Assembly (NCBI GenBank): GCA_010909165.1
Contig: VJWM01000238.1
Location: forward strand, 199,775-263,774
Origin: Anthoceros angustus
Lineage: Eukaryota > Plantae > Anthocerotophyta
Length of the DNA stretch: 64,000 nucleotides
Direction of reading: 5' to 3'
The notes under the pieces are model-generated. The model had not been told where the DNA came from and did no database searches. It saw only the letters and a list, made by a program, of their open reading frames with translations. Position 1 is the stretch's first letter; the number at the start of each line of letters is the position of its first letter. Position numbers and translations under genes: made by a program. Below, one piece after another: positions 1-64,000 of the stretch.

Positions 1-58
1 CATCACCGGGGATGGGATGGGAGCAGGAGGCAAAAATCTGTTCTGGTCAAAAGGAGAG

Positions 59-150
59 AGGCAGGCAGGCAGGGAGGCAGGCAGGCAGGCAGGCAGGCAG
101 GCGGGCAGGAAGAAAGAAAGGAAGGAAGGAAGGAAGGAAGGATGAAGGAA
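59..150. repeat. (GGCA)n/(GGAA)n microsatellite
   Basis: Direct reading: ggcaggcaggc... followed by ggaaggaaggaa... Confidence 0.85.
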
Positions 151-1914
151 AGGGAGGCAGGGGACGGAGGCGCCATCAACCCAGCATGAAAGCGTGATCA
201 AGTTGCAGAAGCAGAGGGCATTACGATAATGGCTTCTGTCGGATTGACTTCGGCGAAGCACGGAGGATGATGGGCGCCTTGCAGAACAGAACGTTATTGT
301 TGTGTACACGCAACCCAACCCCAAGGAGCCCTTAACGCCATATGATGACCCATGACAAGAAATGACAGTGGGCATGGGAAGAAGGAAGGGGTAACATCAT
401 GTTCGCTGCTTCCTGTGCTTCCTGCCTGTCTGTAGGGTCACAACTTTGTGTGTGCGCTGCACTTGGGCGCTGTGCTGTGCTGTCATGCCGCCTGCTGGCA
501 TTTCGATCAAGGCAAGAGAAACAACAGCTTGCAGGTGTCTTTGCCTGACTGACGCGGGGGATCTGGGAGTTTGCAACAGAAATAGGAATGTCAACTGCAA
601 AACACCTCGGACCCTCTCCTCTCGCTCTCCCTCTCCTTCTCCCTCTCCCACTCCCACTCCCTCTCCCTCTCCCCCCTCTCTCCAATTTCCCCCATCGCTG
701 TTTCCCCATACAAAAAGCTGCCTACTCTTAGCGGTTGGCAGCGCCGCTGCCTCTCCCCCTCTCCCTGCCACATTCGAGGTACGAATACGGACATGGAATC
801 AATCCCTCTTTGAGCTCCGGACGACATGGAATCAATCCCCAAAGGAGCTCTCCCCGTCCCTCACATCCTTCCCTTCTCCTCAAGATGGGCCACAATTTGA
901 GGCTACGAGATATGTGTGAAGGACTGTTCACATGACATCGGGGCCGGGTCTGCGCAGTTTACCGTAAAATACGGGACGAGCCGTCTTTTCGGGTTCGTTT
1001 CATGTCGAGACAAAAACAATTTTGCCCTCGCACTCTCATTGCGCGGTGAGCATCATGAGGCCTGCTGGCCGGTGGCCCGGGATTCCTCTTCCCCTAAAAT
1101 TATCCATCCAGCGGCCCCCCAGCCTCTTCGCTTCCTCGGCCTCCGCCGTGTCCGGTCTGGAGGGATAGAAAGCCTGGGCCCCCATGAGCCCCAACCGGAG
1201 CATGTAATCCCACTGGCCCTCTACGTGCGTCGTCCACATGCGTGTAATCCGGGTGGCCCTCTACGTGCGTCCTTCACATATGCGACCCCAAGGTACCACA
1301 AACAACAACAACCAGGGAGGGAGTGTCAGCGACAAAAAAAATATCAATAACAAAGGACTCTGCTGCCCTCTGCAATACTATAGTATAATAAAAATAAAAT
1401 AAACGAAGAGTAAAATTATTTTTAGAAAACTTTTCCATGGGTGTTGTGCTCAGCGCAAGGCCTTCGTGCTCGTGTTGTCTTGAACTCATGAAACACAAAT
1501 TTTGTGGTTACAACGTATTATGAATCATGCATTATGAATCGAAATATGGCTTACTGAACGTCAACCCCGACATACACCGGGATGTCTCAGAGTGGTGCTT
1601 GTGATTGCTCGCGCTTGTTGGCCCGGCCGCTTGTTGTTCAAGCTCTTGGTCATTTGGCAGTAGTAGGCGGCCAGGTCGGTGGCTCACAGACTAGCATGGG
1701 ATAGAAAGAGGCAAAAATATGTTCTAATTGCACGGTGAACACGAATAATGGGCGTAAGATTCCATACTGCACAAAGAAGGAGTTTGAGTTGGAAATAACG
1801 TAACTTGGCCGGCAATCCTTCAAAAGATTGATTATCTAGTGTTTGGGACAGCAACCATCAGCCAAAGGATGTTCCCAATTCAGACCCCCTCTTTTGAAAG
1901 ACTGGTCGTCTCAT

Positions 1915-2845
1915 GTTTTTTAAATTGGCAGATGAAACAACGCGCTACATTCAATAAATGTGGTTGAGCTACATGAAGCTCCTCCCATCCTTGCAACAAA
2001 TGTTTGTGTACGACCAATACGAAGCTTTAATTCCTTCCTACAACTACAAATAACTAGTTAGCCAATAAGCGATAAACCAACATCAAGCACCCCTTTGTCA
2101 AAATCAATGCACAAACGCCACATTTTCCGGCTACCCACACCATGGCCATGAGCTCCGGAGCATATCCTGCATACCTTGTACAAGAGGTCAGGAAGATGGT
2201 GTACTTGCACCACCAAGATACAATATACAAGTAGAAAGAATATATCGTTTCGCACAAAAAAAGGTAAAACAACTTACTCTACAATAAACAGGAGGTACGG
2301 TCGCTCTTGCGGCAATTGCAAGAGCGACTAAGCTAGAATCGACTAACAGCAAGAAAAGAATTGCAGTTGAGGCATGAAATTGCCACAACCGCTATTGCTA
2401 AAACATGACTCCATCCTCGATGCGCCTCACAAGCATCCAATGGATAATAAATGAAGAATTTTTTTATAGCAGAGAGGCACTTGGAACACAATGGAGAAAT
2501 GAGAGCAAACTTGGCGAGCCTAATCTTGGTAAGGAGAGCTCGATGAAGAAGTACCCAACAAAAAGACTGAACCTTGGGTGGTAGCATGCTACAGCCAGAG
2601 AAAATATTTGCTTTCATCGCCGATCGAATAGCATGCAAAACCCAAGCAGGCTGATCTTTCGTAGCCTGCCTCACACAGTACATCACCTTGATAGAGATTG
2701 GCAGAGGGCAGACTAAGAGAATCTGATCTCCAAGCAAAGGATGAAACCAGAGCGAGAAGCCGCCGAGCAAAGTACATGTCCCTGACGATTCAAATTGAGT
2801 AGCTTTGTCTACATAACCATCGGTAGGTCAACACTAGTCCGCCAC
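1915..2845 (-). mobile_element. Degenerate L1-type LINE 3' remnant (zf-RVT region)
   Basis: Minus ORF 2333-2770 contains PPKVQSFCWVLLHRALLTKIRL...SPLCSKC...LDACEAHRGW, matching the plant LINE zf-RVT motif (PPKVKxFxWxxxxxxLPT...CxxC...C...W). Boundaries are approximate. Confidence 0.6.
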
Positions 2846-3056
2846 TTAAGGCTTTTTTCCTTTCTCCCTTCGGAATCCAGAGGACCGCCTAAGCTTGACA
2901 CTCCGTGTATGACTGGGGGCTAGTCCCCCTAGCATGGTGCCCTTCGTTGGGTTTTTCCCCTTTTGTTTTTGGGGTGGATGGGTTTTTCCCACCTCTTTTT
3001 TATAATAAAGTCTTCTTTCCCTCTCTGTGAACCTATGGTGATAACAAAAAAAAAAA
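2846..3056 (+). mobile_element. Possible poly(A)-tailed retroposon 3' end
   Basis: AATAAA at ~3004 followed by an A10 run ending ~3056; no coding evidence. Confidence 0.3.
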
Positions 3057-5345
3057 CTCAATTTGAATGATTTAATAGAGGATAAATCAAAAGAATTATA
3101 CAAAAATTGAAGATGAAAGAGTGAAACATGTGAGATATTCCCCCTTGGCCGTTCAGGGTTGGGGCCGGGCATGTACTCTACTTGCGTGAAGTAGGATGGA
3201 TAATATGACGGTGGCGCTGGCTTGTTGCTCGGATCAAGGAGTGCGCGGATCAATCATCTCCTGCAGGAGGGTTTCCACCCACCGACTGCCCAAACGGGGC
3301 GGCTTGGCGCTGGCCCCCACCCACCCGACAAGCCAACGCTCATGGCAACCCACGGCCGCGGAGAAGCGGCGCTTGCCCCGGTTTGGTGGCGCGAAACGCG
3401 AGGTCCCCGCAGAGGAAGCGGCGCGAATGAATCGTTGGGGGCGGGTGGAAAGAAGCGGCCGCATTGGGGTGTCGTGTCTCTAGTGCGGCGGGTGAACATG
3501 TGTCATGTGAGCGCGAGAGCACTCACACACGTGCCGGTGGGGCTGTCTCGAAACGGTCCCACGTCGGCCCCACGACGTGGGCTTTGGTGGGCCGGCGAAG
3601 GCGGGCCGGGCCGGGCCGGGCCGGCATCTTTCTGTTTGCATGGCTGGGCACGCATGGCATCTGGCGTGGCGACGGCACGGAACGGAAGCCAGCGGCAGGC
3701 AAAGGGTAACGGTGCTGCCGCCACGAAACGGAACGGGGCGGCGCGGGAAGGAAGCAGAAGAAGGAATCCCGGAGCCTCCTGTCAGAGGCTCGTGGATAGC
3801 ATGCCGCGCAGGCGAGTGGTTAAACAAAGCAAACCAGGGCCGGCGATGATGGCGGCAAGGAGATAGTGGAGACAAGGAAGCGGGACGTTCCCTTCCTCTC
3901 CTTTTTCCTTTTCCCTTTCCGTTCCTTGCCTCTCCTTGCCTTTCCCGTTTGCCATGTTCGCCAACTCCATTTCCGCAGGGCCCAGCGCCCAGCCCATGGC
4001 CAGAAACAGCCACACGCAGCGCCCAGCTAATTTCTCCTCAGCGAGGCCCTGATGTCATGGGCACGTTCCGTCACCCTACACCACATGCCATGGAGCAACA
4101 CCAACTCGTCGGGAAACATAGTGGGTGGCCTCCCTCATGTGCCTGACGTGCTCGGCCGGCCCTTCTCCCTCTCCCAGCCGCCCGAGATGCCGAGGAATCG
4201 CAGAAATGTGACATAACTCAGCCAGCTCCAGCTCCAGCTCTTGCTCGTCGTGGGCAATGGCGGGATGGTGTGAAAGCGCCATAATCTGCTGGGCTGACAC
4301 CTCTGCCTCTTGATGCTGATGCATCACTGACCGCCGCTGTGATGAGTGAGTGATTGCAGTCATTTGCAGTCAGCCAGATTGGTACCTCTACACCGTGCCT
4401 GGTATTCAAGCCAGCCGTCCGACGCTGTTATGAGTGAGTACATTCACTCGCAGTCAGCCAGGTCGGTACTCTCAGGCCTGTGATTGGTATTCAAGCCAGC
4501 CGTTTCAAATCACCTGGGAAGGTCGACTCCAGTCCCACCCTGTCAGCATGCAACGTCCACACTGCCCGACTCACCCATGGACTGTACTGGATCAAGCTTG
4601 AAGCAACCCGTCCTCCAGCACCCCATATCTTAACCTATCGCCCACAGCTTGCTTTGCTCTCCTTTGTATAAGTCACTCAAAACAAGATTCCATAGTTTTT
4701 CTCCCATGCATCCACATGGATTAATTAATACATGAGATTCTTGGGTCTCATCTAATCTGATCGAATCTCTTCTTCAATAATACAGGATGTTAGATGGATA
4801 TACACCAAATAATTACTTTTGAATTGGTGTGAGTACAAATGCATAGAATTATAAATATATGGTTCTACGTATTGGACAATGGCGTCAAAGAACCTGGTCA
4901 AAAAGAATACGAGAGGTCTTGGAGGGAATGTTGTACGAAAGTTAATTAGTGGGTGCAAATCTTCATGCAATACGTGTGTGGGTGGGTGTTGAGGACCAAC
5001 CATGCAGTAGATGAGTTGGTGCTATAAAAGAGTAGACATATGCGTGGAGTTCCAGAGTTATGATATAAAAGTTGAATCATGATTGGAACGGAGTACAAAC
5101 ATGTGAACAAACCAACTCCTACATAGAAATCATAATCTTCCTTTCTTTCTTGCACACCATAAACATGGATGAGAAATTATTGCTTTATTACTGCTTTGTG
5201 TACTATGTATGTAGAAATTGTAGATGCGAGACTTAGTGGATACGTTTGAAGGACTAACATTGCATTACATTGCTGCGTTGTAAGTGTGTAGTAGAGTCGA
5301 CATCATATCATATGATGTATACACGAATGGATGATGCAATAAATC

Positions 5346-5483
5346 GGTTGGTGTTGGTGGATGAAGGGTACCAACATGTGATGTCATAGATTGGTTGGTG
5401 TTGGTGGATTGGATGAAGGGTACCAAAATGTGATGTCATAGATTGGTTGGTGTTGGTGGATGAAGGGTACCAACATGTGATGT
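5346..5483. repeat. Minisatellite, ~47-52 bp x3
   Basis: ggttggtgttggtggatgaagggtaccaacatgtgatgtc recurs at ~5346, ~5393 and ~5445. Confidence 0.85.
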
Positions 5484-6453
5484 CGGCAAGATATGCGTTC
5501 ATTGGTTGTACATAGGAGAGTTGGTGTGGATCACAAGGTAAATCACCTATATGCACCAATCATATAACGCATATGGCGAATAAATGCATGACAGGAAAAA
5601 GTACTTACGGGGACCTACGCAAGTTGATGACAAAAGAGTTGGTGATGACAAAAGAGTTGGTGAAGAAAACGGGCAATTGTACAAATACTTTGCAATCAAT
5701 TTTTGGGTACAAGTACATATAACATCATATGGTTGGTGTACTTGTTACATATTTTGCTGTCATTGGACACATGCACATATACATGCAGATGTAGTACATA
5801 TGCATGCCCAGCTTGAACGGTGGGAGTTGGTAGTGTGTGTGATACTCTTTACACTAGGATGGTTTTTGTGCCTACAACAAGAATGTGAGTAACATGTGAA
5901 AGGAATGTCTATTCTTAGAACCAACTCTAGCATATAGGTTGAGCACTGCCTTCTCATGGCTCACAATATTCTAGATATACTTGTTAACAATCCGGTCAAC
6001 AAATGAGCCAGTAGTTGGGTGTCGTTAAACTATAAGATATTGAGTAGAGTTAAAGTGATGTAAGATGTCGTGATTAGGAAGCTATCACTCTATCTTACAT
6101 GATAGTGGATAGTGTCAACTCATGTGTATTGATTAGTTACGTACTAACTTTTGGATGACTTAATAGTCATTTTGCTAGTTCCATTAAGTTGAAATTTTTA
6201 AAAAAAATTCTACGTATTTTTTTAATTTAATAAAGTATTCGCAAACAAATCGAAACATGAGAATCTTAGTTCCTAAGAGATGTTAAGTGCTCGTAGGATA
6301 AATACTTTCTCTTGCTTTAGATGTCCCCAGCTGCAAATATACTGGTATTCAACTATAGTGGTTCTTAATTACGTGATCCGTATATGACGATTTAATAGAG
6401 TCAATCTAAGTTCATCATTCTCAGGTTAAAGAGTCAACCTAAGTTTGTCATTC

Positions 6454-6779
6454 TCAGGTTGTACTCCTTCGTCCTGCATCCGCCCATAGTATAAAATGGT
6501 CTCTTGATACTGACCGGAATGTCTTGACGCAGGTTTCTTTAAGCAAGGACGATGGTCGTCCATGAAAAGACACTAACAAATCTTCCAAAAGGTGCTGCCC
6601 ATCTGTTACGCTTCCACAATTGATATATATATAAATATATGTGCAATAATAAGGAGTTTGCCCGAATTCCGATTTAGATCCAACCCATGTTTTGTTAAAG
6701 AGCATGTACTTTTTCGGCATAGACTAGGCCTTCTTCTTTATGCAAGCCTGCGATAACTTCTTCCACGTTTGCACAGAAG
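6454..6779 (-). pseudogene. Decayed fragment of a PLS PPR gene, paralogous to 57978-58284
   Basis: Reads (with shifts) SVQTWKKLSQACIKKKA-VYAEKVHAL-KHGLDLNRNSGKLL...INCGS...GRMQDEGVQP versus SVQTCKKLLQACMKKKAPVYAKKVHAFLAKHGLDLNRNLGELL...VNCGS...ERMQVEGVQP in the gene at 58 kb; shared nucleotide runs such as atccaacccatgttttg. Confidence 0.85.
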
Positions 6780-7500
6780 AGTGTCTGGGTGGAAATGGAT
6801 TTCTTCGGCAAAAAGAGCTTATGGCTAAAATAAGGTTTGGGCAAAAATGTGCTTTCGCTATGTTTTGGCATTTTTTGAGGCTGTTCTTTAATTGAAATGT
6901 AGTGCTCCACCTCGGGGTGCCACACACTTTATGTTCATTTGGTCATATTGTGCTGCATCCATATGTGAACATCATGATTTAGAAGGGGTGAAGATGATCA
7001 GAACCATCAATTACATGCTATTTCTACATGTCCGCCATTCATGATCTTATATTAGCATTTATGTTAGAAAACAAAAGGATTGAGATGAGTGTGCAAACTT
7101 GTTAACTTCTTGCCCCCAAGTGAGGAACTCTTTTAAGAAATCAAAAGATTAACTATGAGGGCTAGGCAAATAGGCTTAGCCCTCAGAACCAGGTCTAATC
7201 CGGCTTGTTATTGAGCCACCAAATATTAGGAATCGACCTAGACATCCACCATGGTCAGTCAGTAATGTGACATTGATGCACCATGAGCCAATACTAAAAA
7301 GAAAAATGCTTAGTACTTAGACAAAACTAGTTGCTTAGTACTTCAAATTCAAGTGGTTTCCATCCATATTCTAGTTTTCAAGCGAAGGTGGGTTGAGGAC
7401 ATGGTTACCAAGAATCGATAGTGTCCTAAATTAAAAAGATCTATAAATTATATATAACTTAGATTTCAATCTTTAATATCTCTTCCACTAGTGCAGATTA

Positions 7501-7539
7501 CTCTACTAGGAACCTGGTGGCTATGTAACGTCTTTTTGT
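7501..7539 (+). repeat. Left terminal inverted repeat of the CACTA element
   Basis: Inverted match to 50241-50279; CACTA reads CTCTA here; GTTACA/TGTAAC subterminal motifs follow. Confidence 0.9.
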
Positions 7540-8801
7540 TGTAGTTCTTGTTATGGTGATCAAAAACGTTACAACGGATGGTGTGGGAGACACTCAGTCA
7601 CACAAGCCTAAGTTTGTTACATTGACTATTACTCTTCTCTCTACTTGAATGGCTACAGCATGCTTCCCTTCAACCGGACCGTCCCCTCTTTCTCACTTAT
7701 CTCTATTAAAAAATAGTTCTCCTAGTTGGTACCCCGGAGCTCAGGTCCCCATTTCTAGTTCCATTGTCGATCGGGCCCGTGGACCAGCTTGTAATTATGT
7801 TGATCCAAGCCCTCCCACATGTGGTTCGCTTGGCCTCTAGTCATGCTCGTTTTTTCAATGCACCTTCCCGTTAAAATATGATGGAAACCTCACGCCACCT
7901 CCACTTGGGGGGTGGTCAACCTCGCACCCGGGTGGGTGGGTTCTCCACACGCGGAGACGTTTGGCCTATTTTGTCTTGTAGTGGGTATCCTGGGGCCGTG
8001 ACGTGCCTTGTGGAAAACCGTGCCATGGTGATGTTGTTCCGGTCGAGTAAAACCGTATTTTCGGAAGTGGCATGTACGTACGATCCAACCCATACGAGAT
8101 GGACAATGTACCGCAGACGCAGCCTGGTAAAGGCTGCTGACTATGCCGGATGTCCGTTGCAGTATGCTGAGGATAACAGGATCAACAGCTCGATTGTCAC
8201 GCCGAGTACATTGTTGTTCTTAGAAGGTGTAAGCAACTCCAGTTACACTGTTCTGAGGTATGAAGAGGGAGACAAAAACCAGAGCTCTGTGAGCTTGAGA
8301 CCTCAGAATGGCGGTGCCACAAGTTTGGCCACTGCCTGCATACAACATCGCTCTCCCACACGTCGTGCTTCCAATGGTCGATTCAAGATTGGAATCCTTG
8401 GCTGGTAAACGTGGTGGTGCTACTCTCCATTTCAAGAATTGAGGAACGGTTTAGCTTTTGGTGGATGCGGGAACCCCAGGAAATTGTGAGCTCCGTTGGA
8501 AGCTTGTATACGTGTGGATAAGAAGAACAAAGGCAAATCACATTCTCTGGAGCGTTCTGGCATTCGCAAAACCTTGATGTTCTGCAGCCATACCAAATGT
8601 TGCACAACAACAACACCATGTACCACTGTATCCCCATGGACATCCTTTCGAACACAATCATCCCGACAGTGTACTCGCAACCTTGTCCATAAGCCAAGAA
8701 CACGTCAAATCTGGTGTCCCACCATACATTATATGAGTATGACACAAGACATTCGCTCATACCTGTTGCGACGGCAAGCACACTCACCTCCCATGTCAAA
8801 C

Positions 8802-9572
8802 TCATATCTTCATTGGGCTCTTGTGGATAAAGAACTCGCCTTCATATACCTCCACGGTCAGTGGCTCCGCAAGGCTCCTTATTCGGAATAGGTACCCATG
8901 TGATCGCCCCGCCAACAAGGCATGAAGTCCTCCTCCAGCCAGGGTGAAGCAGGCCTCAACGATCATGTCTGCCACCTCCAGGAGCTGGTAATGGCCTTTG
9001 TCATTCACTTTGAAATCACATATGCAAATGGTCCACCTCACAGCGTGAACAAAACCTCGATCGACACCGAGAAGTTCGCCTGGCCCAATTGTCTTTTCAC
9101 AATGGTGACAATGCCACATGTCAGAGGGGTCAAGCATGGACCTTAACACATAATCTGGGCCACCCACGAGGTAACGACGTTGATCCCAATAGGGCCCCTC
9201 TCGCACATATTTGTGTTTCCACATCCACTTGTGAAATGCCTTCCTCCTCTGCAATGACATCCGCAAGTTCCCACCAATCCAATCAGCCTTGTTGGGTGCC
9301 AAGGTAATTTCTACAAATTGGGCCACCTTCTGCACCACCAGAAGTGTGAACAAGCGCTCTCCCAACATGGCGTCACAATACATTTTCTCCCTTGCAGTCT
9401 CAAATATGAGGACGACGATGTGTTCCCGCCAATTCTCTCGGAGTGCCTCAACTGCTTGGTGCACGAATATTGCGAGCTCCTTTGCTCGACCCAAGAAACC
9501 AAGACCCAACCTTTTCTGCAAGCTCCCATACTTTCCGCTTTGCTCGATGTCCTCGTGCCGCAAAGACAGCAA
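8802..9572 (-). CDS. Unknown Cys/His-containing protein carried antisense inside the CACTA element (part of a longer broken ORF)
   Basis: 256-codon stop-free ORF with WHCHHCEK...H...CIC; coding-like sequence continues on both sides; no family recognised. Confidence 0.4.
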   Translation of the reverse strand: MLSLRHEDIEQSGKYGSLQKRLGLGFLGRAKELAIFVHQAVEALRENWREHIVVLIFETAREKMYCDAMLGERLFTLLVVQKVAQFVEITLAPNKADWIGGNLRMSLQRRKAFHKWMWKHKYVREGPYWDQRRYLVGGPDYVLRSMLDPSDMWHCHHCEKTIGPGELLGVDRGFVHAVRWTICICDFKVNDKGHYQLLEVADMIVEACFTLAGGGLHALLAGRSHGYLFRIRSLAEPLTVEVYEGEFFIHKSPMKI

Positions 9573-10362
9573 CTACCATCCTCCAAACTTGCTCTTGCCG
9601 TGACAAACGATGATGCATTTCCCAGCAACCTCACGCCTCCATGACTTGGAGCACCCACATGCCCTCTCCCCCTCCCCACACATATGGGGTGTCCACATCG
9701 CCGACCAGACGCCCACACGCACACCTTCTCATCGCCTTCCACCGGCCCGAGGGCTGCACTCCAAATTGGAGACGGCAGGACCTCTGTACCATCTGGTTTT
9801 TCTGGCGGTGGAGTTGGTCGCCAGCCTGACTCAACCCGGCGGTGCACCGCCACAACCTGCGTGTGCCAGTACGCCTTATGCCTTCGTGTGGACCGTAGGC
9901 TCTGCCCCGTAGAAAGGTAATGGGCTAGTTTTTTTGTTTTCTAGGTGTGGAGTGAGAAATAAGACAGGGAATAAGGTCAGGATGGGTAATAAGTTGGCTC
10001 CGGACCTCACTCCGGAGAAGGCAAATGACTCCGGACCTCACTCCGGAGTAGGTAGGGGACTTCGAACCGCACTCCAGAGGGGCCGAGTGTCTGCGGACTG
10101 CACTCCGGGGTAGATCGCGGTGAGTCCGGGCTGCACTCCGGAGTAAGTCGCGGTAAGTACGCCAAGGAAAGTAACTTTGGAACGGGGAGCGTATTTTGGC
10201 AAGAGGGGCCACGGACGGCCACGAGAGGTGGACGGCATGCAAATGTACTGTACGTAGGGTTGCCACGACGTTATAGGCGTGTATTCATGCTCCAGTACAT
10301 GCGCCAACAGATCTGAGTAGCTACGGCGTCACAAGCGGCAACACAGAAGACTAGAGTAAGCC

Positions 10363-13300
10363 ATGCAGGCCTCTGATAGTTACGGGCAGCGGCGCGCTGC
10401 TTCGTTACACCCGATGCTTTGGCCCCGAACGAAGGTCATTCTTCCGAGCGACGCGGCTCTTGCGCTCATACACCCTACTCTCAGCGTTGTCTTTTCAAGC
10501 CGCCCGACACTTACGAGCTCATCTTTGCAAACGTCATGCGCGAAGAGAGGAAGGAGAATTGGTCGAAGGCCAACCCCAACAAGCACTCAAGAGGAGCAAA
10601 GAATGGGGCCCAAGAAGGCGGAGGTTTGGGAACCGCGCAGGAATGGAACATCGCCACCAAGCGCTACCCGGATTTTGACCTTGGTCAAGTGAGGCGGAGG
10701 AGCTGGTGGAAGACGGCACTGGATATCTTCCTGTGTCTCTGGACTTCGAAGGCCGCCTAGTCCAGAATACGCCAAGATGTTGGCGGTGGCCAACAAGGAG
10801 GTCCGCCCAAGAACTCCGAGGGAGGACCCGGGAGGTGGACTGGAGGTCCCGAGGGCGCGGCGACCGCCCGGGAGGAAGTGGGAGGCGAGTCCCGAGCCCC
10901 TTAAGGTGAAGGGAAAGTGAAGCGCAAGGGGCGGCTCTCTTGAGGTTGGTGACGCAGCGGTCCTCCAACGGATGGTCGTGACCACGAACAAAGTGCGAGC
11001 GTGGCGAAAAATCATCGTCCACTGGAACATGCTCACCAAGGTGGACCACCTTGGTGACAAATTGTTGGTATTCCTCCACGCCCTACACAGAGGAAAACGG
11101 GCCAACTGGGGAGGAATCATCTTCGCCAGGATCAACCAGGAGGCCAGGAAGCTGAGGAGCGAGAAGCCGCCCCCGTCGGCGTTATCGCCGTTCATCATCC
11201 ATGTGTGGGGGCACCTGAACCTCTTGAAGGAGGAAGAGGAAGAGCGGGCGCTCCGGAGGACCCGGGAGGAGGAGCAGGAGGAGGAGAGGAGAGGAGGAGG
11301 AGAAGGCCGCCCTTCCAGGGCCAAGCGAGTCCGGGAGGAGGAAGATTGGGAGGGGATTCCGGACTCCATACGTTTGGAACGGACCCCCTCGCCACCCTAG
11401 GAAGTGTGGGAAGAAATTCCACTTCCCTTCTTTTAGTCCCTCCACCGGAGCACCCTGCGCCAGAGGAGGTTGCCACAGGGAGGGAGTTGGCGGTCACGAC
11501 GCCAGCAAACCAGCAGCCCACAACCGCCGCCGACGAGTGGCAGCTGAGGAGGCCAAGGAGAGCAGAGAGGGATGCGGCCCAAGGGGCGGAGGACATTGGC
11601 AAAGAACTCCCACCCCGAGCCCACCTGCCCCAACCGGGAGAGGCAAGACTCGGCCACAGACCCTCACCACCTCCGAGCCCTAAGAGAAGGCGGAGAAAGA
11701 GCTAGTGGCCAATAGGGCCGAGGAGGTGGAAGCTTTGGACTGTAACACTGTGACCCGAGTCCCGGATGAGTCCCTAGTCCGGCCACCTGCATCGATTGTG
11801 GCGGTCCCAACGGACCAAGCGTACCCGAGGCCGCCATGACGGCGAATTTCCAGCCGCTGGGTAGAAGAAACCCGAGGGTACTGCACCTGCTATGGACGGG
11901 TGCCTGGGGTCTCTAATGTGCCAGAGAGACTGTGGAGGTAGAGGCCACTGGAGACGATGGTGGAGCTCCAGGGTCAGGCGGAGGCAGCCCAAGTGGCCAA
12001 GAGGAAGGCGGAGACCCTCGCAAGAATCGAGGAGGAGAAGCGCGGGCGAGTCGGGCGAGTCCATGTGATGACCCGGATCCAAGTGTGAGCAGTGAAGTAA
12101 GCGCAGGCTGCAGGGCGAGGTCCGCCCAACATGACCCGGCCAGGATCCTTCAGCTGTGTGAACAGCTGAAGTAAGCGCAGGAGGCATGAGCGAAGGTGGA
12201 AGACCTTTGCAGACGGAGGGAAACGGCCCAAGAGGAGGCGGAAAGGGCTAAGGACCTGGCCGAGGCGGCTCGGCAGGAGCAACACCAAGCCTGGGAAGCT
12301 CAGGTGAAGGGGCGCGGAAGCCGAGGCAGCAGGCGAGGACCACCTCATGGGACCGAACCGGTGGAGAAGGCCAGCATAACCCCAGCCAACACGAAAGCAG
12401 CGGCGGTGAGCGAGGACCAGCATGAGGAAAGAGGAGGCGTGCAGGAGATGGAAGATCTCCGGGCACAGTTGAAAGGGGCGGAGGAGCGACGTCAGGAGCT
12501 GGAGGACCGCAAGGAGACCTTGGAGCTACAGCTCCACGTAACGGTGGAGCGGAATGGAGATCTCCAAGGTATAATCGTGGATCACGAGCGGGAGATTGAG
12601 CGGCTCCAGATCTGTTGGAGGGTGGAGGAGGTCGACCGGACCCCGAGGTCCGGACTCGGGAGGAGAGGAGGAGGAGGAGGAAGCCACAGGCGTCTTGCCG
12701 GAGCGCCTGGAGAGGAACATGGGGGCCCTCCATGCAAGAATGGATAGTGGGGAGAGGGCTCTGAGAGGAGGAAGCCAGCCGGGTCCGCCATGGCAGAAGG
12801 GAACGCTGCCCGGCCGTAAGTGGCCGAACTACAACGGAGGCGGGAGGAGGAGCACGCAGAGCAGCAGCAGAGGCTGCAGGAAGTGTCGGAGGCAGCCTTG
12901 GCGGCCTCGAGAGACTTCGCCAGACTCCAGTTGGCGGGCCTGGCAGCGGAGACGACCCAGCAAGCCAACCAGCACGCGTAGCTATCGGAGCACCTTTGGA
13001 GGAGGGAGTACCGAGTGGCCCCGGGCCCATGTGGAGGATGCAATTCAACAAGTCGATTCAGACTTTGCCTACTACCACGCGGAGCTCCTCAAGGCCCTGG
13101 AGGTCCTGAACCACCCCCGGCAAATTGACGGACCCCCGGACGGATCAGAGGGAGGGGGGAGAGATGAAGGCCCTGGAGATAGTACGGCCACCGGGACTCT
13201 AGGAGCGCTGTTCGGAGACGAGAGCAGCAGCGGGGAGGGGGAGCATCAGGAGGAGCAGGATACGGCGGACATCACTGGGCATGAGGTAAGCCCGCCACAC

Positions 13301-13808
13301 CCCACCAGGAAAGGAAGGGAGGAGGGCCCCGAGGGGGTCAGAGAAGGGGAAGTCCAGGAAGACCCAAGTCAGGCTGGGGGTCCGGTGGCCGAGGACGGAC
13401 CCCCGGGAAGTTCTCGGGGCGGGGGAGTTCAAGAACCCGCGAGTCCGGACCCTGAGGTCCGGACTCCGGAGACGAGACCGGACCCTGAGTTCCGGACTCC
13501 AGAGTTGAGACCGGACCCCAAGGTTCGGACTCCGGAGACAAGGCCGGACCCCGAGGTTCGGACTCAGGAGGAGAGGGGGGATCACCACCCGCCTGCTTAG
13601 GCGGAGCAACCTCCTAGTGGACCCGCAGAGCAGGGACCCACCAGTGAGTCAAGAGGGGAAGGGGAGGAAGACTTGGTGGTTACCGCGGTTGTCAGGCCAT
13701 CGCCGGTAGCTCAACCAGATAGGGTCTGGAAGGAAGGGCCCCGCACCGGATCATCCGATTGCGCGCCGAACCGCCGTGACTGTGGATTGGGCCACCGCCG
13801 AGGCGTAA
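10363..13808 (+). CDS. LTR-encoded accessory ORF, copy A (frameshifted, ~1,100 codons; globular N-terminus, coiled coil, acidic disordered tail)
   Basis: Joined ORF pieces 10363-10692, 10972-11400, 12196-12747, 12596-13600: MGPKKAEVWEP..KRYPDF..NKEVR..HWNMLTKVDHLGDKLLVFLHAL..NWGGIIFARINQE..SPFIIHVWGHLNLL..KETLELQL..DFAYYHAELLKALEVL..EEDLVV..RIIRL; the same motifs occur in all four LTR copies. Confidence 0.75.
13440..13566 (+). repeat. 30-bp coding tandem repeat (PDPEVRTPETR) x4 in the LTR ORF
   Basis: ccggaccc(t/c)gaggt(c/t)cggactccggagac units. Confidence 0.85.
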
Positions 13809-13924
13809 TCATGGGCACTCCACCGCCGACGACATAGATAGGCGGGCTAAGGGAAATAGTGGGCGGCAGTTAGCACACCGAAATGGACATCACTCAAAAT
13901 AGGAGTGTATGACGCCGCCTTGGG

Positions 13925-13940
13925 CGTAGTATAAGAGGGC
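13925..13940 (+). promoter_or_regulatory. Putative LTR TATA box (copies at ~20350, ~34777, ~37932)
   Basis: GTAGTATAAGAGGG is conserved in all four LTRs, ~120-550 bp context downstream of the ORF end and ~25 bp upstream of a conserved CATCTTTCT. Confidence 0.65.
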
Positions 13941-16220
13941 AGGGGCTGCTCTAGTAAAGCATCTTTCTTTTGGGGTGATTACCGCGTTTTCTTGTAGACC
14001 CTTGTGCGTCCCTTGCTAACGCGAGTCCTGAGTTACTGAGCAGGCACGACAGCCTCGGAGAGATTGATCAAGGTCTTGGTGGCGGACCCTAACGTGTGGT
14101 GGTGTGCCGGGCGACGACCGAGACCCTTGCTCTTCCGAGCAGGGCCGACGCTGACCCGGAATGCGTGAGACCAGTGGAACTCCGGGAGGGCGTGTAGAGC
14201 CCGGACGGAGAGGCCTAGTGGAACAGCGACGGAGGTCCGGACCACGCACCCACCCACTCTTTTCCAACGAATGATGAGCGTAGTGAGAGTGGTAAGGAAG
14301 GTGGACTAAAACGAGACGATCGGTAGAGTGACGCCAATGACTCAAACGCTTAATACGGCCTCAGACGGGCGGACACTTAAGAGTAGCTAATAGTAAAACC
14401 GCGAGCGCGCGCGCGATCTTGGGTATAAATGGTCACAACGACGAGGCGAGAATCGGTTTGAGACGTGCAAAACGGAACCAATCATTCCCAATTGGGAACG
14501 GACCCCTTACTACAACGACACGGACCGCGGCGCCTGGTCGACTGTCAACAAAGTCGCACTACATCATGATACTCATGGCGGGTCCACCATTGCCAATGAT
14601 ACCAGCTGCTCCATGTGTTGGGTGTCTGTAATGGGCTGAGACAGTTCGGGCATGTAGTAAGGCTCTGTTTCAGGTGTGCCATCCATGGCGGTATGTGGAC
14701 TACGGACTTCCCTTGGGGGGTTAGGAAATAGGTAGGGTTTTGTTTTTTTTGTAGGAGCGAAGGATAAAATGAGGCGAAAAAGGGGGAAATAAGCACGGAT
14801 AGCACTCCGGACGGCACTCCGGAGTATACTCCGGACTCCGGAGTGAGGAACGTACCCGGACCCACTATGGTGCGCGTGGTAACGGATAAGTCCGACCCAC
14901 CTGTGACCGCGTGATAAGTACGCCGTGAAAGTAACTTAGAAGTTGGAGCCGTGAGACGGACCAGCGACGCCACGGACGAATTCGAATGGAGGACGGCATG
15001 CACCGACCAGAATTGCCGGGTCATAGCAGTGTGTATTCACGCGCGGACGCGGCAGAAGGCCGCAGTACGCGGAGGCGTAAGGCCGAGTAAGTGGAGGCGT
15101 AAGGTCGGAATAAGCCATGCACTCTCGCGCTACTGTGGAAGAGGCGCCCCGCCTGTTACTCCCGGCGTGGCCGGCAAGGGTTTCACACCGAGACAACTCG
15201 CAATCTTCGCGCTCCAGCCCCGCTTCTAGCGGTATCTCGCTGGACGCCAGACGCTCGCCGCTCACCGCTGAGGTTGGAGCAACAACGGGCAAGAAGGCGC
15301 AACGTGCCGGGCCTCTCCAAGCTGCCACAAGAACCAAGGAGGAGAAGGCGATGGCACCCAAAAGCCTGCGGAAGTTTGGGAGCCATGGAACCTCGTGGAG
15401 CGCAACATTGTGACTCGGCGCTATCCGGACTTTGGGCCCTGGCGCAGGGAAGGCATTGGTGCGTGGCACTTGGATGCGCTCCAGATGGTCCGGACGCTCG
15501 AGGTCACTCACAGTCGGGAGTTCGCCGGAGGCTGGGCGGTCAATAAGGAGGTGCGGTCCAAGAACCTCGGGAGGACCCTGCGATGGACCTTGGAGGTCCC
15601 GAGGCTGCCTACAACCGCCCAAAGGAGGAAGAAGGGGGAGTGGTACCAGCCCCTGGCGAGGAAGATAGGGCCGCCAGGCCGCGTCGAGGGCCTCGGACGC
15701 TGACCACCAACGGTTGGGCGATATCCCACCGCTGGACAATGGTAAGGCGGTAGCCGGATCATTGTCCATTGAAGCTCACCAAGGTGGACTCACCTTGGTG
15801 ATAACTGTTTTTTCGCATGCGCTGCCCGCTGGGGAAGAGGGCGGTGGGAAGGATCATCTTCACGGCTTTAGGTCGGAGGCTCAAGCTCAGACCGAGAAGC
15901 CCTCGCCCGTCCATGGATGGGGCACTTCAGCCTCAAGGAAGGAGAGCTTGAGCGAGCCCGGGAAGGACCTGAGGCCCTGGAGTGGAGGCAAGGGCGCCTG
16001 AGGGAGGAGGCCGATCGTCAAGGCCGACAGGAGGAGGACGGAGGAGATTCGGATTCCACTCTGAACGGACCCCCTCACCACAGGAAGTATGGGAAGAAAT
16101 TCCGCTTCCTCCTCGTGCCCCAACCGAGTGACGATCCGCTGAGCGGCTCAGCCTGAGCCAGCCACCGGCCACCCGAGGCCTTGGACCGGGGAGGGCAAGA
16201 GACGCAAGACCACGATTTCA

Positions 16221-19200
16221 TTGGACTACACGGACTTGGGGTTAGAAATTAGGTAGGATTTTGTTTTTGTGTGGAGCCGAAAGGATGAGGCTAAAAGGAG
16301 GAAATAAGCGGGTTAGCACTCCGGGGAGTATACTCCGACTCGGAGTGAGGAACGACTTAGACCTACGATGGCGGGCGCATGGGTAAGACCGGACCCACTC
16401 GGGACCGGCGGGATGCGCGAGGTAACTTAGAAGTTGGAGGCGTAAGGGGGCCGGGCGGCCACGTGGGCGACCGAGTGGAGGAGCGGGCATGCACGGTGGT
16501 CGGGACCGTAACCTTGCGAGGCCGTTATAGCGGTATTCACGCCCGCGGGCTGCCGGCGTAAGGCCCGTGCAGCGGCGTAAGGCGCGAGTAAGCCATGCGG
16601 ACCTCGGCGATTCACGGGGGAGGCGCCCTCAGCCGGTTACTCCGGCGTGGTCGGAAGAAGGTCATTTTTTCTGACCTCGAGACAATTCGCGATCTCTTGC
16701 GCTCCATGATCCGGCTCTCTGGCGGTATCTCGTGGGACACTCGGGCGTCTTGGCGGCTCACCGTTGGTCGGGCGAGCGGCGAAGAGGCTCAACGTGCGGT
16801 CTGACAAGCGGCGGCGGCAGCAAGGAGAAGAAGGCGATGGCACCCAAAAGCCAGGAAGTTTGGGAGCCATGGAACCTTGTGGGCGCAACATTGTGACCCG
16901 CGCTATCCGGACTTTGGGCTCAGCTCCGAGGCGGAGAATTGGTGCGGTGGCATTTGGATGTGTTCCAAATGGTCGGACATTTGAGTCACTCTGGTCCGGG
17001 AGTTTGCGGAAGATCTTGGCGGCGGTCAACAAGGAGGTGCGGTCCAAGAACCTCCGGGAGGACCCAAGGCGATGGACCTTGGAGGTCTGAGGCGGCCTAC
17101 AAGGAGGAAGAGGGGAGTGGTGCGGGCCCCTCAAGGCGAAGGGAAGATAGGTCCGCCAGCCCGATGCTAAGGCACGCAGCGGACCCAGTGGTTGGGCGAT
17201 ATCCGACTGTTGGACGGTCGAGTCGAGGCGGTGGCGGATCATTCATCTGGAACCTACTCACCAAGGTGGATCACCTTGGTGATAATCTATTAGTGTTCAC
17301 CACGCGTTGCGGGGGAAGAAGGCGGGTGGGAAGGATTATCTTCGCCGGTTTAGCCGAGAGCTCATGCTCGGGAGCCGCCATGGGGCATCCCCGATCCATG
17401 TATGGGGCATTTGAACTCCTCGGGAAGGAGAGCTTGGCGCTCGGAAGGGGCTGAGGCCTCCCGGAAGTGGAGGCGGGCGGCCGGAGGAGGAGGCGGTCGA
17501 CAAAACCAAGCGGACTCGGGAGGAGGGGAGGATTCGGACTCCATCGCTGAGCGGACCCCTCACCACCCAGTATGGGAAGCAATTCCCTCCCTCCTTCAGT
17601 GCCCCAGCAGGCGAGGCGGCCCGGCCCCAGCCGGCCATCACTCGGTGAGCCCGCGGACGGAGAGGCCGAAGCGCAAGACCCACACGGCTGGCAGCGGTGC
17701 AGTCGGTGCAGTACCTCTTCCCCGCGGAGTGGCGGAGGAAGGCATGGAGGCGAGAAGGGGCCGAGGCGGAGGACAGCGGCCGCATCGGGAGTCACGCCCG
17801 GCGGAAGGGGCAAAAGGCGTGCTCCGGACTCCATCACCTCAAGCCCGGAGAAAAGGGCGGAGAAGGAGCTCGCGGCCCAAAGGGGAGGAGCTCGGAGCTC
17901 GGCCTCGGGACCTAAGGGTCTGATTGGGTCGGAGAACCCGGTCGGACTTGCTCGGGGCAGTATGGAGGTCCTTGGCGGACCGTGAGATGCCGCTCCCTCG
18001 GACTTTGTGGGAGCCTCACCGTGCCGTGGAGGAAACACGGCGGGTCACAGCTACCGTCATGGACGGTATGCTCTCACAGTGTCTTGGGATGGCCGAGAAG
18101 GCCAGGTGGAAGCCACCGGGCGCATGGTGCTCCTCCGGAGGCGGTTGGAGGAGCCCAGGCGAGAAGGAAGGCCGAAGCTCGGCGGGATTGAGGAAGGGCC
18201 GGGAGGCGAGAGGAGGTCTGGTCCATCCGCAGGACGGACCAAATTCTTTGGAGGAACAGTGAGCGGGCCAAGGAGGAAGCCCGAGTCACTCGTGACCTAA
18301 GGGTCTGGTCCGAGAACCCACCGGACTTGCTCCGGATCTGCGTATGGAGGTCCTTGACGGACCGTGAGATGCCGCCCCCAGGACTTTGTGGGAGCCTCAC
18401 TCAGCCGCCGTGGAAGAAACACGGCGTCCTGCTACCGCCATGGACTATGCCTGGGGTCTGTGGGATGGCCGAGAAGGCCCAGGAGGTGGAAGCCACCCGA
18501 GGCGCATGGTGCTCCTCCAGAGCAGCTTGGAGGGAGCCTGTGAGGCGAGAAGGAAGGCCAAGCTCGGGATTGAGGAAGGAAACGCCGGGAGGCGGAGAGG
18601 GAGGTTTGGTCCATCCGCAAGGACGGACTAAATTCCTTCAGGAGGAACCAAGGCCAAGGAGGCCCAAGGCGGAGGACCTCTGCAGGCGGGCGTAGCCGCG
18701 AGGCCGGCGCAAGCGAGCAGGCGGGATCTCGGAGGCGGCACCGGACGAGCCAAGGCTGGAGAGGCTCGGTGAAGGTGGCCAGGAGGCGGAGGCCACGGCG
18801 AGGCCGATCGCGATCACTATCGGCGTGATCGGGCCGGTGGAGGAGGCGGAGAGCAGCCAATCGAAGGCCGAGCAAGTGGCCGAGCAAGCAGTCGGCCGTG
18901 AGGAGAGGCCGGCACCGGGAGGTTGGGGACCTCGAGTGCAGTGCGGAGAGGTAGAAGGCGGAGGCGGGAGGCTGGAGGACAACAAGGACACCTTGGAGTT
19001 GCAACTCCAAGATGCATCGAGCGGAGGGGTTCTCAGCGAGAGAATCCAAGACTTGACGAGAGGTGGCCTCCAGCTCCGCTTGAGACGGAGGAGAAGCGGC
19101 GGTGCAAGGAGTTCGGCGTCGCCCGGTTGCGGCAGGATGTGGCGGAAGCCGAGTCGGACGGGGATGCCCGCTGGAGAAGGAAGTGGAGGACCTCGGGAAA

Positions 19201-20891
19201 GAATAGAAGAAGGGAGGAAGGCCTGGAGGAAAAGTCATGCTCGTCCGGTTGCGGGAAGCGAAGGAGCTCGGCTCCATGGCCCATAATGGCGGAGTGAAAG
19301 CAGGAGGAGGAGAGGGCGGCGAAGGTTGCAAGAAGTGAGGCAGCCTTGGCGGCCTCAAGAGTCCGCCCGCCTCGGTGAGCTTGGCCACGGAGCAGGCCCG
19401 GTGGGCGATCTGCTCGATTCTGGAGCACCTGGAGGAGAGTGGTGCTCGGGCTCATGTGGAGGAGGCGATTCAAAGTCGATTGACCTACTACCGAGCTCCT
19501 CAAGGCTCTGGAGGTCTGCGCCACCCTAGGCGGGAGGTGGACTTCGGAAGGGAGGAGGCGAGGAGGACGGACCGGGGCGGCACTGCAGGAGTCCTAGGAG
19601 GCTGACGGCAGCAGCAGCGTGGGAAGGCAGCGGAGGAGGAGGAAGGGGCGCCACCGAGGTAAGCCTCGGCACCCTCGCATGGAAGGACGAGGGAGGATCT
19701 TGAAGGAAGAGCAAGCATTCGGGAACCAAGGGAGGGCTCGGTGGATGAACCCGTGGCTAGCCCGGAGGCATGCCAGGGCACGAGGTCGGACTTTGTCCGG
19801 ACTCAGAAAGGCCGGACCAGTCCGGCCCCGAAGGAGTGGACTTAGGGATCCGGACTCTAGTGACAGTCCGGGCCACGAGGTCCGGACCCAGGAAGGTTGG
19901 GTCGAGGCCGGACCCAGGAGGCGTCCGGTCCCAGGCCGGACTCGGCCGGGCGGAGGCCGGACCGGAGGAAGGCCGGACCTAGAGGTCCGGACTCGAGTCG
20001 AGACAGTCCCGAGGTCCAAACTCGGGAGTGGGGAGAGCCACGATCACCAACCCCGGATCCACCTTGGAGGGCCCACTGCGAGGCCCGCCGAGAGAAGAGG
20101 GAGGACGAGGAGGACTTGGTGGTGGCCGTTGTCGAGCCGCCGGTGGCCGACTGAGACCCTCGGGAAGAGGAAGGGTCCCTCGCGGATCATCCGATTAGTG
20201 CGCATGACGGCTCGGCTTTGGCGCCGGTGCCAAGAAGGAAGGCCATCGGCCCACCACCGTGGCGATAGGTGGAATAGGCGGGGGTAGGCGGTGGTTAGGG
20301 TACCACTGGCCTCATTTCGAATAGAGGTGTAATAAAGGCGTGGGCGTAGTATAAGAGGGCTAAGGCCACAGATAAATCATCTTTCTCTTGGTGTTGATGC
20401 GCGTTCTTGCGGACCTTTGTGTGTCTTCTTGCTAGTGAGTCACGTGTGGCGAGCGGCGACTCGGGAGATTGATCGGTCTGGTGGCGGACCTAACGTGTTG
20501 TGGTGTGTGCGGGGAAGGGTGGTGACCGTGCTCGTCCCAGCCGCGGCCACCGGAGACGTGAGCCGGAGGAACTCGGGAGGCGTCTGAGCGGACGGAGGCC
20601 GTGAGCAGCGGAGGAGGTCCGGTGTCCAGCGTCTTTCTAAGGCGAGGAGTGTAGCGTGAGGGGAGAGAGGAAAGGACGGATGTGTGAGTGACGACGAACG
20701 AACGGACGCGAACGGTCCTAAACGCTTGGCCATACAGGGCTGTCGGTGAACGTTGAGTAGTTAGGAGTATGTGTGTTGAGGCGAGCGCTAAGTGAGGAAT
20801 CACACGCAGCGGAGCCTATCATTCCTTGGGCGGACTTCTTCCTACAACGACAGGATTGTGGCCGGTGGCCATCGGTGAAAGTCGCGCCACA
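16221..20891 (+). repeat. 5' LTR (copy C) containing the accessory ORF (~16595-20287)
   Basis: T(G)TGGACTAC...GTCGCGCCACA, directly followed by TTT and the PBS; direct repeat of 28554-35352. Confidence 0.88.
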
Positions 20892-20894
20892 TTT

Positions 20895-20907
20895 TGGCGC
20901 CGTTGGG
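20895..20907 (+). other. Primer-binding site, tRNA-Asp type (duplicate at ~21609)
   Basis: TGGCGCCGTTGGG 3 nt after the LTR end; matches the first 11 nt of the Athila-type PBS TGGCGCCGTTGCCGGGG. Confidence 0.8.
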
Positions 20908-21639
20908 AATGAAATCGTTCGTAGCGTGGATGCGTGGAGGCGTGAGGTAGTTAAGGAATTCGAGAGTCGGACGTTGTGTTGCCCGGGCGCTCGGCGCAGC
21001 GTGAGGCACGAGCTCGAGGCGAGGACCACCCAGCGTAAGTGTGGTGGGTTGTCGGATCGAGGAGGAGACCCAAGTCGGTGGTAAGGCGGTTCCTCATCCC
21101 CCTTCCGGCGATGGACAACGTCGACCAAGCGAATTCTCTTTGGAGGTAAGAAGGAGGAGAGAAACCTTCGTGGAGGATTTTGTGTCTCGGGCAAACTTCA
21201 ACGGAGAAGGTTCGGACTTGAATTTGTTCAAGGGGTCTCCTGCGGGTGACTCGGTGTCGGAAATCTGGGCCGCCTCGAGGCACCCCTGCAACCTTGAGCA
21301 TTGAAGGATGCCTTCTTAGAAAGATTCGCGGAATCGATCAAGAAGGCTACATCTTGTCCAAACTCGAGAACAGGCGAGGAAAGGACTGGATGTGGTGCGG
21401 ATGTGAGCGATCGGACGCGACGGGTCCCGCGTTTGGCCATACCGGCTGTCGGTGAACGTTGTGAGTAGTTAGGAGTATGTGTGTGTTGAGGCGAGCGGCG
21501 CTAAGTAAGAGGAATCACACGCAGAAAGCCTATCATTCCCTTGGGAACGGACTTCTTCCTACAACGACACGGGATTGTGCGCGGTGGCCATCGAAAGTCG
21601 CCACATTTTGGCGCCGTTGGAATGAAATCGTTAGCCGTG

Positions 21640-24600
21640 GATGCGTGGAGGACGTGAGGTAGTTAAGGAAGAGTTCGAGAGTCGGACGTTGTGGCGCCCG
21701 GCTCGAGCGCACGTGAGAGACGAGAGCTCGGGAGGACACCAAGAAGTGTGGTGGGTTGTCGGATCGAGAGGAGGGCGACCAAGTCGGGCGTAAGGGTTCC
21801 TCATCCCTTACCATCGCGGCGATGGCAACAACGTCGACCAAGCAAGCGTATTCTCTTTGGAGGTAAGAAGGAGAGAGCGAAACCTTTGGAGGATTTTGTG
21901 TCTCGGGCAAACTTCGGAGAAGGTTGGATGCAGCTCATTCAATTGTTCCAAGGGTCCTCGGCGGGCTCGTATCGGAGGAAATACCCCGCCTCACGCACCC
22001 CGCAACCTTCAAGCATTGAAGGATGCCTTCTTAGAAAGATTCCGAATCGATCAAGAAGGCTACATCTTGTCCAAACTCGAGAAGAGGCGAGGAAAGACGG
22101 AGAAGTTGGGATCGTACATCGAGCGGTTCTACAGCGCTGGACCGCACCCACTCACACTACCATGCGGTGATGCGTTGGTTCGCGGCTTATCCAAGCCATG
22201 GCTAAGCACGTCTCTTTGGGAGAAAGATGTGAGCAAGGCGGTCCGGGCGGAGAGAACTATGAAGAATCGATGCACCAACGACGGCCGAGGACTCCTCCAG
22301 GAGGAAAGAAGAAGAAGAAAGCGGTCGGACTCGAAGATGAAGAACCCGGACGAAGGAGGATGAGGCGAGGCGTCGGAGGAAGAGGAAGAGGACTCAGGAA
22401 GAATCCAGGAGGCCATGGAAGAAGAAGAACCCCGAAAATAGAAGAAGAAGAAGCCCGTGGTCGGACGGAGGGTGGAAAGAAGGAGGTCATGATGCATGCC
22501 GGCGAGAGGTCCGGCCAGCTCCTTTGAAGGAAGTAGCGGGGCTGAGGGAAGATCTAGAACGGGTAATGAAGAGGGTGGAGGAGTTGACGATCAACCAGGT
22601 GAAGGATAAAGAACGGCGTAAGGCGGCCACCACGGTCCGTACTCATCTGTGGTGTGCGGTGTGTCACCAACATGGGCATTCGAAGGCCAACTGCCCCTCC
22701 AGACCCGTGAACCAGGTGGAGTACGACTACGGGGAAGAGTCCGAGGAACAGTGGGAGGACGCATACCAAGTGCAAGAAGCACAACCGGGACCACGGTATC
22801 CGACGATGTACCCACAGCGGTGGTCCGTCTGCATCGACCTCCGTCTGCAACGCATGGGAGCCCCTCCAGAATTCTCGGGCGGCGGTGGTGCTGGGCTGTG
22901 GGAACCCGGACACTACTCCAACGCTGTCCCTACCCCAGACAAGGTAGCGGAGACTTTGAGCAGGTGTGGAGTTATGGCGGTGGGGCACATGCGGTACCAA
23001 TGTCCGAATCCTCGCTCGAGGACGCTCGCAACTCTGGGGAGCCAAGACCAACGCCCCCTCCCTAAGGCTGCATGCTACAAATTGAAGGCACAAGGCGGGC
23101 GGAGTGGGAGGAGGCAGGGGCACAAGCGAGGTGGTACGGCAAGTTCGCCAAGGAAGAAGGCGGACTGGAGGTCTTGGAAGTATCAACCCGGCCGAAAGGA
23201 GCGGAAGGAGCGGAGGCAGTAAGAGGAAGAAAATGAGGATAGTCCCACGGATACGGAGGACGGAACACCTGAAGGAAGCCGAACCCGCCAAAGAGGCGAG
23301 TTAAACCGGGCCTCCCGGAGAATCCCAACGGAGTCTCGGGAGGCGGACTCACCACAGCGCCCGCGATTTCCGGATGTGGTTGAAGTGGCCGAGATGCTTC
23401 AAGAAGAACTCCCAGGACCCAGTAGTCCGGCCACCACGGCAGTAACAAGCCTGGAGGAGACAAGGCGAGCAGCGTGGTGGCGGAGAACTATGAAGAATCG
23501 ATGCACCAACGACGGCCGAGGACTCCTCCAGGAGGAAAGAAGAAAGAAGAAACGGGTGGACTCAAGATGAAGAACCCTGACGAGGAGGATGAGACCGAGG
23601 CACGGAGAGGAAGAGGAAGAGGACTCAAGAACTGAGGAGGTCATGGAAGAAGAAGAACCCACCAAAAAATAAAGAAGAAGAAGCCCGTAGTCGCGGAGGG
23701 TGGAAAGAAGGAGGTCATGATGCCCGCACTGAGAGGTCCTCGACCCACCTTTGAAGGAAGGAAGTGGGAGGAAGATCTAGAACGGTAATGAAGAGGTGGA
23801 GGAGTTGACGATCAACCGTGTGAAGGATAAAGAACGGCAAGGCGGCCACCACGGTCCGACTCATCTGTGGTGTGCGGTGTGTCACCAACATGGGCAAGGC
23901 CAACGCCTCCGCACCGGAACCGTGGAGTATGACTACGGGAAGAGTCCGAGGAACAGTGGAGGATGCATACCAAGTGCAAGAAGCACAACCGGACCACGAT
24001 CCCAGACGATGTACCCCGGCAGGTCCGTGCATCGACCTCCGATGCAAGACGCATGGGAGCCCCTCCAGAATTCTCGGCGGTGGTCGTTGGAACTGTGGAA
24101 CCCGGACACTACTCCAACGTCCCATACCCCACCGCATAAGGTAACGGAGACTTTGAACGCGTGTGGAGATTGTAAGGGTGCGGGCACATGCCTGTCCGAA
24201 TCCTCGCCGAGGACGCACGCCACGCAACCCTGGGGAGCCAAGACCACCACGCCCCTCCCTAAGGCCTGTATATAAATTGAAGACGCACGGAGGAGGAGGC
24301 ACCGAGGAGCTCGAACGAGGTGGTACAAGCAAGTTCGCCAAGGAGAAGAAGGCGGACTGAGGTACCGGAAGTGTCAACCCGAGTCAAAGGAGCGAAGGAA
24401 CGGAGACAGTAAGAGGAAGAAAATGAGGATAGTCCCACGGATACGGAGGACGGAACACCGCTGAAGGAAGCCGAACCCGCCAAAGAGGACGAGTTAAACC
24501 CGCCAGAGAGAAGAACCCCAAAAGCCACCGGAGTCTCCGAGAAGCGACTCACCCACGGCAACGCAGCTTCCACCGGATGTGGTTCGAAGTGACCGAGATG

Positions 24601-24800
24601 CTTCAAGAAGAACTCCGACAGACCTGGAGTCCGCCACCACAGCAAGCCAAACGGAGGAGACAAGGCGAACGCGTGACGCGGGAGAACCACCCGCCCTTTC
24701 AAGGTGGCCGACTTGATGATGGACCAACAACACTTGGTGTCCCTTAGGCGATTGTTAAAGGACAACCAGTATCGGCGAAGTCGGAAGGCCATCGAGGAAC
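21640..24800 (+). CDS. gag: Gag (frameshifted, partly duplicated) with three zinc knuckles
   Basis: LEDFVSRANF..ALKDAFLERFRIDQEGYILSKLE..SYIERF capsid-like region; HLWCAVCHQHGHSKANCP at ~22645 plus two more C-x2-C-x4-H-x4-C-like motifs at ~22890-23005. Confidence 0.8.
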
Positions 24801-24859
24801 GCAACCACGCGGAACTCCTTGGTGGGAAGGGCAGAACGTGGAGGTAAGGTCGTATCTCA

Positions 24860-27800
24860 TACGGACCACAGGCGCCGATGGTGCGGTGGAAGTGCGGGGT
24901 GTGTAATTAAAGCGTGCCTCTAGATACGGTCGGGAGTGAACCTCATCAAGGGCCACAAAGGCAGTGGGGTTCACCACCTTGAGCCATCCACCAAAACCCT
25001 CGGGATGGCGGACATGTCGCGCAGCGCCAGGGAGTTGTCCGAGTCCAAGCCACCATAGCGGAGCCCCTATACATTAGATTTTGTCGTCATCGGACCCGGA
25101 CCCACAGGGTATGAGGTCTGTTAGGGGGCCTTGGGCCTCGCTCGGACAAAACTACACTTGGACGGAAGGAAATACACTTCAAGCCGGTGGGTGGGATCCG
25201 AAGGTGAGGGAAGGACGGTAGCGATTACAGGAGTAAGGACGTCTTGTGGAGAAAGCCGGCCCAGGAGGGTACACCTCCCGAAGGCAGTGGGGACGATGAG
25301 CGAGGATACGAATGAGGACTACCCTTTCCCAAAATCACGTGGTCGAGGAGGAGATGGATTGGGAGGGCCTTTGGAGCGGAGGTGGGCGAGGAGGTCATCG
25401 ATTGTTTTAGGGTGGACTCTGCGCGGAGAGCGGGGAAGGCAATCAAGAGGAGGGTCCAGCGGAGGGCGGGAAGTAGGAGGAAACCGTTTCACTCGGACGA
25501 GCTCTTTGGGAGTGGGGAATGCGTGAAGATGAACCGGATGGAGGGCAGACGGTTGGCGGCGCAAGAGAAAGGAGGCAGTCAACGGGATGTGGAAGGCGTG
25601 GAGGTTCGCCCGAAATTCCTCAAATTCATGCATCGGAGGGTTAAACGAGACCTCACGATTGTTGGGGAATTCAGTGGGGTGTTTGCTTTCAAGGTCACGG
25701 ACATGAAAGGCATTCAAAGCGATTGGGAACCGGATAGATCTGAAGCCGAGGCGGTGCTGTTCGGATTAGGCGGTATAAAGCGAATCCCAAGCACTCGCTC
25801 AAGGTCAAGGAAGTCCTGGATAAGTATCACAGGCGGACATCATCTTCCCAATCGTAAGCGGTGAGTGGGTGGCGCCCATTGTGGTCGTGAAGAAGCGGCG
25901 AGGCGGTGATCGGGGCTCGCCACGGAAAGGACCATTTCCCATGCCCTTTGTGGACGACATCTCTTGGACAAGGTGGCGTCGGAGTACCTACTCCTTCGGC
26001 TACTCAAACCACATACACCTAAGGAGTCGGTGGGATAAGACAACATTCACCACGGAGTGGGGACGTTTACTACAAGTGCCTTGGGATACAGAGCACCGGA
26101 TCATTATGCGGATGGTGACCAATGTCTTAAATTCTGAGGACTTCATGGAGGTGTTCTTGGACCACGTGCGGAGAGGAGGACAAACACGTGGGACATTTGC
26201 GGAAGTGTTTGGAGCGATGTAGGGACTCAGCGTGCATCCAGAATGCTACTTGGCATAGCGAGAGGAATCTTGTTGGGGCAAGTCGGTAAGAGGGATAGAG
26301 GTGGACCAAGACAAGGTGAAAGTCATCCATCCTGCGGCCCAGAACTTGAAGGAGTTACGATTCACAGGCATGGTAGGTTACTATAGGCGTTTCATACAAG
26401 ATTTTGCAAAGCGGGCCTCCAGCTAGAGCTACTCGGGAAGGAGGAGGAATGGACACGGGCGCGAGAAAGGGCGGCATTCGAGACCTCAGACCACTCAGTG
26501 TGCCCGTACTCAAAGGACGGGAGAAGCGATTCCATGTATGCGTGGATGTGTCGCGCCATCGGGTAGTGCTCGATCAAAAAAGATAAGCGGAGGATCACCC
26601 AATCTACTACGGAAGGCGGCTCACGCCGAGCAGGTACACTACTACGGGCGGGAGGCATTGGGTATGGTATCGCGTTAAAATTCGAGACACTACCTTTAAT
26701 GAGTTTGTGTTCTATGTTGATCACTTGCGCTCAAGCATTTGGTGAACAAGGCGGACTTGTCGGATTGCGAGGTGGATTACATTGCTACAGGAGTTCACAT
26801 TTGAGGTGGAGACTAGGCAAGGGCGGCAACACGCGACTTCTTGTCCAGTTAAAGCGGGCCATCTGCGGGATCAAGAGGCGCCTTCCGGATGAGGAATTGG
26901 TGGCGGCGATAGAGGAGGAGGTAGAGGAGCACAGTAGGACAAACCCAAGGCGGTGAGCCCCTGGCGGGCGGAGAAGGGAGGCGGGCCGGGCGGCCCTCTT
27001 CTGCGAGTTGGAGCAGTACCTATGGGAGATGGAGCTACCAACGAATCGAACTGGGCCCAGCCTTTGTGCACTCGCTCGCCCTTTCCGGGTATAGCAGTGC
27101 ATCTTTAAGGTAGGCGGACGGTGTGGAGCGAAGGTACCTCCAGCAGTGAGCGGAGGTGGTAATAAAGGGGATGCACGACACTAGGTGGTGGACATTGCGT
27201 GAGTCACCACCAAGAAAATCTTGGAGGGTGAGTCTTGGTGGCCCACCATGTATGGGGAAACACACCATTTGTGAAGAAGTGTGATGCTTGTCGTGGATCG
27301 GGAAGCCGGCCACAACTCAATGGCCGTTAGTGCCCATACTAGCACTAGCGCCTTTTGAGAAATGGGGCATCGACCCGTTGGACCTATCGATAGCGACCGG
27401 GCACACGGTACATCTTGGTGGCGGACTCGCACCGGTGGGTTGGGCGGTCGCTACGAGCGGACTCTGCGAGCACGGTGGCCAAATTCCTCTCGAAAACATC
27501 ATCACAAGGTATGGGTGTCCGTTGCTGGTAGCGATAGGGGAACCCATTTCCTCAATGATGTGATAAGCGCAATGACGGACTATTTCGGCATCACACATCG
27601 TAAAACGGCCCCTACAATCCAAGGCCAGCGATGTGGAAGACCAATGGACTTATCGCATCCTCAATAAAATGACGGTTAACTATGCGCACGATGGGATACA
27701 AAGCGCCATCTATGGGCGTTGAGCGGAAGGTAACCACGCATAGCGAACTCCGTGCTCGACCTATGGGCACTCACCCGTTATGCGGTCGAGTTTGAGGTGC

Positions 27801-28521
27801 CAACACTCCGGGTCATGATGGAAAGGCGCTTAACGGATGAAGAGCCAAGCTGGAGCGGTTGCTAGGGTTTTGTCTGACGGAGGACCGGGAAGAGGCGCAG
27901 CGAATGCAAGGCATAATCAACGCAATGACGGACTATTTCGCATCACACATCGTGACGGCCCCTACAATCCAAGGCCAGCGGTGTGAGAAGACCAATGGAC
28001 TTATCCGCATCCTCAATAAGTGACGGTTAACTATGCGCACGATACAAAGGCCGCCATCGGCGCTATGGGCGTTCGAGCGGCAGAAGGTAACCACGCGAAC
28101 TCCGTATCTCGACCTATGGGCACTCACCCGTTATGCCGGTCGAGTTTGAGGTGCCAACACTCCGGGTCATGATGGAAAGGCGCTTAACGGATGAAGAGAG
28201 CCAACTGGAGCGGTTGCTAGGGTTTTGTCTGACACGGAGGACCGGGAAGAGGCGCAACAGCGAATGCAACTGGTACAGAATCAACGCAAGCTGTGGCATG
28301 ATAGGCGCCTTAGGAATCAGGAGTATGTGAAGGAGGGAGATCTGGCCCTCCTTTACGACAGCCGACATATGCACTTCCCAGGTAAACTCCACCTACGATG
28401 GATGGGGCCTTACCAAGTCGTACGAGTATACCCCAATGGGTCCGTTCAGCTTCGGCAGTTGGATGGTGAACTGCTGCCCACTCGGGTGAACGGGTGGCGG
28501 GTGAAAAAGTACCACGCTTAG
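24860..28521 (+). CDS. pol: Pol: aspartic protease, reverse transcriptase, RNase H, integrase (frameshifted)
   Basis: LDT(G)SGVNLI ~24920; WVAPIVVVKK, FPMPFVDDI, KTTFTTEWG, FMEVFLD ~25865-26165; FHVCVDVS and LLQEFTFEV ~26530-26810; WWPTM, PFEKWGID, ENIITRYGCP, SDRGTHFLN, and PGKLHLRWMGPYQVVRVYPNGSVQL...RVNGWRVKKYHA* ending 28521. Confidence 0.93.
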
Positions 28522-28541
28522 TGTTGGCGGAGGCAAGCGGT

Positions 28542-28553
28542 GAGAAGGGAGTA
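28542..28553 (+). other. Polypurine tract
   Basis: GAGAAGGGAGTA immediately before TGTGGAC of the 3' LTR, ~20 bp after the integrase stop. Confidence 0.75.
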
Positions 28554-31500
28554 TGTGGACTACGGACTTCCAGGGGTTAGAAATTAGGTAGGTTTTGTTT
28601 TTGTGGGAGGCGAAGGATAAAATGAGGCGAAAAGGAGGAAATAAGCCGGTTAGCACTCGGGCACTCGGAGTATACTCCGACTCGGAGTGAGGCGTGCCTA
28701 GACCTACGATGGCGGGCGGCAGGGTAAGTCCGGACCCACTCCAGGACCAGGCGGGATAAATCGCGGAAGTAACTTAGAAGTTGGGCGTAAGGGCCGGAGG
28801 CGGCGCCACGTGGGCGACCACAGTGGAGGGCAGGCATGCGTGGTCGGGACCGTAACCTTGCAGGCCGTTATAGCGGTATTCACGCCGCTGGGCAGCGGAG
28901 TAAGGCCAGTAAGCGCGAGTAAGCCATGCGAGACCTCGGCGATTCTGGACGAGGAAGAGGCGCCCTCAGCCGGTTACTCCGGCGTGGTCGCGGAAGAAGG
29001 TCATTTCGCGGCCTCGAGACAATTCTCGCGATCTCTTGCGCTCCGCAATCCGGCTCTCTGGCGGTATCTCGTGGGACACTCGGACGTCTTCGGGCGCGGC
29101 TCACCGTTGAGGTCGGAGAAGCGAGCAGCGAGGCGTGCGGTCTTACAAGCGGCGGCAACCGGAGAAGGCGATGGCACCCAAAAGCCGCGGAAGTTTGGGA
29201 GCCATGGAACCTTGTGGAGCGCAACATTGTGACCGCGCTATCCGGACTTTGGGCTCGCTCCGAGGCGGGGTGGTGCGGGAGTGGCATTTGGATGTGTTCC
29301 AAATGGTCCGGACATTTGGCACTCTGGTCGGGAGTTTGCGGAAGATCTTGGCGGTCAACAAGGAGGTGCGGTCCAAGAACCTCCGGAGGACCCAAGGCGA
29401 TGGACCTTGGAGGTCTGAGGCGGCCTACCGCCCAAGGAGGGAGTGGTGCGGGCCCCTCAAGGCGAAGGGAAGATAGGTCCACGGCGATGCTAAGGCTGGG
29501 GCAGCGGACCCAGCGGTTGGTGATATCCAGACTGTTGACGGTGGTCGAGTAGGCGGTGGCCGGATCATCGTCCTGGAACCTACTCACCAAGGTGGATCAC
29601 CTTGGTGATAATCTATTAGTGTTCACCTGCAGCGTTGCGGGGAAGAAGGCGGGGAAGGATTATCTTCGCCCGGTTTAGCGAGGCTCATAGCTCGGGGCGA
29701 AGCCCCGCCATCAGGGCATCCCCATACACGATCCATGTATGGGGCATTTGAACTCCTCGGGAAGGAGAGCTTGAGCGGCTCGGAAAGGGCTGGGAGGAGT
29801 GGGCGGGCAAGGCGGAGGAGGAGGCGGTCGAAAAAAAGCGGACTCGGGAGGAGGATGGCGGGAGGATTCCGGACTCCATACGTGGAGCGGACCCCTCACC
29901 ACCCAGTATGGGAAGCAATTCCTCCCTCCTGGTGCCCCAGCAGGCAGCAGTGGCCCGGCCCCCGGCCCGCCATCACTCGGTGAGCCCCGGACCGGAGGCG
30001 AAGAGGCCAAGACCACGGCTGCGGCACCCAGTCGGTGCCGGTACCTCTTCCCTGCGGGTGGCAAGCGGAGGAAGCGATGGGAGGCGAGAAGGAAGGCCGG
30101 GAGGCGGAGGACAGCGGCCGCATCAGGCGTCTCGCCCGGCGGAAGGGGCAAAAGGCGTGCTCCGGACTCCATCACCTCCGAGCCCAGGAGAAAAGGCGGA
30201 GAAGGAGCTCGCGCCAAAAGGGCCAAGGAGGAAGAGGGGGGTGGTGCGGGCCCCTCAAGGCGAAGGGAAGATAGGTCCAGCCACAGCGATGCTAAGGCAC
30301 AGGGCGCAGCGGACCTGTGTTGGTGATATCCACATGGACGAGTCGTGGCGGATCGCCATCACTGGAACCTACTCACCAAGGTGGATCACCTTGGTGATAA
30401 TCTATTAGTGTTCCCGCAGCGCGGGGAAGAGGGTGGGAAGGATTATCTTCGCCCGGTTTAGCGAGGCTCAGCTCGGGGCGAAGCCCCGCCATCGGTCCCC
30501 ATACGATCCATGTATGGGGCATTTCAACTCCTCGGGAAGGAGAGCTTGAGCGCTCGGAAGGGCCCGAGGCCCTCCGGGAGTGGAGCGGGCAAGGCCGGGA
30601 GGAGGCAGTCGACAAAAACCAAACGGACTCGGGAGGAGGATGGCGGAGGATTCGGACTCCATACGTGGAGCGGACCCCTCACCACCCAGTATGGGAAGCA
30701 ATTCCTCCTCCTTCGGTACTGCCAGGCAGCCGAGCGGCGCGGCCCCAGCGCCACGGCCATCACTCCGGTGAGCCCGCCGGACCGGAGAGCCGAAGCGCAA
30801 GACCACGGCTACGCACCCCAGTCGGTGCAGTACCTCTTCCCACAGTGGCAAGAAGCGGAGGAAGCGATGGGAGGCGAAGGGGCCGCCCGGGAGGCGAGGA
30901 GCACAGCAGCAGCCGGGCAGTCATCGCCGGCGGAAGGGGCAAAAGGCGTGCTCCGGACTCCATCACCTCCGCCGAGCCCGAGGAAAAAGGCGGAGAAGGA
31001 GCTCATGCCAAAAGGGCCAAGGAGGGGAAGCTCGGACTCGGCCTCGGGACCTAAGGGTCTGATTGGGTCGAGAACCAGTCCGGACTTGCTCGGGGCTGCG
31101 GTATGGAGGTCCTTGACGGACCGAGATCCGGCTCCGACGGACTTTGTGGGAGCCTCACGGCGGCCGTGGAGGAAACACGGCGGGTCAGCTACCGTCATGG
31201 ACGGTATGCTCAGAGTCTGTCTTGGGATGGCAGAAGGCCGGAGGTGGAAGCCACCGGGCGCATGGTGCTCCTCCGAGGCAGTTGGAGGAGCCAGGCGAGA
31301 AGGAAGGCCGGCTCTCGGGATTGAGGAAGGAAGCCGGGAGGCGGAGAGGAGGTTTGGTCCATCGCAGGGGCCGGACCAAATTCCTTTGGAGGAGCAGTGG
31401 CAGCCAAGGAGGCCCAAGCAGGCGGAGGACCTCTGAGGCGGAGGCGGAGGCGAGGAGGCGAGAAGGAAGGCCGGGAGGCGGAGGCGGAGGCGGAGGACCT

Positions 31501-34500
31501 CGGGAAGGAGGCGGCCGGCGGACGAGCCAAGGCTGGAGGCTCGGTGAAGGTGGCCAGGAGGCGGAGGCCACGGCGAGGCCGATCGCGATCACTATCGGCG
31601 TGATCGGGCCGGTGGAGGCGGCCAGGAGCGGCCAATCGAAGGCCGAGCAAGTGGCGCGGAGCAAAGCAGTCGAGCCGTGAGGAGGCGGAGGCCCGGCACG
31701 GGATTGGGGACCTCGAGTGCAGTGCGAGGTAGAAGGCGGAGGCGGGGCTGGAGGACAACAAGGACACCTTGGGTTGCAACTCCAAGATGCATCGCGCGGG
31801 GGTTCTCAACGAGAGAATCCAAGACTTCGAGCGAGAGGTGGAGCCTCCAGCTCCGCTTGAAGACGGAGGAGAAGCGGGTGCAAGGAGTTCGGCGTCGCCG
31901 GTTCGGCGGGATGTGGCGGAAGCTGAGCCTGACGGGATACCGCCCGCCTGGAGAAGGAAGTGGAGGACCTCCGGAAAGAATAGAAGAAGGGAGGAAGCCT
32001 TTGGAGGAAAAGTCTGCTGCTCGTCCGGTTGCGAAGCGAAGGAGCTCGGCTCCATGGCCCGCAAAATGGCGGAGGCGGAGGACAACAAGGACACCTTTGG
32101 AGGAGAGGAGGAGAGCGGCGGCGAAGGTTGCAAGAGGTGAGGCAGCCTTGGCGGCCTCAAGAGTCCGCCTACGGTGGTGAGCTTGGCCACGGAGGCAGGC
32201 GCGGGCGGGCGATCTGCTCGATTCTGGAGCACCTTTGGAGGAGAATGCAGGTGCTCGGGCTCATGTGGAGGAGGCGATTCAGCAAGTCGATTCCGACCGC
32301 CTACTACCGAGCTCCTCAAGGCTCTGGAGGTCTGCGCCACCCTAGGCGGGAGGTGGACTTCGGAAGGAGGAGGAGGCGAGAAGGAAGTGGAGCGGACCGG
32401 GGGCGGCACCAGGAGTCCTAGGAGGGTTGACAGCGGCAGCAGCGGCGAAGGAGGCGGCGGAGGAGGCCGGGAGGAGGAAGGGCCACACAGGAGGTAAGCC
32501 CTCGGCACCCTCGCATGGAAGGACGAGGGAGGATCTTGAAGGGAAAGGGGCAAAGGCGTGCTCCTGACTCCATCACCTCCGCCGAGCCCTGGAGAAAAGG
32601 CGGAGAAGGAGCTCGCGCCAAAAGGGCCAAGGAGGGGAAGCTCCGAGCCAAGACTCGTGACCTAAGGGTCCCGATTGTCCGAGAACCCACCGGACTTACC
32701 CGATCTGGTATGGAGGTCCTGACGTGGATGCCGGCCCCCACGGACTTTGTGGGAGCCTCATCACAGCGGAGGAAACACCGCCACCGCCATGGACGGTATG
32801 CCTGGGTCTCGGATGGCCGAGAAGGCCTGGAGGTGGAAGCCACCCGAGGCGCATGGTGCTCCTCCGAGCTTGGAGGGAGCCCAGAGGCGAGAAGGAAGGC
32901 AAGCTCGGATTGATTGAGGAAGGCCGGGAGGCGGAGAGGGAGGTTTGGTCCATCCGCGATCGACCAAATTCCTTCACCGAGGAACAAGTGCCAAGGAGGC
33001 CCAAGCGGAGGACCTCTGCAGAGGGCGAGCGCAACAGAAGCGAGGACGCCCGGGCGCAAGAACGGGCGGGATCTCGCGAGGCAGCCCGACCGACCGAGCC
33101 AAGCCGAGAGGCTCGTGAAGGTGGCCAAGGAGGCGGAGGCCACGGCGAAGGCCGATCGCGATCACGGCGTGATCGAACCGTGGAGGAGGCGGCCGAGAGA
33201 GCCGGCCAATCAAGGCCGAGCAAGTGGTCAGCAAGCACGTTGAGCTGAGGAGGCGCTGAGGCCAAGACCCGGGAGATTGGGGACCTCGGTGCACCGCAGG
33301 AGGTAGAAGGCGGGTGAGCCGGAGGACAACAAGGACACCTTGGAGTTGCAACCCAAGATGACGGAGCGCAGGGGTTCTCAACGAGAGAATCCAAGACTTC
33401 GAGCGAGAGGTGAACGCCCAGCCCGCTTGAAGACGGAGGAGAACAAAGGGCGGTGCAAGGAGTTCGACGCCGCAAGTTGCGAGATGTGGCGGAAGCCGAG
33501 TGACGGATACCGCCCGCCTGGAGAAGGAAGTGGAGGACCTCCGGGAAAGAATAGAAGAAGGGAGGAAGGCACTGGAGGAAAAGGTACAGCTCGTCCGGTT
33601 GCAGGAAGCAGAAGGAGAGCTCAGCTCCATGGCCCGCAAAATGGCGGAGCTGAAGCAACAACGGGAGGAGGAGAACGCCGAGCAGCAGCGAAGGTTGCAA
33701 GAGGTAACGGAGGCAGCCTTGACGGCCTCAAGGGAGTCCGCCCGCCCATACCGTGAGCTTGGCCACGAGACAGCCAACGGGCGATCCGCCCGCCACGAGC
33801 ACCTGGAGGAGGGAGTACCGGGTGCTCCGGGCTCATGTGGAGGAGGCGATTCAGCAAGTCGATTCCGACCGCCTACTACCACGCAGCTCCTCAAGGCTGA
33901 GGTCCCGCGCCACCCTAGGCGGGAGGGTGGACTTCGGAAGGACGAGGGAGGAGGCGAGGAGGACGGACCCGGGACAAGACAACCTGGAGTCCTAGGAGCG
34001 CTGCTTGACGACGGCAGCAGCAGCGAAGGAGAGGGAGGAACCGGGAGGAGGAAGGGGCGCCACACCGAGGTAAGCCCCCGACCTCGCATGGAAGGACGAG
34101 GGAGGATCTTGAAGGGAAAGGGGCAACCGGGCATTCGGGAACCAAGGGAGGGCTCGATGGATGAACCCGTGGCTAGCCCGTGAGGAGGCATGCCGAGCGA
34201 GGTCGGACTTTGTCCGGACTCAGAAAGGACCAGGGTCGGCCCCAGGTCTGGACTTAGGGATCCAGACTCTGGTAGTCCGGACCACGAGGTCCGGACCCTG
34301 TGGAAGGGTTGGGTCGAGGCCGGACCCGGAGGCCGGACCTAGAGGTCCGGACTGAAGGCGGGCCGGAGGCCGGACCCGGAGGAAGGCCGGACCTAGAGGT
34401 CCGGACTCGAGTCGAGGCAGTCTGAGGTCCAAACTCGGGAGTGGGGAGAGCCGTCCACCCCCAGATCCAACCCTTGAGGGCCCAGCGAGGGCCGCCGAGA

Positions 34501-35352
34501 GAGAAGAGGGAGGACGAGGAGGACTTGGTGGTACCGCGTTGTCGAGCCGCCGCCGGTGGCGCAGCAGACCCTCGGGAAGAGGAAGGGTCCCCGCGGATCA
34601 TCCGATTGGGTGCTTGCGCCGGCGGGGCTCGGCTTTGGGCCGCCGGTGCCAAGAAGGAATGAGGGGCCAGCCCACCGTGGCGGCGATAGGTGGAATAAGC
34701 GGTAGTAGGCGGTGGTTAGGGGTACCTGGTGGCCCTCGGCTCGAATAGAGGTGTAATAAAGGCGCCGACCTTGTAGTATAAGAGGGCTAAGGCCTACAGA
34801 TAAATCATCTTTCTCTTGGTGTTGATCGCGTTCTTGCGAGACCTTGTGTGTCTTCTTGCTAACGTGAGTCCCGAGTCACCGAGCACGGCGGCTCGGGAGA
34901 TTGATCGGGGTCACTGGTAGCGGACCTAGCGTGTTGTGGTGTGTGGGGAAGGTGGCGGTGACCCGTGCTCGTCGGCCCGACCCGGCTGCCGAGCAATTTG
35001 GGCGTGTGGCCGGAGGAACTCGGGAGGCGTGGAGCCGGACGGAGGCCGGACCTAGAGGTCCGGACCCGGAGGAGGACGTTGTGTAACCAGCGTCTTTTCT
35101 AAGGCGGTGTAAGCGTGAGGGGAGAGAGAAGGGATGTGGTGGCGGATGTGAGCGATACGGTGCAGGTCCTAAGCGTTTAGCCATCAGGCTGTCTGAAACG
35201 TTGTGAGTAGTTAGGAGTATGTGTGTTGAGATCGAGCCGGCGCTAAGTGCGGTAGGAATCACACAGGCAGCAGTAAGGGCTATCATTCCTTTGGGAACGG
35301 ACTTCTTCCCTACAACGACACGGATTGTGCCGGGCCATGTTGATCGGCCACA
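28554..35352 (+). repeat. 3' LTR (copy D) containing the accessory ORF (~28926-34662), inflated by internal tandem duplications
   Basis: TGTGGACTACGGACTTCC...GGCCACA; same ORF motifs, TATA box and U5 as the 5' LTR. Confidence 0.88.
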
Positions 35353-38300
35353 AGCTGGCACCTCTCGCGCAGTGCACCCCCTCACGGAGTGGCAAGCGGA
35401 GGAAGCGATGGGAGGCGGAGAGGGCCCTTGAGGAGGCGAGGAGGACACCCAGTAGCGGCCCACTTGGGCCGGTCATCGACCGGCGGAAGGGGCAAAAGGG
35501 CTTGCTCCAGACTCCTCACCTCAGGCCCAGGAGAAAAGAGGGCGGAGAAGGAGCTCGCGGCCAAAGAGGCCAGGAGGTGGCTCGGGAGCTCGGCCTCGGG
35601 GACCTAAGGGTCTGATTAGGTCCGGACCACGAGGTCGGACTTACTCGGACAGTATGGAGGTCCTTGGCGGACCGTGAAATCTCCGCTCACCGGACTTTGT
35701 GGGAGCCTCACAGTGGCCGTGGAAGAAACACGGGTCACAGCTACCGTCATGGACGGTATGCTTTGGGGTCTCTGGATGGCCGAGAAGACCCGGAGGTAGA
35801 AGCCACCGGGCGCATGGTACTCCTCCGTGAGCAGCTGGAGGGGCCCAGAGGCAGAAGGAAGGCCAAGCTCGGCCGATTGAGGAAGGGAACGCCGGAGGCC
35901 GAGAGGGAGGTCCGTCCATCCGCAAGGACCGGACTAAATTCCTTCAGTGGAGGCGGTGAGCGAGCTAAGGAGGCCCAGGTGAGGACCTCTGTGACGGAGG
36001 CGGCGAGGCGGAGGAGGCCGGGCGCAAGCGGCAGGCGGAGGAGGCGGAGGCGGCCCAGTGGACGAGCCAATGGAGGCTCGGTGAAGGTGGCCAGGAGGCG
36101 GAAGCCACGGCGGCCGATCGCGATCACTATCTCGGCGTGGTCGGGTGGAGGAGGCGGTGAGAGCCACGGCCAATCGAAGGCCGGCGGTGGCGTGAGCAGG
36201 CGGAGGAGGCGGAGGAGGCCGGCCAGGAAATCGGGGACCTCGAGGGTGCAGGGAGGTAGAAGGAGGCGGAGCCACGGCGGCCGATCGCGATCACTATCGG
36301 CGTGATCGGAACCCTGGAGGAGGCCGAGAGCCACGGCCAATCAAGGCCGAGCAGTGCAGAGCAAGCACGACGAGCCGCAAACACCGGAGGCCGAGAAGAC
36401 CCGGAAATCGGGGACCCTGTGCGCACTGGCAGGAGGTAGAAGGGAGGCGGAGGAGTTGGAGGACAAGAAGGACACCTTGGAGTTACAACTCCAAGGCAGC
36501 GTCGGAGCGACAAGGGTTCTCAATGAGAGAATCCAGGACTTGACGGGAGATGGCGCCTCCGGCACGAAGATGGAGGCGGGGAGGTGGCGGAGCAGCCGGA
36601 CCCCGGGGCCAGAAGTTCGCGACAAGGAGATGGAGGATCTCGGACTCTCCGGGAGGTGGAGGCGGCGGAGATGGAGGACCGCAAGGAGACTTTGGGCTGA
36701 CAAACTATCATTGAGAGGAATGGTAGTCTGCGGGACATGGTCGGAGCGGAAAAAATGCTCTCGGCTCTGTTGGCGGACAGTCGATGCGATGGAGCAGGGG
36801 AGGCGGGGCGTCGCCGAGATGGAGAAGGGGCACAGGCGAAGCCGCGATCCCAGATGTTGCGGCCGTGGGCGGAGATGGCGGAGTTAACGGCGGAATGGAC
36901 AAAGCGGGCGGGCAGACAAGAACTGGTCGGTGAGGAAGTCGGAAGGGGAGCTGGGCGGGCAAGGTGGCGTGAGCAGGCGGAGGAGTTGGGCGGGTGGAGC
37001 AGCGGTTGCGGGAGGTGGCCGGCCTGGCGACCTCGCGAGCGGCCGGCTCCGGCTATCAAACTGGCGGGGAGGTGGAGCAACAAGCGCGCAGGCTCGGCTC
37101 CGGAGCACCTATGGCGAAGGGAGTATCGGGTGCTCGGGCGCGTGGAAGAGCAATCCGGCAAGTGGATTCGGACTTTGCCTATTACCACGGCTCCGAGCTC
37201 GGTAGAGGCCTCTGCGCCAGCTGCAATAAAATACGGACCCTGGAAGGCTCGGAGGGGAAGAAGGGGGCAGGGCGGCCAGGGGACCCTAGGGGCCCTGTTT
37301 GGGGGACGCAGCGGAGAGAAGAGCCCCAAGAGGAGGCGGGGCGGACCCCAGTAAGTTCACCACCACTCGGAGAAGGGGGTGGCCAGGCTGAAAGGGGGTC
37401 GAAGGAGGAGCCAACTGAACCAAGACAAGGGTCGGGGGTGAGGAGGAGGACCTAGCGATCAGGTCCACGGGAGTCGGGAGCTTGGGGACCCGGACCCGTA
37501 AGTCGGACCACGAGGTCCCAGGCAGGACCCGGCCGGCGGACTCGAAATAAGCGGACCCACAGGTTGGACTCGGAGTCGAGACCGGACCTCGAGGTCGGGA
37601 CTCGTGATGGAGGAGCCCCGACTTCTAGGAGGCGGATGGCGGTGGCCCCAGGAGGACCCATGGGGAGGCGGAGGAGGATGGCGTCGTGGTAGCGGTCGTC
37701 GCCGCCCATTGTGGCGGGATTCGGGAGAGGAGGTCCGCCTCGCGGATCATCCGATTAGGGTCTTGCCCATGGAGCGGGACGGAGATTGGACCACCAATCC
37801 CAAGGCGGAACTCGGGACCTTCCAGCCACAGAAGGAGATAGGGGAGGAATAGGATGGTAGGCGGCCGATTAGGGCATCTTGGTGGACCATTTCGAGAATA
37901 GGGGTGTAATAAAGGCGCGACACAGGCGTAGTATAAGAGGGTCACGCCTCAATAAATCATCTTTCTCTTGGTGTTGATGCCGCGTTCTTGCAGGACCTTG
38001 TGTGTCTTCTTGCTAACGTGAGTCTGAGTCCGGCGAGCCACGGCGCTCGGAGGATTGATCGGGGTCTGGTAGCCGGACCTAACGTGTTGTGGTGTGTGCG
38101 GGGAAGGTGGCCCGGGGGACCGTGCTCGTCGCAGCCCGGCCGAGCGGGCCGAGCGTGTGGCCGGAGGGACTCGGGAGGCGTCTGAGCCGGACGGAGGCAG
38201 TGGAGCAGCGGAGGAGGTCGGGCTGTGTAACCAGCGTCTTTCCTTAAGGCGGATAAGTGTGGTGTGAGTGGAGAGGAGCGGACGAGAGGTGTGAGGCAGG

Positions 38301-39584
38301 CGTGAGCAAGCAGGTGTGACAGGTCCTTAAGCGTTTGGCCATACCGGCTGTGCGGTGTTGTCGAGTAGTTAGATGTGAACTAAAGTGTGTGCGTTGGGTG
38401 AGCAGACGCAAAGTAAGGCACGAATAGCACGCAAGCGGAACTGTCATTCCCTTAGGAGCGAACTCCTTCCTACAGCGACACGGGATTATGTGGCCGGTAC
38501 GGCCATCGGTAAAAATCGCGCCACACAGTACGATTATTGTTACAAGAAATGTATGTGTAAGCGGTGTGCGCATATGCAAAGCAAGTGTGCGGCAAATAGA
38601 ATGCAAGTCAGGTCGAGTGACAAACACGCTTTAGCGGCAGGAGACATGGGTCAACTTTGGGAAGGCAATGCTTTCCAACTTTTCAATTCAACAACCCGCT
38701 ATACACACCCTTTGTGGAAGTGCTACAAAACTCCACAGACCGGATCCTACCCACTGATTCGGCACTTGTATGCACTTGTTGTCGTGCGTCATGGCATGTT
38801 TCATGTGCCCCCTGTGAAATAAACACCTAGATAAATCGGCATCACTTGCACAGCGTCTTACGGCAAACGGCTAGTGCAGGCTTGCAATGCATCGGCGACG
38901 CCAGTTTGGAATGCTTCGTCTTCAAATGGAGGTTGCAGCCTTCTCCGCCACATTGTCTCCGTGTGTTGGGTGATGTTGGGAGCTCCATCTTCTCGGTCTG
39001 TGGAAACCTCTTCTCGATCTGTGCAAACATCTTCGCACATATGAGGAGAACTCGGGACGTTGTTGTGACGAGAGCCTTCTGATGGATGCAAAGGAAAGAA
39101 TTGATCGCCGACTATATCTGGTGTTGGCAAATGCCAGTCTATCAATGCCTCGTACCACGGGCATTGGCGTGTGTAATCGACCATCTCCTCAAGCAAGCGG
39201 TGATGCCATCAATGTTAGCTCTTCATCGACAATATAACAAGGTTAAATACATTGCTGGTTGGCATCGACACAGGCGGTGGGTGTCGTGGTATGTGAGAGG
39301 AGGGTGGCGTTCTTGGCGGCCCAGTGCAGGCATTTGAAGTCGCTATTGTGAACATCCACATTTTGTGTGTAGCGGATAGATGCCGCCCATGAGAATCTGA
39401 CGTGGAGAAGGCGGTCGTTGTTGGCGTCCCATCCTTCTCATCAGCGAGCACGATACCGGCATGTCGGAGAAAGTGGCGGTGCCCTCAATGCGACTTTCTA
39501 TGCGACCGGCCCGATTAACATTCTTGAGGGGTGGGGTATTTTGAGTTTGAACCATCGGTTGCAATGCAGCGTATCTGAATCCGG

Positions 39585-42500
39585 ACTTGACGGCGCATGC
39601 TATGTCCATGCCATGTTGCGGAACATCAACACCCATCCACACTTTCACGGCAACATTGTGAGGAAACTATCCGTTGGTATCGTGAAGCGGTGAGTGCCGT
39701 GGAATATGCAAGCATGTTCTCCCTACTTGATTCGTGACTTGTTTAAGGTTATGCATCTCATTTATTTTTCGGGCTTTCAATGCGTAGCGTAGGAATTTGC
39801 GGTCGTCCTCGCCCATTCACGAGGATGAGGCGCGGCGTGGGCATCGCCCTCTATAAGGTGCGGTTTGAATCCATCGATGAGCAACACATGTCTCCTCCAC
39901 TCGGCGACATCAATACGCCACGCAACGGATGTATTAATTTATGCCCACCCACCGCATTGAGCGGTGAGCGAAGCTTCGATGTCGGGCGGGCACATGGTGT
40001 GGATGATGTGGACATCGATGACACATGGCGGTTGGGATCCCCAACAAGTGCCAGTGATGACCTGACAGCGGTGCAGCGGAAACACCATTGTTCACAAGTT
40101 GCGAACATTGCGGTACCACGAAACTTCTCTGCTGCGACATACACTCCTATCAATCCAATCCAAGTTCGGTATATCGATGTTGCCATAGCGGCTATATTGG
40201 AGGCTCTTGGTACTTGCGCCATCGGAAACTCGCCACGGTCCATGGCGGAGGCAAAGAAAACCCTATATATGTTTGGGCCCAAGGTCGAAAAGATTCACGC
40301 TTTGTGTTAATGTTGCTTTTCCGTGGACCATATGCTTAAAGAAATTTGCGAAATGTGCATCGGCGGATATGTATGCAGCAGGTCTACCAAATGGTACTAG
40401 GAGAGTACCCGAAAAGTCCTCTGGCATTTTCCCTCAAGTCTAGGGTGACTCGTATGTTTTGCACGAGGCAGTGCGCTCATGACCGTGCGTGACAATGCGG
40501 AGCGTGGATGGTTCCATGGGCATCATGGCGATACACACATGGGCATTACGGATGGGTTGGACGGTTTTGGCTTGGAACCATGAAATATTCGTTTGCTCTT
40601 ACGAGATGGGTTTAATCCTTTTGGGCATAAGTCTACATCCCATTCCATTTGGCTGTGTTGCTGGTTGTGCACAACCTACCACCATGGTTGAGTCTGAATC
40701 TCAATATCATAATGCCAATTATAGTACCAGGGCCCCACATTGTCCCGAATTTCGATGTCTACATGGAGCCACTATTGGAGGAGTTGAGGGACCTGTGGAC
40801 TGGGATACCTATGGAAGACTTCTCACAACCGGAAGGCAGCCCGCAGTGGAAATTCCGCTTGCGTGCAGCTATTTTGCACACGATAGCTGATTACCCGGGC
40901 TTAGGAACATTGTCGGGGTTTCAGGTGAAAGGGTCGCGGGCATGTATGGAATGTTGGGATGCATTAGGATCCAGGGCGAAGAACCTTCAAAGGAGGTATA
41001 TCGGGGGTCGCCGATGGCTGCCCCAACCACCCCATCGTCGCCTTCATTCGCATATGTACAATGGCGAAGTGGAAAGGCGCTCACGGCCACAGCACCAACT
41101 TATGCCACGGTCATCTCCAGGCATGGAACATAGGGAGAAAGCAACATCGAGGAGTTGAGGAGGCGAGGTTGTTCGGCACCCGTCGCTTGTCTGTATTTAC
41201 CATATTGGAGGGATATGCGAAGTGGGCACGGAAGGATGTGATGCACGTTGAAAGAAACAATGCGGAGACTATCGGCACACTCTAACGGAGAAAAGGATGA
41301 CTTGAAATCCCGGTTGGACATGGAAGAATACGGTGGGAAGCACGACTTGTGGCCTCGTGGAGCCAATAGGGACCAATATACTCCGGTATATGTGTTATCG
41401 TCTCGGACTTGGAGAAGGTTATGAAGGAAATGCAAGCAATCAAACTACCCACGGATATGCTTCTAACATCGCAAATAAGCTAGCTTGGGCAAAGTGGGAG
41501 TTTAAAAGCACACGATTGGCATGTACTAATGGAAATATACTTCCCAATTGTTTTAAGGGAAGAATTAAACCAGATGTGTGCGGTGAGGTTGAGCAAACTT
41601 TATCGGTGGATATGCCGGAGAATCGGGCATGAGGTGGGAAGAATGCGAGTGCATCAAAGTCATGTGACTTGGAGAGGAATTCCCACCTAAATTGTTTGAT
41701 ATTTCCACCCACCTCATTATTCATCTTGTGGATGAGGTCGCACTTCTTGGCCTATTCATGTCGGATGGATGTATCCGGTTGAAAGATATCTAGGAAGGAG
41801 GAAGGAAGACATCCAAACAACGAAAAGGAGGAAGCATGGCGGAGGGTATGTTCGAGAGGAGGCATCATGTTTGCAAAGGCTTACCTTGGCGACATCCATA
41901 ACAGCCCATATTACGGTGAGAAAGATGAGCACGACATGACGGTGAACCGTTAGGAATGGGCAAGCCATACAAGTTCACCACGCCGAGCTCCACCAGTCCA
42001 CAATTTTGTGTTGAGACACACGATGGTTCTTGACCCCTTCTCTGACTTTACGAAGAGGTCATGGATGTTGATGGTGATGAAGGCAGGCAATCTTTCCGCG
42101 TGGGTTCATCTTGGCGAGGATTACGGAAGGTGGGAGTCATCATGCTTGGCTGCGATGTTGCGGCCATAATGGATGGGCCTTCTATTTGGCGACTACTTAT
42201 AGGCACATGTGGAGCAATGGTAGCCACCTACACCTTTTGCAGACAACCGTCGCGCCACTCGGGACAGCGGAGTTTGTACAAAGTATGTAATGGGAGATGA
42301 TGTACAGCGGACATACTATGGCAATGTAGCGGAAATAATTCGAGTGCAGTTTGCAGGCGGATTCGAGCCATTGGTCCTGAAGGTCAAGTGGTTTGAGTGT
42401 AATCCAAATGGGAGATCCCAATCCATTCGCGGAACTTATGGTGGATTTGATCTGGTGTTCACCGGAAGGCACTGCACGTATGTTGCAGATGGGGTTGACA

Positions 42501-42667
42501 CCCCTTTCATATGGCCACATCAAGTTACCCAATGCATATTCCATGCTGATGCACAGGCGGAGAATAGAGGCTGGGCTTTAGCGGTCTTGCCTTCTGGCGT
42601 GGGTGGAGAGGCGAGTCGACGAATAATGACTCGGGGCTTCATAGAATTTTCTTCTTATGCGACTTGA
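39585..42667 (+). CDS. tnpD: CACTA TnpD/Tnp2 transposase (Transposase_21, DUF4218, DUF4216 layout; frameshifted)
   Basis: MLCPCH (~39600); AEAKKTL..EKIHA; RNIRL..DGFNPFG; HNLPPWL..IVPGP..FDVYMEPLLEELRDLW..LRAAILHTIADYPGLGTLSG..KGSRACMEC; DVMHVERN; HLIIHLVDEV..WMYPVER; YYGNVAEII..KVKWF..PFIWPHQVTQ. Confidence 0.93.
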
Positions 42668-42807
42668 GTTGGAACACGTATGAACATGAACATGGGTTTC
42701 CATATACAAAAAGGCAAAAAAAAACCACTAATGGCGGTAATGTTATGGCGCGACATTGGGACACAGTTATCACCTGCACACTCGCTCACGTGTTATCGCC
42801 ATAGCGT

Positions 42808-43251
42808 CTACGGACCCGGCGAGTATAGGACCCACCATGCCTGTCGCTCTTCTCCAAACCATTCCGCGATGGGGAGATCCGGCACCAAGTCCATCCACTG
42901 TGTAATATCTAGCAAACAGCGACCCACCTCCAGTACACGCCTCCGAGCATCCAAAACCTCGGCTTCAGTCTGCAAAGTTGCAAGCCAGCGTCGCGCGTCT
43001 TCATCGCGGAAGTTGGGGTGCCGTGGTGGCAGCTGGCGGAGTGCCCACGTTTGGCGTATGGTTCCCTCCACCTCGGCAAGAAATTGGTGTATCCGTTGCT
43101 TCCATCCACTGCCCGCCATGCCATTACACCGCACACCTACAAAGCCGCCCAAACCATAAGATCGAAGAAACGGCATCGCAGCGGCGCAAAGACAATATGG
43201 CCGACAATTGAAGCGCGAAATCAAGGCAAGATCGACCGGCCCAATCTTCAA
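42808..43251 (-). CDS. Unknown ORF inside the CACTA element
   Basis: 147-aa ORF with helical, protein-like composition; no recognised motif. Confidence 0.25.
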   Translation of the reverse strand: MKIGPVDLALISRFNCRPYCLCAAAMPFLRSYGLGGFVGVRCNGMAGSGWKQRIHQFLAEVEGTIRQTWALRQLPPRHPNFRDEDARRWLATLQTEAEVLDARRRVLEVGRCLLDITQWMDLVPDLPIAEWFGEERQAWWVLYSPGP

Positions 43252-45235
43252 TGCGAAACCAAAGGCAAAGGGTGGGAGGAGGCGGAAATGGAAGCCTTAT
43301 ATCCGAGAAAGGCTGCAATTATGAGTGCGCATAGCGAGGATGGACTCATTGGCTGCTACCGGACAAGTGTGAAGCGTGCATGGAAATATTCGCTGCCCCT
43401 CGCGTGGCATCTGTCTGTGAGGCGGCTTTCCATTTTAATGTTCAGTCATACAATGCTATATACCATGTTTGAGGAAAGGCGTGTCCTTGGAACATGGTCT
43501 TTTCCCAACAAGATACCATGTCATGAACCATGATATTTCCGCTCATACCATGCTCCTTGGAACATGGGGATGTCATGATACTCGGATACATAGGCGGAAA
43601 TTATGCATTTGTGTATGTACCTTGTTCCTTGGACCATGGTATTTCCACAAACCATGTCGTGGGGATATGGTGATGGCATGAGAGAAAGTTCCTTGGTTCA
43701 TGGGTTCGCTGCCTATATATGTCATGCTATATATATGGCTGGTAAATAGGCGATGAATGACATATTGAATGTGAGGGTACCCGTGCACTTGAGTCATCAT
43801 GATGCTTGGCGCACGCGTTCTTCAAAGTTAGCCGGAGCCGGGCGCGAAAGGAATGTGACACCACGCATGGTGGCGATGCAATTCCGTTTATAGCGTGGCA
43901 AGCGGTGTCGTTCGATGCCATGCTTGGATCACGGGTATGTCCCTAACGCACTGCTCCGAGATTTTCCTCGGCATGAGCCTCAGTCATCACCGCATTTGTG
44001 CAAGACGCCTGCCTCTCAAACCTTACATGGCTCCCCGGGAGCAGACGAAACGACCCTCAAGCGGATTGCGCAATGACCCAGAGCGCGGAACAAAGGCCCT
44101 CCATGAAGGTTAATGAGTGGTGAAAGTAGGGCGATGTGCCGCCGGGGTGAAGGACCGTCGTGATCGCAGAATGTTTGGTCAAATCAGCAGTTGGGGCATG
44201 AAGGCTTGGAACCACCTCCTTGCGCTGTGTGGAGGAGGCCCAATGTCTGTTGAGGTCTTGGAGTTACTCCGAGGGCCATATGCGGATGGAAATAACCGAA
44301 GACTGGGGATTCAGGGGTGAAATGCCCTACTAGAAAGAGCGGGTCATGTTACACTTTATGTTAAGATTTGGACCCCTTTGTTGCAATTATGTTAAAATCT
44401 TGGGGTCTTGTTACACTTTTGGGACCCCTTATTTATTAGGTTTGGAAACCAACCCTCCACCTTGTTATAGTCATGTTACAGTCTTGTTGCAATTATGTTG
44501 CAATGTAGTGAGAGGTGGTTTGTGTCCCCTCTTAAAATTTCAAATTAATTGCAACAACCAAAGTGTTACATCGTCTCTTGTTACAATTTTGCAGGCTTGG
44601 TACCGAACCTCCTCCCCATCTACCTTCCTCTTTTTACTACTATTACCCTATAGAATACCTAGTTTTACTTAGTAGTTCCCACCGATACTTGTATGAATAT
44701 ACATATATATAAATACATGTATGAATATATTATTTGTAAAATACACGTATTGTTCATGGTAACATATACTATATGGTAATTTCACATGATATATGGTCAT
44801 ATTCTATTTTATATAAAATAAGCATATCGTCCACCGGATAACGTACATACTTTGTACATCCACGATCGTTTACTTTTGTCCTTGAGCACTCGGTGCCTTT
44901 TGTGCCTCTGAGTTTGTGCTACTGGACCCATGTTTGCTATGTGCGGTGGGTTGTTTGGCTCAAGTCCTCCTCCTTCTCTCTCCCCTAGACAAGCGCCTCA
45001 TGTCCCTTAGCCTTTTGCCTGCCTCGACCATGGCTGCTGGTTGCTCCACTCCTATCCTCCTCTACCACCCGCCTCTTCCACTCCCTTGCGTTGTTTTCCA
45101 TCCACACTCAACACATACATTACTTCTTTGGTGACGATCACTCGCCTTCTTTGTGCTACACCGGATCAGCCCTCTAAACACATCCCTCCTGTTCACGGCC
45201 TTGTCACTCCCTATTCACCCAAGACCGCCCTACTA

Positions 45236-45785
45236 GCATCGCCTTCTCTAATGTCACATCACACGGTGTGGTCACGCATCAAATAAAATTTTGAGGTAGA
45301 AATCACATGGAATGGGTCTTGGCCTCACCTTATGACTATACATGTACATGAAACCCTCCATTCTTCCGCCTTCCCTAACTTCACATCATAGTGCAGTTAC
45401 GCATCGGTGAAAATTTGAGATAAGAAATAACATGGAATGGGTCTTGGCGACCTTGCAACTACTTGCGATTGTACATGTACAGACACCGCCATGCTACTAT
45501 CGCCTTCTCTAACATCAAATCACACTAGCTAGTTACGCAGAAAATTTGAGAGAAATCAGTATTGGAGCAGTCTTGGCGACCTTGCAGTACTCTGCAAGTA
45601 CAAGATCGCTACGTGATCCATACCGCCATCCCTTCACCATCAAATCACACTAGCTAGTTCATGCTTAAAATCACGGATACGATCGCGTACATCCCTTCAC
45701 CATGGATGTCATGGTTCATCACTGAAAATTGAGACTAGAAATCACACATGGAGCAGTCTACTTGAAATCACGGCATGGAATGGGC
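45236..45785. repeat. Degenerate ~130-bp tandem repeat x4-5 inside the nested element
   Basis: gccttc(t/c)ctaa..cacatca..aaaattt(t)gag..gaaatcacatgga units. Confidence 0.7.
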
Positions 45786-46140
45786 CTCTTCCTTTCCCTC
45801 TCCCCTCCTCCTCCTTCCCATCTACCCTCCTCCTCCTCCTCCCCCCCTCCTCCTTCCCTCTCCCCTCCTCTTGCTCCTCCTCTTTCCTCCTCCTCCTCCT
45901 CCCTAATCTCCCTCCTCCTTTCCTCCTCCTCCTCCTCCTCCTCCTCCTCTACCTTAGATCCCTCTCCCCTTTCCTCATTGCCTCTCCCCTTCCTCCTCTC
46001 CTCCCCTCGCCTCCTACTCCTCCTCCTCCTCTACCTCAGATCCCTCTCCCCCCTTTCCTCCTTGCCTCTCCTCCTCTCTCCTCCTCTTCCTCCCCTCCTC
46101 TCCCCTTCGCTCCTCTCCCCTCCTTCTCCTTGCCTCCCAC
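45786..46140. repeat. (CCT)n-rich polypyrimidine tract
   Basis: Direct reading. Confidence 0.9.
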
Positions 46141-48131
46141 CAGAGTGAGCCTCGGACCCACAGAACTTAGACATTGGTAAATAATATTATGTTTAGGTCA
46201 CCTTTAAAGGTGACAGTTAATGGGCATGTTACTGTGATATTCAGGTCTAGGCACCATTAACAAATAGTTGTGAAGAGAGAGTGCAAAGAAGAGCGCTAGG
46301 AAAAACATTAACTAATTGTACTCCCAATGGGGTGTAATAAAGATGGGGGCGGGAGAGAAGAGAGAGGGTCCTTATTCTGATCATGTTGCAATTGCATGAG
46401 CGAATTCATAAACAATGCGTATGAGAGAGGGGATGTAGTTAAGAGGGTGAAGTAGGAGAGAGAGCCAGGTTCGTGTTAAGATTGTTTGCCCACTTGGGGA
46501 AAGAAATGACAAACTTAATACCAGGCCTCCAAATGATGTTGCAAGTTAGAAGTGTAACATAAAATTGCAACAACGACTGTAACCTAGGCTGCCCTTTCTA
46601 GTAGGGATGGAGGCTGAATGTATTCATACATGGACGGAGGCAGACGACATTGGCGAATACTGTTCGGGTTATGGGAAGCTGGGGTTTCCGGAGCCGCCCC
46701 TCTACGGAATCGAGACACGCTTCCTCGTCATGCACACCGGGTTGAAGAAACAACAGAATTCATAGGAGCTTTGAGGCTGGCAAGAAAAGAATTGTCCATA
46801 CATGCCTGTGAATTGGATCCAATTTGGGAATGTAGATTTGTTGTGGGTGCTTGGCGATGAATGCAACCATGTTGAGCTTGCAGACCATTGTTGCTGGTGA
46901 CCTCTTTTGCATTGACACCGATTCAGTGGAAGGCATTTGCCTCCCTCGCAAAGTATATGTTATATGTGGCTAAAGGGAATGAAACAAAAATAGAGATTTC
47001 ATAAATGTCCCGCAATGGAAACTGTAACGTGCGTGGCTGTAACGAACGGCACCTGTTATGTCATAACAAGAGATTACTTGAAGTGTAACAAGACATAAAC
47101 GCCCCCGCTCAAAATGGCGTGTCCTTGACCACCGCTCGCGCCGTCTGCATGCAGGAAGGCGGGCTGCATGGGGTTTTGTGCAGGGTTATTTGAAAGGGCA
47201 GATCATTTATCACATGTCATCAAAAGTGCACTCAAATCTTCTCGGCAGATCTTCGCACCACCGCCGACGAAGAGTACTGGATGGCTTCTACCATGGACCA
47301 ATTTTCCTTGGTGCAGGTCATTTCTACAACATGGCAAAGAAACCAGTCCAGTGCAACCGGATGGTGTGTCGTCCGTAACCCCAATACGCCTTCCATACTT
47401 CTGACCCAATTATGCGGTAAGTCACACATGGTTGGCGCACTAATTGACTGATGGTGCTCGGCAACATGAGAGGAATGGCTGTGAACATGGCAGGTGGCGG
47501 CCTTGAGGAATTCAACATCCCATCTCCATGGTCGGTGACTTGCACGCAGTGGGGATACGCGATCGCATGGAGTTCCCCCACTGCTAGACACGGTAAGACC
47601 ACACGATCCCGTCTCCTTCCAAGCGATTGGCCGATCCAGAAAGCCCAGATGTAAGGTAGCTGGGGATTCTACAAGGCTGTTCTCAGAGGGAGTATGCAAA
47701 TATGGAACCGGACATGCTCCACCACATTCCTACTACCCTGATTGTTCTGTCGGCTGCTTGCCTGTTGGGTGATGCTGAGGTGCCATTCAGTGTTGGAATC
47801 GAAGCAACCTTATGGTTGGATCGTACATGAGAACTGATGTCGGCTGCTGGCAGGTACCCGATTTCCCTGACGCTTGGACTCTCGGGGCAAATGGCATTGC
47901 AGTCGTCCCGAGGCGAAGGCAATGGAAGTTTGCCGATCATGCAACACTCAGCCTATCTCCACCCCGTGAGTGGAGGTTTATGGGAGGTCAAGGACATCTT
48001 GCGACTGAGCCGCTGCTGACCGTCGTCTGTGCCTTGCATAATGCTTGGGGTCGAGCTTTGTTGCGGCTGGTGGGCAACTGGGGGCTACGCATTGATGTTG
48101 TAGAAATGGGCCACCTTCAGTTGTTGACCAC

Positions 48132-49243
48132 ATGGACAACACGCAACTGCTACAGTGTTTGGTGAGAAAACATGAAATGTTGTGGGTTCGAGAGCGGTTG
48201 GCGCAGCCCATGGCACCCATGGCAACGCGAACCGCGCGGGCTGAGGAAGTGGAAGGAGGGGCAGGAGGCGCTGCCAAGGTGAATGAGTTGCTATTCGGGG
48301 GCTTGACAGCTCCAAGACACAAGGAATTTTTGGAACTCATTCGGACAGAGGCTACCAACGAGATACCAGGTAGGCGGAGCGAGTTGTCAAAGTCGAGGAG
48401 GAAGACATTATGCGAAGATGTGCTGGCACATTTTCCGGACTTGATAGTGAAGGGGCAGGCTGCCCATTTTTTTAGCCAACATACAAGGAGTCAAAACCAA
48501 CGGTATGTAGACGTAGCCAAGGCTTGTGCCTTAGAGGAAAAACAGGTGCGGGGAAACAGGTCCTCAAAATTCAAGCCACCCATGGCGGATGACAAGGTAT
48601 GGCAAGAGGTACTTACATGGGCACGGGTTGAACTTCGACAGCATGGAAACTTTTTGCCCTCTAAAAGCTCAACTAGCTGCAAAGGCAAGACTCATGAAGA
48701 CGGATGGCGAGGGGCCTAACCAGTATGGACGTTGTGGGAAGAAGAGATGGATCTACAAGTTCCAGCAGAAGCATGGGAGGGATCCAACGACTGAGGAGCT
48801 TGAATTTGGGGCTCCTCCTAAAACATATAAAATGCATGGGTCGCGGGGAGGCGGAGGGTCAATGGAAGGATTTCTCGCTGCGTGCAAAGCTAAGAAGGAG
48901 GAAGGAAGAGGAATCTAATCCACCAAGGGAAGGCAGGATATCGGACCAGGAACATGTGGCGGACAAAGATGACGATGATAGCGGGGAGGAGGATCAAGTA
49001 GGAGGTAATGGTGTCTTTGAGGACCAAATATCAAGTGACGAAGTACGCTCTGTGGACGACAATGACGATGACGAGAATGGGGATGCGGAGGGAGAAGATG
49101 GGCAAGAAGGGGAAAGAGAAGGGGAAGAAGAGGATGAGGAAGAGGACAATGGGGAAGAGGACGAGGAGGATGAGAAACGCCGGGGGAAGCCGAGGCCCGA
49201 GGAAGAGGAGGGTCATGAGGAAGACGCCCAGAGATGGAGGTAG
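48132..49243 (+). CDS. TnpA-like (Ptta/En/Spm) second ORF with acidic tail (frameshifted)
   Basis: KPPMADDKVWQEVLTW...AAKARL...QYGRCG...FQQKHGRDPTTEEL resembles the P..W..L...W / K.NR / GS.. / GR.P...E pattern of Transposase_24; lies downstream of TnpD inside the TIRs. Confidence 0.6.
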
Positions 49244-50240
49244 GTCGTGAGATGATGGAGTGACTGGACTCTAAAAGTGCAATTCGAAGAAGAACCGAGG
49301 TCGGTGATGACCAAAACCCATAGCGAAATTGCCGACGCAGTGGCCCCACATATGGAAGTCCGAGTAACAAGGGCCAGGGCAGCTTCAATGAAAGGGAAGA
49401 CGTGCGGGGGGAAAGCGGGTCATCGGTTTCCTGTGTAAGATTGGTGTTCAATATTGGTCACTTTGTTGTTTTCGATATCGCATCATCGCCGCTTTTGATT
49501 TTGGTATACATGCAGAACCTCGCCATAAGCCGGGATCATCACGGAGAAAGGCGGAGCAAACGCAAGGCATCGAATGTGTAGAAGGTCGCGAGCGAAAAGG
49601 CCAAAGGCCGCAATCGGCTCCGGAGGACAAAGCCGTCAAATACCCCGCTCGCGAGTACGATTAGATAGCCATATGCATATGGCATATGGTGCATTGGCCT
49701 TCACTGCTGGCCATGATACATGATACAACGATTTACAAATGATGTGGAATTAATGCCTATATTGTTGGTGGTGTATGCCAAATATGCAGAACAATACATA
49801 CAATCCTCATACATACAAATACGTCAAGATGTTTTCACGTTAAATACGGCAGGTATACGGATGGGCGAAAAAAAGGTGGCAGGCTGGCAATACCCTATGC
49901 CCAAATGTCATTTGTCGAGAAGCCGAACACCCTAGGGGGAAATCGAAAGGTGATGTGTGGCATCCATAAAGGGGCATCCATGGTCCACAGTCCGCCCGCT
50001 TCATCGGGGGTGGCGTGCGGGCGCATGAATGTGGCTTGTGCACGAACAGGCGCCGCCTTCTGTCGAAGGCAAACCAACTCGCCTAAACCATGGTCACGAA
50101 TCCAAGGCCCAATCCTGCCCTGAACTAGAACTGTTACAACGAATCACATTCTAACAATTTAATTGTAATGTTCGCTGGCTCGGTGGACCGAATCAGAACC
50201 GTTACAATGGGAATTATAATGTAACAATATAATATATGTT

Positions 50241-50279
50241 ACAGAAAAACGTGACATACCCACCTGGTTCCTAGTAGTG
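50241..50279 (-). repeat. Right terminal inverted repeat of the CACTA element
   Basis: Ends ...GGTTCCTAGTAGTG followed by TSD TTA. Confidence 0.92.
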
Positions 50280-50899
50280 TTAGACGATTACCGGTTTTAC
50301 AAAAAATCTTAGGATCCCTCTTTGTAGTATCCATAATTTGCTAAAAACATCTAGCAGGCAAACTTAAAATCTCTTGAGGTTCCACAATCTAGGACTCCTA
50401 TTTCCACATTAAACTAGAGAGCCAGATTATATGTAGATCCAAAGTCGATACATCTACCTACATTGTTTGATTCCCATGATGTATTTATTAAAAATAACTC
50501 CATTTTTTTAAATAAAAATAAATACCACGTGGGCCTATATGTGGAATGTTATCCCAATTGCTTACACTGGTAGGTGTGAGACTCCCATCGTTACCTGCCA
50601 AATGAAAAACTAATTAGCATTCCTCAAAACCAAATCCAGACAAGAAAACCTCACTCAAAGCCAATCTATCCAAGAAAAGAACTAGAGAAGTCACTAAGAA
50701 CACATATCTCAACAAAATAGCCTTAGTTTGAACTTGGTTCAGACAGGTTTGCCCCAAGATATATGCTTGTGTATACCGCAGCAGATGTAGTATTGTTAGA
50801 AGCGCATGTAGAGGTGGCTCTCAAGCTGCATTGCAATAAGCTGATTCCGAGTGATGTTTGTATATCTACATATGTTGGAACAAAAGAACAAGTCTTGGG

Positions 50900-51880
50900 G
50901 AAGACCAAGGATCTTGTAAGATCAAATTAAAGCCAGGTACACCAAACGCGCATGAGGTTGAAGTTCATTGTCTGGTCACAAATGTGAAGACATACGATGT
51001 CTTGCTTAATGTAGATGCGACCCATGGGCTTGCAATGGGAGTGGATCCCTTGCATGCAATTGCATTTTTTTTAGTGTGAATATGCAATTCCATTTTATAG
51101 GCCATGCTTGAAGGATGGTGATTTTACCAAGGTGGCCAAGATTCCTTTGGACATGTATCAACAATTTGGGAAAAGTAAAACAATGGTGGCTAACCAGACT
51201 AGTCTTTGCCTGCTGTGCTCATAGTGAGCATAGGAAGGAGGTGTGGGAAGATGCACACAAGCTGAATTGGGAGGAAGCCACGAAGCTGGAGAGGTGGGGT
51301 GGCGTGCTAAGGATCATAAAGAGCCAACAGCTGGAGGATGCTAGGGTTTGCAAAAATCAACATAAGAAGGACACTAGGCCATAGCAGTTGGAAGATGCAT
51401 GCCCATAGCATATGCTACAGAAGGCTAGTGTGGTGAATTGCGTAGGATAGAAGAATCAACAATGTTGTGGTTAGATGGAGGGCAAGCCCACGCTCCATAC
51501 AGTTGTTGGAGCTCCGCTTTGGGATTTTCAATGGATTGGAAGCTGTTCTTCCGTACGAAATCCGGGTTCTGAGCAATAATTGCATGGAGAAGGATGAGAA
51601 AATCAGGGCTGTTACCAAGAGTCGGATTTAAAGGCTACAGAAGCGTTTCCCTACGCTGCTTTCGGAGGAAGCCATTCGAGGCTACAAGAGGGGCAGGCTG
51701 ATGATTGATGTTCGGTTAGTGGGAACAAGCCCGATTTAGGCCTTGAAGCATCTAGTGAACATGGTTATGGTTGGATGGATGTGAATGCAAGACTGCTTTT
51801 GGGGGTCTGGATCAGTCATGGGAATATGACACTTTGCCCTTTGATTGAAGAATGCACCGATTTGTTTCCAGCGAATCGTG
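50900..51880 (+). mobile_element. Decayed Gypsy pol fragment: protease - cytosine methyltransferase - RT piece
   Basis: HCLVTNVKTYDVLLNVDATHGLAMGVD (protease C-terminal half, ~50965-51045); methyltransferase-like stretch; then KTAF(W)G..WEYDTLPF(G)LKNAPICFQRIV (RT, ~51789-51880). Confidence 0.7.
51452..51784 (+). pseudogene. DNA (cytosine-5) methyltransferase N-terminal half (motifs I-IV), retrotransposon-borne
   Basis: One frame reads VRWRASPRSIQLLELRFGIFNGLEAVLPYEIRVLSNNCMEKDEKIRAVTKSRI*RLQKRFPTLLSEEAIRGYKRGRLMIDVRLVGTSPI*ALKHLVNMVMVGWM*. This gives motif I (LELFxGIxxG), II (ExD), III (DV) and IV (DLVxxGWPC, decayed). Confidence 0.7.
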
Positions 51881-52974
51881 AAGGTGAAGCTTGAGCCTGA
51901 TGATGATTCTCATGGGAAGCTTGGGCTTCATGGTGGTTAATTAGAAGAAAATGTATTCGGTCGCTTTTACAGAAAACTCTGTGGCATCTAATGCCAAAAG
52001 TGGAGTCTGTGTCATGCCATGAACTCACAAGACTGACTGGACACATGACCAATAAAGTGATAGCCAAACATAACGCTGACACATGGCATAAGCCATGTGT
52101 CATGGATGGTGCATGAGCACACGAGGGCATGTATGTGTGTCTGTTTGGGCATGTATGTGTGTATGTTTGGGCATGTATGTGTGTATGTTTGAGCATGTAT
52201 GAGGTTGGATGACATGTGAGATAGTCTATAGAGATATTATGTGCCATGATATGCATGATCCATGTATGTCTCTTTGATGCATGTGAGGAATGATGGAATG
52301 GTACATGATGATGCGGATTGACTGTTTATAAACTCCTCAAAACTAGAATATCTATAAGCGGGACCAAAGGCCAAGGATTTAGGTAATTACTTTCCATTGG
52401 CATTATTGCAATTACTTTCAATTGGCATTATTATAATTACTTTCAATTGGCATCATTGCCAAAGGCCAAGGACATAATAGCTATATGACCTAGGTGCACT
52501 CCTTATTCCCATTGTTCATTGGGAAGAAGACGCACGTACCGGCGGAAGATGGCATGAGCCAAAGACTATATATGTAGCTCAATACTCCAAGGCAGGAGCC
52601 AGAGACTATATATATAGCTCAACACTCCAAACTAAGTGGATTATTGATGTTTGATGTAAGTATGATTAATAAAGAGGTAGCCATATTTCGTCTCACATTG
52701 ATTCTCTATCTTCTTTGCAACTCTTTGGGATCACATAATGGTGCACAAGTCCTGGATTTGTGTCACGTTTTTTGTTCGCGGGCTCTAGGCCTTCTTAGGC
52801 AATAGTCTCTGAGCATGCCTGTAGCTTAGTGGCCTAGTCACCTCATTTTTTGGCACTTGATGCTTTAGCTTAGTGCTAGACTTGTGCATAAGGACGAGAT
52901 ATCTAGCGAATAGATATAACGTCTAGCAGCCTATTGTCGAGATATAGCAAGCACATCAAGGAAGAAGAGGGCAC

Positions 52975-53230
52975 TTTAAACTTTGAGAACCTTCTATATT
53001 ATGATAGCTTCCTAATAAGGCAACTCAATCCCTATATTTTAAACTTTGAGAACCTTTTATATTATGATAGCTTCCTAATTAGGGTAGCTCAATCCCCATA
53101 TTCTAAACTTTGAGAACTTCCTATATTATGATAGCTTCCTATTTAGGGTAGCACAATCCCTACATTTTAAACTTTGACAACCTTCTATATTATGATAGCT
53201 TCCTAATTAGGGTAGCTCAATCCCTATATA
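52975..53230. repeat. Minisatellite ~64 bp x4
   Basis: aaactttgagaaccttctatattatgatagcttcctaattagggtagctcaatccc at ~52978, 53041, 53105, 53169. Confidence 0.92.
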
Positions 53231-53354
53231 AAACGACATGATATGTAGTATAAAATAAGGTTATGAGTTACTTATCATAAGATTTATTGTCGTACTTCTA
53301 TTACTATTGATTTTAAAACTTGTATCCATAGTATATACAAATATTCATAATACT

Positions 53355-53839
53355 ATGGACATAAGTTTGATTTACGATTTGCTCACATATTTTATGAACA
53401 TAAAGAAAATGATTCCAAGTGACTTGTGCAATATGCAAGGATTCTTTGAGGCGGGCCAAGAAATTACTAAAATCAACGATGTGCTCATGAGTATCATAAA
53501 ATATGTTTATATGCATGGTTGGATTTGAGTGCATATCCAATTGCAACTACATGCCCAATATGTAGGCGTGGCATACACTATAAAGAAAACAATATGGAGA
53601 ATAGTTTGCCATCTCAAGACCAAACCGGTTTGCTATCCGAAGGGGATAATCAGCTGATACAAAATATTGTGAGTGGGAGAATGCAGATGGATAGAATGTC
53701 CTACACAAGGATTGAACAAATCTTGGAACAATATGGAGAAAGTGCTATGCAGGGTAACAGCGAAGATGAAAGACATGATCTGTATATTGAATTGCGTTGG
53801 TGTATTGCTATATTCGAACATTTTAATCCATATCACTGA
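53355..53839 (+). CDS. RING-H2 zinc-finger protein (putative E3 ligase), frameshifted
   Basis: Joining frames over 53425-53569: CAICKDS(F)EAGQEITKI-RCAHEYHKICLYAWLDLSAYPIATTCPICRR = C3H2C3 spacing. Confidence 0.75.
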
Positions 53840-53861
53840 ATCTGGCACAGCTCTATGATAA

Positions 53862-54146
53862 ATGTGGCCATCCCATGTAGTAAGTAGACCATGGTGGATG
53901 TGGCCATCCCATGTAGTGAGAAGACCCATGGTGGATGTGGTCATCCCATGTAGTGAGTAGACCCATGGTGGATGTGGCCATCCCATGTAGTGAGTAGACC
54001 CATGGTGGATGTGGCCATCCCATGTAGTGAGTAGACCCTTGGTGGATGTGGCCATCCCATCTAGTGAGCAGACCCATGGTGGATATGGCCATCCCATGTA
54101 GTGAGTAGAACCATGATATATGTAGCCATTCCATGTAGTGAGTAGA
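53862..54146. repeat. Minisatellite 37 bp x~8
   Basis: catggtggatgtggccatcccatgtagtgagtagacc at 53890, 53927, 53964, 54001... Confidence 0.95.
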
Positions 54147-54474
54147 TCTGTAGCAGGGGCCATCCCAGCAAATAAACCTAGATGGTTGGGTTGAGAAGGA
54201 GATATTTATAATTTTAATATGAATTTTTAAAACAATATTGAAATATATAGATTTTTAATAATATTAATTAATTAATATCATGTAGGTAGTTATCCATAAA
54301 AGTTTCCAGTCTAAATAATCATTTTACTAGTTAATTTTGACTAAGTTTTGAATAAGAATAATCTACATATTTTTTAATTTTATAAAACCATCTGAAACAA
54401 CTTGAAGTATAATCAATTACAAGATAACTACTTTCTCTGTCGTAAGATGTCCATGGCTCCCAATATATGTACCA

Positions 54475-55226
54475 CTATATAGCTGCATACATATATTGGT
54501 TTTGAGTTACGTGATGATCCGAATCCGACTGTTTTAAAAAAGTGAAGCTAAGTTCATCATCTTCGAGGCGCGAATGTGTATGTGATGTAACGCAAGCAAA
54601 ATGAACGCGGTTTGCCAGAATCAGCCCCTCCTGCTCCACTTGTCCGTAACTTAGCAAGTGCCTCATGTCCATGCCCTTGCTGGGAATACCCAGCCCCAGC
54701 CATCGGCACCGTCCATGTCACCACATCCATTGTGGCCATGCTGTCAAAAACCTGGCGTGCATGTTCCATTTCGCCACATTTCGCGTACATGTCCACCAGG
54801 CAGCTGCCAACAAACAAGTTAGTACAAATACAGTTTGCACCATATCACAGTGCACTTTTCTGCCAGATACCAAGTCGGCGGCTAATGCACAGGCTCCAAG
54901 GGCAGGTACAGCATCCGCCTTCACTCCTGACCTCTTTACCTCATGGTAGAGTTTTATGGCCTCCTCAGGTTTCCCGTATAGCATGTGCAGAGATTATGGC
55001 CCATCTGCATATCCAAGGAAATGAGCTGCTCATCAACCCAAGCTGACTTCAACAAGTTGTTCACCCACAGCACCTCGCCGGACTCCTTACGCCGAAAGTC
55101 AGACGAACGGGAGCTCTTCTTATCTCGTCTCTTGTCCCACCACATAGCAGGGTCCAGAACAAATTGTTGCCACATGAGCTTTGGCTCCTGGCAACGACCA
55201 TAGTTGGAAAACCCGTCCCTACCCAC
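54475..55226 (-). pseudogene. Short PPR gene or fragment with an N-terminal OSB-type PDF motif
   Basis: 55172-55023: WQQFVLDPAMWWDKRRDKKSSRSSDFRRKESGEVLWV..AWVDEQL; then GKPEEAIKLYHEVKRSGVKAD..ALGACA..GRKVH, FVGSCLVDMYAKCGEMEHARQVFDSM..DVVTWT..GYSQQGHGHEAL. Confidence 0.75.
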
Positions 55227-55281
55227 ACAGGTGACGTCTCCGTAATAATGGGTTGATGGACGCAGGCAGGCGCCGTAAATG

Positions 55282-55328
55282 CTAACCCTGAGCCCTCAGC
55301 CCTCAGCCCTAAACCCTAAACCCTAAAC
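55282..55328. repeat. Short interstitial telomere-like repeat / telo-box
   Basis: ccctcag-ccctcag-ccctaaa-ccctaaa-ccctaaa. Confidence 0.7.
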
Positions 55329-55436
55329 TTTAAGCACCTTGTCTTGTTCCTGGCTTTGATAGCCAGCGCAAGGTTTCCTCTTCAGAGCAGCTGTTACAAA
55401 CCCTTGCGTTCCCCAGCAATCGTTTTGTCATGGCTT

Positions 55437-58411
55437 TCACCTGGCTAAGTGAGTTTGAGGATACCCGTCTTCACTTTGCCAGCCAGCCTCATGCAACGCT
55501 AGCCTTAGATCGTTCAACAGTGTGTATACTCCTTGCTGACATCTCCGGTCTCCCACCAGAAACGTGTGCACCTTCTCTCCGTGTTCTATCCAGCTCCGAC
55601 CAGGCTTCTTCCATGCACCTGCTCGTAATCTCAACTCATCCACTTCCTTGACGCAGTCCCATGCCTGCCTGAGCATACAAGGTTCCCATGAGCACATAGG
55701 CGGAAGGGTGTTGTGGTTCCAGAGCCCTTGCGCAATCGAACATACACCTTCCCAGCAGCACATTGTTATGTTTCCGCAAGCACCCAACAGCGACAGACAT
55801 GTAAGGTAGCAGCCAACGGCATGGTCGAGATCAAGGCTTCTGCCTTCTTCAGGAGTCCAGCACGGCCGAGCAAATCAATCAGACAGACATAGTGCTCCAC
55901 TTCTGCAGTGATGCCATTATCTTTGCTCATGCTTGAAGCACTCCAGGCCTTCATCCACCATGCCTGCATGACTGCATGCCGACAGGACTGCCAGAAATGT
56001 GACTCTGCTTGGCTTCACATCTGCCGCACACATTTCGTGATACCGCTGCACACAAGTCTTGTAGTCTCCTTGTCTAGCGTACCCAGCCATAAGTGCGTTC
56101 CAAGATACGACAGGCTCCGGCAGAGAGTCGAACGTGTTTTGGGCATCGACCATGCTCCCACATTTACCATATGCATGGATCAGACTGTTTGCCACAGGAA
56201 GACTGCACTCGAAGCCATCCACAATGTGTTGATGGATGTGCAGACACGTCTCCAGGGCTCCTGTGTTGCTGCAGGCCTCAAGACACACAGAAACGTGGCC
56301 TGGTTGGATGGTATCCCTTCTCCTAACATCAACTCCAAGATTTGCAGGGCCTTCTCCTTGGTCCTGCTGGGCATAAGCTGCGATCATTGCATTCCATGTG
56401 ACAACATCACGATTGAATAGTTGGTCGAACACCCTTCTCGCATCCATGAGGCTGCCACACCTTGCATACATGCTCACCAAAGCATTGCCTACAAACACGT
56501 CTGATTCAAATCCTCGAGGCAGCTTGCTGTGAATTTCCTTCCCTTCACGACTCCACTTTTACAGTTTGCCCATGGACAAGGGTGACTTCCTCCTTTTCAG
56601 CAAGGGAGGCACAGTGCACTGGCAAATGTCCAAGCATCTGGTCTGATGCCTTTCTCCGCATTTCAGAATAGAGATGCAAAGCGAGGTAGCCTTGCTCCTG
56701 CTGGGCATAAGCTGCGATCATAGTATTCCATGATACTACATCTCGTGACGAAGTCCAGCAAACACCTCCTGTGCATCCCTGAGGCTTCCACATTTTGAAT
56801 ACATGCTCATCAGAGTGTTTGCTACATAAGTATTCGATATCAAGCCCCTTGCAGCAGCTTCCGCATGTATGTCACGTCCCTCTTGCAGTGACATCACCTT
56901 GACATTTTGCCCGTGGATCAAACAACTTTCCTCCTTTTCAGCAAGGGTGCCACATGCTTGGAGAGCGCTGGCAAAGGTCCAAGTATCTGGTTCGATGCCT
57001 TCCACCATTCTCGTAAAGCTCTAGTGACTTTCCTCCTTGGTCGTGCTGAGCATATGCTGTAATGCAGTCCACAATACCAAGTTCCGGTTGGAGATTCTAT
57101 CAAAACTTGCTCCGCATCCCTGAGGCTGCCACACTTTGCATACATACTAACCAATGCACTACCCACAAACAATGATGAGTCGAGTGCCCTCTCAATAATC
57201 TCAGCGTGTATTTCCTCCCTTCTGTAGGGACGCCAATCTAAATTTATGTCCCTGGACAGCTATGCTCTCCTCCTGCTCTGCAAGAATTGCACATGCTTGA
57301 GAGCACCAACAAATGACCGATCATTTGTCCTGATCCCTTCTCTTTGCATTCTACAAAAGATCTGTAATGCCTTGCCACCTTGTCCCTGCTGGACATATGC
57401 AGCAATCATTGCATTCCATGGGACCGCATCCTGCTGGGACATTGTCCCCAACACCTGCTCTGCATCGACAATGCTCCCACATCTTGCATACATGCTAACC
57501 AACGTGCTACCAACAAAAACGTCCTTCTCAAAACCGCACAGAGAAGCTTCATAATGTAATTTCTTTCCTGTTTGCAACGATGCCAGTTTCACAATTTGGC
57601 CCTCCAGAAATGTACTTGGCTCTTTCTCTGCAAGGATAGCACAAGCCTGGAGAACACTAACAAAAGTTCTATCATCTGGTATAACTCCTTCGTCCTGCAT
57701 TTCAGCATAAATCTGCAAGGCCTCACGTCCTTTATCCTGCTGGGCATATGCTGCAATAAGGGCATTCCATGACACGACATCACGCTGAGAGAGTCTGGCA
57801 AACACCAGCTGGGCATCTGTGATGCTACCGCATTTAGCATACATACTAACCAGAGTATTGCCAAGGAAAACATCTGATTCGTACCCATACTTGCCCACAT
57901 CAGCATGAATCCGCTTTCCCTCCTGCAGGTCCTCCAGCCTGCTGCATGCCTTCAGCAAACTGACAAGCGTATATTTGTCAGGCTGCACACCTTCGACTTG
58001 CATCCGCTCATAGCATGAAATAGCCTCTCGACACTGTCCAGAGTTTCTATACCCAGAGATGATGGCTGTCCATGAGAAGACAGTTCGGTGCTGCAATCTT
58101 CCAAACAGCTGCAGCCCATCTGGCAAGCTTCCACAATTGACATGTGCCGTAACCAGGAGCTCGCCCAAATTCCTGTTCAGATCCAACCCATGTTTTGCCA
58201 AAAAAGCATGCACTTTCTTGGCATAGACTGGGGCCTTCTTCTTCATGCAAGCCTGCAATAACTTCTTACACGTCTGCACAGAAGGCACAGTCCCCTCCTG
58301 GTCCATGTGCACGAGGGCCTCCAGAGCCTTGTCCACCTGCCCATCCTTGCACAATCTCTCCACCTCCAAGGCACTTCCTTGAGTAACCTGCACCCTGCAA
58401 GGCCATAGCAT
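55437..58411 (-). CDS. PLS-class pentatricopeptide repeat protein, E/E+ subclass (organellar RNA-editing factor type); frameshifted in this consensus
   Basis: Repeated LVSMYAKCGS..DA..VF....RDVVSWNA.IAAYAQQ triplets; FLAVLSACSHAGMVDEG; EHYVCLIDLLGRAGLL; KKPGRSWIE..VHTFLVGD E+ region; no HxE/CxxC DYW domain before the stop. The true start may lie further upstream. Confidence 0.93.
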
Positions 58412-59669
58412 TAGACGAAAGCACTTCGGTACCCTACTTGGGCTCGTCTGTTATGCCATCAGAGTGGAGATACCTCTCATGGGCGGCAGTCAAAGCACGT
58501 ACACATCCATGCCGGCCCATCATCCCATCTGACAGTCGACTGTCCACCATAGTCGGATGTGGTGAAGCGTTCCACAACTTATTCAGCCACCGAAGGTCCA
58601 TCGACCTGACGTCAGGGTGGCATAGACATGGCTGCAGGCAAAAAGGCGCAGCCCTCAGAGCCAGGACTGATCCGCCTGGTTAATGACCCACCAAAGCTCA
58701 GGAAACGACCCATTCCCATCCACCATGCTCAGCCAGTAATGCGGCACTGATCCACCATGAGCCAAACCAAATCAAGCGTGCCTACCACTTCTTAAAGCCT
58801 GCATGGAAGAGAAGTCCATGTCCCTCTTCCTCCGAAATCCCATCACGGCCCAAGCTCCCTACAGGACACTCCGAAAAAGCATAAGCACTTGAGGTCCCCA
58901 CCTTCCCAAAGCACATTCCTTCACCACACGACCCAGAAACGATGTCCATCAGTACCTGCAGAGGAAGCTGCGAGTGTGGCAACAGCTCGCTTCGGAGGGA
59001 ACCAGCAACCACACCCAAATTCTCCATGACCCCAGGAAAAGCAAGCATGGCCGAAATCCGAGCTCCCAAAGTCATTGAGCTAAAATGCGCTCCCAACAGT
59101 ACCACAGCATCATCACAGCAGCACACACACCATCACCGCCCAGATCCGACATGGCTGCGGGAGAATGAAACGGAACTCACGGCCGGGGCAATGGAAGCAT
59201 ACATAACCCGACGCACCCGGGATCGTGCCATAGGCGCCAGTGGTTCAACTCCCCGCCACCGCCAGATTTCCCGCCACACCAAGGCGAACTCGGGGCTTCC
59301 CGGCGGCAGGACTAACCGCCACCAGAATCCCGCTCTCCGGGTAATGGAAGCCAAAGACCTGTTGCAGCCCAGCAGGCATCCTTAGCGCAGCCCCGGCTTC
59401 AGGACGGGCCCCTCGCGCCGCCGGGGAAGCTTCAGCCCGAGTGCAGCCGAACAGCAGGCGCTATGGCTCCCGCCGAAATGCTTCAAAATGATTCTGGGAT
59501 CACGGGCAGCCCTAGCCCAGGCACAGCCGCGAGCTCGGCAGAACTGGAGGGTACAAAATGCGGGCGGATTTCGCTTTTCCTGGAGCTTGCCTTCGTGCGT
59601 TCACACCCAGCCTCTGGTTCTGCTTCTGCGCAGACTGCCCTTGGGTGTTTTGTGATTTCTGGCAACAGG

Positions 59670-59857
59670 AATGTCATTCAGCGCGATGGGCGGCAGGAGG
59701 CGGTACACTTTGACAAGATCATAGCGCGGCTGAAGAAGCTCAGCTATGGCCTCAACCCCGATTACTGTGACCCCGTTGTGATCACCCTGAAGGTCTGTGC
59801 TGGGGTGTACGCCGGGGTGCACACGGCCATCTGGATGAGCTCGCTGCCCAGACCGCT
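59670..59857 (+). pseudogene. RNR1: Ribonucleotide reductase large subunit, N-terminal ATP-cone fragment
   Basis: VIQRDGRQEAVHFDKIIARLKKLSYGLNPDYCDPVVITLKVCAGVYAGV then, after a shift, LDELAAQTA; closely matches the plant RNR1 N-terminus; no further RNR1 exons seen in the window. Confidence 0.85.
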
Positions 59858-62800
59858 TGGATCCATCCTACATTCAATAAGTTTTGACATTTCTTTGAAC
59901 AACGATTTCATTCTCTACTTTACTTAATCGATGCTGTCTTCTGAAAATTGGTTCTTCTCATATTGGTTCTTCTGATTTAAGTCCTAACTTAAATTTTTGA
60001 TGTCTTCCCAATCCTTTTACACATATTTAGCCAGCTGAAAGCACGTGCTAGTGTATTTTCCCCATCTTTGCCAGATTATGTTTTTCCAAAGAGATCAGTA
60101 GGCATAAGACCCCTTACTTGAAAAATATGTGAAGGTGAAAATATTGAACGAGTATTTCTGGAGTTCTATATAGAAACGATGGAAATATTAGAAACAATAG
60201 TCTTTTGGTGGATCAAATATTGGACAAAGGTAAAAGAAGTACAAAAGTAATAAAGACTGCTTGACAATTTTTTCATTACATAAATAATAAAAAATGAACC
60301 TAGAAGATTATTTTTTACATTTGTTAGTTTTGTAGGTGCAATAATCTCTAATGATGATGAACCTGGAATGGGATTTGATGAAGCTGCTAATAAATGGGAG
60401 GAAGCAAGACCTATAGGAAGGGAGAGAGTAATAGGATTTGAGACGAATGCAATATTAGAAAATGGTATAACTTTAGAAAAGAGAAATAAAAAGTTATAAC
60501 AACCTATAGATTTGAATACTATGAAGTTGTTATTTATTTCAATCAAAATATTTCAAAAATGGAAATGAAGTGGAGACAACATTTGTTACAAGATGGTGGA
60601 CATACATTGAAAGCTGGGAAAGAGATCTTCCGAAAAAGAGGTGGAGGTGAACTTTCTAGTACATCTGTCAAAATGGTGAAAAAGTTTGTAGATGAGGAAG
60701 TTTAGTTTTGTGCAATGGAAGCTGGAGCGTAAGAGCAAGAGGCACCGCCACTTGCGGTAGAGTCGAGTCGACGGAGAGGTAGGATCGAGTGAAGGAGACA
60801 ACCCTAGGCGGGAAGAAAAGGAGGCAGGCGCTGAGCATCGAGAGGCTCCTCGACATGAAGCAGAGGGGCACATTTCAGTCTTGAGGCATCGGAGGCGCGA
60901 GGTTGGGGCGCTAAGGCGGCACAAGGTTGAAGAAATTGAGAGTGAAAGGAAGGATCGACCACCCACCGGGCGCCCGCAAGAAGATGTGGCGAGCGTCACC
61001 GAGCCTAACGTTGGAATTGTGTGTTGGAAGTGGTTTTGTTTTCATTTTCGAGGAAGAAGTGTTAGGCGAGCGAAGAAGGGCTGGGAAACGCCAAATTAGG
61101 GAAGTAATGTTCCTTCCTTCCAGTACGTGGAGGAAAACCCGGGCGCCATGCCTCGAGCTGGGAAAGGCAAGGAGAAAGGACTTACTTTGGCAGGTGCTCC
61201 TCTCGCGAGGAGAAAAAGGAAAGCGTGGCGGGGGCTCACGCCCGCCGGAGGAGGTGAACTTGTGATGCCCCAATTCCTTAACTTGCTTTGCTGTGGACGG
61301 CTCAACCCCGAGATTTAGTGGATTCGGTGATGGGGCGGGAAGAAGACAACATCATTAATTAGGGTGGGTGTATATGGCCATAATGGGCCTACACCACCTT
61401 TGGAATTGATTGAGGAGTGTTACATCCTACTAGAACTTGCATGTTGTCTATATGTGTATATATTTCGCTACGGTGCTCGGGTTGTACGTAAAATGGCCTT
61501 TGGCTGCGGATCGGGTTTAGGGTGTTGCGGTTATATATTGCGGTTGTATAACATGGATGTAACATACGATCGGTCGCCTTGGTTCCATTGAGCTAACGGG
61601 CTTCCCCCGCCGCACCCTTCAAATCGTATGTGTCCAGATGGCCAGTTTATTCGCACACATATCCGCGGATGTCGCACTACGTACTCATTGGGGCGGGCGA
61701 TTTAGTTCGGGCCGTTTCGATGGCCGAGGTTCCGCTGCAAGACGCCTTCTACCCGCCACCAATGAGCAAAGCTAGAAAATAGCTTGTCAAATTCAGTGGG
61801 AAGGTGACACATTGTTTCTCCAATTGTGTACAAATCGTTTGCCATTCGGTCATTACTGACATAGCTAAGTTGGCCACCACGTGTGTTCCGATTTACGTAG
61901 ATCGTTGGGGACGTGTCGCCTAAAGGCCTAAGCCTAAAAACTCACTTAATGAGCCACTGCCATTCATTTTTGCACAGTGTACGCACCCCGTGCATCTGAG
62001 GCATGGTGAAGAATTCGATGCGCCCTGCCTCTTTCTTTAAAGTTGTCTCCTTACCGACAGCGGGAATCGTCCGTCTCTCCTCTCCATGACTCCCTCCACC
62101 CCTCCTCTCAAGCGCTCCCGTGCGTTGCTCGCCTCAACTCATAGCCTTCTTCACTTGCTCACCTGATCTGTCGTGGTCTCAAACTTTCTTCCCCATCCTG
62201 CTCGCTTATGCACGCCAAAACGAACGCTTTCAAGTATTTATAACCCGTTCTAATGCGGCTCGATGAGGAAGCTTGACTCGCACGATCGCAAGCGAGCGTA
62301 GTCTCTCAAAATTGTGATGTCGGCTGATGGAACATTTGCACCACACTCAAGTCTGGAGCCAGCATCTTCACCAAGGAGCATTTGTCATGGGGTAGGCAAT
62401 CATCGAGGGAAGATGAAGATGCACATGAATGTGAAGCGCTTACATTCCTGGACCGTAGCCGATTTTATTGCCAGGAAAAACATAATCTATTACCGGTATG
62501 TTCAAAATGAGCAGGGGACGGTGAGAGTTAAGTGATCGAGTGCTTGGTGAGCGAGATTGAGACCGAGAGATGGGTGACCATAGAAGAGCGGAAGGGCCCG
62601 TTGAGAGGAGTGTGTGGAAGACCACATGTACACTAACCTCCTCGGACTATTGGTTTGAATGTTTTTTTGTTTTTCTTATGTTTTGTGTGATGGAGTGCTT
62701 AGGAAATGTCCGAGGCAAGGCCTTTTATACTAAAATGGTCCTTGGCCCATGACAATATTACTTTTACAAATAATTAGTCCTTGGGCCTCGAACCCGGAAT

Positions 62801-63037
62801 ATCAAAGGAAGCTAGAAGGTCCTTGGACCTTGGGATTTTAGGAATAAAAATTGTCTATATAAGGTGGGGATCCTTCATTCAAGGGGCCCAGGCCTGTGAA
62901 GAAGTGGAGACGCCTGCACCTCCGAGAAGTTCAGAAGCTAGCGGAGAGGTATAAGGAGAGAGGTGAGGCTAGGCTGTGGTCAAGAGAGAGGCAAATCAAG
63001 AAGGGTAGAGCAACACCCACCGCAGTTGGTCACACCC

Positions 63038-63873
63038 GTTTTGTAAAGCAGTCGTTGTAAAGCGCGTTGTACCCACGAGACGTCTCAAACTTAGATGTTG
63101 TAATTGCTTTTGCAATTGGGATGTTGTAGATGGTTTTGTAAAAGCAGTCGTTGTAAAGCGCGTTGTACCCAGACGTCTCAAACTTAGATGTTGTAATTGC
63201 TTTTGCAATTGGGATGTTGTAGATGGTTTTGTAAAAGCAGTCGTTGTAAAGCGTTGTACCCGACGTCTCAAACTTAGATGTTGTAATTGCTTTTTACAAT
63301 TGGGATGTTGTAGATGGTTTTGTAAAAGCAGTCGTTGTAAAGCGCGTTGTACCCACGACGTCTCAAACTTAGATGTTGTAATTGCTTTTGCAATTGGGAT
63401 GTTGTAGATGGTTTTGTAAACAGTCGTTGTAAAGCGCGTTGTACACGACGTCTCAAACTTAGATGTTGTAATTGCTTTTGCAATTGGGATGTTGTAGATG
63501 GTTTTGTAAACAGTCGTTGTAAAGCGCGTTGTACCCACACGTCTCAAACTTAGATGTTGTAATTGCTTTGCAATTGGGATGTTGTAGATGGTTTTGTAAA
63601 AGTCGTTGTAAAGCGCGTTGTACCCACAAGACGTCTCAAACTTAGATGTTGTAATTCCTTTTGCAATTGGGATGTTGTAGATGGTTTTGTAAACAGTCGT
63701 AAAGCGCGTTGTACCCACAACGTCTCAAACTTAGATGTTGTAATTCCTTTTGCAATTGGGATGTTGTAAATGGTTTTGTAAAAGCAGTCGTTGTAAAGCG
63801 TTGTACCGAGACGTCTCAAACTTAGATGTTGTAATTCCTTTTGCAATTGGGATGTTGTAAATGGTTTTGTAAA
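63038..63873. repeat. Tandem repeat ~92 bp x9
   Basis: gtctcaaacttagatgttgtaattgcttttgcaattgggatgttgtagatggttttgtaaa recurs at ~63082, 63175, 63265, 63360, 63450, 63541, 63634, 63722, 63813. Confidence 0.96.
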
Positions 63874-64000
63874 ATGGCACCACGTCATCACATGGTGATG
63901 TGGCAATGAGGGCCATGTCATCAAATTATGCCACGTCATCACCGATGATGTGGCAATGAAGGAACCATGTGGCAACAACATGCCATGTCGCACTTGGTAA

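Follow-up and report, generated by a model that had tools for sequence, protein, structure and literature searches.

On balance, the giant LTR of a Ty3/gypsy retrotransposon in Anthoceros angustus probably carries a U3 gene, likely a single one, for a protein of ~1,100 amino acids, which is predicted to regulate the element in the nucleus by acting on chromatin. The window analysed is the whole 64,000-nt stretch from position 199,775 to 263,774 (forward strand) of contig VJWM01000238.1, assembly GCA_010909165.1, and all coordinates refer to it. The data support an accessory coding region that is located in the LTR, duplicated at insertion and left behind in solo LTRs; because of this location, every insertion receives two copies of the region, which is retained after the host has deleted the rest of the element. 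The overall architecture, with the coding region inside a giant LTR that is found as solo and nested copies, is regarded as highly probable. The features are collected in Table 1.

Table 1. Features of the LTR family in the window.
Feature	Position	Strand	Remarks
LTR copy A, solo	9887..14563	+	no PPT upstream, no PBS downstream; ~22% mismatch against B, C and D
31–33 bp repeat array with TCCGGA motifs	9998..10158	+	5' non-coding part of LTR A; shorter counterparts in B, C and D
LTR-borne coding region, copy A	10363..13840	+	~1,160 codons from first ATG, ~1,080 from second (10603); frame broken
Conserved N-terminal domain, globular-looking	10603..11240	+	strongest synonymous excess; weak DUF1985/PMD-like lead
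Putative coiled-coil region	11940..13160	+	inferred from composition: E/K/R/Q/A/L-rich, proline-poor
Four 33-bp (11-codon) repeats with TCCGGA motifs	13440..13570	+	acidic, low-complexity C-terminal part
TATA-like box and CT-rich stretch	13927..13970	+	conserved among A, B, C and D; presumed promoter of the genomic RNA, putative U3/R border
Solo LTR B, 5' part	14694..16220 (end approximate)	+	stops within coding region at nested insertion
LTR C, 5' LTR of nested full element	16222..20891 (start approximate)	+	contains ~390-bp stitching duplicate
Primer binding site (PBS)	20895..20905	+	3 nt after C; second read at 21609
gag-pol	21640..28521	+	zinc-knuckle Gag, PR, RT, RH, INT; three stitching duplicates
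Polypurine tract (PPT)	28542..28551	+	2 nt upstream of LTR D
LTR D, 3' LTR of nested element	28554..35352	+	stitching duplicates add ~2.3 kb
Solo LTR B, 3' part	35353..38525	+	picks up at the base where the 5' part ends; mosaic divergence
Stop codon in LTR B, 3' part	37839–37841	+	in frame of last conserved motif

The window holds four LTR copies of a single family, as an earlier sequence-only reading had claimed with a start for A (9889) that is 2 bp late, and the LTR length is fixed at 4.3–4.7 kb. The starts of A, B and C adjoin flanks that are unrelated to each other, while that of D is marked by the preceding PPT; TGTGGAC opens A, B and D, the start of C being garbled in the read. Solo LTR B encloses, in order, C, the PBS, gag-pol, the PPT and D, and its two halves rejoin at the homologous base on either side of the nested element. 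Target-site duplications (TSDs) had been described around both A and B: that of B is recovered, with matches at four of five positions, whereas the 5-bp flanks of A agree at one of five and form no recognisable TSD. Copy A looks decayed. With the LTR as BLAST query, no short copy lacking the ORF was recovered from the rest of the window.

The contig is an unpolished long-read assembly. As the LTRs of one element, C and D differ by 4–9% mismatches and 7–9 gap openings per 100 aligned bases, and similar values (1.5–7% mismatch, 5.5–8 gaps) separate the members of four tandem duplicates, which lie within C, span the LTR/PBS junction or belong to the internal region. Because C and D contain such duplicates, it is in part by chance that A and C are equally long. 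Stitched duplicates thus do exist in the contig, and the giant LTR itself could be envisaged as an artefact of stitching noisy reads from one ordinary element. This is very improbable, however, as A, B and C/D differ by 13–30%, far above the 4–9% of read noise, each has its own flanks, and B shows both a TSD and base-level rejoining. B had also been taken to be close to C and D, which does not hold throughout its length: mismatch is 13% in its 5' part and 6–11% right after the insertion, and reaches 25–32% over the coiled coil and C-terminal part.

The element is a Ty3/gypsy retrotransposon and a non-chromovirus. It has TG...CA LTRs, a PBS, a PPT and the order PR-RT-RH-INT, with PR assigned from its position and motif by eye, and its integrase ends as do those of the liverwort polyproteins P0004 and P0007, with no chromodomain following. 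The PBS and PPT lie where they had been placed from the letters alone, directly after C and directly before D, with the integrase stop 20 bp from the PPT and 32 bp from the start of LTR D. The PBS is putatively of the tRNA-Asp type, with a presumed 11-nt match to tRNA-Asp; no tRNA gene was found in the window. Gag-pol is collinear with Riccia polyproteins, and the pol relatives are liverwort elements (Marchantia and Riccia polyproteins P0003–P0009), with 55–64% identity at the integrase C-terminus. The RT of the element is frameshifted in the window.

Gag-pol fills the internal region, leaving no space there for an aRH, a chromodomain or an additional ORF. The aRH of the Tat elements (including Ogre and Retand) was not found between RH and INT, which are ~124 codons apart compared with 114 aa in P0007, a polyprotein without a listed aRH family, and no domain follows INT. 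In Athila, a 3' extra ORF lies between pol and the PPT, with PF03078 in some cases; no such ORF was found in the short gap of the present element, nor any PF03078 match. Other Athila traits are a PBS for tRNA-Asp/Asn and a 5-bp TSD (PMC6317226). Phygy and Selgy (PMC6317226) resemble the Anthoceros element in that gag-pol fills the internal region, but they measure 4.4–10 kb overall, have 4-bp TSDs and Trp/Ala primers, and are without a listed eORF, whereas the Anthoceros element reaches ~14 kb and has a TSD of 5 bp. Membership of Phygy, whose PBS is for tRNA-Trp, was rejected on the TSD of B (4-bp NCGN in Phygy) and on length (7.7–10 kb in Phygy).

The coding region occupies ~3.3 kb on the sense strand of the ~4.5-kb LTR. 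The word TAAGCCATGC occurs four times in the window, once per copy and 366–470 bp inside the LTR, in line with the conserved start that had been placed at ~370–470 bp; TAGTATAAGAG also occurs four times, once per copy, 542–634 bp upstream of the LTR end. The peptide motifs previously listed (AEVWEP, RYPDF, NKEVR and others) are present in every copy that covers them, and in A and B (two of the four copies) the first and second ATG share a frame that is stop-free between them. What did not survive is the statement that each copy holds the same long ORF, for in no LTR copy is there a single open ORF, and the longest stop-free stretch on the plus strand is 341 codons. Copy A needs at least eight frame switches, as judged from anchor blocks, and has three in-frame TAG stops, at 11398, 12979 and 13598, the first of which is missing from B, C and D in each of the four reads that span the site.

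Synonymous change was tested between A and the agreeing reads of C and D, which as parts of one element are not independent, with permutations as the null and p values left uncorrected; conserved regions were aligned in 14 local windows. The N-terminal domain gave 19 synonymous to 15 non-synonymous differences against 12.7 to 20.3 in permuted data (p 0.002; 7 blocks, 184 nt), with p values of 0.002–0.005 across three block settings, and the coiled coil also has an excess (p 0.017–0.035). No excess was seen between A and C/D in the middle part (p 0.24–0.78) or the C-terminal part (p 0.81–0.87), in the post-ORF LTR (p 0.21–0.52), or for B against C/D alone over the whole ORF (p 0.06–0.23). By this measure, a plus-strand coding signal between A and C/D is present in the N-terminal domain and coiled coil and absent from the other two parts. 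The minus strand also scores under some settings (whole ORF p 0.005–0.15), and a frame-free measure of mismatch periodicity from pairwise alignments does not separate ORF (0.36) from non-ORF (0.33–0.36) sequence. Stop triplets on the plus strand are at 0.69–0.82 of expectation in all five segments of the ORF and at 0.76 in gag-pol, compared with 1.02–1.22 in all eight segments of flanking LTR and 0.92–1.17 on the minus strand; ten tiles outside the element gave plus-strand ratios of 0.73–1.00. It is very likely that the N-terminal and coiled-coil parts are coding.

Whether these parts belong to one continuous frame is less certain, although this is reasonably probable. A single ~1,100-aa protein is called only likely because the reads are unpolished and no copy is one ORF. 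Alternatively, the coding sequence may be divided among at least two shorter ORFs, form a spliced gene, or be limited to a single coding domain that is accompanied by GA-rich non-coding repeat DNA, an arrangement to which we give about one chance in four. It would fit with the synonymous excess in only two of four parts, with the lack of stop depletion in 13140–13480 (ratio 1.17; 10900–11260, at 0.92, is slightly depleted) and with the TCCGGA motifs common to the C-terminal repeats and the non-coding 5' array. Against it, stops are depleted in nine of ten pooled windows across 10590–13800, with ratios below 0.8 in six, the C-terminal part of A has one almost open frame across 720 nt (1, 5 and 9 stops in the three frames of 13022–13745), and the period of the C-terminal repeat, 33, is a multiple of three.

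The ORF had been placed wholly in U3. Its position downstream of the PPT is secure, and the end of U3 rests on the TATA-like box, which is followed ~25 bp 3' by the CT-rich stretch; we consider U3 rather than R to be the likely location. If genomic RNA started near the LTR 5' end and the TATA-like box were otherwise used, the coding region would lie in R or U5, which is improbable. A TTATAG-like word ~90 bp upstream of the first ATG in three of four copies (with a variant in B) and an AATAAA that directly precedes the TATA box in three of four (B, C and D) would suit that arrangement, but few blocks of the LTR are as well conserved as the box and CT-rich stretch, and R would measure 3.5 kb. 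Such a length would be far outside what is known for LTR elements. Right after the ORF there is a purine run and then TGTA, conceivably the remnant of a PPT and of a former LTR start; this is given little weight because the strand is 60% purine.

Searches for the identity of the protein used single-frame pieces. None of 19 reached the Pfam cut-off, the pieces being short and liable to leave the frame, and there was no match at curated cut-offs to PMD, DUF1985 or TRP28-like profiles. Pfam likewise gave no match to PF03078, PF10536, PF04195 or Transposase_32, so the proposed homology to Athila ORF2/Transposase_32 is not borne out. No homologs were found at E 0.001 among 1,902 candidates, among 1.84 billion representatives, or at E 10 among 75 candidates, and no related loci in viral contigs or prokaryote genomes. 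Two of 511 metagenome stretches had matches of 32–34 aa, which were treated as chance because in tblastx comparisons with the window one (L001) reached 1e-4 at best and the other (L002) had no match. In the ESM Atlas, a language-model search, the top taxon-recorded matches of the N-terminal piece were Streptophyta hypothetical proteins (0.93), with the DUF1985 set at 0.91 (20% of members) and the PMD set at 0.88, against a background in which 4–10 of 100 shuffled proteins reach 0.9; a second query piece gave no usable match. Two single-sequence structure models (mean pLDDT 50–52) had no PDB match at E 0.001. A PMD-like fold for the N-terminal domain is put at slightly less than an even chance. 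A role other than envelope, as previously argued, fits with the hydropathy values: no 19-residue window exceeds 1.6 in any plus-strand frame (maximum 1.58 in A, at most 1.16 in B, C and D), though frameshifts could hide a segment. The extra ORFs of Tat elements are known to combine a PMD with a coiled coil (PMC4408406), and PMC8616336 describes TE-encoded PMD as proposed to act in counter-silencing and states that PMD occurs only in angiosperms.

The TCCGGA motif, which was chosen post hoc after inspection of the sequence, is in excess in A (14 observed against 1.8 expected), C (8 against 2.3) and D (15 against 3.0), and in the 5' part of B (6 against 0.4); it is not enriched in the 3' part of B (2 against 1.4), and gag-pol has 2 against 2.5.

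The gene may have originated 3' of pol, in the position that an additional ORF has in Athila/Tat-type elements, and would have become part of U3 once a PPT on its upstream side was used for plus-strand priming. From then on, both LTRs would receive it through reverse transcription, and LTR–LTR recombination would leave one gene copy per solo LTR. Absorption of an Athila ORF2-like accessory gene into U3, with duplication at insertion and survival in solo LTRs, had been proposed before; an LTR location with such duplication and survival is supported, and homology to Athila ORF2 is not. That a gene located in the LTR survives in solo LTRs is already known from MMTV sag (PMC4667437) and is no evidence of selection for it. 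For its expression, the gene may use a promoter located within ~450 bp of the LTR start, or a spliced RNA. The predicted protein would have a PMD/DUF1985-like N-terminal domain, a coiled coil and an acidic tail, and it may, more speculatively, act in trans on LTRs of its own family, either activating them or countering their silencing; the TCCGGA arrays are candidates for the sites that it would bind. Its assignment as a trans-acting chromatin regulator is tentative, at roughly one chance in three. An integration-targeting or particle scaffold factor that steers new copies into older family copies is a still less likely role: in its favour are three family insertions within 29 kb, of which one sits in a solo LTR of the family and one is only 130 bp away from another, a long coiled-coil-like region and an integrase without chromodomain, but this is a single locus and nesting is common in plant genomes (PMC6911290). 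The regulator reading can be extended to an LTR that forms a self-contained cassette, with its own promoter, a ~1,100-aa PMD-like gene, a polyadenylation signal and TCCGGA array sites, such that young solo LTRs keep making a family-wide, sequence-specific activator or anti-silencing protein; this we hold to be doubtful. LTR–LTR recombination is the host's usual route to element deletion, and if the cassette did exist that process would leave a counter-defence gene in place.

Several known systems share aspects of this arrangement. The 3' sense ORF of Athila and the PMD and TRP28 ORFs of Ogre/Retand, as described in PMC7264820, PMC6317226, PMC4408406 and PMC11963269, are likewise extra genes 3' of pol in elements without a chromodomain, and the same sources give LTRs of up to ~5 kb for plant non-chromovirus Ty3/gypsy elements. 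As in the Anthoceros element, these extra ORFs combine a globular domain with a coiled coil and have tandem arrays nearby. However, they are described as internal, either 5' of gag or in the interval from pol to the PPT, whereas the Anthoceros ORF lies beyond the PPT, in both LTRs and in solo LTRs. In the anti-silencing system of VANDAL21, the accessory gene VANC21 adjoins short-motif arrays in the same element and VANC targets form tandem repeats (PMC5735166), which serves as a working analogy only since VANDAL21 is a DNA transposon with an unrelated protein. A parallel in location is the sag gene of MMTV-like betaretroviruses, which lies mostly in U3 and is retained in solo LTRs; in PMC4667437, 490 of 527 sag contigs lack other viral genes and the purifying selection on sag is inherited from the active element. 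Sag is an animal retrovirus superantigen, and homology with the Anthoceros ORF is neither seen nor expected. It has about one third of the length of the Anthoceros ORF.

LTR-borne genes in solo LTRs are thus already known from MMTV sag, and the plant case may be new: no plant LTR-borne ORF was found in the literature searched, which took in few subscription papers. Neumann et al. report Tekay eORFs at both ends (5'F 33%, 3'F 18%, 5'R 12%, 3'R 8%), and these could include LTR-borne ORFs. The function of the additional ORFs of plant retrotransposons is an open question on which an LTR-borne gene bears, since an ORF in the LTR provides natural solo copies that have the gene without gag-pol, making its action separable from transposition and testable. 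The treatment of LTRs as non-coding is a blind spot of annotation, and accessory genes may go unnoticed in the LTRs of those early land plant non-chromoviruses that count as 'short, gag-pol only'. Moreover, a coding LTR can be aligned over long distances, as has been done for sag.

The limits of these LTRs are fixed at 4.3–4.7 kb by the common 5' start of copies A, B and C in unrelated flanks and by the PPT, directly after which copy D starts at the same point. The giant LTR proposed by the sequence-only reading is thus upheld, and a layout of short LTRs around an internal ORF is excluded for these copies. Copy A has neither a PPT upstream nor a PBS downstream; of the 5-bp TSDs claimed for both solo copies, that of B is supported (outer flanks matching at 4/5 positions) but that of A is not (1/5). 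The first 1.5 kb of B aligns to positions 1–1459 of C and window positions 35380–38525 to C positions 1499–4670. Since the halves meet at a homologous base and the outer flanks agree, B is read as a solo LTR hosting the later insertion of a full element, C-PBS-gag-pol-PPT-D. Divergence is ~22% between A and the others, and between B and C/D it is 13% at the 5' end of B, rising to at most 32% in its middle, which gives three distinct LTR lineages and rules out four copies mis-assembled from one locus. The 35353–38525 part of B is a mosaic, with mismatches to C/D of 6–11% to ~36270, 25–32% over ~36270–37700 and 8–17% beyond; a third subfamily is the apparent source of its coiled coil and C-terminal part, as by template switching.

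Features of the window
Feature	Position	Strand	Remark
LTR copy A	9887–14563		solo
LTR copy B, 5' part	from 14694		solo; 130 bp past copy A
LTR C	16222–20891		PBS follows after 3 nt
Integrase stop	28521
PPT	28542–28551		directly before D
LTR D	28554–35352
Tandem duplicates	20667–22096, 22252–24687, 27568–28289, 17904–18648, 29434–34126		read-noise identity
zf-RVT match	2336–2827	minus	below cut-off; likely LINE fragment
CACTA-type transposase remains	~39000–43200		Transposase_21, E 3e-31 at 40631–41155
Tandem array	52975–53229		64 bp x4
Tandem array	53862–54146		37 bp x7.7
PPR gene	55920–58450	minus	Pfam PPR, PPR_2; ~335-bp repeats
ATP-cone match	59316–59924	plus	weak, E 4e-4, below cut-off
Tandem array	63038–63873		91 bp x9

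All results rest on one 64-kb window of an unpolished long-read contig, in which plant genes (the PPR gene, the CACTA transposase) are present. The ~335-bp repeats of the PPR gene resemble PLS-class triplets, in agreement with a land-plant host. C and D, the LTRs of one element, differ by 4–9% mismatches and 7–9 gap openings per 100 aligned bases. Four tandem duplicates show similar noise, and one of these crosses the LTR/PBS junction. Because the duplicate sets of C and D are not alike, the duplicates are likely stitching artefacts, and the same caution is due for other findings drawn from this assembly.

Net of duplicates, the internal region spans ~5.3 kb and is collinear with a Riccia polyprotein of 1,788 aa. 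Of 202 candidates searched with the integrase C-terminus, 18 proteins matched, and every named one belongs to Marchantia or Riccia (53–64% identity). The host is probably a bryophyte or another land plant of early divergence. Neither an aRH domain nor a chromodomain or extra ORF could fit into the internal region of the nested element. Assignment to Tat, which carries aRH, therefore fails; the element also lacks the internal 3' ORF of Athila and the features of Phygy.

The coding region, a plus-strand stretch inside the LTR, contains no single open frame in any of the four copies, the longest stop-free stretch being 341 codons. In a synonymous test, differences from A were counted in gap-free blocks with at least two agreeing C/D reads and compared with 400–1,000 permutations, in which changes were moved to same-base sites and the best frame picked likewise. 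The synonymous to non-synonymous ratio in the N-terminal domain is 19:15 against 12.7:20.3 in permutations (p 0.002; 0.002–0.005 across three settings), and the coiled coil also shows an excess (p 0.017–0.035). None is found in the middle part (p 0.24–0.78), the C-terminal part (p 0.81–0.87) or the LTR 3' of the ORF (p 0.21–0.52), and a comparison restricted to B and C/D gives no significant excess (p 0.06–0.23). Over the whole region the minus strand gives p 0.005–0.15, as shared third positions would produce; its signal is weaker and its stops more numerous. In the best block, 55 nt at 11022, five codons are synonymous and three non-synonymous in the frame reading WNMLTKVDHLGDKLLVFL. Plus-strand stop triplets occur at 0.69–0.82 of dinucleotide expectation over the coding region (5/5 segments; gag-pol 0.76) and at 1.02–1.22 in the LTR flanking it on both sides (8/8 segments), with the caveat that 10 tiles outside the element lie at 0.73–1.00 and one ORF window at 1.17. 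In the cleaner parts of A a single frame is almost open, unlike the other two: stops per frame number 1, 5 and 9 over 13022–13745 and 0, 6 and 3 over 12190–12600. A frame-free periodicity test for coding in the LTR was negative. It is concluded that both the N-terminal domain and the coiled coil once coded for protein under purifying selection.

One frame probably ran from the first (10363) or second (10603) ATG of A to ~13840. The upstream start proposed earlier is favoured because the stretch between the ATGs is stop-poor (0.44 of expectation, pooled) and, in A and B, keeps both ATGs in one frame. In solo A the coding region is interrupted by three in-frame stops and at least eight frame switches; four reads of other copies lack the first of these stops. 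This copy is decayed or miscalled. Retention in solo LTRs therefore refers to the DNA rather than to a demonstrated protein, and the proposed ~1,100-aa product has its coding signal in two domains but an unbroken frame in no copy.

By composition, the predicted protein begins with an N-terminal domain of ~220–300 aa and an acidic/proline linker. There follow ~400 aa nearly free of proline, in which E, K, R, Q, A and L abound, and a tail that is acidic and carries an 11-codon repeat. It has no hydrophobic window above 1.6; 19 pieces match no Pfam family at cut-off, and three sequence searches with pieces found no homologs. Structure models were too low in quality for use. In the ESM Atlas the nearest matches of one piece are hypothetical proteins (0.93–0.94; Streptophyta where taxa are recorded), with a DUF1985 set (0.91, 20% of members) and a PMD set (0.88, 36%) lower down; a second piece has no match. 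This DUF1985/PMD-like identity is a lead, which agrees with the PMD plus coiled coil make-up of Tat extra ORFs (PMC4408406), although a review restricts PMD to angiosperms (PMC8616336).

A TATA-like box with a downstream CT-rich stretch is kept in all four copies, ~90 bp past the presumed stop and 542–634 bp upstream of the LTR end. Taken as the putative genomic promoter, it presumably places the ORF in U3, and a location in R instead is improbable. An AATAAA ~15–20 bp upstream of the box in C (20331), D (34755) and B (37908), but not A, could end an LTR-ORF transcript. Two conserved GCATGC/CCATGC words of the LTR 5' part (~10235 and 10361–10368, with equivalents in B, C and D) resemble the RY element, to which B3 factors bind, and the conserved TAAGCCATGC could serve as a cis-element besides, or in place of, a start codon. 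TCCGGA, a motif picked after inspection, occurs 14 times in A (1.8 expected), 8 in C (2.3), 15 in D (3.0) and 6 in the 5' part of B (0.4); its arrays lie at the non-coding LTR 5' end and also within the C-terminal repeat. The 3' part of B, gag-pol and the flanks show no enrichment.

The most likely route to this layout would be a 3' additional ORF that shifted into U3 once a PPT upstream of it took over the priming. Given an ORF in U3, established LTR biology would have reverse transcription copy it into both LTRs and LTR recombination leave it in solo LTRs. As to function, a nuclear trans-acting regulator is tentatively favoured, and TE-encoded PMD proteins have been proposed as counter-silencing factors (PMC8616336). 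The TCCGGA arrays, as candidate binding sites, can be likened to the arrayed targets of VANC (PMC5735166). A full self-targeting cassette, in which the LTR protein acts on its own arrays, is unlikely.

Plant additional ORFs are placed in the internal region (PMC7264820, PMC11963269), unlike the present one, and in non-chromoviruses LTRs may reach ~5 kb (PMC6317226). A known case of a U3 gene kept in solo LTRs is MMTV-like sag (490/527 contigs; PMC4667437). Domains of Athila, Phygy, Selgy and Tat have been reported from a liverwort in a study that, in the parts covered, does not mention LTR ORFs (PMC12885004). No plant LTR-borne ORF was found in the literature as covered, where Tekay eORFs scored at both ends (PMC6317226) might be LTR-borne. 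Within the limits set by sequence quality, the layout is real and unusual, a variation on the accessory-ORF theme.
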